From positions 62,001-105,818 of the forward strand of contig JBEKTZ010000013.1 in NCBI GenBank assembly GCA_049515535.1: a stretch of DNA of 43,818 bases. The letters are read 5' to 3'. Source of the stretch: Candidatus Aminicenantales bacterium (GTDB lineage: Bacteria; Acidobacteriota; Aminicenantia; Aminicenantales; UBA4085). The notes under the pieces were generated by a model. The model was not told the origin of the DNA. It saw only the letters and a program-made list of their open reading frames with translations, and ran no database searches. Of this stretch, positions 1 to 43,818 are shown piece by piece (the stretch's first letter is position 1; each line of letters opens with the position of its first letter). A program made the position numbers and the translations under genes.

Positions 1-510
1 GGGCGTCCCGCGAAATTCCGTCAGATGGGCCTGGGCGCAGTCTTCGATCACGAGCAGGTTGTTCCGCTTCGCGATGGCCAGGATCTTGTCCATCTGGGCG
101 GATTGGCCGTAGAGATGAACGGCGATAATGGCTTTGGTCTTCGATGTGATGGCGCGCTCCACCTGTCCGGGGTCGATATTGAAGTAGTCGGCTTCACAAT
201 CGACGAAGACAGGGCTGGCCCCGCACAAACTCACCGCCTCGGCGGTGGCGAAGAAGGTATTGGTCGGGACGATGATCTCGTTCCCGGGCCCAAAGCCGAG
301 GGCCCAGAGGGCGATATGCAGAGCAGCCGTTCCAGAATTCACGCCTACGGCATATGTAGCCCCGTGCGCTTGGGCGAAATGATCCTCAAAGGACTTAACA
401 AAGGGGCCCGCGGAGAAGGCTGTCTTATCAAGGACTTCCTGGATGGCGTGGTTGATCTCGTCCTTGATTGTCAGGTATTGCGCTTTTAAATCGACAAAGT
501 TGACTTTCAT
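1..510 (-). CDS. DegT/DnrJ/EryC1/StrS sugar aminotransferase (WbpE-like), runs off the window edge
   Basis: Not in the ORF track because no stop falls in the window. Manual translation from ATG 510 gives [12 protein letters not shown]...VNSGTAALH...IIAVHLYGQ...VIEDCAQAH, typical fold-type I sugar aminotransferase motifs. Confidence 0.92.
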
Positions 511-518
511 GATGAGTC

Positions 519-998
519 TCACAAGGATCTTAATTTTTTGGCCGGATTTCCGGCCCAGACTTCGCGAGGCGGGATGTCCTTGGTCACGACGCTGCCGGCT
601 CCGACGAGGGCCTCGTCGCCGATGCTGACCCCCCCTAAAATGGTCGCTCCGCTCCCGATCGAGACGTTCCGGCCGACCCGGGTTGTCACGAAGCGGTCGG
701 CCCAATCTTTTTCGGTTTCCAGCCCGCCCTCGGCATTCACCGACCGGGGATAGTTGTCATTGATAAATACGACGCCGTGTCCGATGAAGCAGTTATCGCC
801 GATCGTCACTCCTTCGCAGATGAACGTATGCGAGGAGATTTTGCAGTTTTTGCCGACGGTTGCGTTTTTTTGGATTTCGACAAAAGCTCCGATCTTGGTT
901 TGGTCCCCGATCTCACACCCGTAGAGGTTGATGAATCGGGCGAGTTTTACGTGGGTCCCGAGCTTGACATCCGGGGCGATCGCTTGATAATCGTTCAT
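519..998 (-). CDS. Hexapeptide-repeat N-acyltransferase (WbpD-like)
   Basis: Left-handed beta-helix repeats ([30 protein letters not shown]) and C-terminal VWAGNPA; start overlaps the upstream stop. Confidence 0.9.
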
Positions 999-1999
999 AA
1001 TTTCACCATTCTTCCGTTGTTTTTTATGGATAAGTCGGATGCTTCGAGGATCTTGACGACGCGCAAACCCGCCTCGCCGTCGTTGAGAGGGGTCTTGTTC
1101 TGAAGGATGCAGTCGACGAAGTAGTCGGCCTCGAGTTTCAACGCCTCCCGTTTATCCACTGTCGGCGTCCAGATGTCGCCGGACCGATAGCTGATCAAAA
1201 GGTCATAGATGCCTTCTTTGGTTTCGATGTTGACGCCTTTTTCGTAGACTTTCACCTTTTCGTCGGATTCCAGGTCGTTCCAGACGATCATCTTTTTTTC
1301 GCCGCCGATCAGCGTCATCCGGATCTTGACCGGAGACAACCAGTTCACGTTGAAGTGAGCGATCTTGTTGTCGTCAAAATAGACGGTGATATAGGCTATA
1401 TCCTCGAGCGATCGGCCGAAATGGCCGATGCCCGTCGCGACGATCGCCGCCGGCTTTCCCGGAATGAGATAATCCATGATCGAAAAGTCATGGGGCGCCA
1501 GGTCCCAGACCACGTTGACATCATGCTGAAAGAGCCCCAGGTTGACCCGGGTGGAGTCATAGTAATACAAGTTGCCCAGGAGGCCTTGATTGATCAATTC
1601 TTTGATCTTCCGGACGGCGCCGGTGAACAAAAAGGTGTGATCGACCATGATTTTAAGGTTTTTTTTCAGGGCCAGATCGATGAGGCGTTCGGCTTCGACC
1701 GTCGATGCGGTGAAGGGCTTTTCGACAAAAATGTGTTTGCCGTTCTCGAGGGCTGATTTGGCCAGTTCAAAATGGGTGTAAACGGGAGTGACGATGGCGA
1801 CGGCATCGATGTCGGGGGACGTCAAAATCTCCCGAGGATCTGCGACCACTCTCGTATTGGGGTACTGTTTGTGAGCTTTCAGAAGAGCCTGCGGATTCAT
1901 GTCGCAAATCGAAACGACTTGGACCCCTTCGGATAGGGTGAAATTCCTGACGACATTAGGACCCCAATATCCAAAGCCGATGACACCGAGATGAATCAT
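995..1999 (-). CDS. Gfo/Idh/MocA family oxidoreductase (WbpB-like sugar dehydrogenase)
   Basis: GVIGFGYWG Rossmann motif, HIFVEKP, DLAPHD. Start moved to ATG 1999, which follows a GAAGGAG RBS. Confidence 0.9.
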
Positions 2000-2260
2000 G
2001 ATAATGACTCCTTCTGATTTAATGGTAATGAGGCTGCATACCACAATAAAATATCGACATTAGAGCATAATGCATATGCTACCGCCTTTAAGTAAAGGAG
2101 GGTCGTGTGACCTGCCACATACTCCTTGTTCATTATAACTATTTGCGCTGCAGCTGTCGACCAAAAAGGGGGCAAAAAGGAGGCATTTTACGTTTCAAGG
2201 GAGGGATTTTCGAAAACTGCGGCAGCGAAATCTATCCCGGGAATCGGCCCAATGATCGGT

Positions 2261-5200
2261 TTACCGCTTGATTTGAACTCCCTTGGGAGCTGTGATTGCA
2301 GCGTCGCTATTTCCGGACATCTGGTATTCATCCTTCCCGCGATCGATGAGGGAGATGTTTGTCATAATGGCAAAGTCATCACCCGGCTGGAGGTCCTCAT
2401 AATAAAAAACATCCCCCGGTTTAAAGCCCGCCGGATTCTGCACCGTCACGGCCATCGGCTTTCCGGGGCGGACGCTGCTGATACGGGTGCTGACACCGGA
2501 GATCGTCGTAATCCTTTTTCCCCGGAAGAAACCCGTATCCCCGGCCCCGCTAACGCCAATGGCGTATTCATGGGGAATAAGGCTGAGAATCTCCTGGGAC
2601 TCGGACATGGCTTCCACATTTCCTTTTCCAAGCTGAGGTGTTCCGTCAAGAAGAACTCGCCGTCCGCACCCGTCTTTTTCAACGCGAACAATACGATATG
2701 CTGTGGTGCGCGAATAAACTGGATTACTGAACACGATGACTTGGTTGTTGAGACTGCCATCCACGGGCAGGAGAGTCTCGGTGTTTATCGCGTTCTTCTC
2801 AAAATCGACCGAGACGATTCTCCCGCTCCATTTGTTAACTTTGGGCTTCACTTCCCAGCCAAATCCGGCCAGGTATTCCGATCCAACCAGGCTTAACGAG
2901 AATAGCTTTCCGGCCTTGATCCGAACATGGGCAAACCGGCCGGCAAAAGAAATATCGCCCGCTTTCCGCCGCACGTCATCATCCGTGGAAATGACATAAT
3001 CGGTGGTTCCGTCGTCGTGTTTGATTTTTACGGCGACAGGCACGATCGGGGAGTCGATTTCCCCGAGAGATATCCGTTCGATTTCGCGGACAGAGGGAGT
3101 TCCGGTATAAGGTTCAACGACGGCTACATATTCGCTAGCGAGGCGCTCTCCGCGGCGCCTGGCGAGAACATATCGGGCTTTTGGATAATCCGGATAGAGC
3201 CCGCTGGCGACGGCTGTTATGACCTCTGTCCCCGGTGTTGCGGGCATGATGACCTGAACCTGTGTGGCCTGGTCGATCGTCCAATTCGCGCTCCAAGGGA
3301 TGTCGGCCTTCCCGCGGCGAGGTCGGCTCAAAAAGCCATAGCCATTCCCCGGAGGAGGAATCCAGTAGGGAGCATTGGGATGGCCTTGGATATCCCCATC
3401 GTTGAGCTGTTTGTCACTCCAGGAAATATCGGGTCCAGCGAGTGAGCCTTTTTCTTCGGGACCCAAGGTGACCCCCGAAAAATCGATCTTTGTGCCGGGG
3501 GTGTGGAAAATCCAGTCGTGCTGACGGCCGCCCCGAACCCGGAAAATATCCAGAAGATATGTGTTTTTTCCTTGGCCGATAAGGGCATTCAAACGGCGGT
3601 AGACAGAAACCCCCTGGGCGGCCAAGGAGGACTCGCTCGAAGCCTCGGCCAATTTGATGAAGGGCAAGTCGGCAAAGAGGTTGAGACTTCCTCCTGTTCC
3701 CGCCTCTTTCATCTGCGAAGTTTCGTCCACGACAACGAGATTATGGCTCGCGCTTTGGCAGGCCCACCCGGCCTGGGTATGGCTGGCCGCGGTGAAACCA
3801 TACCCGAGGTCATAGGTCAGCTCATAGCCCCGCGCGAAATAATTGATGTTCAAGTCATCGAGATGGCTGTGATTGAGAGCGGGCCCGAATCGCAGGACTA
3901 AACCTTGCGCGTCCTGACCTTCGCCCGCGCGCAACACCGCGAAACCTTTCTGGCCGAGAAAGGAGCTGGCGGTCAGGCGTCGCGCCCATTCGGCGGGAAG
4001 CGGCCCATCGCCTTTCGGAGCTTCGCCCGCATGGAAAAGCATCCAAATTCGATCTGATAGCCCCCCGCCGAGGAGATCGCCGGGATCTCGGTACATGCTG
4101 AAACCGGCGGAAATTCGGCGGTCGGAGATGAAAAGCCCGGTTGGGTCGCCGCTGCTTTTCAGGCCACGCAGATCGTCGAGTCGGCCATTGCTCAACCAGT
4201 TTAGAATGGTCCCGGCTTCAAGACGCCGGGCAGGATCGTTCGTCCTGGAAAAAAGTTTTTCCATGAAATCATAATCGCTGCGATCAAACGGACGGGAGAG
4301 ACCGGGACGCTTGAGCAGGTCGGGCGGAGCGTCTCCGTATCGGGGAATGTGTCCGGCACATTGCAGGATGAGGTTTTGCGGCAGCATCATCTGCCGAAAT
4401 TTTGGATTCTGATATAGATTCAAACCCTTCGGATACGCCCGGCCTCGATAATTTAACAGCGGTTCGGCAAAGGTGAAATAGAGTTCGCGGGTATGGTCCG
4501 CATATAAAGACGTGACCTCGAAGTAAGCGCCGTCGCGACTGATATTGTTTTCGAGGAGGTTGAGAATTCCAAATGGTCCTTCCGCGGCCCAACGGACATA
4601 TTCGGGGATCCCCAGGCAGACGCCGACCGCCAGAGCACCGCGCTCGTAATCGGCCTCGCCATTGTGAAGCCTCCCGGCTTTTGATTCTTCGTAGCAATAT
4701 TCGCCGCCATCCATCAACAGATTATTTTCGATGTTCTGCCGCTTCGTCAGCCCCGGCTTGACGGAGGGTGTCTCCAGCGATTTGCTGTTATAAAGCTGGT
4801 CGTATTGGTCGACATAGTGGATGAGCATCCGCGAAACCTGATACCAGGGCCGATCAAAGCGACCGCTCAACGCATTGGAAGGATAGTCCCAACATCCCTT
4901 ACGGCATTCGGGATAGATCGCCGCGAGGGCATCAAGAATAAAAGCGGCCTTGACGGCGTAGCGTTCATCGCCGGTCAAACTATAAGCGCATGCGAGATTT
5001 TCCAGAGCCTTGAAGGTGAGCGTTTCGACGACCCAGGCATTATAAGTCCCGATGAAGTAGTGGATGCGGCCGTCGGGCGCGATATAGCCTGTGCCGGGGT
5101 CGGGATGATTTTTATCGGGTAACGTGTGGCCGTTTTTGCACGTCACTTGTCGGGGACGAAGAAAAGAAGCTCCGTCGCGGCCAAAAGGCCCCCAGCTCGC

Positions 5201-5500
5201 TCCGCAGATAGGGCAGCCTGTAATCCCATAGGCAAAAGCCGAGCCAGGCGCCGGAACGGCGCTCATCAGCCAGGCATCTTCCCTTTTAAGCCACACGTCG
5301 GCTTCCCCGAGGACGGCTTCGGCGATTTCTTTGGCCCAGGCATAACGTCGAATATTCTCTCTGCCGCGTTGGACATCGGCGGGCGTTAGAAATACCGTGG
5401 GGTGAATTTTTGAGCCTTCAATCGTCAAGGTCGGGCGGGTCGCCGCTTCAACGCCATTCAGGAGGCTCAGAATGATCAGAATCAAGCTGACTCTTTTCAC
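2261..5500 (-). CDS. Secreted heparinase II/III-family protein (1079 aa)
   Basis: Signal peptide; helical region with NLACAYSLTGDERYAVKAAFIL; DGAYFE; NHSHLDDLN...DLGY; SASHNLVVVDE motifs of heparinase II/III-like lyases. Confidence 0.8.
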   Translation of the reverse strand: MKRVSLILIILSLLNGVEAATRPTLTIEGSKIHPTVFLTPADVQRGRENIRRYAWAKEIAEAVLGEADVWLKREDAWLMSAVPAPGSAFAYGITGCPICGASWGPFGRDGASFLRPRQVTCKNGHTLPDKNHPDPGTGYIAPDGRIHYFIGTYNAWVVETLTFKALENLACAYSLTGDERYAVKAAFILDALAAIYPECRKGCWDYPSNALSGRFDRPWYQVSRMLIHYVDQYDQLYNSKSLETPSVKPGLTKRQNIENNLLMDGGEYCYEESKAGRLHNGEADYERGALAVGVCLGIPEYVRWAAEGPFGILNLLENNISRDGAYFEVTSLYADHTRELYFTFAEPLLNYRGRAYPKGLNLYQNPKFRQMMLPQNLILQCAGHIPRYGDAPPDLLKRPGLSRPFDRSDYDFMEKLFSRTNDPARRLEAGTILNWLSNGRLDDLRGLKSSGDPTGLFISDRRISAGFSMYRDPGDLLGGGLSDRIWMLFHAGEAPKGDGPLPAEWARRLTASSFLGQKGFAVLRAGEGQDAQGLVLRFGPALNHSHLDDLNINYFARGYELTYDLGYGFTAASHTQAGWACQSASHNLVVVDETSQMKEAGTGGSLNLFADLPFIKLAEASSESSLAAQGVSVYRRLNALIGQGKNTYLLDIFRVRGGRQHDWIFHTPGTKIDFSGVTLGPEEKGSLAGPDISWSDKQLNDGDIQGHPNAPYWIPPPGNGYGFLSRPRRGKADIPWSANWTIDQATQVQVIMPATPGTEVITAVASGLYPDYPKARYVLARRRGERLASEYVAVVEPYTGTPSVREIERISLGEIDSPIVPVAVKIKHDDGTTDYVISTDDDVRRKAGDISFAGRFAHVRIKAGKLFSLSLVGSEYLAGFGWEVKPKVNKWSGRIVSVDFEKNAINTETLLPVDGSLNNQVIVFSNPVYSRTTAYRIVRVEKDGCGRRVLLDGTPQLGKGNVEAMSESQEILSLIPHEYAIGVSGAGDTGFFRGKRITTISGVSTRISSVRPGKPMAVTVQNPAGFKPGDVFYYEDLQPGDDFAIMTNISLIDRGKDEYQMSGNSDAAITAPKGVQIKR

Positions 5501-5609
5501 GCCACGCTCCTGCTTTTTGAGCTCTTTTCTTCTAAAAAATACGGGTCATTTTCGATATCATGAAGGAGTCCCTCGGAATCATTGCGGAAAATAAGAAAAC
5601 GTCCTCACT

Positions 5610-6485
5610 TTATGCCCGGAGGGACTTTTTCCGGTCAAAGCTTTCCAGGGCAAATGCGACGAAGACAAAGATAAAAAAGCTGATGATGGCCGTCGCAAGG
5701 ATGAGGGTCCCCCTCGTCGAGGAAACCGGTTCAGGGGAGACGGAAGGATGTTTGACGACTCGGGTGAAATCGATCCTTGCTTTTTGATCTTTAAAACTGT
5801 TCATGTCATTTTTTTTGGTGTTGAGCATCTCTTTCATTTCTTCATGATATCTCAGGCTGAGCTGGATATTAGTGGAATACAAGAGCATCGCCAGGCTTTC
5901 CGATTCTGTTCTTTTTTCGGTCTTCAGGTATTGGCGCTGATCATTTTCCAAAGATTCTATTCTTTTTTGGACTTGTTCCATATCCGTTTCTAACACTTTG
6001 ATTTCCATATCTCTTTGTTTGATTTTGATATCAAGGGCGTTGATCTCGATTTCCGCCTTGGCATCAAACTCTGCCTTCAGGAATTTGATGAGGGCCTGTA
6101 AAATCAACTTGGCTTTTTCGACATCCTTATGTCTCATAGAAATCAGGACCAGGTTTGTGTCCTTGGTGTTTACAGCCTTGAACTTAGGGATCGATTTGAG
6201 GTCCAGCTTCAATTCGTCGGCGATCTTGCTGTTATAAGACGATTCACTGATCTGGCTCGCAATTTGCTTGGCATCGAAAAGGACGGCTTCGCCATAAAAG
6301 CCTTGTGGGTTCTGAGTCAGGATTTTGCTCGGGAGAATTGCGCAGCTCACCTCCCAGACTTTTGGCAAGACGAAGCTTATGGCGGCAGCAGCGAGAACAA
6401 GGAACAGCGTGGGGATAAGGATCAGCCGCTTTCTTTTCCAACAGATTTCAAGATAATCGATTAGCTCCGGCCCTGGTTCTTCCAT
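5610..6485 (-). CDS. wzz: Wzz/FepE-type polysaccharide chain-length determinant
   Basis: ELIDYLEICWKRKRLI start, N-terminal TM, central coiled coil, proline-rich PSVSPEPVS before a C-terminal TM. Confidence 0.8.
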   Translation of the reverse strand: MEEPGPELIDYLEICWKRKRLILIPTLFLVLAAAAISFVLPKVWEVSCAILPSKILTQNPQGFYGEAVLFDAKQIASQISESSYNSKIADELKLDLKSIPKFKAVNTKDTNLVLISMRHKDVEKAKLILQALIKFLKAEFDAKAEIEINALDIKIKQRDMEIKVLETDMEQVQKRIESLENDQRQYLKTEKRTESESLAMLLYSTNIQLSLRYHEEMKEMLNTKKNDMNSFKDQKARIDFTRVVKHPSVSPEPVSSTRGTLILATAIISFFIFVFVAFALESFDRKKSLRA

Positions 6486-6723
6486 CGGATCCTCAATTCT
6501 ATAATAAAATACAGCAGTTCTTTCAAAATATCAAGGTGCCTCTGAAAAGGGATCGGATCGGGGAAACGAAAGCGAGATGATCCGGACTAAGAGGCTGATC
6601 CCCCGAAAAAGGTTGATTGGTTTTTTAGCCTGAAAACGATAAAATTATCATTGTGCATTTCTTGGATTTGTCGGATTATGCTTCAAGAAATATAATGAGG
6701 ACAGCGATCATTCGGAGGCCTGG

Positions 6724-8949
6724 ATGAACAGAAGTACGATTCCCGTTCTATGCGGCCTATCCCTATGGCTCTTGACCTCCGCCGGCACGGACAGGTGCCA
6801 AGCCCGGGGAAAAAGCCTCCTGAAGAACTATTGTTTGAATTTTGAAAGCGGACGCTTTTATCAGGTTCAAAAAGGCTTTTATAAAAGCCTCAATTCCGTC
6901 GAAATCCATCCCGTGGAGGCGGCCGGCTACGCCCTTGACAATTACCAAAAATATCTGAATACCGGAAGCGGGGCGTTCAAAAGCGAGTTCTTGGACACGG
7001 CCGATAGTCTCCTAGCCGCCATGGTTTTACGGAACTCGGACGATCGATCCAAAATCGGGCTGTGGTTTTACAACTTTGACTGGGATTATCTGGGAACGAC
7101 GATTCCAAAACCGTGGCTTTCGGGAATGGCTCAAGGGATGATCCTTTCGGTAATGATGAGAGCCTACGATCTAACCCAAGAGCCAAAGTATCGGGAGGCG
7201 ATGACCTGCGCTTTCAACTCGCTTGTCAAACCGTCGTCCGTCAGAAATTTGATAGTCAGTGAGACTGCGACGGAGTACTGGATCGAAGAATACCCGCCGG
7301 TTCATATCCTCAATCATGAGCTCATGTCGTCGAGCGTCCTGAACGGCGGTCTGATCGGCGTCTATGGATTATTGGAATACTTCCAATACACGCGGTCGGA
7401 CCTGCGCGGCGTGATCGAGCCAAAAATATTGAACTTTTTGAGAAGAAATATCGCGCGCTATGATATCCCCGGAGTAAGTCCTGCGTACAGCTTATTAAGG
7501 TGTGAAGTCTTCAACAGTATTTTAAATTTTGAAACCGATGTGGACGCACCGTCGGAAGTCCTGCCGCTCTATGAGATTCGGATTTCCAGCGACCGGGGGA
7601 GGCTCTTACGCGTGATCCGGTCAACGGGCGGGAGTGCCGGCTATCCCTACGCAGAATTCCGCCAAGGGGATAAGTTGGATTTTTTCTTTTCTACCGACGA
7701 GAAACACCCGGAAGCCAAGATTCCCGTGGAGTATTTGCGCCTCATCACGTCCTCCGGCGAGGTCGTGATGGCCATGGAGATGAACGGGAAGGCTTTTTAT
7801 AATGCTTGGAGCCCGGCCTACGAAATGTCGGGAAAATGGGTTCGGGACTATCTTTTAACCGGGGATGGTTACTCCGATTCCGATAAGATAGGGCGGTTTA
7901 TCATGGAATTGCCGCGGAGCGTTCCGCCCGATCAATATTTGTTCTTGGAAGTCAAATATCAGGATACCAATGCGTTTTCCGTGCCGGTCTTCATAGGTTC
8001 CCCGAACAAAATCGATGTCGGCTTTTTAAAAAACAGCGGCAGTCAGGAATGGAAGATCGAACAATTTTATATCCCCCGGTCCGGTGATTTCGCTCACTAC
8101 AACCTGTATCTGAATTTTCTCGCGGTCAAATCGTACGATGGGCGGCGGGCTCAATCCTTAGATTTCAGAAAAAAAGCGGAGGCATGGAGCGGGAATTGGC
8201 TGAAGTGGCGGGTCGATGATTTCATGATTCCGGAATTTCGAGATTCCAAAGACGTCGTCTTTGATGTGACGTATAAGGATACGAGCTCCCGGACCGTTTT
8301 TTTCAACGTCTTCAACGGGGCCAATTATGCTTTGGGAATTTTACGGAATGTCGCGGATGGCCGATGGAAGACGGACCGGTTTATCGTTCCCAGCAAATAT
8401 TTTTTATATGAAGGCAGTCATGCCGAAAAAACGACGATGGCTCTCCAAGCCTTGACCGCAGTTCAGAACCTCCTCAAGGTCAACGACTTTCAGCCCTGGC
8501 TCGAAACATGGAAAGATTCGGTCTATACTAAGGACAAGCACACGTTTGTGGTCTATGCCAAAAACAATAAAAAGATCGAGCTGCCAGTTCGATTCAAGCT
8601 TATTCAGGGCGGCGCGGCCGTGACGTTCCCCCGATCCGAGGAATGGTTTTCGGTTCCCAACGCGTCACTTCAGAATTGGAAAAACGGTCCGCTGGGTTTT
8701 AGGGTCCTGACGTTAAACCCCTATGAATATGCCTATATCCATTTACCCCACCGGTCGTTATCTCCGGACGAAAAGACGATCACACGGCTGGAAATGACCT
8801 ATCGGGATGACCCGAAGGATGAAACGCTTTACGTCGGCATCCGGGATCTGATAAAAACCCAGCTGTTTGAAATCGGAGAAATTTCCTTGACCGGCACCGG
8901 AGCGGATAAAACAGCGGTTTTTGAGATCGATCGTCGATATATTTATTGA
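6724..8949 (+). CDS. Secreted D-glucuronyl C5-epimerase (GLCE C-terminal domain)-like protein with a large insertion
   Basis: Signal peptide; WLSGMAQGMILSVMMRAY, WIEEYP and VLNGGLIGVYGL match GLCE-type motifs (W.S.MAQG...S...RAY, EEYP, LNG....GLYD); GGAGG RBS. Confidence 0.75.
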   Translation: MNRSTIPVLCGLSLWLLTSAGTDRCQARGKSLLKNYCLNFESGRFYQVQKGFYKSLNSVEIHPVEAAGYALDNYQKYLNTGSGAFKSEFLDTADSLLAAMVLRNSDDRSKIGLWFYNFDWDYLGTTIPKPWLSGMAQGMILSVMMRAYDLTQEPKYREAMTCAFNSLVKPSSVRNLIVSETATEYWIEEYPPVHILNHELMSSSVLNGGLIGVYGLLEYFQYTRSDLRGVIEPKILNFLRRNIARYDIPGVSPAYSLLRCEVFNSILNFETDVDAPSEVLPLYEIRISSDRGRLLRVIRSTGGSAGYPYAEFRQGDKLDFFFSTDEKHPEAKIPVEYLRLITSSGEVVMAMEMNGKAFYNAWSPAYEMSGKWVRDYLLTGDGYSDSDKIGRFIMELPRSVPPDQYLFLEVKYQDTNAFSVPVFIGSPNKIDVGFLKNSGSQEWKIEQFYIPRSGDFAHYNLYLNFLAVKSYDGRRAQSLDFRKKAEAWSGNWLKWRVDDFMIPEFRDSKDVVFDVTYKDTSSRTVFFNVFNGANYALGILRNVADGRWKTDRFIVPSKYFLYEGSHAEKTTMALQALTAVQNLLKVNDFQPWLETWKDSVYTKDKHTFVVYAKNNKKIELPVRFKLIQGGAAVTFPRSEEWFSVPNASLQNWKNGPLGFRVLTLNPYEYAYIHLPHRSLSPDEKTITRLEMTYRDDPKDETLYVGIRDLIKTQLFEIGEISLTGTGADKTAVFEIDRRYIY

Positions 8950-9061
8950 GATTTCGCCGATTTGATCCGGGCGCTCACCTGGAAATTCAGCGGATAAGAT
9001 TTTTCCCCATCCTATTATCGGGAGAAGACCTAATGACCGATCCTAAGGTCAAGAAGGCCGG

Positions 9062-10138
9062 TCAAAGACGCTTGTCTGTGCCGTAATAATTCCGATACCA
9101 CTCCAGAAATCTCCGGATCCCTTCCTCGATCGATGTGTGAGGCAAATCGCCGAAATCTCTTTGGATCCCGCTCATGTCGGCGAAGGTGGCGACGACATCC
9201 CCCGGTTGAGGCGGAAGATAACGGAGTTTCGCCGATTTCCCGAGCGCCTTTTGAATCGCATCGATAAAATCCATCAGTTGAACCGGTCGGGAATTGCCGA
9301 TATTGTAAATTCTATAAGAAGTTCTGGACGAGGCGGAATCAGGAGCTAGGCCTGACCAGGTCGGATCGGCTTGAGGAGGATGGGGTAAAACCCGACAGAC
9401 CCCCTCGACGATATCATCCACGTAGGTAAAGTCTCTCGTCATCCGTCCCTCGCTGTAGACGTCGATCGGCTTATCCTGAAGAATGGCCTCAGTGAATTTA
9501 AAGAGGGCCATGTCCGGCCGACCCCAGGGACCATATACGGTAAAAAAGCGCAAGCCGGTAGCGGGCAAATGATAGAGGTGGCTGTAAGAATGGGCAAAGA
9601 GTTCGTTCGATTTTTTGGACGCGCCGTAGGGACTTGTCGGATGGTCCGTCTGGTCCTTCTCCGAAAAGGGCAGCTTTTCATTGAGTCCGTAGACGCTCGA
9701 GCTGCTGGCGAAGACAAGGTGTTGGACATGATTGTGCCGGCAGCCCTCGAGGATATTTAGAAACCCGACGATGTTGCTTTGGACATAGGAATAGGGATTC
9801 TCCAGGCTGTAGCGCACACCGGCTTGGGCGGCGAGGTGGCAGACGTGGGTGAAATTCTGCTTTTGGAACAAGCGGAAGATGTTGGTCGTGTCTTCCAAAT
9901 CGAGTTTGATAAATCGGTAGCCGGGGAACGTCTCGCTCTGGATCAGGCGGTTGTCTTGAATCGCGTCCCTAGGGATACCCGTCTGTTCCAGCCTCGCGAA
10001 TTTCAAGCCGACATCATAATAGGCGTTGATATTGTCCAGGCCAACGACTTGATCGCCTTGGGCCAGAAGACGCTTCACTAAATGGAAGCCGATGAATCCC
10101 GCCGTGCCGGTGACCAAAACTTTGGGACTGTCGGTCAT
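9062..10138 (-). CDS. NAD-dependent epimerase, UDP-glucuronate 4-epimerase type
   Basis: VTGTAGFIG, HLAAQAGVRYSLENP, ASSSSVYG, YGASKK, YGPWGRPDMA. Confidence 0.9.
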   Translation of the reverse strand: MTDSPKVLVTGTAGFIGFHLVKRLLAQGDQVVGLDNINAYYDVGLKFARLEQTGIPRDAIQDNRLIQSETFPGYRFIKLDLEDTTNIFRLFQKQNFTHVCHLAAQAGVRYSLENPYSYVQSNIVGFLNILEGCRHNHVQHLVFASSSSVYGLNEKLPFSEKDQTDHPTSPYGASKKSNELFAHSYSHLYHLPATGLRFFTVYGPWGRPDMALFKFTEAILQDKPIDVYSEGRMTRDFTYVDDIVEGVCRVLPHPPQADPTWSGLAPDSASSRTSYRIYNIGNSRPVQLMDFIDAIQKALGKSAKLRYLPPQPGDVVATFADMSGIQRDFGDLPHTSIEEGIRRFLEWYRNYYGTDKRL

Positions 10139-10193
10139 GACGAAGACGGTACCTCGATTGGCGGGAGAAGACGAGGATTCGGACGCACCAAGG

Positions 10194-10856
10194 TTACCAA
10201 TAAACGGCCAAGGTGGCAGCGAGGGCGCTAATCCCCAGCCTGAGGGTCTTCGGCAAGTCTCGCACAGTCGCCCCCATCTCCGTTTTTCCAGACGTGAAAT
10301 TTGCCCCCAATTGGTATTCGGCTCCGAGGCTTACGTTTTCGGCGAGAAAAAATTCCGCGCCGAATAATAGGGCGAGGGAATAGACCATTCCTTTGAATGT
10401 CGTAGCGACGCTAAAGAGATCTAGATTGGCTGGGCTCGAGCTGTCATATAAACCGAACGCGGCCGCTCCGCCGAAATAGGCCGTGACGGCTTTAGTATTG
10501 ACGAAATGATACTCCACGCCGGGAGCGAAGCCGATGGATGTCACTTTGGCCGTGACCGTGCCCTCCGCCGTTTGAGTGTCAATTTTGACCAAGCCGAAGT
10601 GCAGGGCTCCTCGGATCGCTATTTTTTGAGAAAGATAATATTTAAAGCCGAGGCCGGCCAGGGTTTGAGATGTCGCCGTCCCGGACGGCACGGCCACGCC
10701 CAGAAGATTCCCGCTCACTCCGAAATTGCCTAGACCCTCGATCGTGAACAACAATCCTTTTTGCCGGGCTCGGTTGACGGTTGCTCCAGCGTCCTGGGCG
10801 AACATGACAGGGGCTATGATAAGCAGGGCCAGGCCCAACGGGAAAATGCGCCTCAT
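10194..10856 (-). CDS. Outer-membrane beta-barrel protein
   Basis: Start MRRIFPLGLALL after an AGGAG RBS; signal peptide; amphipathic strands (GFKYYL, GVEYHF, GAEFFL); terminal aromatic AVYW. Confidence 0.75.
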   Translation of the reverse strand: MRRIFPLGLALLIIAPVMFAQDAGATVNRARQKGLLFTIEGLGNFGVSGNLLGVAVPSGTATSQTLAGLGFKYYLSQKIAIRGALHFGLVKIDTQTAEGTVTAKVTSIGFAPGVEYHFVNTKAVTAYFGGAAAFGLYDSSSPANLDLFSVATTFKGMVYSLALLFGAEFFLAENVSLGAEYQLGANFTSGKTEMGATVRDLPKTLRLGISALAATLAVYW

Positions 10857-11223
10857 TCGTTTCTCCTTTTTCTCAGGACTACAACCGGCAGGAATAAACC
10901 TTCGGCCGCGCTTTGACACCTTAAGATAAAATCCGGATCATGTCAAGCGCGCGGACCGGAGAGAGAGTCCGCTCCGTGGGCGAGCGAGAGTGAAGCAGGG
11001 GGACGGCATCCTTTTCCTCGCCGTCAGTCGGCCCTGGATCCCGCTCTAGACGAGCGGCAGTCCGGATCCTCGCCGCCTGGGCGTGGCGGTCGGGACCGTG
11101 ACTTTCCGAAAATAGGGAATCCGGAGCCTGCGTCATAAAAGCGGGGCAAATCAGGGTGGGTTGATTTGAGCCCTGGATTGTGTTAATTTTTAGGCCGCTT
11201 CGACACATCAAAGGACGAACGAC

Positions 11224-12093
11224 ATGAAAGGCATCATCCTGGCGGGCGGGCGGGGGACCCGGCTCAATCCGCTCACCTTGAGTATCAGCAAACAACTTCT
11301 TCCCGTCTATGATAAACCAATGGTTTATTATCCCCTGTCCATGCTCATGCTGGCGGGCATCCGGGATATTCTGTTGATTTCGACGCCGGAGGCCATTCCG
11401 GCGTTCCGGGCATTGCTCGGCGACGGCCGGCAGTGGGGGCTGTCCTTTCAATATAAGGTCCAGGACGAGCCGCGCGGCCTGGCCGACGCGTTCCTTGTGG
11501 GTCGGGAGTTCGTGGCGGCCCGGCCCGTTTGCCTCATTTTAGGCGACAATATTTTCTTCGGCCACGGCCTCGCCAATCAAATGAAAAATGCGGTCCGTCT
11601 CGAATCCGGGGCCCTGATCTTCGCCTACGCGGTCAAGGACCCGGAGCGCTACGGCGTCGTCGAGTTCGACAAGGACATGAGGGCCGTCAATATCGAAGAA
11701 AAACCAAAACGGCCGCGGTCCCACTTTGCGGTGCCGGGGATATATTTTTACGACGGCCGGGTCTCGGATTTGGCCGCCCAGATAAAACTCTCGGCGCGCG
11801 GGGAGATCGAGATCACCGACCTCAACCGCGAATACCTGCGGCAAGGAGAATTGAAGGTTGAAATCATGGGTCGGGGCGTGGCCTGGCTCGACGCCGGAAC
11901 GCACGAATCTCTGCTTCAGGCCTCTAATTTCGTCCAGGCCGTCGAGGATCGGCAAGGGATGATGATCGCCTGTCCGGAGGAGATCGCTTTTCACCAGGGA
12001 TATATCGACAAAGCCGAACTGCTCCGTCAGGCCAAAGAGATCCCCAATTCCTACGGTGACTATCTAACGCGCATCGCCGAAGAGGGCATTTAA
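11224..12093 (+). CDS. rfbA: Glucose-1-phosphate thymidylyltransferase
   Basis: [44 protein letters not shown]. Confidence 0.97.
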
Positions 12094-12107
12094 GGAAGGA
12101 GTCGAAC

Positions 12108-12563
12108 ATGATCGACGGCGTGAAGGTCAAGAAGCTCAAGGTGATCCCCGACGAGCGGGGCCGGCTCATGGAGATATTCCGGGCGGATGACGAATTCTTC
12201 GAGAAGTTCGGCCAGGTCTATGTGACGACGACCTATCCCGGCGTGGTCAAGGCCTGGCATAAGCACGAGAAGCAAGCTGACAACATGGCCTGTGTGGCGG
12301 GCATGGTCAAGCTGGCTCTTTATGACGCGCGGATCGGATCCTCCACGCGCGGCCAGATCGACCAGTTCTATATGGGCGTCCACAATCCGATCCTGATCCA
12401 TATCCCCGCCGGGATCTACCACGGTTGGATGTGCGCAAGCGATACGGAATCGATCGTCGTCAACGCGCCGACCGAGATGTACGACTATAAGAACCCGGAC
12501 GAGCAGCGCCTGGACCCTCACGGCGGTGAGATCCCCTACGACTGGAAGAGGAAAGACGGATAA
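12108..12563 (+). CDS. rfbC: dTDP-4-dehydrorhamnose 3,5-epimerase family protein (short RmlC-type cupin)
   Basis: DERGRLME, PGVVKAWHKH, IPAGIYHG; lies between rfbA and rfbB. Confidence 0.85.
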   Translation: MIDGVKVKKLKVIPDERGRLMEIFRADDEFFEKFGQVYVTTTYPGVVKAWHKHEKQADNMACVAGMVKLALYDARIGSSTRGQIDQFYMGVHNPILIHIPAGIYHGWMCASDTESIVVNAPTEMYDYKNPDEQRLDPHGGEIPYDWKRKDG

Positions 12564-12665
12564 CTCATTTTGTCATTGCGATCGAGATGAGGCATGTTAA
12601 AGAATTCATTAGAATATTAAACCCCCTCCCCCCTGACGCAATTCAGGGGGATTGAAAGGTCGGAC

Positions 12666-13748
12666 ATGGCAATCTCCAAAAACGAAATTAAAAGGAAAAA
12701 TCCAGCGGGGGATCAGGCGGAACGCGTTTTCGACGGCAAGACGATCCTCGTTACGGGCGGAGCCGGTTTCATCGGCAGCACCTTCGTCCGAATGATGTTG
12801 GCGCGATTTCCGAGTATTCGAATCATCAATCTCGATGCATTGACCTACGCCGGGAACCTGGACAATCTCCGCGATTTCTCCTGCGACCCGCGCCACGAAT
12901 TCATCCAGGGAGATATTCGCACCAAGGATCTCGTCACCGGGATTTTCGAGAGGGTTCAGGGCGTGTTTCATTTTGCCGCTGAGACCCACGTCGATCGTTC
13001 GATTGTCGACGCCGGAGAGTTCGTGCTGACCGACGTCTTTGGAACTTACATTTTGTTGGAGGCGCTACGGCGATCTCCGCATATTGAGTTCTTTCTTCAT
13101 ATATCGACGGACGAAGTCTATGGCAGCCGCGATGAGGGCTTTTTCAAGGAGACCGATCCGCTTAACCCATCCTCCCCATATGCCGCCAGCAAGACGGGGG
13201 CCGACCGATTGGCTTACGCCTATCACGTAACCTACGGGGTTCCGATCATCATCGTCCGGCCCAGCAATAACTATGGCCCCTACCAATACCCCGAGAAGTT
13301 CATCCCTCTGTTCACGACGAACGCCCTCGAAGGAAAAGAGCTGCCGCTCTACGGAAAAGGACTGAACGTCCGCGACTGGCTTTTCGTCGAAGACAATTGC
13401 AGGGGGATCGAGCTTGTGGCCAGGCGGGGAGCGATCGGCGAAGCTTACAACATTGGGGCTAACGACGAATGGCGCAATATCGATGTGGCCCGGCGCATCC
13501 TGAAAATCCTTGGGAAAAAACGCGATCTGATCAAGTTCGTGCCCGATCGGCTCGGTCACGACCGGCGCTACGCGCTGAATTGCCGGAAGCTCCGCTCCTT
13601 GGGTTGGAAAACGGGGGTGGAGTTTGACGACGGTCTCGAACGGACCGTGACGTGGTATGTCGAGAACGAGGACTGGTGGCGGAAGATCAAAGAGCGCAGC
13701 GCTGACTTCAAGTCGTTCTACGGCGAATATTACAAAGACAGGAAATAA
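12666..13748 (+). CDS. rfbB: dTDP-glucose 4,6-dehydratase
   Basis: VTGGAGFIG, LTYAGN, HFAAETHVDRSI, STDEVYG, YAASK, DRLGHDRRY. Confidence 0.95.
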   Translation: MAISKNEIKRKNPAGDQAERVFDGKTILVTGGAGFIGSTFVRMMLARFPSIRIINLDALTYAGNLDNLRDFSCDPRHEFIQGDIRTKDLVTGIFERVQGVFHFAAETHVDRSIVDAGEFVLTDVFGTYILLEALRRSPHIEFFLHISTDEVYGSRDEGFFKETDPLNPSSPYAASKTGADRLAYAYHVTYGVPIIIVRPSNNYGPYQYPEKFIPLFTTNALEGKELPLYGKGLNVRDWLFVEDNCRGIELVARRGAIGEAYNIGANDEWRNIDVARRILKILGKKRDLIKFVPDRLGHDRRYALNCRKLRSLGWKTGVEFDDGLERTVTWYVENEDWWRKIKERSADFKSFYGEYYKDRK

Positions 13749-13757
13749 TCCCCCAGC

Positions 13758-13776
13758 CCCCCTTTAGAAAAGGGGG
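13758..13776. terminator. Hairpin between convergent genes (possible terminator or REP-like palindrome)
   Basis: CCCCCTTT-AGA-AAAGGGGG perfect 8-bp stem just after the rfbB stop; no clear U-tract. Confidence 0.4.
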
Positions 13777-13789
13777 ATGAAGGCTTCTC

Positions 13790-14062
13790 CTAATCGCCGG
13801 AACCGGCGTTCTTCAGGACGATTCCCGCATCGTTCAACAATCCGGATCGAAGGAATTCGGCCATCTCCCGGATCCCTTCCTCAACGCTGATCTGCGCTTT
13901 AAATCCGAGCACCCGCGCGATCTTGTCGAATGAGACCTTGATGTCCCGCATGTCGCCGTCGAAGTGGAGATCCTTGTATTGCACCTCGAGGCCGGGGACG
14001 TATTTTCGGACAAGCCGGGCGATCTCGTCTTTCGAATAGTTCCCCTGAGCTGAGTTAAAAAT
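13790..14062 (-). pseudogene. C-terminal remnant of an NAD-dependent sugar epimerase/dehydratase
   Basis: Reads IFNSAQGNYSKDEIARLVRKYVP...DMRDIKVSFDKIARVLGFKAQISVEEGIREM, the typical tail of extended SDRs. There is no start codon or Rossmann fold; the frame begins right after the TGA of the upstream gene. Confidence 0.75.
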
Positions 14063-15184
14063 TCAGGCCGTTATTCGGCCGGCCATGATCGCTCTGACGG
14101 CGTCGGTGATGATGTCGATCTGCTTTTCCTTCAGAGCCAAACCGGAGGGCAAATACAATCCCTGGCGGGCGATTCTCTCGGTGACGGGATAGCGTTCGCC
14201 CTTGAACAGGCCGCGTTCGTGGAAGACCGGCTGCTCGTGCAGTCCCAGGAAAAACGGCCGGGTCCCGATCTCTCTTTTCCCGAGTTCTTTCATCAGCATG
14301 TCCGCGTTCCAGCCCGTCGCCGGGTCGATCTCCAGGCAGTACATCCAATAGACCGTTTTCGCCCAGGGCATTTCGACCTGGCATTTGATTCCCTCGATGT
14401 CCGACAGCCGTTCCCGGTAATAGCTCCCCAGCCGACGTTTGATTTGAATGAATTCTTCGATCCGTTCCATCTGGGCGACGCCCAGGGCGGCCTGCAGGTT
14501 CGTCATGCGCAAGTTCTGGCCCAGCTCCGTGTGATAGAACCGGCGTTCGGGGCGGAAGCAGAGATTGCGGTATGAAGCGGCGCGTTTGGCCATTTCCGGG
14601 TCGGACGTGAGGACCATGCCTCCCTCCCCGGTGGTGATGATCTTGTTCGCGTAAAAAGACCAGGCGCTGATATGACCGAGCCCGCCGCATTTCCGCCCTT
14701 TATATTCGGCGCCGTGGACCTCGGCCGCGTCTTCGATGACCAGGAGGTTGTGTCGTTTCGCGATGTCGAGGAGGGGGTCCATGTCCACGGGATGGCCGTA
14801 AATGTGCACGGGCATGATCGCCCTGGACCTGGACGTGACGCGCGCTTCGATTTGGGCGACATCCATGTTCCAGGTCACGGGCTCCGCGTCGACGAGGACG
14901 GGCACGGCGCCGCGCCGGACGGCGGCCAGGGCGCAGGAGATGATCGTGAAGGATGGCATGATGATCTCGTCGCCGGGGCCGAGGCCCGCGGCGAATACCG
15001 CGGCCTCGAGGGCCGCCGTTCCGTTTGAGACTGCCACGCCGCGCTCGACGCCGATGAACGCGGCGAACTTTTTTTCGAATTCCTCGACGAACGGGCCGTC
15101 CGAAGATATCCAGCCCGACTCGATACAGCGGACCAGCAATTCCTTTTCGCGGCCGTCGAGCAGGGGTTGGTTGACAGGGATCAT
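14063..15184 (-). CDS. DegT-family aminotransferase, GDP-perosamine synthase-like
   Basis: SGWISSDG, SNGTAAL, VHIYGHP, IEDAAEVHG, SFYANKIITTGEGGM (PLP lysine); next to gmd. Confidence 0.9.
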   Translation of the reverse strand: MIPVNQPLLDGREKELLVRCIESGWISSDGPFVEEFEKKFAAFIGVERGVAVSNGTAALEAAVFAAGLGPGDEIIMPSFTIISCALAAVRRGAVPVLVDAEPVTWNMDVAQIEARVTSRSRAIMPVHIYGHPVDMDPLLDIAKRHNLLVIEDAAEVHGAEYKGRKCGGLGHISAWSFYANKIITTGEGGMVLTSDPEMAKRAASYRNLCFRPERRFYHTELGQNLRMTNLQAALGVAQMERIEEFIQIKRRLGSYYRERLSDIEGIKCQVEMPWAKTVYWMYCLEIDPATGWNADMLMKELGKREIGTRPFFLGLHEQPVFHERGLFKGERYPVTERIARQGLYLPSGLALKEKQIDIITDAVRAIMAGRITA

Positions 15185-15600
15185 TCCGGCCGTCTTTTTC
15201 GACCCTCAAAACGGCCTTTATCAAAACCCTCAATAAATGGGCCGTTCTTGACTTCGACGAGGGTCGCCTCTTCGAGGACTTCGACGCCGTGGCCGGCCCC
15301 GGCCAGGAGGATGATGTCGCCGGCCGCGAGCTCCCGGCTTTCGATATATATTTGATCGAACGAATAAAAGTCGATTCGAACCTTGCCGCTTTTGATAAAC
15401 AAGACTTCCTGGGTCCCGATCGTGTGGCGTTCCACGGGATTATGGACGTGAGGGATGACGCGGTACCCGACGGGTCGGGTCATGTGACCGAGCTGCAGCG
15501 AAAAATCGTTCGGCGTAAGGAAATCGATCCCTTCTTTACGATATTCCTTGCCGATGATCAGGGCGATAAGAACTCCGTTATAGAGGATCTTTTCAATCAT
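15181..15600 (-). CDS. Cupin-fold protein of sugar-nucleotide clusters
   Basis: PHVH...TQEVLFIKSG and LAAGDIILLAGAGHG cupin motifs; ATGA overlap with the aminotransferase. Confidence 0.75.
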   Translation of the reverse strand: MIEKILYNGVLIALIIGKEYRKEGIDFLTPNDFSLQLGHMTRPVGYRVIPHVHNPVERHTIGTQEVLFIKSGKVRIDFYSFDQIYIESRELAAGDIILLAGAGHGVEVLEEATLVEVKNGPFIEGFDKGRFEGRKRRPE

Positions 15601-15675
15601 ATGAATTTTTCTGTTTGGATACTCTTGCCCACGCTTATGATTAGTACTCTTGCAACCACGATATATCTGCCGGGG

Positions 15676-16716
15676 TCAATTTCTCGGAAAATTATTCTTT
15701 TCGACGATTTTTTTTCCTGTTCCGGGAGAAGGGAGGCCGTCTCGTTCCAAATCATAATCGACCATGATTTTCACGAGGTCTTTAAACGTGATTTTCGGCG
15801 ACCACTTCAATTCTTTCTTCGCCTTTGTGATGTCCGCCCGGAGCTCTTCCACCTCCGTGGGACGCAGGTAATGAGGATCGATAATGATGTATTCCCTCCA
15901 GTCCATGTCCATGTAGCCGAACGCTTCCTCTAGGAATTCCCTGACGGAGTGCGTTTCGCCCGTGCCGATGACATAATCGTCCGGCCGCTCCTGCTGGAGA
16001 ATGAGCCACATGGCCTCGACGAATTCGGGGGCGTATCCCCAGTCCCGCCGGGCTTCGAGGTTGCCCATGTAAAGCTTTTTTTCCTTCTTGGCGATGATGT
16101 CCGCCAGCCCGCGGGTGATTTTCCGGGTCACGAACGTTTCCCCCCGCCGCGGCGACTCATGGTTGAACAGGATTCCGTTGCTGGCGTAGAGGCCGTAACC
16201 GTCCCGGTAATTCCTGGCCATCCAGTAGGCATAGACTTTGGCGGCGGCATAAGGGCTTCTCGGATGGAAGGGCGTACTTTCATTTTGAGGGGCCGGGGCG
16301 CTTCCGAACAATTCGCTGCTCGAGGCCTGGTAGAATTTCGTCCGGATTCCGCTTCTTCGGACGGATTCGAGAATTCTCGTGGTCCCGAGTCCGGTGATGT
16401 CTCCCGTGTATTCCGCCAGGTCGAAGCTCACCCGAACGTGGCTTTGGGCTCCCAGATGATAGATCTCGTCCGGCTTGATATTGTAGATGAGGTCCGTGAG
16501 CTGAGAAGAGTCGGACAAGTCCCCGTAATGAAGGAACAGCTTCGTACCGGGCAGGTGGGGATCCCGGTACAAATGGTCGATCCGGCTTCGGTTAAAGGAG
16601 CTTGATCGCCGCACGAGGCCGTGGATTTCGTATCCTTTGGAGAGAAGGGAATCGGCCAGGTAAGAGCCGTCCTGTCCGGTGATGCCGGTGACAAGGGCTT
16701 TTTTAGAACTGCTCAT
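15676..16716 (-). CDS. gmd: GDP-mannose 4,6-dehydratase
   Basis: [46 protein letters not shown]. Start at ATG 16716 after AAGGAG; the ORF-track extension is translated repeat DNA. Confidence 0.97.
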
Positions 16717-16730
16717 CGTGGCGTGCTCCT

Positions 16731-16837
16731 TCGACGGCGGCCGGGGCCCCGGGCTTTGCCCGGGGGTCCACTTCTGCCGTACTCGCCCGTGGATATAAGC
16801 CACGGGCGAGTGGCGAGCCGAAGGCTCGTCCCTTGAC
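16731..16837 (+). repeat. Family A palindromic element, copy A1 (107 bp)
   Basis: TCGACGGCGG...CCCCGGGC-TTT-GCCCGGGG...ACTCGCCCGTGG-ATATAAG-CCACGGGCGAGT...GAGCC-GAA-GGCTC...CCCTTGAC; two differences from copy A2. Confidence 0.95.
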
Positions 16838-16934
16838 TGCCGCTCTTTTATGAAAAGGCAATAATCTCAACAATTTTTAAGCCTATTCTATTGAATCGAC
16901 GGGGTTGCGTCAAGGTTTTTGGGAATCCTCCCCA

Positions 16935-17891
16935 TCAGACTTTTTCGCGCCAATAATTCAAGAGGTCCTTGAAGGTCTGTTCCAGCGGGATCTTGGGTTT
17001 CCAGCCGGTGAGTTTGGCGAATTTGCGGCAATCCGAGAGCAGGATGGGGACGTCCGAGGGCCGCAGCCGGTCGGGGTCCACCTTGACTTTGACCTTGACC
17101 GGGCTCTGGGCGAGCAGCATGTCGAGCATGTCTTTCATGGCCATCGCTTTTCCCGTGCCGACGTTATAGACTTCTCCGTCCTCGCCCTTTTCGGCGGCCA
17201 GCCAATAGGCCCGGACGATATCGCGCACGTCCGTGAAGTCTCGCTTGGCCTCCAGGTTCCCGACATGGATGACCGGCTCTTTCAGGCCTTTCTCGATCTC
17301 GGCGATCTGTTTGGCAAAGTTCGACGTGACGAAGACGTCGCCTCGACGCGGTCCCGTATGATTGAACCCCCGCGTCCGGACGGTCCTCATCCCGTAGCTC
17401 TTAAAATATTGATAGGCCAGGAGACCCTGGGCGGCTTTGCTGACGGCATAGGGGCTCAGGGGCCTCAAGGGATTCGTCTCTTTCATCGGGATCTCTTCGG
17501 GAAAGACCTGGCCGTATTCCTCGCTCGATCCGGCGACGAGGATCTTAGGGTTGGCCTTGATGCTCAAAAGGGCCTCGAAAAGATTGATCTGGCCGATGGC
17601 GTTGATGGCGAACGTCTCGGCCGGGAGCTTCCAGGAGGCCGGAACATAGCTCTGGGCGGCCAGGTGGAAGATCCGGTCGGGCTTGACGGCGGCGAACGCT
17701 TTTTTCAGCGAGACCATGTCCTTGAGATCGGCCTCGCACAGTTCCAGCTTGTCGAGAATGTTGACGATGTTGTCCTTCCGGCTCCGCCATCGGATGATGC
17801 CGAAAACGCGGACGCCGGGGTGGTTCGCCAGGATATATTCGGCCAGATGGCTGCCGGCGAAACCCGTGATGCCCGTGATCAAGACGCGCAT
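16935..17891 (-). CDS. GDP-4-keto-6-deoxy-D-mannose reductase-like SDR (Rmd-like)
   Basis: MRVLITGITGFAGSHL, HLAAQSYV, GSSEEYG, YAVSK, FNHTGP, RDFTDVRD; GGAGG RBS; directly upstream of gmd. Confidence 0.8.
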   Translation of the reverse strand: MRVLITGITGFAGSHLAEYILANHPGVRVFGIIRWRSRKDNIVNILDKLELCEADLKDMVSLKKAFAAVKPDRIFHLAAQSYVPASWKLPAETFAINAIGQINLFEALLSIKANPKILVAGSSEEYGQVFPEEIPMKETNPLRPLSPYAVSKAAQGLLAYQYFKSYGMRTVRTRGFNHTGPRRGDVFVTSNFAKQIAEIEKGLKEPVIHVGNLEAKRDFTDVRDIVRAYWLAAEKGEDGEVYNVGTGKAMAMKDMLDMLLAQSPVKVKVKVDPDRLRPSDVPILLSDCRKFAKLTGWKPKIPLEQTFKDLLNYWREKV

Positions 17892-17969
17892 AGGACCTCC
17901 TCGGCAATTTTCCTTGAAAAACAGGGACATGAACCGAATCGCGGAATTTGGGACGGGCCCCTGCTCATA

Positions 17970-19439
17970 TCAGATATTCAGCTCGAGCTGCCGTTCCTGG
18001 GCGCCCTTGCGCTCCCTTTCGATCGTCTTCAACATCTCCGGCGTCACGTCGCCCGTGATGTAATTCCCGTCGAAGCACGCGGCGCAGAAGTTCTTGAGCT
18101 TCTTGTTCTCCATGCGCACGGCCTTTTTGAGGTTGTCGAGGGTCTGGTAGATGACCTTGTCCGCGCCGATTTTCTTGGCGATCTGGGCGAAATCGGAGTC
18201 CCGGGCGACGAACTCGGTCCGCGTCTGCATGTCAATCCCGTAGACGCAGGGAAAGCGGAGCGGCGGCGAGTAGGCCGCGAAATAGACGTGACGGGCGCCG
18301 CAATCCCGGACCATCTGGACGATGGCGCGCGAGGTGTTGCCGCGGACGATGCTGTCGTCGACGAGGAGAACGTCATTGTCCTTGAACTCATCCGCGATGG
18401 GATTGAGCTTCATCCGGACCGAGCTTTTCCGCTCGTCGTCGGCGGGCATGATGAACGTCCGGCCGATGTAGCGGTTCTTGACCAGGGCCTCCCGGTATTT
18501 CAGGTCGAGCGCCCGGGCGATCTCGATGGCCGCGTCGCGCGCGGAATCGGGGACCGGCACGACGACGTCGATGGGAAGCCCGAGTTTTTTGATTTCGCGG
18601 GCGAGCAGTCGGCCGAGGTTGATCCGGCAGCGGTAGACGTTGACCTCGTCGATGATCGAGTCGGGCCGGGCGAAATAGACCCATTCGAAGAGGCAGGGCG
18701 AGTGGGGACAATGGGCGATCTGCTTCGAGTGGAAATTACGGTCTTTGTCGATGAAGATCGCCTGCCCGGCTTCGACGTTCTTGATGTCGCCGAAATTCAT
18801 GATATTGAGCGAAACGCTCTCCGAGCCGATGGCGTACGAGGGAATGAGGCCGTCGCGGCGGACGCCCCAGACGAGGGGCTTGATGCCGAAGGGATCGCGG
18901 AAGGCGACCATGCCGAGATCGGCGATGTAGGCCACGACGGAAAAGCTGCCCACGACTTTTTTATAAACGCCCGCCACCGCTTTGAAGATGTGCTCCGGGC
19001 GGAGCTCCCGGACCTTCTGGCTCGCGAGCTCCTGGGCGAAGACGTTGAGGATGCTCTCGACGTCGTTGTCCGAGTTGAGGAGGCGGTGGTATTTTTCCGA
19101 GAGGAGCTTTTTGAGCTCGGTGTAATTCACCACGTTGCCGTTGTGGGCCATGATGATCCCGAAAGGGGAGTTGACCTGGAAGGGCTGGGCGTCCTCGCCC
19201 AAGCCCCCGCCGATCGTCGGATAGCGGGTGTGGCCGAGGCCGATATTGCCCCGGAGGCGTTTGGCGTGCTCGGCCGTGAAAATGTCGCGGACCAAGCCGT
19301 TGCCTTTTTTCGTATGGAAGCGGCCGTCGTAGGTGATGATGCCGGCCGAATCCTGGCCGCGGTGCTGGATGGCGAGCAGCCCTTGATAGAGTTCGTGGAA
19401 GACCTCGCTGTTGCTATAGAGTCCTAATACGCCGCACAT
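17970..19439 (-). CDS. purF: Amidophosphoribosyltransferase
   Basis: N-terminal MCG (Ntn nucleophile), QHRGQDSAG, GHTRYPT, CLFEWVYFARPDS, LVDDSIVRGNT, CAACF. Confidence 0.97.
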   Translation of the reverse strand: MCGVLGLYSNSEVFHELYQGLLAIQHRGQDSAGIITYDGRFHTKKGNGLVRDIFTAEHAKRLRGNIGLGHTRYPTIGGGLGEDAQPFQVNSPFGIIMAHNGNVVNYTELKKLLSEKYHRLLNSDNDVESILNVFAQELASQKVRELRPEHIFKAVAGVYKKVVGSFSVVAYIADLGMVAFRDPFGIKPLVWGVRRDGLIPSYAIGSESVSLNIMNFGDIKNVEAGQAIFIDKDRNFHSKQIAHCPHSPCLFEWVYFARPDSIIDEVNVYRCRINLGRLLAREIKKLGLPIDVVVPVPDSARDAAIEIARALDLKYREALVKNRYIGRTFIMPADDERKSSVRMKLNPIADEFKDNDVLLVDDSIVRGNTSRAIVQMVRDCGARHVYFAAYSPPLRFPCVYGIDMQTRTEFVARDSDFAQIAKKIGADKVIYQTLDNLKKAVRMENKKLKNFCAACFDGNYITGDVTPEMLKTIERERKGAQERQLELNI

Positions 19440-19618
19440 GATGGAACCCGGTTTCAATTATAATATGTTTTGCCTTCTTAAAAAAGAAAAAAAACGGGGA
19501 GAGACGGCGGGGGGCATTTGCTAAATTTCGCCCCTCCAAATAAAATATCCATGGAGCCAGGGAATTCGCGGGCGTCCGCCGTCGCACGTCCGCGGGTTCC
19601 GCGAAAGGAGCCGGCCGC

Positions 19619-21541
19619 ATGAAACTCTTCGTTCCGGGACGCATTTGCCTCTTCGGCGAGCATTCGGACTGGGCGGGCGGCTACCGCCGCATGAACGCAG
19701 ACATCGAGAAGGGCTATACGCTGATTTGCGGGACGAACCAAGGCCTTTATGCCGAAGTCGAATCCCATCCCAACGCTCTGGTCCTGAGCTCCGTCACGCC
19801 GGCGGGCGAAAAAATCGGCCCCGCCGAAATCCCCATGGAGCTCAACGCGCTCTATAAAGAAGCGCAGAAAGGCGGGTTCTGGAGCTATATATGCGGTGTG
19901 GCCTATCAGGTGCTGACGAATTATCGCGTCCGCGGCCTCGTCATCGACAACTACAAAACCGACCTGCCGATCAAAAAAGGCCTTTCGTCGAGCGCCGCGG
20001 TCTGCGTCCTGACCGTTCGCGCCTTCAATCGCGTCTATGATCTCAAGTTGACGGTGCGCGGCGAAATGGAATTGGCTTACCAGGGCGAGATCACGACGCC
20101 GTCGCGCTGCGGCCGGATGGACCAGGGCTGCGCCTTCGGCAACCGGCCGGTCCTCATGGTTTTTGACGGCGATCGCCTCGACACGAAGGAACTCCAGGCC
20201 GGCCGGGACATGCCTATCGTCATCGTCGATCTCAAAGCGCGGAAAGATACCGTCGAAATCTTGAACCGCCTCAACCGCTGTTATCCCGTCGCCGAGACCG
20301 AGGCCGAGCGCGGCGTTCACGATCTCCTCGGCCCCATCAACAAAAAGGTCGTCCACCAGGCGATCGAAAGCCTCGAAAAGGCCGACGCCGCGTCTTTCGG
20401 CCGACTCATGATCCAAGCCCAGAAAAATTTCGACCGGTACGCCGCGCCGCTTTGTCCGGAAGAGCTGACGGCCCCGGTCCTTCATCGCGTCCTCGGTTAT
20501 GAGCCGCTCGAGCCCCTCGTCTATGGAGGCAAGGGCGTCGGCTCCCAGGGAGACGGAACGGCGCAGCTCCTGGCCAGGAGCCCCGAGGCGCGGGACGAAA
20601 TCATCCGGATCATCGAGAGCGAGCTTCATTTGCCGTGTTACAGGCTCGACCTGTCGACCGGCCCGAAAGTCAGGAAAGCGGTCATCCCGGCCGCCGGGTT
20701 CGGGACCCGGCTTTTCCCGGCGACGAAAGCCGCCAAAAAAGAGCTGTTTCCAATCGTCGACCGCGACGGCATCGCCAAGCCGGCCATCCTCCTGATCGTC
20801 GAAGAGGCCCTCGCCGCGGGCATCGAAGAGGTCGTCATCATCGTCCAGGAGCACGACCTCAGGGATTTTCAGGCGCTCTTCAATGAGCGGATCACGATCG
20901 AGAACTTCAACAAGCTGTCGCGCCCTTTTCAGGAATACGCGGAGCGCATTCTGGATATGGGGCGGCGGGTGAAGTTCGCCGTCCAAACGACGCAGGAAGG
21001 ATTCGGCCACGCCGTTCATGCGGCCCGGACCGCCGTCGGCGACGAACCGTTCTTGCTGATGCTCGGCGACCACATCTACCGCTCGGATGGACCGCGGTCC
21101 TGCGCCGCTCAATTGCTCGCGGCCTTCCAAAAATACGGCGTCAGCATCCTCGGCGTCCGCCGAACCCCGGAAGAGGCCATCGCGAATTTCGGCACCGTCA
21201 CCGGCGTTTGGACAGAGGAACTCCATCTCCTCAACGTCAACGAATTTGCCGAGAAGCCGACGATCGATTACGCGCGCACGAACCTGCGCGTTCCCGGGCT
21301 GCCCGAGGGAGAATATCTGACGGTCTTCGGCCAGTACGTCATCAAGCCGGAGATTTTCGAAATCCTGGCCGAGAACATCGCCAACAATGTCCGCGAGCGC
21401 GGGGAGTTCCAATTGACGAGCGCCCTCGACCGCCTGCGCCGGACCGACGGGTTCATGGGCCTGGTCATGGACGGGACGCGTTTCGATATCGGCCTGCCGG
21501 ATTCTTACCTGGAAACCCTTCAGGCCTTCAGGAAGACTTGA
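19619..21541 (+). CDS. Fusion of a GHMP sugar kinase (N) and a GalU-like nucleotidyltransferase (C)
   Basis: PGRICLFGEHSD and PIKKGLSSSAA (GHMP motifs), then KAVIPAAGFGTRLFPATK, GFGHAV, LGDH, GEFQLT. Confidence 0.88.
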   Translation: MKLFVPGRICLFGEHSDWAGGYRRMNADIEKGYTLICGTNQGLYAEVESHPNALVLSSVTPAGEKIGPAEIPMELNALYKEAQKGGFWSYICGVAYQVLTNYRVRGLVIDNYKTDLPIKKGLSSSAAVCVLTVRAFNRVYDLKLTVRGEMELAYQGEITTPSRCGRMDQGCAFGNRPVLMVFDGDRLDTKELQAGRDMPIVIVDLKARKDTVEILNRLNRCYPVAETEAERGVHDLLGPINKKVVHQAIESLEKADAASFGRLMIQAQKNFDRYAAPLCPEELTAPVLHRVLGYEPLEPLVYGGKGVGSQGDGTAQLLARSPEARDEIIRIIESELHLPCYRLDLSTGPKVRKAVIPAAGFGTRLFPATKAAKKELFPIVDRDGIAKPAILLIVEEALAAGIEEVVIIVQEHDLRDFQALFNERITIENFNKLSRPFQEYAERILDMGRRVKFAVQTTQEGFGHAVHAARTAVGDEPFLLMLGDHIYRSDGPRSCAAQLLAAFQKYGVSILGVRRTPEEAIANFGTVTGVWTEELHLLNVNEFAEKPTIDYARTNLRVPGLPEGEYLTVFGQYVIKPEIFEILAENIANNVRERGEFQLTSALDRLRRTDGFMGLVMDGTRFDIGLPDSYLETLQAFRKT

Positions 21542-21712
21542 CGAGCGGTTGATATGCCCCGTGGCTTGCCACGGGGAACCGCTCGTAGAGGGATCCAAGG
21601 GGGAGCCGCCCCCTTGGTCGCAGTCCTATGCGGAGCATAGGGCGAGAAGGGGAGGCAGGGCTGCCGGGTCTTCCCGGCGCCCGTTGGAAGGGGTCTTCCC
21701 CTCCAAGTTGAA
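21538..21712 (+). repeat. Family B multi-hairpin element, copy B1 (about 175 bp)
   Basis: TTGACGAGCGGTT...CCAAGGGGGAGCCGCCCCCTTGG...CCAAGTTGAA; five hairpins; recurs at 26370 and 43664. Confidence 0.95.
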
Positions 21713-21720
21713 AGCCGGGC

Positions 21721-22734
21721 CTATTTTTTTTCGTTTTCTCTTTCGAGCGCCTTGATCAATTCCTCGGGCGAACAAACGGCCGTGCCGATCTTGCCGACCA
21801 CGACGCCCGCGGCCGCGTTGGCCATGGCCGCCGCTTCCCGGATCGTCGCTCCCGAGACGAGGGCCAGCGCCGCCGTGGCGATGACGGTGTCGCCCGCGCC
21901 CGTGACGTCGAAGACCTCGCGGGCGAGGGTCGGGATGTGGAGGGGCTTTTTGCCCTTCTCGAAAATGGACATGCCCTGCTCGCCGCGTTTGATGATGAGG
22001 TAGCGGCTCTTCGTCCGGGCCAGAATCTCGCGTCCCGCGCGCTCGATGTCCGTATCCGAATGGCACGGATGCAGGACGATGAGTTCGGCCTCGTGGTGGT
22101 TGGGCGAGATGAAGGTCACGGGCGAGTAGAAGGCGAAATTCTCGACTTTCGGATCGACGAAGACCGGGATTTTCCGCGCCCGGGCGAACGGCAGGACGCG
22201 CTCCATCAGGGTCCGCGTCACGATGCCCTTGTTGTAATCCGAGACGACGATCCCGTCGAAATTCTCCTTCTCGATGAAGCGGACGATCCGGTCCTCGATC
22301 CCAGGGGAGACGGGTTTCTTCTTCTCCTGGTCCACGCGGACGACCTGCTGGTGATGGGCGATGATGCGCATCTTGACCGTCGTCGGCCGCGCGGCGTCGA
22401 CGAAGATCCCGCGGTTTTCTCCGGCGCGCCGCTTGATCCAGGCTCCTTCATCGTCGGCGCCCACGATCCCCACGAGCAGGGGGGACGCGCCCAGGCTTTC
22501 GAGATTCTGGCCGACGTTCCCGGCGCCGCCCAGGCAGGACGTGCTCTTGCGGACTTCGACGACGGGGACGGGGGCCTCCGGCGATATGCGCGAAACGTCG
22601 CCCCAGATATATCGGTCGAGCATGAGATCGCCGAGGACGATCATTCGCCGGCCCTTGAATTTACGGATCAGGCGCCGCGTTTTTTGCGTATCCATTGAGA
22701 GCGTGGCCATCGGCTTTCCTTTTGATAAGTTCAT
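21721..22734 (-). CDS. rfaE1: D-glycero-beta-D-manno-heptose-7-phosphate kinase (RfaE domain I / HldA)
   Basis: GDLMLDRY, RISPEAPVPVV, GGAGNV, SDYNKG, VFDVTGAGDT. Confidence 0.92.
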   Translation of the reverse strand: MNLSKGKPMATLSMDTQKTRRLIRKFKGRRMIVLGDLMLDRYIWGDVSRISPEAPVPVVEVRKSTSCLGGAGNVGQNLESLGASPLLVGIVGADDEGAWIKRRAGENRGIFVDAARPTTVKMRIIAHHQQVVRVDQEKKKPVSPGIEDRIVRFIEKENFDGIVVSDYNKGIVTRTLMERVLPFARARKIPVFVDPKVENFAFYSPVTFISPNHHEAELIVLHPCHSDTDIERAGREILARTKSRYLIIKRGEQGMSIFEKGKKPLHIPTLAREVFDVTGAGDTVIATAALALVSGATIREAAAMANAAAGVVVGKIGTAVCSPEELIKALERENEKK

Positions 22735-22735
22735 G

Positions 22736-23830
22736 TCAGTGATAAACGGGGTTGGAGATGATCCACGGCACGCCGGGATCGAGGGGCGTCCGTTCGCGGA
22801 GATACACTTCGGCGCGATAGGCGCCGGGCCCGGCGAGCGGCAGCGTCACGTCGTTTTCGCGGGTCCGATGGATAACCTTACCGTCATGAATGATAACCGT
22901 TTCGTGAGCGAAAGAAAAGGGCGCGGTGAGGCGGAGGGAAGCGCCTTCGAGGCCGAACCGGAAGCCGCGCGCGTCGGCGGCGGCGTCCACCGCGCTGTAG
23001 AACCCGCCGCGGCGCAGCGCGTCAAAGAGCTGCCGGCGGGCGGCGTCGAAGTCGGACGAACGGGGCTGATCGAGCAGGACATGCAGGTGAAAAACCTGGA
23101 ATATGGCGCTGTAAAAAAAATGGGCGTCGGTGCTGTAAAAGCCCAGGGCCTGATGGCGGGCGAGAAGCTGATCCCACTTGCGCAGCGCTTTTTCCGGCGG
23201 GACGATCATCTTCATCAGGGCGAACGCCGGCTTGACGGCTAACGCGGGATAATAAGGCAGCGAGTGGAGAATATGGCTCTTGACCATGCTGTCCGCGTCG
23301 AGGATCTCCAACCCCGCGTATTCAAAAATCTGCCCCCAGGACCAGCTTGTTTTTGCATAGGGATGGGCGATGACGGTGAAGCCGCCCAGCGCGGCGACTT
23401 CGCGGGCCGCGGCTTCCGCGTCCGAGGAAATCCTCACCGAGTCGGCGGGCCGGTCGAACCCGAGGGCGACGAGATGTCCGCGGTTGGACGAAATCTCGGA
23501 GCCCGCCAGCACGAGAACTCCGCTCTTCCAGCCCTGGGCGTCGAGGGAACGGAAGTTCGGCTTGCCGTGGTCGGTGAAAATGATGAAGTCCAGGCCGGCG
23601 TCGGCGGCGACCCGGGCGATTTGATCGACGGTCTTCCGGCCGTCCGAGAAGCGCGAATGCATGTGGTAGGCGCCCACATATTCAAAGAGGGAGGGTTTGG
23701 ACGCCTCCGCCAGGGCGGGCAGGGGGGCCGATTGGTAGCGCTTGTAGGCGACGATCTGCCAGCCCATCCAGATCATATAGACGAGCAGCGCAGCCAGGAT
23801 GACGCGGCCGATCGTTTTTCTAATCTTCAT
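22736..23830 (-). CDS. Membrane-anchored PHP-domain metallohydrolase
   Basis: N-terminal TM; HMHSRFSDG, FTDH, IAHP, STDAH metal-binding motifs. Confidence 0.8.
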   Translation of the reverse strand: MKIRKTIGRVILAALLVYMIWMGWQIVAYKRYQSAPLPALAEASKPSLFEYVGAYHMHSRFSDGRKTVDQIARVAADAGLDFIIFTDHGKPNFRSLDAQGWKSGVLVLAGSEISSNRGHLVALGFDRPADSVRISSDAEAAAREVAALGGFTVIAHPYAKTSWSWGQIFEYAGLEILDADSMVKSHILHSLPYYPALAVKPAFALMKMIVPPEKALRKWDQLLARHQALGFYSTDAHFFYSAIFQVFHLHVLLDQPRSSDFDAARRQLFDALRRGGFYSAVDAAADARGFRFGLEGASLRLTAPFSFAHETVIIHDGKVIHRTRENDVTLPLAGPGAYRAEVYLRERTPLDPGVPWIISNPVYH

Positions 23831-25001
23831 TTTTTATTCTCGCCAGGGCGAACGGCATAGTGACGATGAACAGCAGGAGCGTCAAGACTTCCGAATCGCC
23901 GAAGTTGTATTCGAAAAACCCGGCCACGAAGAACGCCGCCAGTGCCGCCAGGGCGCCGGCCGCCGGCGCTCGATAGTCGGCGTCTTTTTCTTTGACCAGT
24001 TTAATCAAGGCGATGAAGGCCATCGCGATAAACGCCAGCCAAGCCAGGAGCGCGGGGATTCCCCGTTCGGCCGCGATCTGAAGGAGATTATTGTGGAGAT
24101 GGACGTTTTTCTTGGCCAGCTCGTCGAGGCCGTACTTGGACTCTTGAAAGACCATGTCCACGGTTTTGGGCCCCGTTCCATGCAGAGGATAGTCCTTGAT
24201 GATCTTGATCCCGGCCCGGAAATATTCGACACGGGCCATGTTGGAGAATTCCGTGCTGCTGAAGATACTCAGCGCGCGGTCTTTGATCGGCCGCGGACTG
24301 GCGAAAAAGACAAGCCCGCCGATGACGGGGACGAGGACGAGCGCTTTGGGCTTCCAGAGGAAAAGGATGACGCACAGCGCCACCGCCAGGCCGATCCATG
24401 CGCTTCGGGTCATGGTCAGGACGAGGGCCACTCCGGAAAGGACGAGAGCGAGGCCCCACAAAATCCTCGTCTTGTCCCGCCGGAAGAAGATCATGCCCAG
24501 GGCGAACGAGCCGAAGAGAACAAGCAGTCCGGCCTGGGTCATGTAGTGGCCCATGAAACCCTTCACCCGCTCGCCGGGATAGGCTTTGAGGAAATAATAG
24601 CCGATGGCGTAAGCGGAGTTGATGAATCCCGAGCCGAGGAGCGCGGCGGACAGGAAGGACATCTCTTTTTTGCGCTTGAGGGCGGTATAAACGATGGGCA
24701 CGAGGAGAAAGAGAACGAGCTTCCGATCGTCCTTGAAGCTGATTCCGGGATTGACCGAGAGCGCGCACGAGAGGAGCGACAGGGCCGCGTAGACGAGGAG
24801 CAGCCAGAAAAAATCGGGGAAAGCGAAGCGGATTTTTTTTTGGCCGAGAAGGACGACCCAGCCGATCAATCCGAGGGCCAAAAAGATCTGGACGACAGAG
24901 ATCGAGATCTGCGAAAAGAGGAGGCCGAGGGCGAGCGAGAGGAGGAGAAGGACTTCCGCCAGGCTTTGGCCGTCGGTGAACGCGCTCAATGAAGATTTCA
25001 T
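23820..25001 (-). CDS. O-antigen ligase (WaaL/Wzy_C) family membrane protein
   Basis: Many TM segments, LTMTRSAWIG, HGTGP, HLHNNLLQIAAERG. Confidence 0.88.
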   Translation of the reverse strand: MKSSLSAFTDGQSLAEVLLLLSLALGLLFSQISISVVQIFLALGLIGWVVLLGQKKIRFAFPDFFWLLLVYAALSLLSCALSVNPGISFKDDRKLVLFLLVPIVYTALKRKKEMSFLSAALLGSGFINSAYAIGYYFLKAYPGERVKGFMGHYMTQAGLLVLFGSFALGMIFFRRDKTRILWGLALVLSGVALVLTMTRSAWIGLAVALCVILFLWKPKALVLVPVIGGLVFFASPRPIKDRALSIFSSTEFSNMARVEYFRAGIKIIKDYPLHGTGPKTVDMVFQESKYGLDELAKKNVHLHNNLLQIAAERGIPALLAWLAFIAMAFIALIKLVKEKDADYRAPAAGALAALAAFFVAGFFEYNFGDSEVLTLLLFIVTMPFALARIKNED

Positions 25002-25014
25002 CCGGGGTATTATA

Positions 25015-26046
25015 TCACAACAAAAACGGCCGGCAGGCCGCAAAAACTTCCTCCGGCGTGATGCCGAGCAGGCAGCGGAAGTCGCCGGTGAGGCATTCCC
25101 GCTGCCGGCACGGCCGGCAGGCGAGGTCTTTTTGGAGCAGGACGGTCCGGCCGCCGTCCTTGCGCCACGGGGCGAAATGAGCGGGCAGCGTCGGGCCGAA
25201 ATATGCCACGATCGGCGTCGGCGTGGAAGCGGCGATGTGCATCGGGCCGCTGTCCGGCCCGACGAAGAGCGCGGCGCGGCCGATCATGACCCTGGTTTCC
25301 GCGAGGTTCAGCCGGCCGGCGAAAGGGACGGCGGCCGCCTTGGCCGTTTTGAGAATTTCGGTTTCGGCCGTTTTATCGCCGTCCGCGCCGATGAGAGCGA
25401 CCCTGACGCCCGTGATGCGCGCCAGAAGATCGATTAGCTTCGCGATATTTCCGGGACCCCAGTCCCGGAACCGGTTGCCGGCGCCGATGTGAAGCGCGAT
25501 GAGCTTCGCCGCCCCGGCGCCGACCTCGCGCAGGAGGCGGCTCACGCGCTCGATTTCCTCAGGTCTCGGCTCCGGGATGAAGAGAGGCGGGATGTCGGCG
25601 TCGTCAAATTTTGCGCCCAGCGCGCGCACGAGATTGGCGTGGTTTATCACGCTGTGGATCGGGCTGTTTTCGCCCCGGCGGGAGATCCGGATATCGTAAA
25701 GGAAACTCTTGTTTTTGACGGCGTAGCCGATTTTGAGCTTCGCTCCGCTCCAGAACGTGATCCAGGACGCCCGGGGCCCGCCGTGAAAATCCAGGATGAC
25801 GTCGTATTTTTCCTTCCGGATTTCGCGGATGAGCCGGACGACGTCCTTGATTTTTTGCTTGGCGGGGATGGCGATGGTCCTCTCGATGCCGGGATTCCCG
25901 TCCACGAGCCGGCGGAAGGGCTCTTCTACGAGATAATGCAGGGAGGCGCCCGGAAAGTGTTTTTTCAGAAGGGCCACGGCGGGCGTCGTCATGACGACGT
26001 CGCCGATGCGCCGGAGGCGGATAAGCAGGATTTTTGCGGGGGTCAA
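25015..26046 (-). CDS. Glycosyltransferase family 9 (heptosyltransferase-like)
   Basis: KILLIRLRRIGDVVMTTP, GPDSGPMHIA, FGPT, CRPC. Start placed at TTG 26046, uncertain by a few codons. Confidence 0.9.
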   Translation of the reverse strand: MTPAKILLIRLRRIGDVVMTTPAVALLKKHFPGASLHYLVEEPFRRLVDGNPGIERTIAIPAKQKIKDVVRLIREIRKEKYDVILDFHGGPRASWITFWSGAKLKIGYAVKNKSFLYDIRISRRGENSPIHSVINHANLVRALGAKFDDADIPPLFIPEPRPEEIERVSRLLREVGAGAAKLIALHIGAGNRFRDWGPGNIAKLIDLLARITGVRVALIGADGDKTAETEILKTAKAAAVPFAGRLNLAETRVMIGRAALFVGPDSGPMHIAASTPTPIVAYFGPTLPAHFAPWRKDGGRTVLLQKDLACRPCRQRECLTGDFRCLLGITPEEVFAACRPFLL

Positions 26047-26054
26047 ACCTGTCG

Positions 26055-26243
26055 TCAGTTCTTGACCGGACGATCGGGCTCGATCGTGGCCTCTTCGATC
26101 AGCATGACGGGGATCTCGTCTTTGATCGCGTAGACGCGGTGGCATTTCACGCATTTCAGGCCTTTCCCGTCCGCGGTGAGCTTGACGTCCGTCTTGCATT
26201 GGGGACAGGCCAGGATTTCGAGAAGCAGGGGATCAAGCGCCAT
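26055..26243 (-). CDS. Trm112/YcaR family protein
   Basis: LLEILACPQCK...CVKC...YAIKDEIPVML; GGAGG RBS. Confidence 0.9.
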   Translation of the reverse strand: MALDPLLLEILACPQCKTDVKLTADGKGLKCVKCHRVYAIKDEIPVMLIEEATIEPDRPVKN

Positions 26244-26369
26244 GTCGGCTCTCCTCCGTCCTATTTCCCTTTTTCCGAAGGGGAAGCATAAGGACGTGAC
26301 TTCGTTTCTCGTGTAGAATATATCACATCCTCCCTCCCGTCAACCCTGGCCGGCGGTTCCCCGGCCGCC

Positions 26370-26553
26370 TTGACGAGCGGCGAATATGCCCCGCAGCTTG
26401 CCGCGGGGAACCACTCGTAGAGGGATCCAAGGGGGAGCCGCCCCCTTGGTCGCAGTCCTATGCGGAGCATAGGGCGAGAAGGGGGGCAGGGCGACCGGGT
26501 CTTCCCGGTGCCCGTTGGAGGGGGAACGCGAAGCGGTCCCCCCCAAAGTTGAC
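26370..26553 (+). repeat. Family B multi-hairpin element, copy B2 (about 184 bp)
   Basis: TTGACGAGCGG...AAAGTTGAC; same core as B1 with a longer last hairpin; lies between divergent genes. Confidence 0.95.
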
Positions 26554-26608
26554 TTCGCCGTTCGTCCCGTGGTAGAACGGGCTTAATTTCAGGATACGAC
26601 AGGTTTCC

Positions 26609-27706
26609 ATGCTCATCACGTTTTTCGGCGCCTACGATCCGGCTTATCCACGGAATGCCGTCATCCGCAAGGGACTGCGATTGAACGGCGTGGACGTGCG
26701 GGAATGCCGCGTGGCGCAGAAATTCAAGTTCTGGGCGCGTTACCCTCTCCTTCTTTGCCGCTGGCGTCGCCTGCCGGATTTTCTTTTCGTCCCAGAGTTC
26801 TGCCAGAAAGACGTGCCGCTCGCCGCGTTCATGGGCTTGCTGACGGCGAGACCCGTGATCTTCGATCCGCTCGCCGCGCGCTACGAGACCAAGATCGTCG
26901 ATTGGAAATGGAAGCCGGCGGACTCGCCCGCGGCGTGGTGGAATAGCCGGATCGACAGGGCGGCGTTTGCCGCGGCCGGGCTCGTCCTGGCCGACACAGA
27001 GGCGCACAAATCCTACTATTGCGAGACGTACGGCTTGAGGCGAGACAAGGTCGAGGTCCTGCCGCTCGGATACGACGACGGGCTTTTCAAACCGAGGGAC
27101 TGGCGCGCGGACGCGGCGGCCGGAAGATCCGGCGGCTCGTTCGAGGTCTTGTTTTACGGGTCGTTCCTGCCGCTCCACGGCGCGGACGCGATCATCGGGG
27201 CGGCCCGAATCCTGGCCGCCAAGGATCCGTCCGTTCGTTTCAAGCTCGTCGGTTCGGGCCGGACGTTGGCCGACGTCCGCGGGGCCGCGGCGGCCGCGGC
27301 GTTGAACAACGTCGAGTTCATCGGATGGATGCCGGCCCGGGAGCTTCCGAAAATCATCGGGGCCGCGGACGTTTGCCTGGGCATTTTCGGGCGCACGGAA
27401 AAGGCCGGGCGCGTCGTCCCGCACAAGATCTTTCAATCCATGGGCATGGGCAAGCCCATCATCACGGCCCGGACGCCGGCCGTCGAGGAATTTTTCGAGC
27501 ACGGGAAAAATATCTATTTCTGCGATGACCCCCTCGCGGAGTCTCTGGCCGAGGCCGTTCTTGCCCTCAAACAGGACGCGACCTTTCGGAACGGCATCGC
27601 CCGGCGCGGGCATGAGTTGGTCACGGAGAACTATTCTCCAAGGGCCATCGGCCGCCGCCTGCTCGAAATATCCGCGAAGCATTTTGGATCGGGACGACGA
27701 CCATGA
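26609..27706 (+). CDS. Glycosyltransferase family 4
   Basis: FYGSFLPLHG, ADVCLGIFG, VVPHKIFQSMGMGKPIIT (GT-B fold). Confidence 0.88.
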   Translation: MLITFFGAYDPAYPRNAVIRKGLRLNGVDVRECRVAQKFKFWARYPLLLCRWRRLPDFLFVPEFCQKDVPLAAFMGLLTARPVIFDPLAARYETKIVDWKWKPADSPAAWWNSRIDRAAFAAAGLVLADTEAHKSYYCETYGLRRDKVEVLPLGYDDGLFKPRDWRADAAAGRSGGSFEVLFYGSFLPLHGADAIIGAARILAAKDPSVRFKLVGSGRTLADVRGAAAAAALNNVEFIGWMPARELPKIIGAADVCLGIFGRTEKAGRVVPHKIFQSMGMGKPIITARTPAVEEFFEHGKNIYFCDDPLAESLAEAVLALKQDATFRNGIARRGHELVTENYSPRAIGRRLLEISAKHFGSGRRP

Positions 27707-28551
27707 CATCGCCGCGCCGCTCCGTTCCCCGCGAGGACGCGCGAATATTGAGCCTGCCGCCTTATAAAGGCGAGATCGCCGCGGCCTATGCGAGGCCCGA
27801 AGTTCTGGCCCTTCTTGCCGATCCGCGAAAGCTCTTGGACGCGCCCGCGGCGGAGATCCTGCTCGATAGCCGGAACCGTGTGGGCGCGGTGACGATCGCG
27901 GTCGGCGCGGCCGCGGCCAAAGAGGTCGTGGTCAAGGAATATTTTTCACGGGGGATCAAGAAGCTCATCAGCTTCTTCGGTCCGTCCAAGGCCGAGAAGG
28001 CATGGCGGGGCGCGCTCGCCCTCAAGGACGCGGGTTTTGAAACGCCTTTCCCCGTCGCCTTTCTCGAAAAACGCGACCGCGGCTTCGTCGACAAAAGCTT
28101 TTTCATCGCCGAGCGGATCATCGGCGCGCGCGAAATCCGGCATCTTTTCAGGGAGCTTTCCGCGGAGGACCTCAGGCCGCTCCTGGCCGCTCTCGCCCGC
28201 GTGCTTTTCCGTCTTCATGAGAAAGGGATCTATCACCTGGATCTCTCGGACGGCAATATCCTCGTCGAAGGCGGGGCCGGCGATGCGCATTTCTATTTTC
28301 TCGACACGAACCGCGTCCGCCGGCGCGGGAAGATCGGCGCGGCGGGCCGGGCGAAGAACCTCGTCCGCCTTGGAGTGCCGGCGGCCCTCCGGATGGATTT
28401 CCTGAATTCGTATGCCGCGGCCGCCGATCGCCCTCTTCGCAAATCCTTCGTCTTCTGGTATAAACTGTCGAAGAGCACGTTCTCGGCCCGGCTCCGGTTC
28501 AAAAAAGCGCTGCGCCTAAGAGCCCTGGCCAAGAAGCTGAAACTGCAATAG
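27703..28551 (+). CDS. Lipopolysaccharide kinase (Kdo/WaaP/InaA family)
   Basis: VVVKEY, LHEKGIYHLDLSDGNIL, FLDTNR kinase motifs; ATGA overlap with GT4. Confidence 0.85.
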   Translation: MTSPRRSVPREDARILSLPPYKGEIAAAYARPEVLALLADPRKLLDAPAAEILLDSRNRVGAVTIAVGAAAAKEVVVKEYFSRGIKKLISFFGPSKAEKAWRGALALKDAGFETPFPVAFLEKRDRGFVDKSFFIAERIIGAREIRHLFRELSAEDLRPLLAALARVLFRLHEKGIYHLDLSDGNILVEGGAGDAHFYFLDTNRVRRRGKIGAAGRAKNLVRLGVPAALRMDFLNSYAAAADRPLRKSFVFWYKLSKSTFSARLRFKKALRLRALAKKLKLQ

Positions 28552-28594
28552 ATTTCCAAGGAGAAGCGCTCGGAATCCCCGGCGGGACTCGTGC

Positions 28595-28701
28595 TCGACG
28601 GCGGCCGGGGCCCCGGGCTTTACCCGGGGGTCCACTTCCGCCGTACTCGCCCGTGGATATAAGCCACGGGCGAGTGGCGAGCCGAAGGCTCGTCCCTTGA
28701 C
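28595..28701 (+). repeat. Family A palindromic element, copy A2 (107 bp)
   Basis: Near-identical to 16731-16837. Confidence 0.95.
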
Positions 28702-28714
28702 CGGCACTGATCGG

Positions 28715-30001
28715 ATGACATACAAATTCGAGTGGAACGAGTTCGCGGACCAGCCGCACAACGTCGCGCCGCGCTCCGAACGGACCCGCCACCATTTCCG
28801 TCATTGGCGGACCTACGTGTCCATGGCCTGGGCCGACATCCTGTCCGGCGTTCCCAGCCTGTTCCTTTACCGCCGCTACCGGAAAAGGATGTACCGCCGC
28901 CCCGTGAAAATCGGCCGGGACATGTTCGCCGTCTCCGTTTCTCCCCAGGCCGGACGGAACGAAGACGTCGTCGCGCTCTTGCGGGAGACGGGCGTCCGCG
29001 AAACGCTCATCCGCATCCCGTCTTGGGAAAAGGAAAACCTCGAGGCCTACGCGAAGTTCGCCGGACTTCTCCGCGCCCGGGACATCGGCCTGACCGTCGC
29101 CCTGCTGCAGCGGCGCGAGGACGTCTTCGAGCCGGCGTCCTGGAGGCGTTTTTTGGAGGACGTCTTCGCCCGTTTCCGGGCCTTTTCTCCGTTCTATGAG
29201 ATCGGGCACGCCTGGAACCGGACGAAATGGGGAGTCTGGGATTATACGGAATATCTGAAATTGGCCCGGCCCGCTTTCGCACTCCGCGAAAAATACGGCG
29301 TGAAGCTCGTCGGCCCGGCCGTGATCGATTTCGAGTTCCATCTCTATCCGCCGACGCTCCGCGCCCTTCCGTTCGATAAAGTGAGCTCGCTTCTGTATGT
29401 GGACCGCATGGGAGCGCCCGAGAACGCCCAGTTCGGCTGGACCACGGCCATGAAGGTCGCTTTGCTCAAGGCGGTGGCGGACGGCTCCGCGCCCAAACCG
29501 CGCGGCTGCTGGATCACGGAAACCAACTGGCCGCTCCGGGGAACCGGAAAATATTCGCCCGCGTCGGGAACGCCGAATGTCACGGAAGAGGAGCAGGCGG
29601 ATTATCTGGTGCGTTTCTATGTCCTCTGCCTGGCTGGCGGGATGATCGAGCGGGTTTTCTGGTGGCAGCTCGTCGCCCCCGGCTACGGTCTCGTGGACAG
29701 CCGGGAGACGGCCTGGCGGCGGCGGCCGAGTTTTTTCGCTCTCAAAACGATGGTCGGGATCCTTTCCGGCGGATCGTTCACGAAAAAGGCCGGCTGTCCC
29801 GGCCGGCGCGGAGCGGAGATCTTTCATTTCGAAAAAGACGGAAATAAATTGGCCGTGTGCTGGACGAACGGCCCTCCGTTCGAACATGAGTTCGCCGATC
29901 CTGTGTCCGGGATCGTGGGGCGGGACGGAAGCGCCTTGGAGGCCCGGGGCAACCGGGTCGGAATCGAGGGGAGCCCGAAATATGTCTTCTTCAAATCATG
30001 A
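28715..30001 (+). CDS. Clan GH-A-like (beta/alpha)8 glycoside hydrolase homolog
   Basis: IRIPSWE, YEIGHAWN, LVGPA, WITETNWP, EEEQADYLVR, VFWWQL..PGYGL, RPSFFAL. Start taken at ATG 28715 because the upstream TTG lies inside repeat A2. Confidence 0.7.
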   Translation: MTYKFEWNEFADQPHNVAPRSERTRHHFRHWRTYVSMAWADILSGVPSLFLYRRYRKRMYRRPVKIGRDMFAVSVSPQAGRNEDVVALLRETGVRETLIRIPSWEKENLEAYAKFAGLLRARDIGLTVALLQRREDVFEPASWRRFLEDVFARFRAFSPFYEIGHAWNRTKWGVWDYTEYLKLARPAFALREKYGVKLVGPAVIDFEFHLYPPTLRALPFDKVSSLLYVDRMGAPENAQFGWTTAMKVALLKAVADGSAPKPRGCWITETNWPLRGTGKYSPASGTPNVTEEEQADYLVRFYVLCLAGGMIERVFWWQLVAPGYGLVDSRETAWRRRPSFFALKTMVGILSGGSFTKKAGCPGRRGAEIFHFEKDGNKLAVCWTNGPPFEHEFADPVSGIVGRDGSALEARGNRVGIEGSPKYVFFKS

Positions 30002-30641
30002 CGGCCCAGGCTCGAAATTCACCGCGCAGGGCGTCCGCGAATACGAGCGCCGGCGCTACCGCGGGATCGACCAGCGGATCGTCCACGCCCGGGAAGTCCG
30101 CCTGATCAAAAAATTCATCGCGATCGTTCGAAAGACCGGAAACGGGAAAGCGCTCGGCCCCTTCCTGGATATGCCGTGCGGCTACGGCCGGTTCACGGAA
30201 TTGTTGCGTTCGGGCGGGGCGGCCCTCGTCGACGGCGATCTGTCCCAGGAGATGGTCCGGCGGGCCGGAGCGAAAAGTGGAATCCCGGGCGTCGTGGCGA
30301 ACGCGAAACAGGGATTGCCTTTTAAAAACGGCGTTTTCGGGATCGTCTTTTCGATCCGGTTCTTCCATCACCTCCACGACCCGGAGGACCGGGACGCCGT
30401 GCTTCGCGAGTTTTCCCGCGTGTCGTCCGGATGGGTCGTCATATCATTTTATCGGATGAACGGCTTCCATCGGCTCCAGCGCAAGATCCGGAGGATGTTG
30501 AACAAGAGCCGGACGAACATCCGGATGATCGAGCGCGGGCGGTTCGAACAGGAGGCGAAAGCGGCGGGTTTGACTCCCGTCAGCGTGAAACCTCTTTTTC
30601 GCGGCCTCCACGCCTATCACCTGGCCCTGCTGAAGAAATAA
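29982..30641 (+). CDS. Class I SAM-dependent methyltransferase
   Basis: LDMPCGYGRF, DLSQEM, LPFKNGVFGIVFSIRFFHH; overlaps the end of the GH gene. Confidence 0.85.
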   Translation: MSSSNHDGPGSKFTAQGVREYERRRYRGIDQRIVHAREVRLIKKFIAIVRKTGNGKALGPFLDMPCGYGRFTELLRSGGAALVDGDLSQEMVRRAGAKSGIPGVVANAKQGLPFKNGVFGIVFSIRFFHHLHDPEDRDAVLREFSRVSSGWVVISFYRMNGFHRLQRKIRRMLNKSRTNIRMIERGRFEQEAKAAGLTPVSVKPLFRGLHAYHLALLKK

Positions 30642-30724
30642 AAAATAGGGAAGGAAAGAGGAAGGCACAAGTCTCGATTCCCGGATTCCATGAGCCCCTG
30701 GCGGGGCCGCGATAGCACGCCCCC

Positions 30725-30858
30725 TCGACGGCGGACGGGGCTCCGGGCTTTGCCCGGGGATCCACTTCCGCCGTACTCGCCCGTGGATATAAGCTACGGG
30801 CGAGTGGTGAGCCGAAGGCTCGACCCTTGATTTCCGCCGCGAAGGCTCGTCCCTTGAT
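30725..30858 (+). repeat. Family A element, copy A3, plus a tandem duplicate of the 3' end
   Basis: Diverged 107-bp copy (30725-30831) followed by TTCCGCCGCGAAGGCTCGTCCCTTGAT, which is the 3' end of the short form. Confidence 0.93.
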
Positions 30859-30861
30859 GAA

Positions 30862-32046
30862 TCAGAATTTGATCTTGACGCCGAACCGCAACGAGATGCC
30901 GGAGAAATCGACCGTGGCTTCGCGCACGTTTTCGATGTAGGCGTCCGAAGGCTTTTGGTTGCTGATGAAGAGAAACGGGGAAAACGACTTGCCGGATTCG
31001 CGATAATCGTAAGCGTAGAGCTTGCCGGTTTCCGTGATCGGGTCCGACAATCCGGTGATGAGATATGTCCCCGTACCCTCGAACGCTTTGAGCGGAGCGT
31101 ATTGTCCGAGGGCCTCGAACACGAGCGCGATATTGTCGGCGATGGCCCATTCGTAGCCCAGGCCGCCGATCCAGCCGAGGCCCTGAGAGGTGGCGTCTCC
31201 CCGCCACTCCCAGAAGAAATTTTCGTTTTGATAGCGGTAATAGTATCCGCATTTGGCGAAATAGAAGGCGACGCCGAACTTGATGTAAAAGGAGTCCGTG
31301 GGATAGAGGACGATCGCCAGTTTCACCGGAACGGCTTGGAATTGGGGCTTTGTCATGAACGTCGCTGCGGCCGTGCCCAGGGAGTACGAGACCGTGGAGT
31401 TTTTCGCCGTGTTGAAAAAGTCCACGCCGGCCGTGAGGTGAATGCGTTGGGAAAGGTAAACGGCGACTTCGCCGCCGAAAATATAGCTCAGATGCGCGGG
31501 GGTCACTTTCGTATCGCCGGCAGCTCCGGATTGCGTCCCTTTGTAATCGGCCAGGGTTTGCGCTCCGGCGTTGAGATCGCCGCCGAGGGCGTAGTTCGCG
31601 CCGGCCGAAAGCGTGACGGCCCAAAGCCAGGCAGGCGGCTCTCCGCCGGTTTCCTCCGGCGGCGTCTCCTGGACCACGACGTCCGTTCTTTGGGGCTGTT
31701 CGATGTTCTTTTTTACGGGGACCTCGACGATCTGGGGCTTGCGCTCCGTTATCGGGGTTTCTCCGAGCGGAAGGACCAGGCTTTCGTGGACATATCCAGA
31801 AGCCGCGCCGCTCTCGTCCGGCTCGAGCTTGACCAGATAAAATTCTCCTTCCTTGCGGATGGATTCGAGGATAGCGCCCTCGGGGATCTGGCGGATGATG
31901 GCGCTGCTGATCGACGGCTTGAGCCGGATATTGGCCAGCTCGGCCATGACCTTCAATTTCAAGGGAGCGGCGGAAAAGGCCCTCGTCCCCGCGAGCAAGA
32001 CCAGGGCCGCAAGGAAGCCGAATGACAGGCCGAGGTTCTTTTTCAT
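30862..32046 (-). CDS. SH3-like domain plus outer-membrane beta-barrel protein
   Basis: Signal peptide, ANIRLKPS...GYVHESLV (bacterial SH3), Pro/Glu linker, barrel ending GVKIKF. Start may be 32064. Confidence 0.75.
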   Translation of the reverse strand: MKKNLGLSFGFLAALVLLAGTRAFSAAPLKLKVMAELANIRLKPSISSAIIRQIPEGAILESIRKEGEFYLVKLEPDESGAASGYVHESLVLPLGETPITERKPQIVEVPVKKNIEQPQRTDVVVQETPPEETGGEPPAWLWAVTLSAGANYALGGDLNAGAQTLADYKGTQSGAAGDTKVTPAHLSYIFGGEVAVYLSQRIHLTAGVDFFNTAKNSTVSYSLGTAAATFMTKPQFQAVPVKLAIVLYPTDSFYIKFGVAFYFAKCGYYYRYQNENFFWEWRGDATSQGLGWIGGLGYEWAIADNIALVFEALGQYAPLKAFEGTGTYLITGLSDPITETGKLYAYDYRESGKSFSPFLFISNQKPSDAYIENVREATVDFSGISLRFGVKIKF

Positions 32047-32119
32047 GGGACGCCCTTTTTTCATTCCGGATTATAGCATGAAAAACGAAAGAGACAATAC
32101 CCTGAGTTACGGCCGGATG

Positions 32120-33010
32120 TCACCTGCGGCCTCCCCCCGAGACACGGATGACTCCGGGGAGGAAGAATTTGAGGCCGGCCGAGATTTGGAAAAACGAAGG
32201 GTGGATATGCAGGGCGGTCGTCCTCTGCCCGGCCAGCTGCGCCGATTCGCGGCTGAAAATATTTTGACCCAGGTCGTCAACCACGCCATCCGTCCATGTC
32301 CAGCGGAGCGTTCTCGCCGGGCAGTAAAAATAGCGCGCTTCGGCCGTGAGGGCCAGGGTTTCACCGATCTTGACGTCGAACCCGCCGCCGATGTCGGCCC
32401 CGAACGACGACCACGTCGTGTCCGCGACGGTCACCGGGACTTTAAAGGCCGTGACCATTTCGGTTCCGAAGTCGAGTTTGATGAAAGTTCCGGCGCCCGC
32501 GGACGAATCGGCCAGGAAAGAATTCAAAAAATAAGCGATCCCGCCCGAGGCGAACGCCTGGAATCCCGACGTCCCGACCCGGCCGACCACATTAAGGCAC
32601 AGCGGGACCGCGGTGATTTCACCTTTGCCCTTCCAACTGTTCCCGCGTCCAGCATACGGGCCGACGAGTGCGCGCATTTCGAACTGGGTTTGGCCGGACA
32701 GGGGAGATCTGAGGTAGCCGAAACCCGCCTGGATGCCGATATTCCGGCCGATAAAAAAAGAGCAGAAACCCCCGGCATAAAGGGCCGGGGCGGGAGCGAG
32801 GGCCATGTTATCATCCTCGGCGATGCGCTGGCCTCCCGGAGTCGACCATTCATTGTGATAGGCCGATCCGACCTCGGCCATCGATTTTCCATAGCCGGCG
32901 AAGAGGCTGACTTCGACCCGATTCCGGGGCGTTTCCTGGGCGGCGAAGGTCAAGGCCCGCGCCGCGAGAAGAGCCGGCACCAGGAAAATAAGGACTTTTT
33001 TTTTCTTCAT
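32120..33010 (-). CDS. Outer-membrane beta-barrel protein
   Basis: Signal peptide, VEVSLFAGY, FGADIGGGFD, EARYF, FQISAGLKFF. Confidence 0.72.
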   Translation of the reverse strand: MKKKKVLIFLVPALLAARALTFAAQETPRNRVEVSLFAGYGKSMAEVGSAYHNEWSTPGGQRIAEDDNMALAPAPALYAGGFCSFFIGRNIGIQAGFGYLRSPLSGQTQFEMRALVGPYAGRGNSWKGKGEITAVPLCLNVVGRVGTSGFQAFASGGIAYFLNSFLADSSAGAGTFIKLDFGTEMVTAFKVPVTVADTTWSSFGADIGGGFDVKIGETLALTAEARYFYCPARTLRWTWTDGVVDDLGQNIFSRESAQLAGQRTTALHIHPSFFQISAGLKFFLPGVIRVSGGGRR

Positions 33011-33162
33011 GCGTTTATTGCGCCGGCCCGTGAGAAAATTACGGAGGGGCCGCGTTTTTTATATCGCATCGTCGCGAGCATTGCAAGGACGGCGAAAGCG
33101 GCCGGGACGGTCTTGCACATTTGTCCGCATAAGTGATATTTTATGAAAATCGGGAGGATGCC

Positions 33163-33954
33163 ATGACGAAAAGGGCCGGAAAGATTTTCACGATGGTTAT
33201 GACGGGCGTTTTGACCAGCCTGATGATCGCGGGCGCCTTCGCCCTGCCCGCCAAGCAGCCGAAAATCGTCTTCAAGGATGACGCCAAGGATTTCGGCAAG
33301 GTCAAGCAGGGCGAAACGCTGACGTACGAATTCGTTTTCAAGAACGAAGGCGATGACGTTTTGAACGTCAAGGATGTCGAAACCTCGTGCGGATGCGCCG
33401 CCGCGATCATTTCGGAAAAGAAGATCGACCCGGGCAAGACGGGCAAGATCAAAGTCACCTTCGATTCGCGGGGCTACCAGGGCGAGGTGACGAAATATGT
33501 CTACGTCGATTCCGACGATCCGCTGGCGCCGCGCATCCAACTCAAGATCACGGCCGCCGTGGACGTGCCTCCCCAGCCCCGGATCGACCTCGACCGCTAT
33601 TCCTATGACGCCGGCCTCCTGGTCGAGGGCGATGACCTCGAAGCGAGCGTCGTCGTGAAGAACAGGGGAGAACTCGAGCTGAGATTCGAATGCGCCCTCC
33701 AGCCCGCGACATTCCTCGTCGGCGGCAAGCCCGCCCGCTTTCCCATCAAAGTCGCGGCCGGAAAGGACGTCGAGGTCGTCGTCAAGCTGGCCCTCGCGGG
33801 CCGCGTCGGCCTGGTCCGGGAGTTCATGTTGTTCAAATCCAACGACCCGCTGCGCTCCACGATCTCGATGAACCTCAACGGCTATGTCGTCACCAGAGAC
33901 CAGCTCAAAAAAATCATCGAAAAGTACAAGACCATCCTGAAAAAAGCCCTTTGA
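33163..33954 (+). CDS. DUF1573 domain-containing exported protein
   Basis: DFGKV...YEFVFKNEG...VETSCGC...IDPGKTGKIKVTFD; GGAGG RBS. Confidence 0.85.
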   Translation: MTKRAGKIFTMVMTGVLTSLMIAGAFALPAKQPKIVFKDDAKDFGKVKQGETLTYEFVFKNEGDDVLNVKDVETSCGCAAAIISEKKIDPGKTGKIKVTFDSRGYQGEVTKYVYVDSDDPLAPRIQLKITAAVDVPPQPRIDLDRYSYDAGLLVEGDDLEASVVVKNRGELELRFECALQPATFLVGGKPARFPIKVAAGKDVEVVVKLALAGRVGLVREFMLFKSNDPLRSTISMNLNGYVVTRDQLKKIIEKYKTILKKAL

Positions 33955-34175
33955 AAATTTACCTGAGCGTCAAAGTTCAGCCCCGCTCCTCCCGGCCCGG
34001 CGTCGAAGAGACCGGCCGGGGGGAATTCAGAGTCCGGGTGAAAGCCGCGCCGGACAAAGGCCGGGCCAACGCTGAGGTCATCGAGCTCCTGGCGGAACAT
34101 TTCGACGTCCCTCCGTCCCGGATTAAGATCGTCCGCGGCGCGATATCGCGCACAAAAATAATCGTCATCGAATAA
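33951..34175 (+). CDS. DUF167/YggU family protein
   Basis: TTG start overlapping the upstream stop; VKVQPRS...VKAAPDKGRANAEVIELLA...GAISRTK. Confidence 0.88.
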   Translation: MKIYLSVKVQPRSSRPGVEETGRGEFRVRVKAAPDKGRANAEVIELLAEHFDVPPSRIKIVRGAISRTKIIVIE

Positions 34176-34186
34176 AAACCCTTACT

Positions 34187-35255
34187 GGGGTCGCGTCTAC
34201 ACTTTGCACTTTTTCTATTCCCTTTTGAGAAGTTTCAACCCCATCCCCGTCTCATCCAAAGGAAGCCATTTATCTAAAGAGAGCTCATTAATGGCTAGAC
34301 AGCTTCGTATCGAGTATCCGGGGGCCTTCTATCATGTCGTATCGAGAGGTAATCAAAAACAACCTATCGTGAAAGACGACAGCGATAAAGCTGCTTTTAT
34401 AAATTATCTTTCAAGGGCTAACGAAAAATTCAGAGCGATTTTTCATGCTTTCTGCCTGATGGAAAATCATTATCACCTATTTATCGAAACGCCCCACGGG
34501 AATTTATCAATGATCATGCATTTCATTAACACGTCCTATACTATTTATTTCAATAAAAAGCATGATCGAGTCGGACACCTTTTTCAAGGCCGTTTTAAAG
34601 CTATCTTAATAGAAACAGACTCCTATGCCCAAGAATTGTCACGATATATGCATCTGAATCCCGTACGAGCCGAAATCGTCGCCTTACCGGAAGAATATCC
34701 TTGGTCGAGCTACAGAGAATACGCTGGCCAAAGAGGGGCCACGCCGTGGCTGAATACAGCTTTAGTGCTCGGATATTTCGGGGATACCATCGAGAAAGCC
34801 AAGAAGCGCTATAAGGAGTATGTCCATGATGCCATTGACAAAAGGATCGAGAGCCCTCTAAAGAAAGCAGGGCCGTCTTTAATTTTAGGGAGCGAAGATT
34901 TCCTCGCCAGGATAAAAAAGGAGTTCCTTCTTCATAAAACCGAGAACCGCGAAGTCCCGGCGATTCGATCGTTGAAAGAAAAACCCGCTCTTGAATTGAT
35001 ACTTCGCATAGTCGAAAGGGAATTGGGGGGAAAAAATCGTTTTACAAGAAACATGGCTATTTTTCTGTGTCGAGGAAAAACCGATTATCCCTTGAGGGAA
35101 ATCGCGGCATTCTACAGAATTAGTCCTTCGGCCATTGTGAAAATTAGCCGACAAATGAAAGAAAGGCTAGCCTGTAATAAGGCTCTAGAAAATGCCCTCG
35201 AAGTGATCGAGAAATCTCTTTTCGGCTGAAAAGTGCAAAGTGTAGACGCGACCCC
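34187..35255 (+). mobile_element. Y1 (RAYT-type) transposase element bounded by perfect 27-bp terminal inverted repeats
   Basis: GGGGTCGCGTCTACACTTTGCACTTTT at 34187-34213 and its exact reverse complement at 35229-35255. The interior is visibly more AT-rich than the flanks. No target-site duplication seen. Confidence 0.88.
34291..35229 (+). CDS. REP-associated tyrosine transposase (RAYT/TnpA-REP-like, HUH Y1) with a C-terminal HTH
   Basis: MARQLR..YPGAFYHVVSRGN, CLMENHYHL (HUH), GHLFQGRF, YMHLNPVRA, YPWSSY; C-terminal RNMAIFL...LREIA helix-turn-helix. Confidence 0.92.
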   Translation: MARQLRIEYPGAFYHVVSRGNQKQPIVKDDSDKAAFINYLSRANEKFRAIFHAFCLMENHYHLFIETPHGNLSMIMHFINTSYTIYFNKKHDRVGHLFQGRFKAILIETDSYAQELSRYMHLNPVRAEIVALPEEYPWSSYREYAGQRGATPWLNTALVLGYFGDTIEKAKKRYKEYVHDAIDKRIESPLKKAGPSLILGSEDFLARIKKEFLLHKTENREVPAIRSLKEKPALELILRIVERELGGKNRFTRNMAIFLCRGKTDYPLREIAAFYRISPSAIVKISRQMKERLACNKALENALEVIEKSLFG

Positions 35256-35405
35256 GTTTTCGTTAAAAGAAAGGCCGCTCTTTCGTCGTTTTTTCCCCTG
35301 TGTTGAAAATTAATCTTCCCGGCGGACGTCTATTCTTTATTCGCGGCTTTGCGGTCAATCCTCGGCGGGATTTCCCCGGGGCCTGAGCGTGGGGCAAAGG
35401 AAAAG

Positions 35406-36506
35406 ATGAACGAGCGGAAGATCCCCTGGCTGGCCTTGAACCTCGCCCTCGGCGACAATCTCAAGCTCCTGCGGAAGGTTCTCGAACGCTTTTCCTCGCC
35501 GGATGAAGCCTTCCGTTCGCCGCGCCCCGGGCTTTATGCCCTCGGTCTCGACGAAAACCGCGTGGAGCGCTTCCTGTCGCTGAAGCTCGTCGAGCAAGCC
35601 CACAAAGAATTTGACAGACTGAAAAAGAAAGGCTATTCTCTTGTAACCTTTGAGGACAGCGAATATCCGGCTTACCTCAGAGAAGTCTTCGATTCTCCCT
35701 GCGTCCTGTATTGTGCGGGGCGTGCGGAGGCGTTGCAGGGCCCGGCCGTCGCTATCGTCGGCACACGGAAGCCCTCCCCCTACGGAAGGGCCGTCGCCGA
35801 GAGACTGGCCGAAGACCTTGCCTCCCGAGGGGTAGTGATCGTGAGCGGGCTGGCCGTGGGCATCGATGCGATCGCCCACTGGGGAGCTTTAAAAGGAGGT
35901 CGAACGGTCGCCGTGTTAGGCTCAGGATTGGAAAATTTATATCCGAAAGCGAACCGCAAGCTCGCGGACAGGATCGCGGGAAACGGAGCGGTCGTCACCG
36001 AATTTCCGCTCGACTCGGAGCCGTTCGCTCAGAATTTTCCCCGGCGCAACAGGATCATCAGCGGCCTGGCCCGGGCGGTCGTGGTCGTCGAGGCCGCCGA
36101 GAAAAGCGGCGCACTCATCACGGCCCACTTCGCCCTCGACCAGAACCGGGAGATCATGGCCGTTCCGGGCAACATCACCTCGGAACTCAGCCGGGGGGCC
36201 AACGGCCTGATCAAAAAGGGCGCCAAGCTCATCGAGGGCTGGGAGGACATCGCCGAAGAGCTGTCGTCTCCGCTCCGCGAGACGCTTTTGTCCCAAAGGG
36301 AAGGCGAAACTCGCCCCCTTCCGTTGATGACCGACGAAGAGGCGGCCGTCTATAAATTATTAAAGGTCGATGAGCTCGCCCACATCGACGATCTCATGGA
36401 CCAGAGCGGGCTGTCGATTTCCGAGCTGCTCGCCCTTCTGCTGAACCTCGAGATCAAGGGCTTGATCACGCAGAGCCCGGGCAAGTATTTCCAGAGGAGA
36501 ATGTGA
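35406..36506 (+). CDS. dprA: DNA-processing protein DprA
   Basis: VAIVGTRKPSPYG, IVSGLAVGID, NFPRRNRIISGL, VEAAEKSGALITA. Confidence 0.96.
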   Translation: MNERKIPWLALNLALGDNLKLLRKVLERFSSPDEAFRSPRPGLYALGLDENRVERFLSLKLVEQAHKEFDRLKKKGYSLVTFEDSEYPAYLREVFDSPCVLYCAGRAEALQGPAVAIVGTRKPSPYGRAVAERLAEDLASRGVVIVSGLAVGIDAIAHWGALKGGRTVAVLGSGLENLYPKANRKLADRIAGNGAVVTEFPLDSEPFAQNFPRRNRIISGLARAVVVVEAAEKSGALITAHFALDQNREIMAVPGNITSELSRGANGLIKKGAKLIEGWEDIAEELSSPLRETLLSQREGETRPLPLMTDEEAAVYKLLKVDELAHIDDLMDQSGLSISELLALLLNLEIKGLITQSPGKYFQRRM

Positions 36507-38837
36507 ATGGACAAGACGCTCGTCATCGTCGAATCCCCGGCTAAAGCGAAGACCATCAACCGCTATCTCGGCCCGAACTACGAAGTCCTGGCATCCATGG
36601 GACACGTGCGCGACCTGCCGAAGAGCAAAATGGGCGTCGACGTCGAACACGATTTCGAGCCCCAATACGTCGTCATCCCCGAACGCCGCAAAGTCGTCGC
36701 CGAGCTGCAGAAAGCGGCGGAACGCTCCAGCTCGATCATCCTGGCCGCTGATCCGGACCGGGAGGGCGAAGCCATCTGCTGGCATCTGAGCGCTCTGTTC
36801 GCCGACGCGAACAAGAACATTTCCCGGGTGATGCTCCATGAGATCACGAAGTTCGCGGTCGAGCAGGCCATTCAGCACGCGGTCAAGCTCGACCAGAACA
36901 TGTTTAATGCCCAGCAGACGCGACGGATCCTGGACCGGCTCGTCGGCTACCTTGTCAGCCCGTTCCTGTGGAAGAAGGTCGGCCGGGGGCTGAGCGCCGG
37001 GCGCGTGCAGTCCATCGCCCTGCGCTTGATCTGCGAGCGCGAAAAGGAAATCAAGGCCTTCGTTCCGGAAGAATACTGGTCGATATTCGCCCATCTTGCG
37101 TCGGTCAGCCCGCCGCCTTTCAGAGCCGCGCTGACGAAGATCGATGGCAAAAAAGCGAAAGTCGAGAATGCGGCGGCTGCGGAACGGATCGTCAATGAGC
37201 TCAAGACCGCGGATTTCGTCCTGGACAAGGTCCAGGTCCGCGAAAAGAAAAAAAACCCGCCTCCGCCGTATATCACGAGCACGCTCCAGCAGGACGCGTA
37301 CCAGCGCCTCCATTATCCCGTCAAGAGGACGATGTCCATCGCCCAGAAGCTCTATGAAGGCATGCCCATCGGCGAGCGCGGGCCCGTCGGTCTGATCACC
37401 TATATGCGCACCGATTCGGTGCGTGTGTCGAACGAGGCCCAGGCCTGGGCGCGAACGTACATCGAGAAGAATTATTCCCCCAGGCACGTGCCGGCCAAAC
37501 CCCCATTTTATAAGAACAAAAGCCAGGCGCAGGACGCCCACGAAGCCATCCGTCCCACGCTCCCCGACCTTTCGCCCGAGGCCGTCAAGCCTTATCTCAA
37601 GAGAGAGGAGTTCAGCCTCTATCAGCTCATCTGGAACCGGTTCCTCGCCTCCCAGATGAACGCGGCGATCATCGAGGAAACGGAATTCGGAATCGTCGCG
37701 TCAAAATATCTTTTCACGGTCAAGGGCGAAGTCCTGAAGTTCCCCGGACATCTGGCGCTCTATCCCAACCGGGAGAACGGGGAGAAGGAAACGCTGCCCC
37801 CGGCCGCGGCGGGCGAGAAGCTCCGGCTGGTCGAGGCCGGACTCGAACCCAAACAGAATTTTACGCAGCCGCCGTCGCGCTATACCGAAGGCACGCTGGT
37901 CAAGGAGCTCGAGGCCAAGGGCATCGGACGGCCTTCCACCTACGCCCCGATCATCACGACCCTGCAGAACCGTGTCTACGTCGTCAAGGACCAGGGAAAA
38001 TTCGTCCCGACCGACCTGGGCCTGTTCGTCACCGACTTCCTCGTCCAGAATTTTCCCGATCTCATGGACATCCGGTTCACGGCGCAGATGGAAGAAGAGC
38101 TAGACCGTATCAGCGAGGGCGGACAGGACTGGCATGCGTCGCTCCATAACTATTACGACAAGCTCGACAAGGACTTGAAGGCGGGCATGAAGGTCGAAAG
38201 CGTGAAAGCGACGGGGATCCCGTTGGAGGGGGCCTGCCCGAAATGCGGCAAGTCGCTCGTGCTCAAGAGCGGAAGATTCGGCCAGTTCAAGGCCTGTTCC
38301 GGTTATCCGGAATGCGACTTCAAGGAAAGCATGGTCAAAAAGGAAGTCATCCCGCTCGATGAGAAATGTCCGACCTGCGGCGCCCAACTCGTCAAGCGCT
38401 GGGGCCGGTTCGGCCCATTCATCGCCTGCTCCGACTATCCTAAATGCAAATATATCAAAAAGGAGCAGACGGACACCGGTCTCGCCTGCCCGAACGCCTG
38501 CGGCGGGACGATTCTCAAGCGCAAGACGCGTCGCGGAAAATTCTTCTACGGCTGCAGCCTTTTCCCGAAATGCCGGTTCGCCACGTGGGACGAACCGATC
38601 GCGAAGCCCTGCCCCAAATGCGGGAAGCCGTTCCTGCTCCAGAAAACGTCCAAAAAAGAGGGGACGTTCGTTCATTGCTGGGATGAAAAATGCGGGTACA
38701 GGGACCCGGCGAAACCGGAGGCGCCCCACAAAAAAGAAAAGGCCGCTAAAGACGGGGCCGGGCCAAATCCGCCCGACGCTCATCAGCCGGGACCGGACGA
38801 ACCGCAGGGCGGGAACGCCTCCGGCGCCGCGTCATAA
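36507..38837 (+). CDS. topA: DNA topoisomerase I
   Basis: LVIVESPAKAKTI, DPDREGEAI, SAGRVQS, ITYMRTD, GIGRPSTY; four C-terminal Cys zinc ribbons. Confidence 0.98.
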   Translation: MDKTLVIVESPAKAKTINRYLGPNYEVLASMGHVRDLPKSKMGVDVEHDFEPQYVVIPERRKVVAELQKAAERSSSIILAADPDREGEAICWHLSALFADANKNISRVMLHEITKFAVEQAIQHAVKLDQNMFNAQQTRRILDRLVGYLVSPFLWKKVGRGLSAGRVQSIALRLICEREKEIKAFVPEEYWSIFAHLASVSPPPFRAALTKIDGKKAKVENAAAAERIVNELKTADFVLDKVQVREKKKNPPPPYITSTLQQDAYQRLHYPVKRTMSIAQKLYEGMPIGERGPVGLITYMRTDSVRVSNEAQAWARTYIEKNYSPRHVPAKPPFYKNKSQAQDAHEAIRPTLPDLSPEAVKPYLKREEFSLYQLIWNRFLASQMNAAIIEETEFGIVASKYLFTVKGEVLKFPGHLALYPNRENGEKETLPPAAAGEKLRLVEAGLEPKQNFTQPPSRYTEGTLVKELEAKGIGRPSTYAPIITTLQNRVYVVKDQGKFVPTDLGLFVTDFLVQNFPDLMDIRFTAQMEEELDRISEGGQDWHASLHNYYDKLDKDLKAGMKVESVKATGIPLEGACPKCGKSLVLKSGRFGQFKACSGYPECDFKESMVKKEVIPLDEKCPTCGAQLVKRWGRFGPFIACSDYPKCKYIKKEQTDTGLACPNACGGTILKRKTRRGKFFYGCSLFPKCRFATWDEPIAKPCPKCGKPFLLQKTSKKEGTFVHCWDEKCGYRDPAKPEAPHKKEKAAKDGAGPNPPDAHQPGPDEPQGGNASGAAS

Positions 38838-38857
38838 TTCGGCGAGATCATCCGCTT

Positions 38858-38925
38858 TCAACAGCGGCTGGGGCCCCGGGCTTTGCCCGGGGGTCCACTT
38901 CCGCCGCGAAGGCTCGTCCCTTGGC
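38858..38925 (+). repeat. Family A element, short form A4 (68 bp, lacks the 39-bp central module)
   Basis: TCAACAGCGG...CCCCGGGCTTTGCCCGGGGGTCCACTTCCGCCG|CGAAGGCTCGTCCCTTGGC. Confidence 0.9.
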
Positions 38926-38989
38926 CCCTTTGAGAAAAGGGGAGAATCCTGTTGTGCCCCCTCTCTCTAAACGCTAGAATGAAATCGTC

Positions 38990-39883
38990 ATGAGAAAAGA
39001 GTTGGACGAATTCATGGCTTACCTCCGGCACGAAAGGAACGCCTCGCCGCACACGATCTCGAGTTACAGGATCGACCTCGTCCAGCTCGCGAACTATCTC
39101 GAGGCGAAGAAGATCAAGCTCGGCCGCGTGGACAATGTCGTTCTGCGCGGTTTCCTGGTCGACCTCTATAAAAAAAGCCTGTCCAAGACCTCCGTGGCCC
39201 GGAAGCTCGCGGCCGTCCGGTCTTTTTTCGAGTTCGGCATCAGGCAAAAATGGGTCGACGACAATCCGGCCAGGATCGTGTCCACGCCCCGCCTCGATCG
39301 CCATGTGCCGGTTTTCCTGTCGGAAGAGGAAATGAAAAAGCTGATCGAGGTCCCGCCGACGGACGATGTCATCGGCCTCCGGGATAGGGCGATTCTCGAG
39401 TTATTCTACGCCACGGGCATCCGGGTCGGCGAGCTGGTCGGGATCGAACTCGACGACATGAGCCTGGACGAGAAAATGATCCGCGTGCGGGGCAAGGGAA
39501 AGAAAGAGAGGCTGGTGCCCTTCGGCCGGAAAGCCGCGGAAAGCCTGCAGACGTATCTCCGGGCCCGCCCCTCGCTCCCTTTGGTTTTGGGACAGAAGGC
39601 GCTTTTCCTGAATTATCGGGGCTCGCGGCTCACCTCGCGTTCCATCGAAAGACTCGTGACGAAATATTTCAGCCGGATCGCGCTGCGGAAAAAGATCAGT
39701 CCCCACGCGTTGCGCCATTCGTTCGCGACGCATCTTCTCGGCCGCGGAGCCGATCTGCGCGTGATCCAGGAGCTCCTGGGCCACGAGAGCCTGGCCACGA
39801 CCCAGAAATACACCCACATGGACGTCAAGCAGCTCCTCGACGTTTATCGCAAAGCCCACCCCCGCGCGGGAAGCGCGAAATAA
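38990..39883 (+). CDS. xerC: Tyrosine recombinase XerC
   Basis: RDRAILELFYATGIR, GKGKKER, HALRHSFATH, LLGHESLATTQKYTH; dprA-topA-xerC synteny. Confidence 0.9.
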   Translation: MRKELDEFMAYLRHERNASPHTISSYRIDLVQLANYLEAKKIKLGRVDNVVLRGFLVDLYKKSLSKTSVARKLAAVRSFFEFGIRQKWVDDNPARIVSTPRLDRHVPVFLSEEEMKKLIEVPPTDDVIGLRDRAILELFYATGIRVGELVGIELDDMSLDEKMIRVRGKGKKERLVPFGRKAAESLQTYLRARPSLPLVLGQKALFLNYRGSRLTSRSIERLVTKYFSRIALRKKISPHALRHSFATHLLGRGADLRVIQELLGHESLATTQKYTHMDVKQLLDVYRKAHPRAGSAK

Positions 39884-39912
39884 TCGGCCCAAAAACTTTT
39901 TTTTAACTCACG

Positions 39913-40025
39913 TTGACCCGTTCGCCTCTGCTAAGCCCCGCCTTTCAAGGCGGGGACGAGAAGCGAGACTCAGGGTTAACCCCGAACAAGGCCCGGCATC
40001 CATGCCGGGGAGTCGAGGGGTTTAC
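39913..40025 (+). mobile_element. Family C element: miniature non-autonomous IS200/IS605-like element (PATE-like)
   Basis: TTGAC, then AAG-CCCCGCCTT-TC-AAGGCGGGG (39936-39955), central GGGTTAACCC, AAGG-CCCGGCAT-CC-ATGCCGGG (39992-40009), ending TTTAC. This matches the two-subterminal-hairpin layout of IS200/IS605 ends. Single copy in the window. Confidence 0.6.
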
Positions 40026-40130
40026 TTTTTTTTGCGCCGTCGAGGCCAAGATGTCAACACGGGTTGACTTGGCCGCGCCCAATTATTTAATAACCATATG
40101 ATAACAAAATAGATGCAGGCGCGTAATTCT

Positions 40131-40146
40131 TGGCATAGGGTTTGCA
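40131..40146 (+). promoter_or_regulatory. Sigma54 (-24/-12) promoter
   Basis: TGGCATAGGGTTTGCA with exact GG-N10-GC spacing, 26 nt before the ATG; AT-rich IHF-like tract upstream. Confidence 0.8.
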
Positions 40147-40172
40147 ATAGGATGGGGCGAAAGGAGGTCATC

Positions 40173-40466
40173 ATGAAACAATTCATCACGAAAGGAGTGG
40201 CGGTCAGCCTCATCCTCGGCCTTTTTGTTTTTCCTCTCCTTGCCCAGCAGGCTCAGACCAAGAAGCCCACGGGCGACAAGGTCAACCTCAACACCGCGAC
40301 GCTCGACGAGCTCCAGAAGCTGCCCAGGGTCGGCCCGAAGGTCGCCCAGCGGATCGTCGATTACCGGAAGCAGAACGGGAGCTTCAAAAAGATCGAAGAG
40401 ATCATGAAGGTTCGCGGCATCGGGGAAAAGACGTTCGCCCGGATGAAAGACATGCTGACGGTCTAG
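40173..40466 (+). CDS. comEA: ComEA-like helix-hairpin-helix DNA-binding protein
   Basis: Signal peptide; KVNLNTATLDELQKLPRVGP...KVRGIGEKT; AAGGAGG RBS. Confidence 0.88.
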   Translation: MKQFITKGVAVSLILGLFVFPLLAQQAQTKKPTGDKVNLNTATLDELQKLPRVGPKVAQRIVDYRKQNGSFKKIEEIMKVRGIGEKTFARMKDMLTV

Positions 40467-40545
40467 GCGCTGGTCCCAAAAGCCTTCCAAGGGTGTCCCC
40501 TCCGCCCTTAGCCATCCCTCTTCCTCCGGAAGGGGGGTGGCCCCT

Positions 40546-41157
40546 CTATTTATCAAGGAATTCGAGGAGAAAGGCTTTTATCTTTTTAAGGGCGCGACCA
40601 CGATGGCTGACGGCGTTCTTCTCCCGCGGCTTGAGCCGTCCAAACGTCTTTCGCAACGGCCGATAATAGAAAATGGGATCATAGCCAAAGCCGCGTTGCC
40701 CTTCATTCTCGAAAGTGATCGTGCCCCGCACTTGCCCGGTCACGGCCTTGAGCGGCTTGCCGTCGAGCGAAAGGACCATCGAGCAGATGAATCGGCCGCG
40801 ACGTTTTTCCGCGGGGATGTCTTTCATCATCCCGAGGGCCTTTCGGATGTTCTTCGCGTCCGTGGCTCCTCTGCCGGAAAATCGCGCCGAGATGACGCCG
40901 GGCGCGCCTCCCAGCGCTTCGATCTCCAACCCGGAATCTTCGGCCAGAGTCAGAAACCCGGTTTTCAGGCTGTAGAACCGGCTTTTCCCCAGAGCGTTTT
41001 CTTTAAACGTCGTCCCCGTTTCCATAAACCGCGCGTCTATCCGGGCCCCGGCAAGCGTGATGACCCTGACCGGCAAGCCGAGCAGAGCGGTCCGGATTTC
41101 ACGAGCCTTACCTTCGTTCGTCGTGGCCAGAACGAGAGTGATTTTTTTTGGGCCCAC
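40546..41157 (-). CDS. rdgB: RdgB/HAM1 non-canonical purine NTP pyrophosphatase
   Basis: LATTNEGK, AEDSGL...GAPGVISARF, GFGYDPIF, KNAVSHRGRAL. Confidence 0.95.
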   Translation of the reverse strand: MGPKKITLVLATTNEGKAREIRTALLGLPVRVITLAGARIDARFMETGTTFKENALGKSRFYSLKTGFLTLAEDSGLEIEALGGAPGVISARFSGRGATDAKNIRKALGMMKDIPAEKRRGRFICSMVLSLDGKPLKAVTGQVRGTITFENEGQRGFGYDPIFYYRPLRKTFGRLKPREKNAVSHRGRALKKIKAFLLEFLDK

Positions 41158-41164
41158 GGAGATT

Positions 41165-42073
41165 CTATCGTCCGATCGTGTCCGTGAAAAAGGCCAGGAC
41201 GAAGAGAAGAATCAGGAAGAGGGCGTAGAGCGCGAACTTGGGGCTGGCCAGAAGCTTTTCCGGCTCTTCCATGACCTCGGCTTCCTTTAACGTTTTCCGG
41301 AAAATCAGAAAGAAGAAAAAAAGAAGAAAAGGCGCGATGGCATAGAACGTCTGCAATTTGAGGGAATAGCCGAGATACAGAAAGGCGAGAAGACAGATGG
41401 CGGCGCTGACGGCCATGCCGAACAAGAGGTGATTCCCGGTATATTTCTTGTGCGATGTCCGGTACTGACTCGCCTTTTCCTTGAGGAGACGAAACTCGGA
41501 AAGCCTCTTGGCCACCATGAGGAAATTCCCGAACGACCACCAGCTGAGGAGAAGGCTCAAGGACGGAAAATCGCGGAGCGGCGCGAAGGCGTACCAGCCG
41601 ATGAGAAAGCGGATGGGGTTGTTGGCGGATTCCGAGATCGCATCGAGGAAGGGAATGTCTTTCGTCCGGATGGGCTTGACGTTATAGACAATCCCCGCGA
41701 TAAACAGCGCGAAGAGCGAAAAAAAGAACCTTTTGGAAAAGAGAGCGTACGCAGATCCCAGGCCGATCAACGTAATGATCGAGCCGAGGAGAAAAAATGG
41801 GCGCTTCTGGATCTCGCCCTGGACAAGAGGCCGGGTCCGCTTGGTCGGGTGGTGAATGTCGAACGGCATGTCCACGATTTCGTTCAGAATGTAGTTTGCG
41901 GTCGAGATCGCCCAGGTCAAAAGAAAAGCGGCCGCCGTGCGCCAGACGAGCTCGATCAAGGAAAGACGAGAGAGAGCTTCCCGGTTGAGAAAGAAAAAGG
42001 CGGCCGTCCCGAGAAAAATGGCCAAACTCCGGGGCCATCGTTCCAGGCGCATGGCTCGCAAGTAGGCATTCAC
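41165..42073 (-). CDS. UbiA-family transferase (polyprenyl-phosphate phosphoribosyltransferase-like)
   Basis: GTG start overlapping the upstream stop; NYILNEIVDMPFDIHHPTKRTRPLVQG, KRLSE; multiple TM helices. Confidence 0.8.
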   Translation of the reverse strand: MNAYLRAMRLERWPRSLAIFLGTAAFFFLNREALSRLSLIELVWRTAAAFLLTWAISTANYILNEIVDMPFDIHHPTKRTRPLVQGEIQKRPFFLLGSIITLIGLGSAYALFSKRFFFSLFALFIAGIVYNVKPIRTKDIPFLDAISESANNPIRFLIGWYAFAPLRDFPSLSLLLSWWSFGNFLMVAKRLSEFRLLKEKASQYRTSHKKYTGNHLLFGMAVSAAICLLAFLYLGYSLKLQTFYAIAPFLLFFFFLIFRKTLKEAEVMEEPEKLLASPKFALYALFLILLFVLAFFTDTIGR

Positions 42074-42981
42074 GGGCGCGCGTCCTTTTTCGCGTAAATC
42101 TCGAACGAATCCCGGAGCGCTAATTTTATCGGAATCCGTTTTAAAAAAGAAGTTGAGCGCCCTTTTTTGGCCAAGACATCGAAGATTTTTTTTCGGGAAA
42201 GGAGATAATGGGCGCTGAACGTCCAGGCGTATCTTTTTCTTTTGACGATCTCGAAACCGGCGTCCTCGAGGAGCATAATCAGGCTTTTCTCCGAGAAATA
42301 CGCCAGATGGCCCGGCCGCAGGTGCCACCAGCGTTTTCCCGCGATGCGGGCCGCCGGGCTATGGACGTCGGGAGTGACGAGACACAGGATTCCGCCGGGG
42401 GCGAGGATTTCATGGGCTTTTCGAACGGCTTCCCGAGGCTTCGGCGTGTGCTCGATGAAATCGACCATGGTCACGGCCCGAAAAGATCCGGGAGCGAGAG
42501 AAGTCTCTTCGAAGAATCCCTGAACCAGGCTGATTCCGCGCTTTTCGGCCGCGAACGTCACGGCCCACGCGCTCGCTTCGATGCCGGAGGGCGTCCAGCC
42601 CCTGGCCCGGGCGAGCTGGAGAAGAATCCCCGTCGCCGCGCCCACATCGAAAAGAGGGCCTTTGTCCGGCAGCCGTTTTTCGAGCTCTTTGAGGATCCCC
42701 AGAAAGTTTTTTGACCGGCCTTCGGCTTCCTGATCATACGCGGGATCTTCGACCCGGCTGTAAAGCGAGAAGATGAATTCCGGCTTGGGATATGGATCGG
42801 CGAAAATATGCCCGCAGTCCAAACATTCTTTCAGGTCCCAGATTTTTCCGTATTCGCTGTCGGTGATCTTGATCTGTTCCGTGTCGAGCAGGGCATAATC
42901 GAACGTGCCCTGCTTGTAGAAGCGGAAGCGCCGGCTCGAGCAGATGGGGCATTTTTCCGCGCGGGCGAATTTTTCCGGCAT
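42070..42981 (-). CDS. Class I SAM-dependent methyltransferase with an N-terminal Cys (zinc) motif
   Basis: CPIC...CLDC, FDVGAATG, DFIEH, LAPGG, PGHLAYF. Confidence 0.88.
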   Translation of the reverse strand: MPEKFARAEKCPICSSRRFRFYKQGTFDYALLDTEQIKITDSEYGKIWDLKECLDCGHIFADPYPKPEFIFSLYSRVEDPAYDQEAEGRSKNFLGILKELEKRLPDKGPLFDVGAATGILLQLARARGWTPSGIEASAWAVTFAAEKRGISLVQGFFEETSLAPGSFRAVTMVDFIEHTPKPREAVRKAHEILAPGGILCLVTPDVHSPAARIAGKRWWHLRPGHLAYFSEKSLIMLLEDAGFEIVKRKRYAWTFSAHYLLSRKKIFDVLAKKGRSTSFLKRIPIKLALRDSFEIYAKKDARP

Positions 42982-43132
42982 GGGCTTATATCATAGCGGG
43001 GAAGAGAAGGGGATACAAGACCAAAATTCGATCGTTCGGCCGCGCGAAAAGAAGGCGGATTTCGGATAAAAATACCGCTTGAAATATCATTGCCTCGTCT
43101 TGGAAACTGTACTAAGGTCAGCAAAAAACCGC

Positions 43133-43192
43133 TTGACATATCATTGTCGGGAATGATAATTAATAAAGTCTATTGACATTATCGACTATTAT
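43133..43192 (+). promoter_or_regulatory. Sigma70-type promoter and putative Rrf2 operator
   Basis: TTGACA (43133-43138)-16 nt-GATAAT (43155-43160), then imperfect palindrome AATAAAGTC-N13-GACTATTAT (43162-43192). Confidence 0.65.
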
Positions 43193-43204
43193 GGAAAACG
43201 GCCA

Positions 43205-43645
43205 ATGAGGCTTTCGACCAAAGGCGAATATGCGAGCCGGGCCATGTTGGAGCTTGCCCTTCATTATGCCGAAGGACCCCGCCATATCCGCGACATATCA
43301 TCCGCCCAGGATATCCCCGAACGGTTTCTCGAACAGATCCTGCTTTTGCTCAAGAGGACAGGGTATTTGCGGAGTAAGAAAGGTCCGAACGGCGGCTATT
43401 TTCTGGCCAAGCCTCCAACCAGGATCTCCGTGGCCGAAATCATCCGAGTCATGGACGGTCCCTTGGCGCCGATCGATTGCGTCAGCGTGACCGCCCGGGA
43501 ATTTTGCTCCCGGGAGCGGTTTTGCGGATTGAAGGGGCTTTGGAAAGAAGTCCGGGACGCGATCGCTCAAATCCTGGAACGGACGACCTTCGAAGACCTC
43601 GCCGAGCGGACAAGAGAAGCCAAACGGACCGCGAGCGGGACATAA
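43205..43645 (+). CDS. Rrf2 family transcriptional regulator (IscR/CymR-like, three Cys)
   Basis: MRLSTKGEYA, FLEQIL, SKKGPNGGYFLA, C-x8-C-x5-C (DCVSVTAREFCSRERFC). Confidence 0.93.
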   Translation: MRLSTKGEYASRAMLELALHYAEGPRHIRDISSAQDIPERFLEQILLLLKRTGYLRSKKGPNGGYFLAKPPTRISVAEIIRVMDGPLAPIDCVSVTAREFCSRERFCGLKGLWKEVRDAIAQILERTTFEDLAERTREAKRTASGT

Positions 43646-43663
43646 AAATTTTTTCGAGAATAG

Positions 43664-43818
43664 TCGACGAGCGGTTGATAAGTCCTATGGCTCGCCATAG
43701 GGAACCGCTCGTAGAGGGATCCAAGGGGGAGCCGCCCCCTTGGTCGCAGGGCGGGGTTTCATGCCCCGCCCGAGAAAGGGAGGCAGGGCGACCGGGTCTT
43801 CCCGGTGCCCGTTGGAAG
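43664..43818 (+). repeat. Family B multi-hairpin element, copy B3 (cut by the window end)
   Basis: TCGACGAGCGGTT...same CCAAGGGGGAGCCGCCCCCTTGG core; variant hairpins 1b and 3. Confidence 0.93.

Follow-up and report, generated by a model that had tools for sequence, protein, structure and literature searches.

A gene-less, five-hairpin interspersed repeat of uncultured Aminicenantes that probably moves in the manner of IS200/IS605 elements

The window (the whole stretch of 43,818 nucleotides analysed here) contains three related stretches of five hairpins each, which raises the question of whether they represent a new structured RNA or a piece of mobile DNA. The initial annotation, noting paired substitutions and a replaced stem among the copies, had proposed that structure rather than sequence is conserved, as in a functional ncRNA or a single-stranded DNA element, and had not recognised a known family.

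All three copies of this element (hereafter Family B) were recovered with their stems where they had been described, at 21538-21712 (B1), 26370-26553 (B2) and 43664-43818 (B3). At the start of the unit is a flanking pentamer, which reads TTGAC in B1, TTGAC in B2 and TCGAC in B3; the 3' end is TTGAC, replaced in B1 by TTGAA. The contig ends with the window, which truncates B3 within the 5' arm of P5; several contigs start or stop inside Family B copies. The parts, beginning with a pentamer placed using the sequence and the ORF list, are as follows:

21538-21542, + strand: B1 flanking target pentamer TTGAC (transposon-adjacent motif)
21543-21712, + strand: B1 element body, 3' end TTGAA, between convergent genes
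21541-21586, + strand: B1 P1, outer stem ACGAGCGGTT/AACCGCTCGT around a GATATG bulge and hairpin P1b
21557-21576, + strand: B1 P1b, 20-nt hairpin with ATG before it as in the IS, matching the type that the resident IS200-type element has at its two ends
21595-21617, + strand: B1 P2 hairpin CCAAGGGGG/CCCCCTTGG
21624-21642, + strand: B1 P3 hairpin, allele X (CCTATGC/GCATAGG)
21658-21682, + strand: B1 P4 hairpin, short allele
21684-21706, + strand: B1 P5 hairpin (short allele); G and the terminal pentamer (21708-21712) come next
26370-26374, + strand: B2 flanking target pentamer TTGAC
26375-26553, + strand: B2 element body with P3 allele X, short P4 and long P5
43664-43668, + strand: B3 flanking pentamer TCGAC
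43669-43818, + strand: B3 element body with P1b variant TCCTATGGC, P3 allele Y and short P4, truncated within P5

The TGA stop codon (21539-21541) of the gene upstream of B1 (19619-21541) falls within the flanking pentamer, and the terminal TTGAC of B2 (26549-26553) lies 55 bp upstream of the start of the gene at 26609-27706. P1, P2, P3 and P4 read as initially annotated, as did the linkers AGAGGGAT and TCGCAG, which are conserved and single-stranded between the hairpins. The paired double substitutions claimed for P1b were found in part: B2 has one compensated pair (T-A to C-G) but also one uncompensated A.C mismatch, and in B3 one G.T wobble accompanies two compensated pairs. The reported difference in the P5 loop exists between B1 and B2, the two copies that can be compared since B3 is cut, but it consists of an extended inner stem and not just of the loop. 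Allele Y at the P3 position of B3 is unrelated to allele X, and the P4 position is occupied by at least three unrelated inner stems in other Family B copies.

The pairing was evaluated using a set of 60 full-length Family B copies from 7 genomes. In this set 94.5% of cells were paired in the five-hairpin structure and 24 of the 58 pairs had changes on both sides; none of 500 shuffles reached any of the five pairing measures, and slid controls gave 45-55% pairing and 5-14 pairs changed on both sides. Helix 1 (P1) was 95.5% paired with 11 pairs changed on both sides, P2 was 98.9% paired, and the P2 sequence was found 6 times in the window (3 hairpins) compared to 0.59 expected by chance. Ten module combinations were present among 19 full copies, and modules recombine freely among copies. 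This covariation, together with the module catalogue, bears out the proposal of the initial annotation that structure is kept via compensatory changes and whole-stem replacement. Loops were flipped in several copies (TTG to CAA), as in DNA palindromes, and the excess of G.T over A.C pairs was not significant overall (43 vs 31, p 0.20), leaning to the top strand in P1 (31 vs 10) and the opposite way in P2-P5 (12 vs 21). The stems might be retained by a need to fold as single-stranded DNA, or they might be renewed as palindromes.

Family B is an interspersed repeat of about 170-210 bp whose body, 165-210 nt of hairpins, is without coding capacity. The host genome (3.45 Mb) contains 45 BLAST clusters, corresponding to about 42 Family B loci, and many copies are internally deleted at short repeats. 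Within the order, 24 of 41 genomes gave matches, in a patchy distribution (0/7 in genus g6, 3/3 in g8); none of 150 genomes from elsewhere in the phylum did. No terminal inverted repeats were detected, the ends GAGCGG... and ...CCAAGTTGAC not being inverse complements. Two mini-copies comprise only half of P4 plus P5 and are nevertheless placed after TTGAC, which suggests that the right part may move or survive without P1b.

Six sites were examined for filled and empty alleles, and empty ones were present in related strains and species. At the B2 site contigs of two other metagenome runs, X4 and X2, lack the element and join 26346/26348 straight to 26549, where the 3' TTGAC begins. Site L169 in genome G013 reads TTTAC-element(...TTGAC)-TAATC, and its empty orthologue in G007 has TTTAC followed directly by TAATC; at site L164 TTAAC-element-TTTGCGG in G013 corresponds to GTAAC then TTTGCGG in G007. 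G017 is without the element at site L173, with diverged flanks, and retains at site L162 only a remnant of ~25 nt with the 3' end. Site L160 was uninformative as an empty-site comparison. In empty alleles the 5' pentamer (TTGAC, TTTAC or xTAAC) abuts the 3' flank, from which it follows that there is no target duplication and that the 3' TTGAC belongs to the element. Among the 60 full-length copies 59 have a 5' pentamer ending in AC (TTGAC 34, other xxxAC 25, other 1), and the 3' pentamers are TTGAC (46), TTGAA (5), TTGAT (5) and TTGGC (4). Family A, an unrelated repeat, obeys the same end rule with TTGAC at 43 of 54 3' ends.

The left end of Family B connects it to a resident IS200-type element of the host genome, which is 607 bp long, lies after TTGAC and ends in TTGAC. 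The left end of this IS in G000:C9 consists of TTGAC, 15 nt, ATG and a hairpin, and the right end of ATG, a hairpin, TCA and TTGAC, an architecture that recurs in 7 IS copies of 5 genomes. The ATG and 20-nt P1b hairpin of Family B are identical to both IS ends and are located 11 nt from the pentamer (15 nt in the IS); between the IS end and copy L028, 24 nt are identical (score 48, shuffle maximum 27). Matches to the P1b hairpin in the host genome (n=23) fall in Family B (20), at IS ends (2) and in one solo palindrome. The right end of Family B (P5, G and TTGAC) does not resemble the IS right-end hairpin, local alignment finding only the 24 nt of ATG and P1b, so that the standard two-hairpin TnpA reaction is not explained. 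A close TnpA (>80% identity) was found in 7 of 41 genomes and, among six copy-rich genomes (G000, G004, G007, G010, G013, G017), in G000 only, a count subject to MAG incompleteness except in the closed G013, which has just two Y1 genes with about 45% identity and different hairpins. The single cognate tnpA of the host genome is broken by a TAA stop codon.

The -35 promoter box starts with TTGAC, and TGA stop codons are another place where xTGAC occurs. Using gene neighbours from our own ORF caller, the downstream gene was co-oriented with the element in 38 and opposed in 16 of 54 copies (p 0.004). At a spacer of 16-18, a -10 box with 4/6 or more matching positions was present in 18 of 38 co-oriented vs 1 of 16 opposed cases, and TAnnnT in 12 of the 38 co-oriented cases (8 at exactly 17 bp) vs 3.8% of background windows. 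The 3' end had decayed from TTGAC in 6/38 co-oriented vs 7/16 opposed cases (Fisher p 0.04), and of 27 tandem cases, 6 had the stop codon of the upstream gene within the pentamer. For the window copies no strict promoter was found at the 3' end, B1 lying between convergent genes and B3 being cut; the 3' end of B2 has only TAGAAC at spacer 18, for which the promoter scan made no call. For 21 of 27 copies in the closed genome G013, element strand and replichore agree when the origin is taken at dnaA, a relation confounded with gene orientation, and in the host genome, with replichores assigned by flank GC skew, a bias was not seen (26/42, p 0.16).

Together these results make it probable that Family B is mobile DNA of the IS200/IS605 kind ('peel-and-paste', single-strand) that has no genes and does not move autonomously, comparable to palindrome-associated transposable elements (PATEs) or MITEs. 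The common IS200 end hairpin and the empty sites without duplication favour the option, also contained in the initial annotation, of a single-stranded DNA element handled by a Y1 transposase. According to the proposed mechanism a Y1 (HUH) TnpA supplied in trans would bind P1b on the top strand and cut at two points, just behind the flanking pentamer and just behind the terminal TTGAC; the excised single strand would be pasted after another such pentamer. Since TTGAC is found at the -35 start and xTGAC at TGA stops, harmless insertions would be expected to pile up at promoters and right after genes, and at promoters the element's own TTGAC would rebuild the -35 box with the old distance to the -10 box kept. 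The five-hairpin stretches would then be selfish jumping DNA of uncultured Aminicenantes rather than a new RNA gene.

The strong covariation and high pairing, the stable fold of B1 (z -5.25 on the + strand) and the conserved single-stranded linkers could be expected of a structured non-coding RNA family, the five hairpins being the fold of a multi-copy RNA gene or cis-regulatory RNA. However, B1 folds far better than shuffled sequences on both strands and at least as well on the opposite one (z -7.84), the wobble test gives no strand preference outside P1, and no Rfam family matched the window at the gathering score or the element (four loci) at E-values up to 1. The flipped loops, shuffled modules and internal deletions of a repeat with some 40 copies, its patchy distribution across genera and the strain differences in presence or absence at orthologous sites also argue against such an RNA, and for 30 of 57 copies the gene called upstream is divergently oriented. 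As the boundary of the unit coincides with the -35 position of the promoter that follows, that promoter does not transcribe Family B, and we consider the functional ncRNA of the initial annotation very improbable. Even smaller is the chance that Family B is a stand-alone guide-RNA scaffold (omega-RNA type) on a PATE serving a TnpB or IscB nuclease whose gene lies elsewhere. Such RNAs are often encoded at the right end of PATEs (PMC10055086), and P2-P5 form a structured block of ~120 nt ending at the right boundary, but a search for the TnpB zinc-ribbon family PF07282 found it neither in the host genome nor in any of 41 genomes of the order, while control genomes were positive.

Two further explanations were considered. 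A REP/BIME-like cluster (REPIN) spread by the window's own RAYT-type Y1 transposase (34291-35229) is suggested by that 312-aa protein, which matches Y1_Tnp (Pfam E 1.9e-12) and scores 74 bits against the NCBIfam REP-associated tyrosine transposase, under the cut-off of 80, and by the modular, hairpin-rich organisation shared with BIMEs (PMC3333891). The RAYT-like gene, though, has unrelated 27-bp inverted repeats of its own, with five more inverted doublets elsewhere in the genome, and no Family B module beside it; Family B copies are single oriented units rather than inverted doublets, RAYT-like homologues occur in 34 of 41 genomes including 7/7 of g6, the genus without Family B, and the P1b hairpin and TTGAC end rule fit the IS200-type element instead, leaving this reading quite unlikely. 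Also unlikely, if marginally less so, is a host-maintained intergenic cassette, i.e., a promoter-upstream insulator or terminator plus -35 box kept for regulation and spread by recombination rather than transposition. The orientation bias towards the downstream gene, the -10 box at 17 bp, the better retention of TTGAC before co-oriented genes, the G017 remnant comprising just the 3' end and one pair with TTGACT filled vs TTTACT empty are in its favour. The empty alleles already hold the pentamer and the -10 box, however, which makes the promoter older than the element; an opposed gene faces 16 of the 54 copies and some copies (B1, L164) lie between convergent genes; no U-tract follows the Family B hairpins and the terminator scan called none at B1; and the sharp pentamer-bounded junctions and common IS hairpin are unexpected from recombination alone. 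The cassette reading is compatible with a secondary domestication of a mobile element.

Returning to the IS200/IS605-type mobile element, a more specific version can be put forward tentatively as a possibility that we hold to be rather doubtful. Target and terminal motif being the same TTGAC, Family B might be a promoter-homing element that slips between the -35 and -10 boxes without silencing the promoter and sometimes upgrades a weak -35 box (TTTACT to TTGACT). Its interchangeable P2-P5 body, whose right end lacks the known transposase hairpin, would then be recognised or used in a way undescribed for IS200/IS605, by a second enzyme or as a barrier shielding the rebuilt promoter from upstream transcription. 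As a guess, P2-P5 might serve to stabilise the DNA while it is single-stranded, or else to insulate the promoter.

Among known intergenic repeats, the pneumococcal BOX and the Neisseria Correia elements are modular or hairpin-forming and able to affect neighbour gene expression; Family B differs from both in sequence, ends (inverted repeats plus a TA duplication in Correia elements) and host group. The target motifs of the autonomous elements IS608 and ISDra2 are TTAC and TTGAT, respectively, and the left and right cleavage motifs of IS608 differ (TTAC, TCAA), whereas those of Family B are identical (TTGAC). By the rules described for IS200/IS605 elements (PMC5027513), they insert 3' of a fixed tetra- or pentanucleotide, excise precisely and prefer the lagging-strand template. 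Family B shares with IS608 and ISDra2 (Y1 TnpA) the insertion 3' of such a specific motif, subterminal hairpins and precise junctions (PMC5027513, PMC3201880), but it has no transposase gene, and a counterpart of their replication-linked orientation is suggested only in G013. REP/BIME and REPINs with RAYT are likewise modular clusters of GC-rich hairpins that lie between genes and are related to the substrates of Y1 transposases (PMC3333891), whereas Family B has no inverted doublets and the RAYT-like gene is flanked by its own repeat family. As in the IS-borne outward -35 boxes of hybrid promoters (PMC9330008), the inserted element supplies the -35 hexamer and the target DNA provides the -10; unlike these, Family B replaces an existing -35-like pentamer at the same spacing and makes no new promoter for a silent gene.

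The closest parallel is with PATEs, which are gene-less derivatives of IS200/IS605 elements (PMC10055086). Like Family B these are short, non-coding and multi-copy, have neither inverted terminal repeats nor target duplication, lie after a fixed short motif and share their left-end hairpin with an autonomous IS of the same genome. Family B is unlike PATEs in that its right end is without the IS hairpin, most of the copy-rich genomes searched are without a cognate transposase, the body has four extra hairpins, each with interchangeable alleles, and the adjacent and terminal motifs are one pentamer equal to the -35 start. The initial statement that it belongs to no known family hence applies to Family B as a whole, which is undescribed, but not to its left end, which is of the already known IS200/IS605 type.

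All three copies of the five-hairpin repeat Family B (P1 enclosing P1b, followed by P2 to P5) proposed by the initial annotation were recovered at their places in the window, together with an unrelated repeat, Family A.

Repeat copies in the window
21538-21712, + strand: Family B copy B1, intergenic
26370-26553, + strand: Family B copy B2, intergenic
43664-43818, + strand: Family B copy B3, intergenic, cut by the window end, which is the end of contig C13
28594-28701: Family A, a repeat unrelated to Family B

The listed stems were present, with small corrections needed in P1b (B2 and B3) and in P5. The paired double substitutions described for P1b comprise one compensated pair and one A.C mismatch in B2 and two compensated pairs and one G.T wobble in B3, and the difference reported for P5 can be compared between B1 and B2 only, where it is an extended inner stem. 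On either strand, B1 folded far better than its shuffles (z of -5.25 on the + strand and -7.84 on the - strand), and the Rfam search matched no family, neither at the gathering score nor at E-values up to 1.

Using the three copies as BLAST queries, 45 Family B clusters (about 42 loci once merged) were identified in the 3.45-Mb, 32-contig genome of the window (G000). Nineteen of these loci are full-length; the others lack some modules and are joined across the gap at short repeats, for example TTG or CCAA. Several contigs start or stop within a copy, i.e., Family B copies break assemblies. P1 has a 6-nt bulge, lacks it, or has it paired on both sides; P3 exists as two unrelated stems, P4 carries one of at least four unrelated inner stems when all genomes are considered, and P5 is either short or extended. 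The 19 full copies show 10 combinations of four two-state modules, and for each pair among P3, P4 and P5 all four combinations were seen; copies therefore exchange modules. A related variant family (G000 contigs C3:68948-69056, C5:56157-56210 and C8:163181-163301) has P2 to P5 in common with Family B and a different 5' part, with a Family-B-like start (GTGACGAGC...) after P5, as if the order of parts were permuted. Mini-copies consisting of half of P4 plus P5 lie directly after TTGAC, without any P1, at C9:159598-159653 and C1:163017-163058; one of them is located 3' of a Family A copy end and 5' of a tRNA gene, with TTGACT-17-TAAAAT.

Within the same order, Family B was found in 24 of 41 genomes, with a very uneven spread (0 of 7 in genus g6, 3 of 3 in genus g8); none of 150 genomes drawn from elsewhere in the phylum yielded it (five candidates scored per genome). 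A 15-mer scan of genome contigs returned 118 stretches, mostly chance matches in unrelated phyla, the relevant ones being Aminicenantes records only. The literature search found no published account of Family B.

For the covariation analysis, 60 full-length copies from seven genomes (19 from G000, 17 from the closed genome G013 of the same order, and 24 from five others) were aligned using MAFFT, after six of 66 rows had been left out as nested or over-long. The five-hairpin structure paired 94.5% of 3076 cells, with changes on both sides in 24 of 58 pairs, and none of 500 shuffles reached any covariation measure; related sequences can beat shuffles without structure, for which controls with partners slid by 1-3 columns (45-55% paired, 5-14 pairs with changes on both sides) are a partial answer. 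In the alignment, allele X of P3 and the long forms of P4 and P5 fell out of register and were counted as unpaired, which lowered rather than raised the score. RNAalifold replaced P2, P4 and P5 by long-range pairings between G-runs and C-runs; this structure was set aside and the five local hairpins were counted instead. Given the pairing and the slid controls, the five-hairpin structure is therefore maintained, in line with the earlier proposal that selection acts on structure.

The strand was addressed by counting wobble cells. G.T cells, tolerated on the + strand, numbered 43, and A.C cells, tolerated on the - strand, 31 (p 0.20; cells not independent); by stem, P1 leans to the + strand (31 vs 10) and P2 to P5 do not (12 vs 21), again with cells that are not independent events. 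The P1b loop reads CAA in place of TTG in about 8 of the 60 copies, a flip that is expected of a DNA palindrome.

The pentamer preceding the 5' end terminates in AC in 59 of the 60 copies (TTGAC in 34, followed by ATGAC, TCGAC, TTTAC, TTCAC, TTAAC and others). The 3' end is TTGAC in 46 copies and TTGAA, TTGAT or TTGGC in the others; these counts rely on the cleaner 60-copy set, since a first 3'-end scan had three false positives inside genes. The two ends are not inverted repeats. Empty sites were compared with relatives at six sites. At the B2 site, 26346 or 26348 is joined straight to 26549, where the 3' TTGAC begins, in contigs from two further metagenome runs of separate studies; the empty allele therefore has one TTGAC and then the unchanged downstream sequence. 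Locus L169 of G013 reads TTTAC, the element (ending in TTGAC) and TAATC, and its orthologue in the relative G007 reads TTTAC and then directly TAATC; likewise, L164 reads TTAAC, element, TTTGCGG and G007 reads GTAAC followed by TTTGCGG. Where the 5' pentamer is not TTGAC, the empty site thus carries the 5' pentamer; there is therefore no target duplication, and the 3' TTGAC is part of the element. At the remaining G013 loci, the relative G017 lacks the element at L173 with a diverged junction and at L162 retains no more than about 25 nt of it, including the 3' end, and the flank of L160 contains another abundant repeat, so that the state of the site could not be read from it. That repeat (L160:1256-1462), about 200 nt long and unrelated to Family B, is present in G007 and G017 in dozens of copies. 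In a contig of metagenome run X4, the B1 site is occupied by a shortened copy made up of P1, a variant P2 and P5. Gapped-pattern metagenome scans for empty alleles of B2 and of B1 gave no matches for either. A terminal-inverted-repeat MITE moved by a DDE transposase was rejected on account of the lack of inverted ends and the differing 5' and 3' pentamers at L169 and L164.

The gene context of the copies was determined using a crude purpose-made ORF caller and not a curated annotation. Downstream of the 3' end, 38 copies had a co-oriented gene, 16 an opposed one and six no call (p 0.004). At spacers of 16-18, a -10 box matching in 4/6 positions or more was present in 18 of the 38 co-oriented and one of the 16 opposed copies (10.5% in background windows of the same sequences), and TAnnnT at the same spacers in 12 (eight at exactly 17) and one, respectively (background 3.8%). 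The 3' pentamer had decayed in 6/38 co-oriented vs 7/16 opposed copies (Fisher p 0.04). L169 reads TTTACT-17-TAAAAT when empty and TTGACT-17-TAAAAT when filled, and the stop codon of the upstream gene lies within the 5' pentamer in six of 27 tandem cases, among them B1. On this reading, Family B lands after TTGAC-like words, and the survivors would be insertions at -35 boxes, rebuilt by the element's own end, or just past stop codons. Hybrid promoters formed with IS-borne -35 boxes are described in PMC9330008. Against the promoter reading, B1 sits between convergent genes. The 3' end of B2 offers only TAGAAC at spacer 18 and was not called by a promoter scan that does detect, just upstream of B2, a promoter-like TTGACG-17-TATTCT (26315-26343, - strand) for the divergent gene 25015-26199, 27 nt upstream of the B2 target pentamer. 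The 3' end of B3 is cut off by the contig end.

The active strand of IS200/IS605 elements is reported to be the lagging-strand template (PMC5027513). In G013 (dnaA at 3.72 Mb), the top strand of Family B was on the leading-strand sequence in 21 of 27 copies (p 0.006), which fits that family, with the origin assumed at dnaA, the terminus opposite, and the bias confounded with gene orientation. The flank GC skew in G000 gave 26 of 42 copies, which is not significant, and does not predict gene strand there (51 of 102 bins).

The maintained pairing could suggest an RNA gene, but this is unlikely given that Family B is mobile, has empty sites in relatives and no Rfam match, folds on both strands and exchanges modules. 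A purely host-kept regulatory cassette would accommodate the promoter context but leaves the junctions and empty sites unexplained; secondary use by the host is possible. The RAYT-like Y1_Tnp gene in the window, considered as a source of Family B, has an inverted-repeat family of its own, and homologues occur in 34 of the 41 genomes of the order, including genomes without Family B. This 312-aa gene (34291-35229) is located in a low-GC island between perfect 27-bp inverted repeats (locus 34186-35256), a 23-mer of which recurs elsewhere in G000 as five more inverted doublets with a spacing of 60-80 bp, resembling REPINs with their own transposase. A TnpB guide-RNA scaffold is unsupported and was rejected for now, PF07282 not being found in any of the 41 genomes searched.

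Family A follows the same end rule as Family B, with 43 of the 54 pieces that reach the 3' end (126 BLAST pieces in G000) ending in TTGAC. The pentamer before it is TCGAC or TCCAC, in metagenome contigs it reaches up to about 90 times the depth of its flanks, and the window copy has an extra inner hairpin with a P1b-like stem.

With Family B being mobile, what looked like a new structured RNA becomes an example of a selfish element living inside promoters: landing on a -35 pentamer with its own replacement copy would avoid the usual cost of insertion and may adjust promoter strength across the genome in an uncultured lineage. It is also a warning for RNA-motif discovery, as ssDNA transposon ends and palindromic repeats give compensatory changes and stem replacement as readily as RNAs.

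Two Y1_Tnp genes were found in G000, one of them in its single cognate IS200-type element; a further tnpA fragment of 46 aa lies at C1:205271-205408.

G000 contig C9, 107900-108490 (loci L149/L186), outside the window: cognate IS200-type element, 607 bp

TTGAC precedes its left end, where 15 nt are followed by ATG and a 20-nt hairpin; the right end is made up of ATG, that hairpin again, TCA and TTGAC, and the tnpA of the element is broken by an in-frame TAA codon. The layout recurs in intact copies from relatives, where an unbroken TnpA of 150 aa is found; TTGAC, TTTAC or TGCAC precede these copies, and TTGAC or TTTAC close them. The end hairpin is that of Family B P1b, with 24 nt identical to copy L028 (alignment score 48, shuffle maximum 27) and one compensated pair different from B1. 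The 23 hairpin matches in G000 comprise 20 in Family B, two at the IS ends and one solo 36-nt perfect palindrome (C13:38160-38195, outside the window), in which the transposase hairpin lies between GTCAATGA and TCATTGAC and which may be a minimal right-end relic.

The right end of Family B (P5) is unlike that of the IS. A close TnpA was found in seven of the 41 genomes (G000, G012, G014, G019, G026, G039, G040) and not in the copy-rich G004, G007, G010, G013 and G017; in G013 the only Y1 genes are two with about 45% identity and other hairpins, despite its 17 full copies with a median pairwise identity of 93%. These points and the mini-copies without P1 do not fit a standard IS200/IS605 element, and the canonical left end, the non-canonical right end and the copy-rich genomes without a matching transposase raise the question of what IS200/IS605 transposases need at the right end. 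As for the left end, the IS200/IS605 account in PMC5027513 places it always 3' of an element-specific tetra- or pentanucleotide, with precise excision, and the layout of hairpin and TTGAC in the IS agrees with this insertion rule. The shared layout of Family B and the IS likewise agrees with the adjacent and encoded motifs described, along with gene-less PATE-like derivatives of the family, in PMC10055086.
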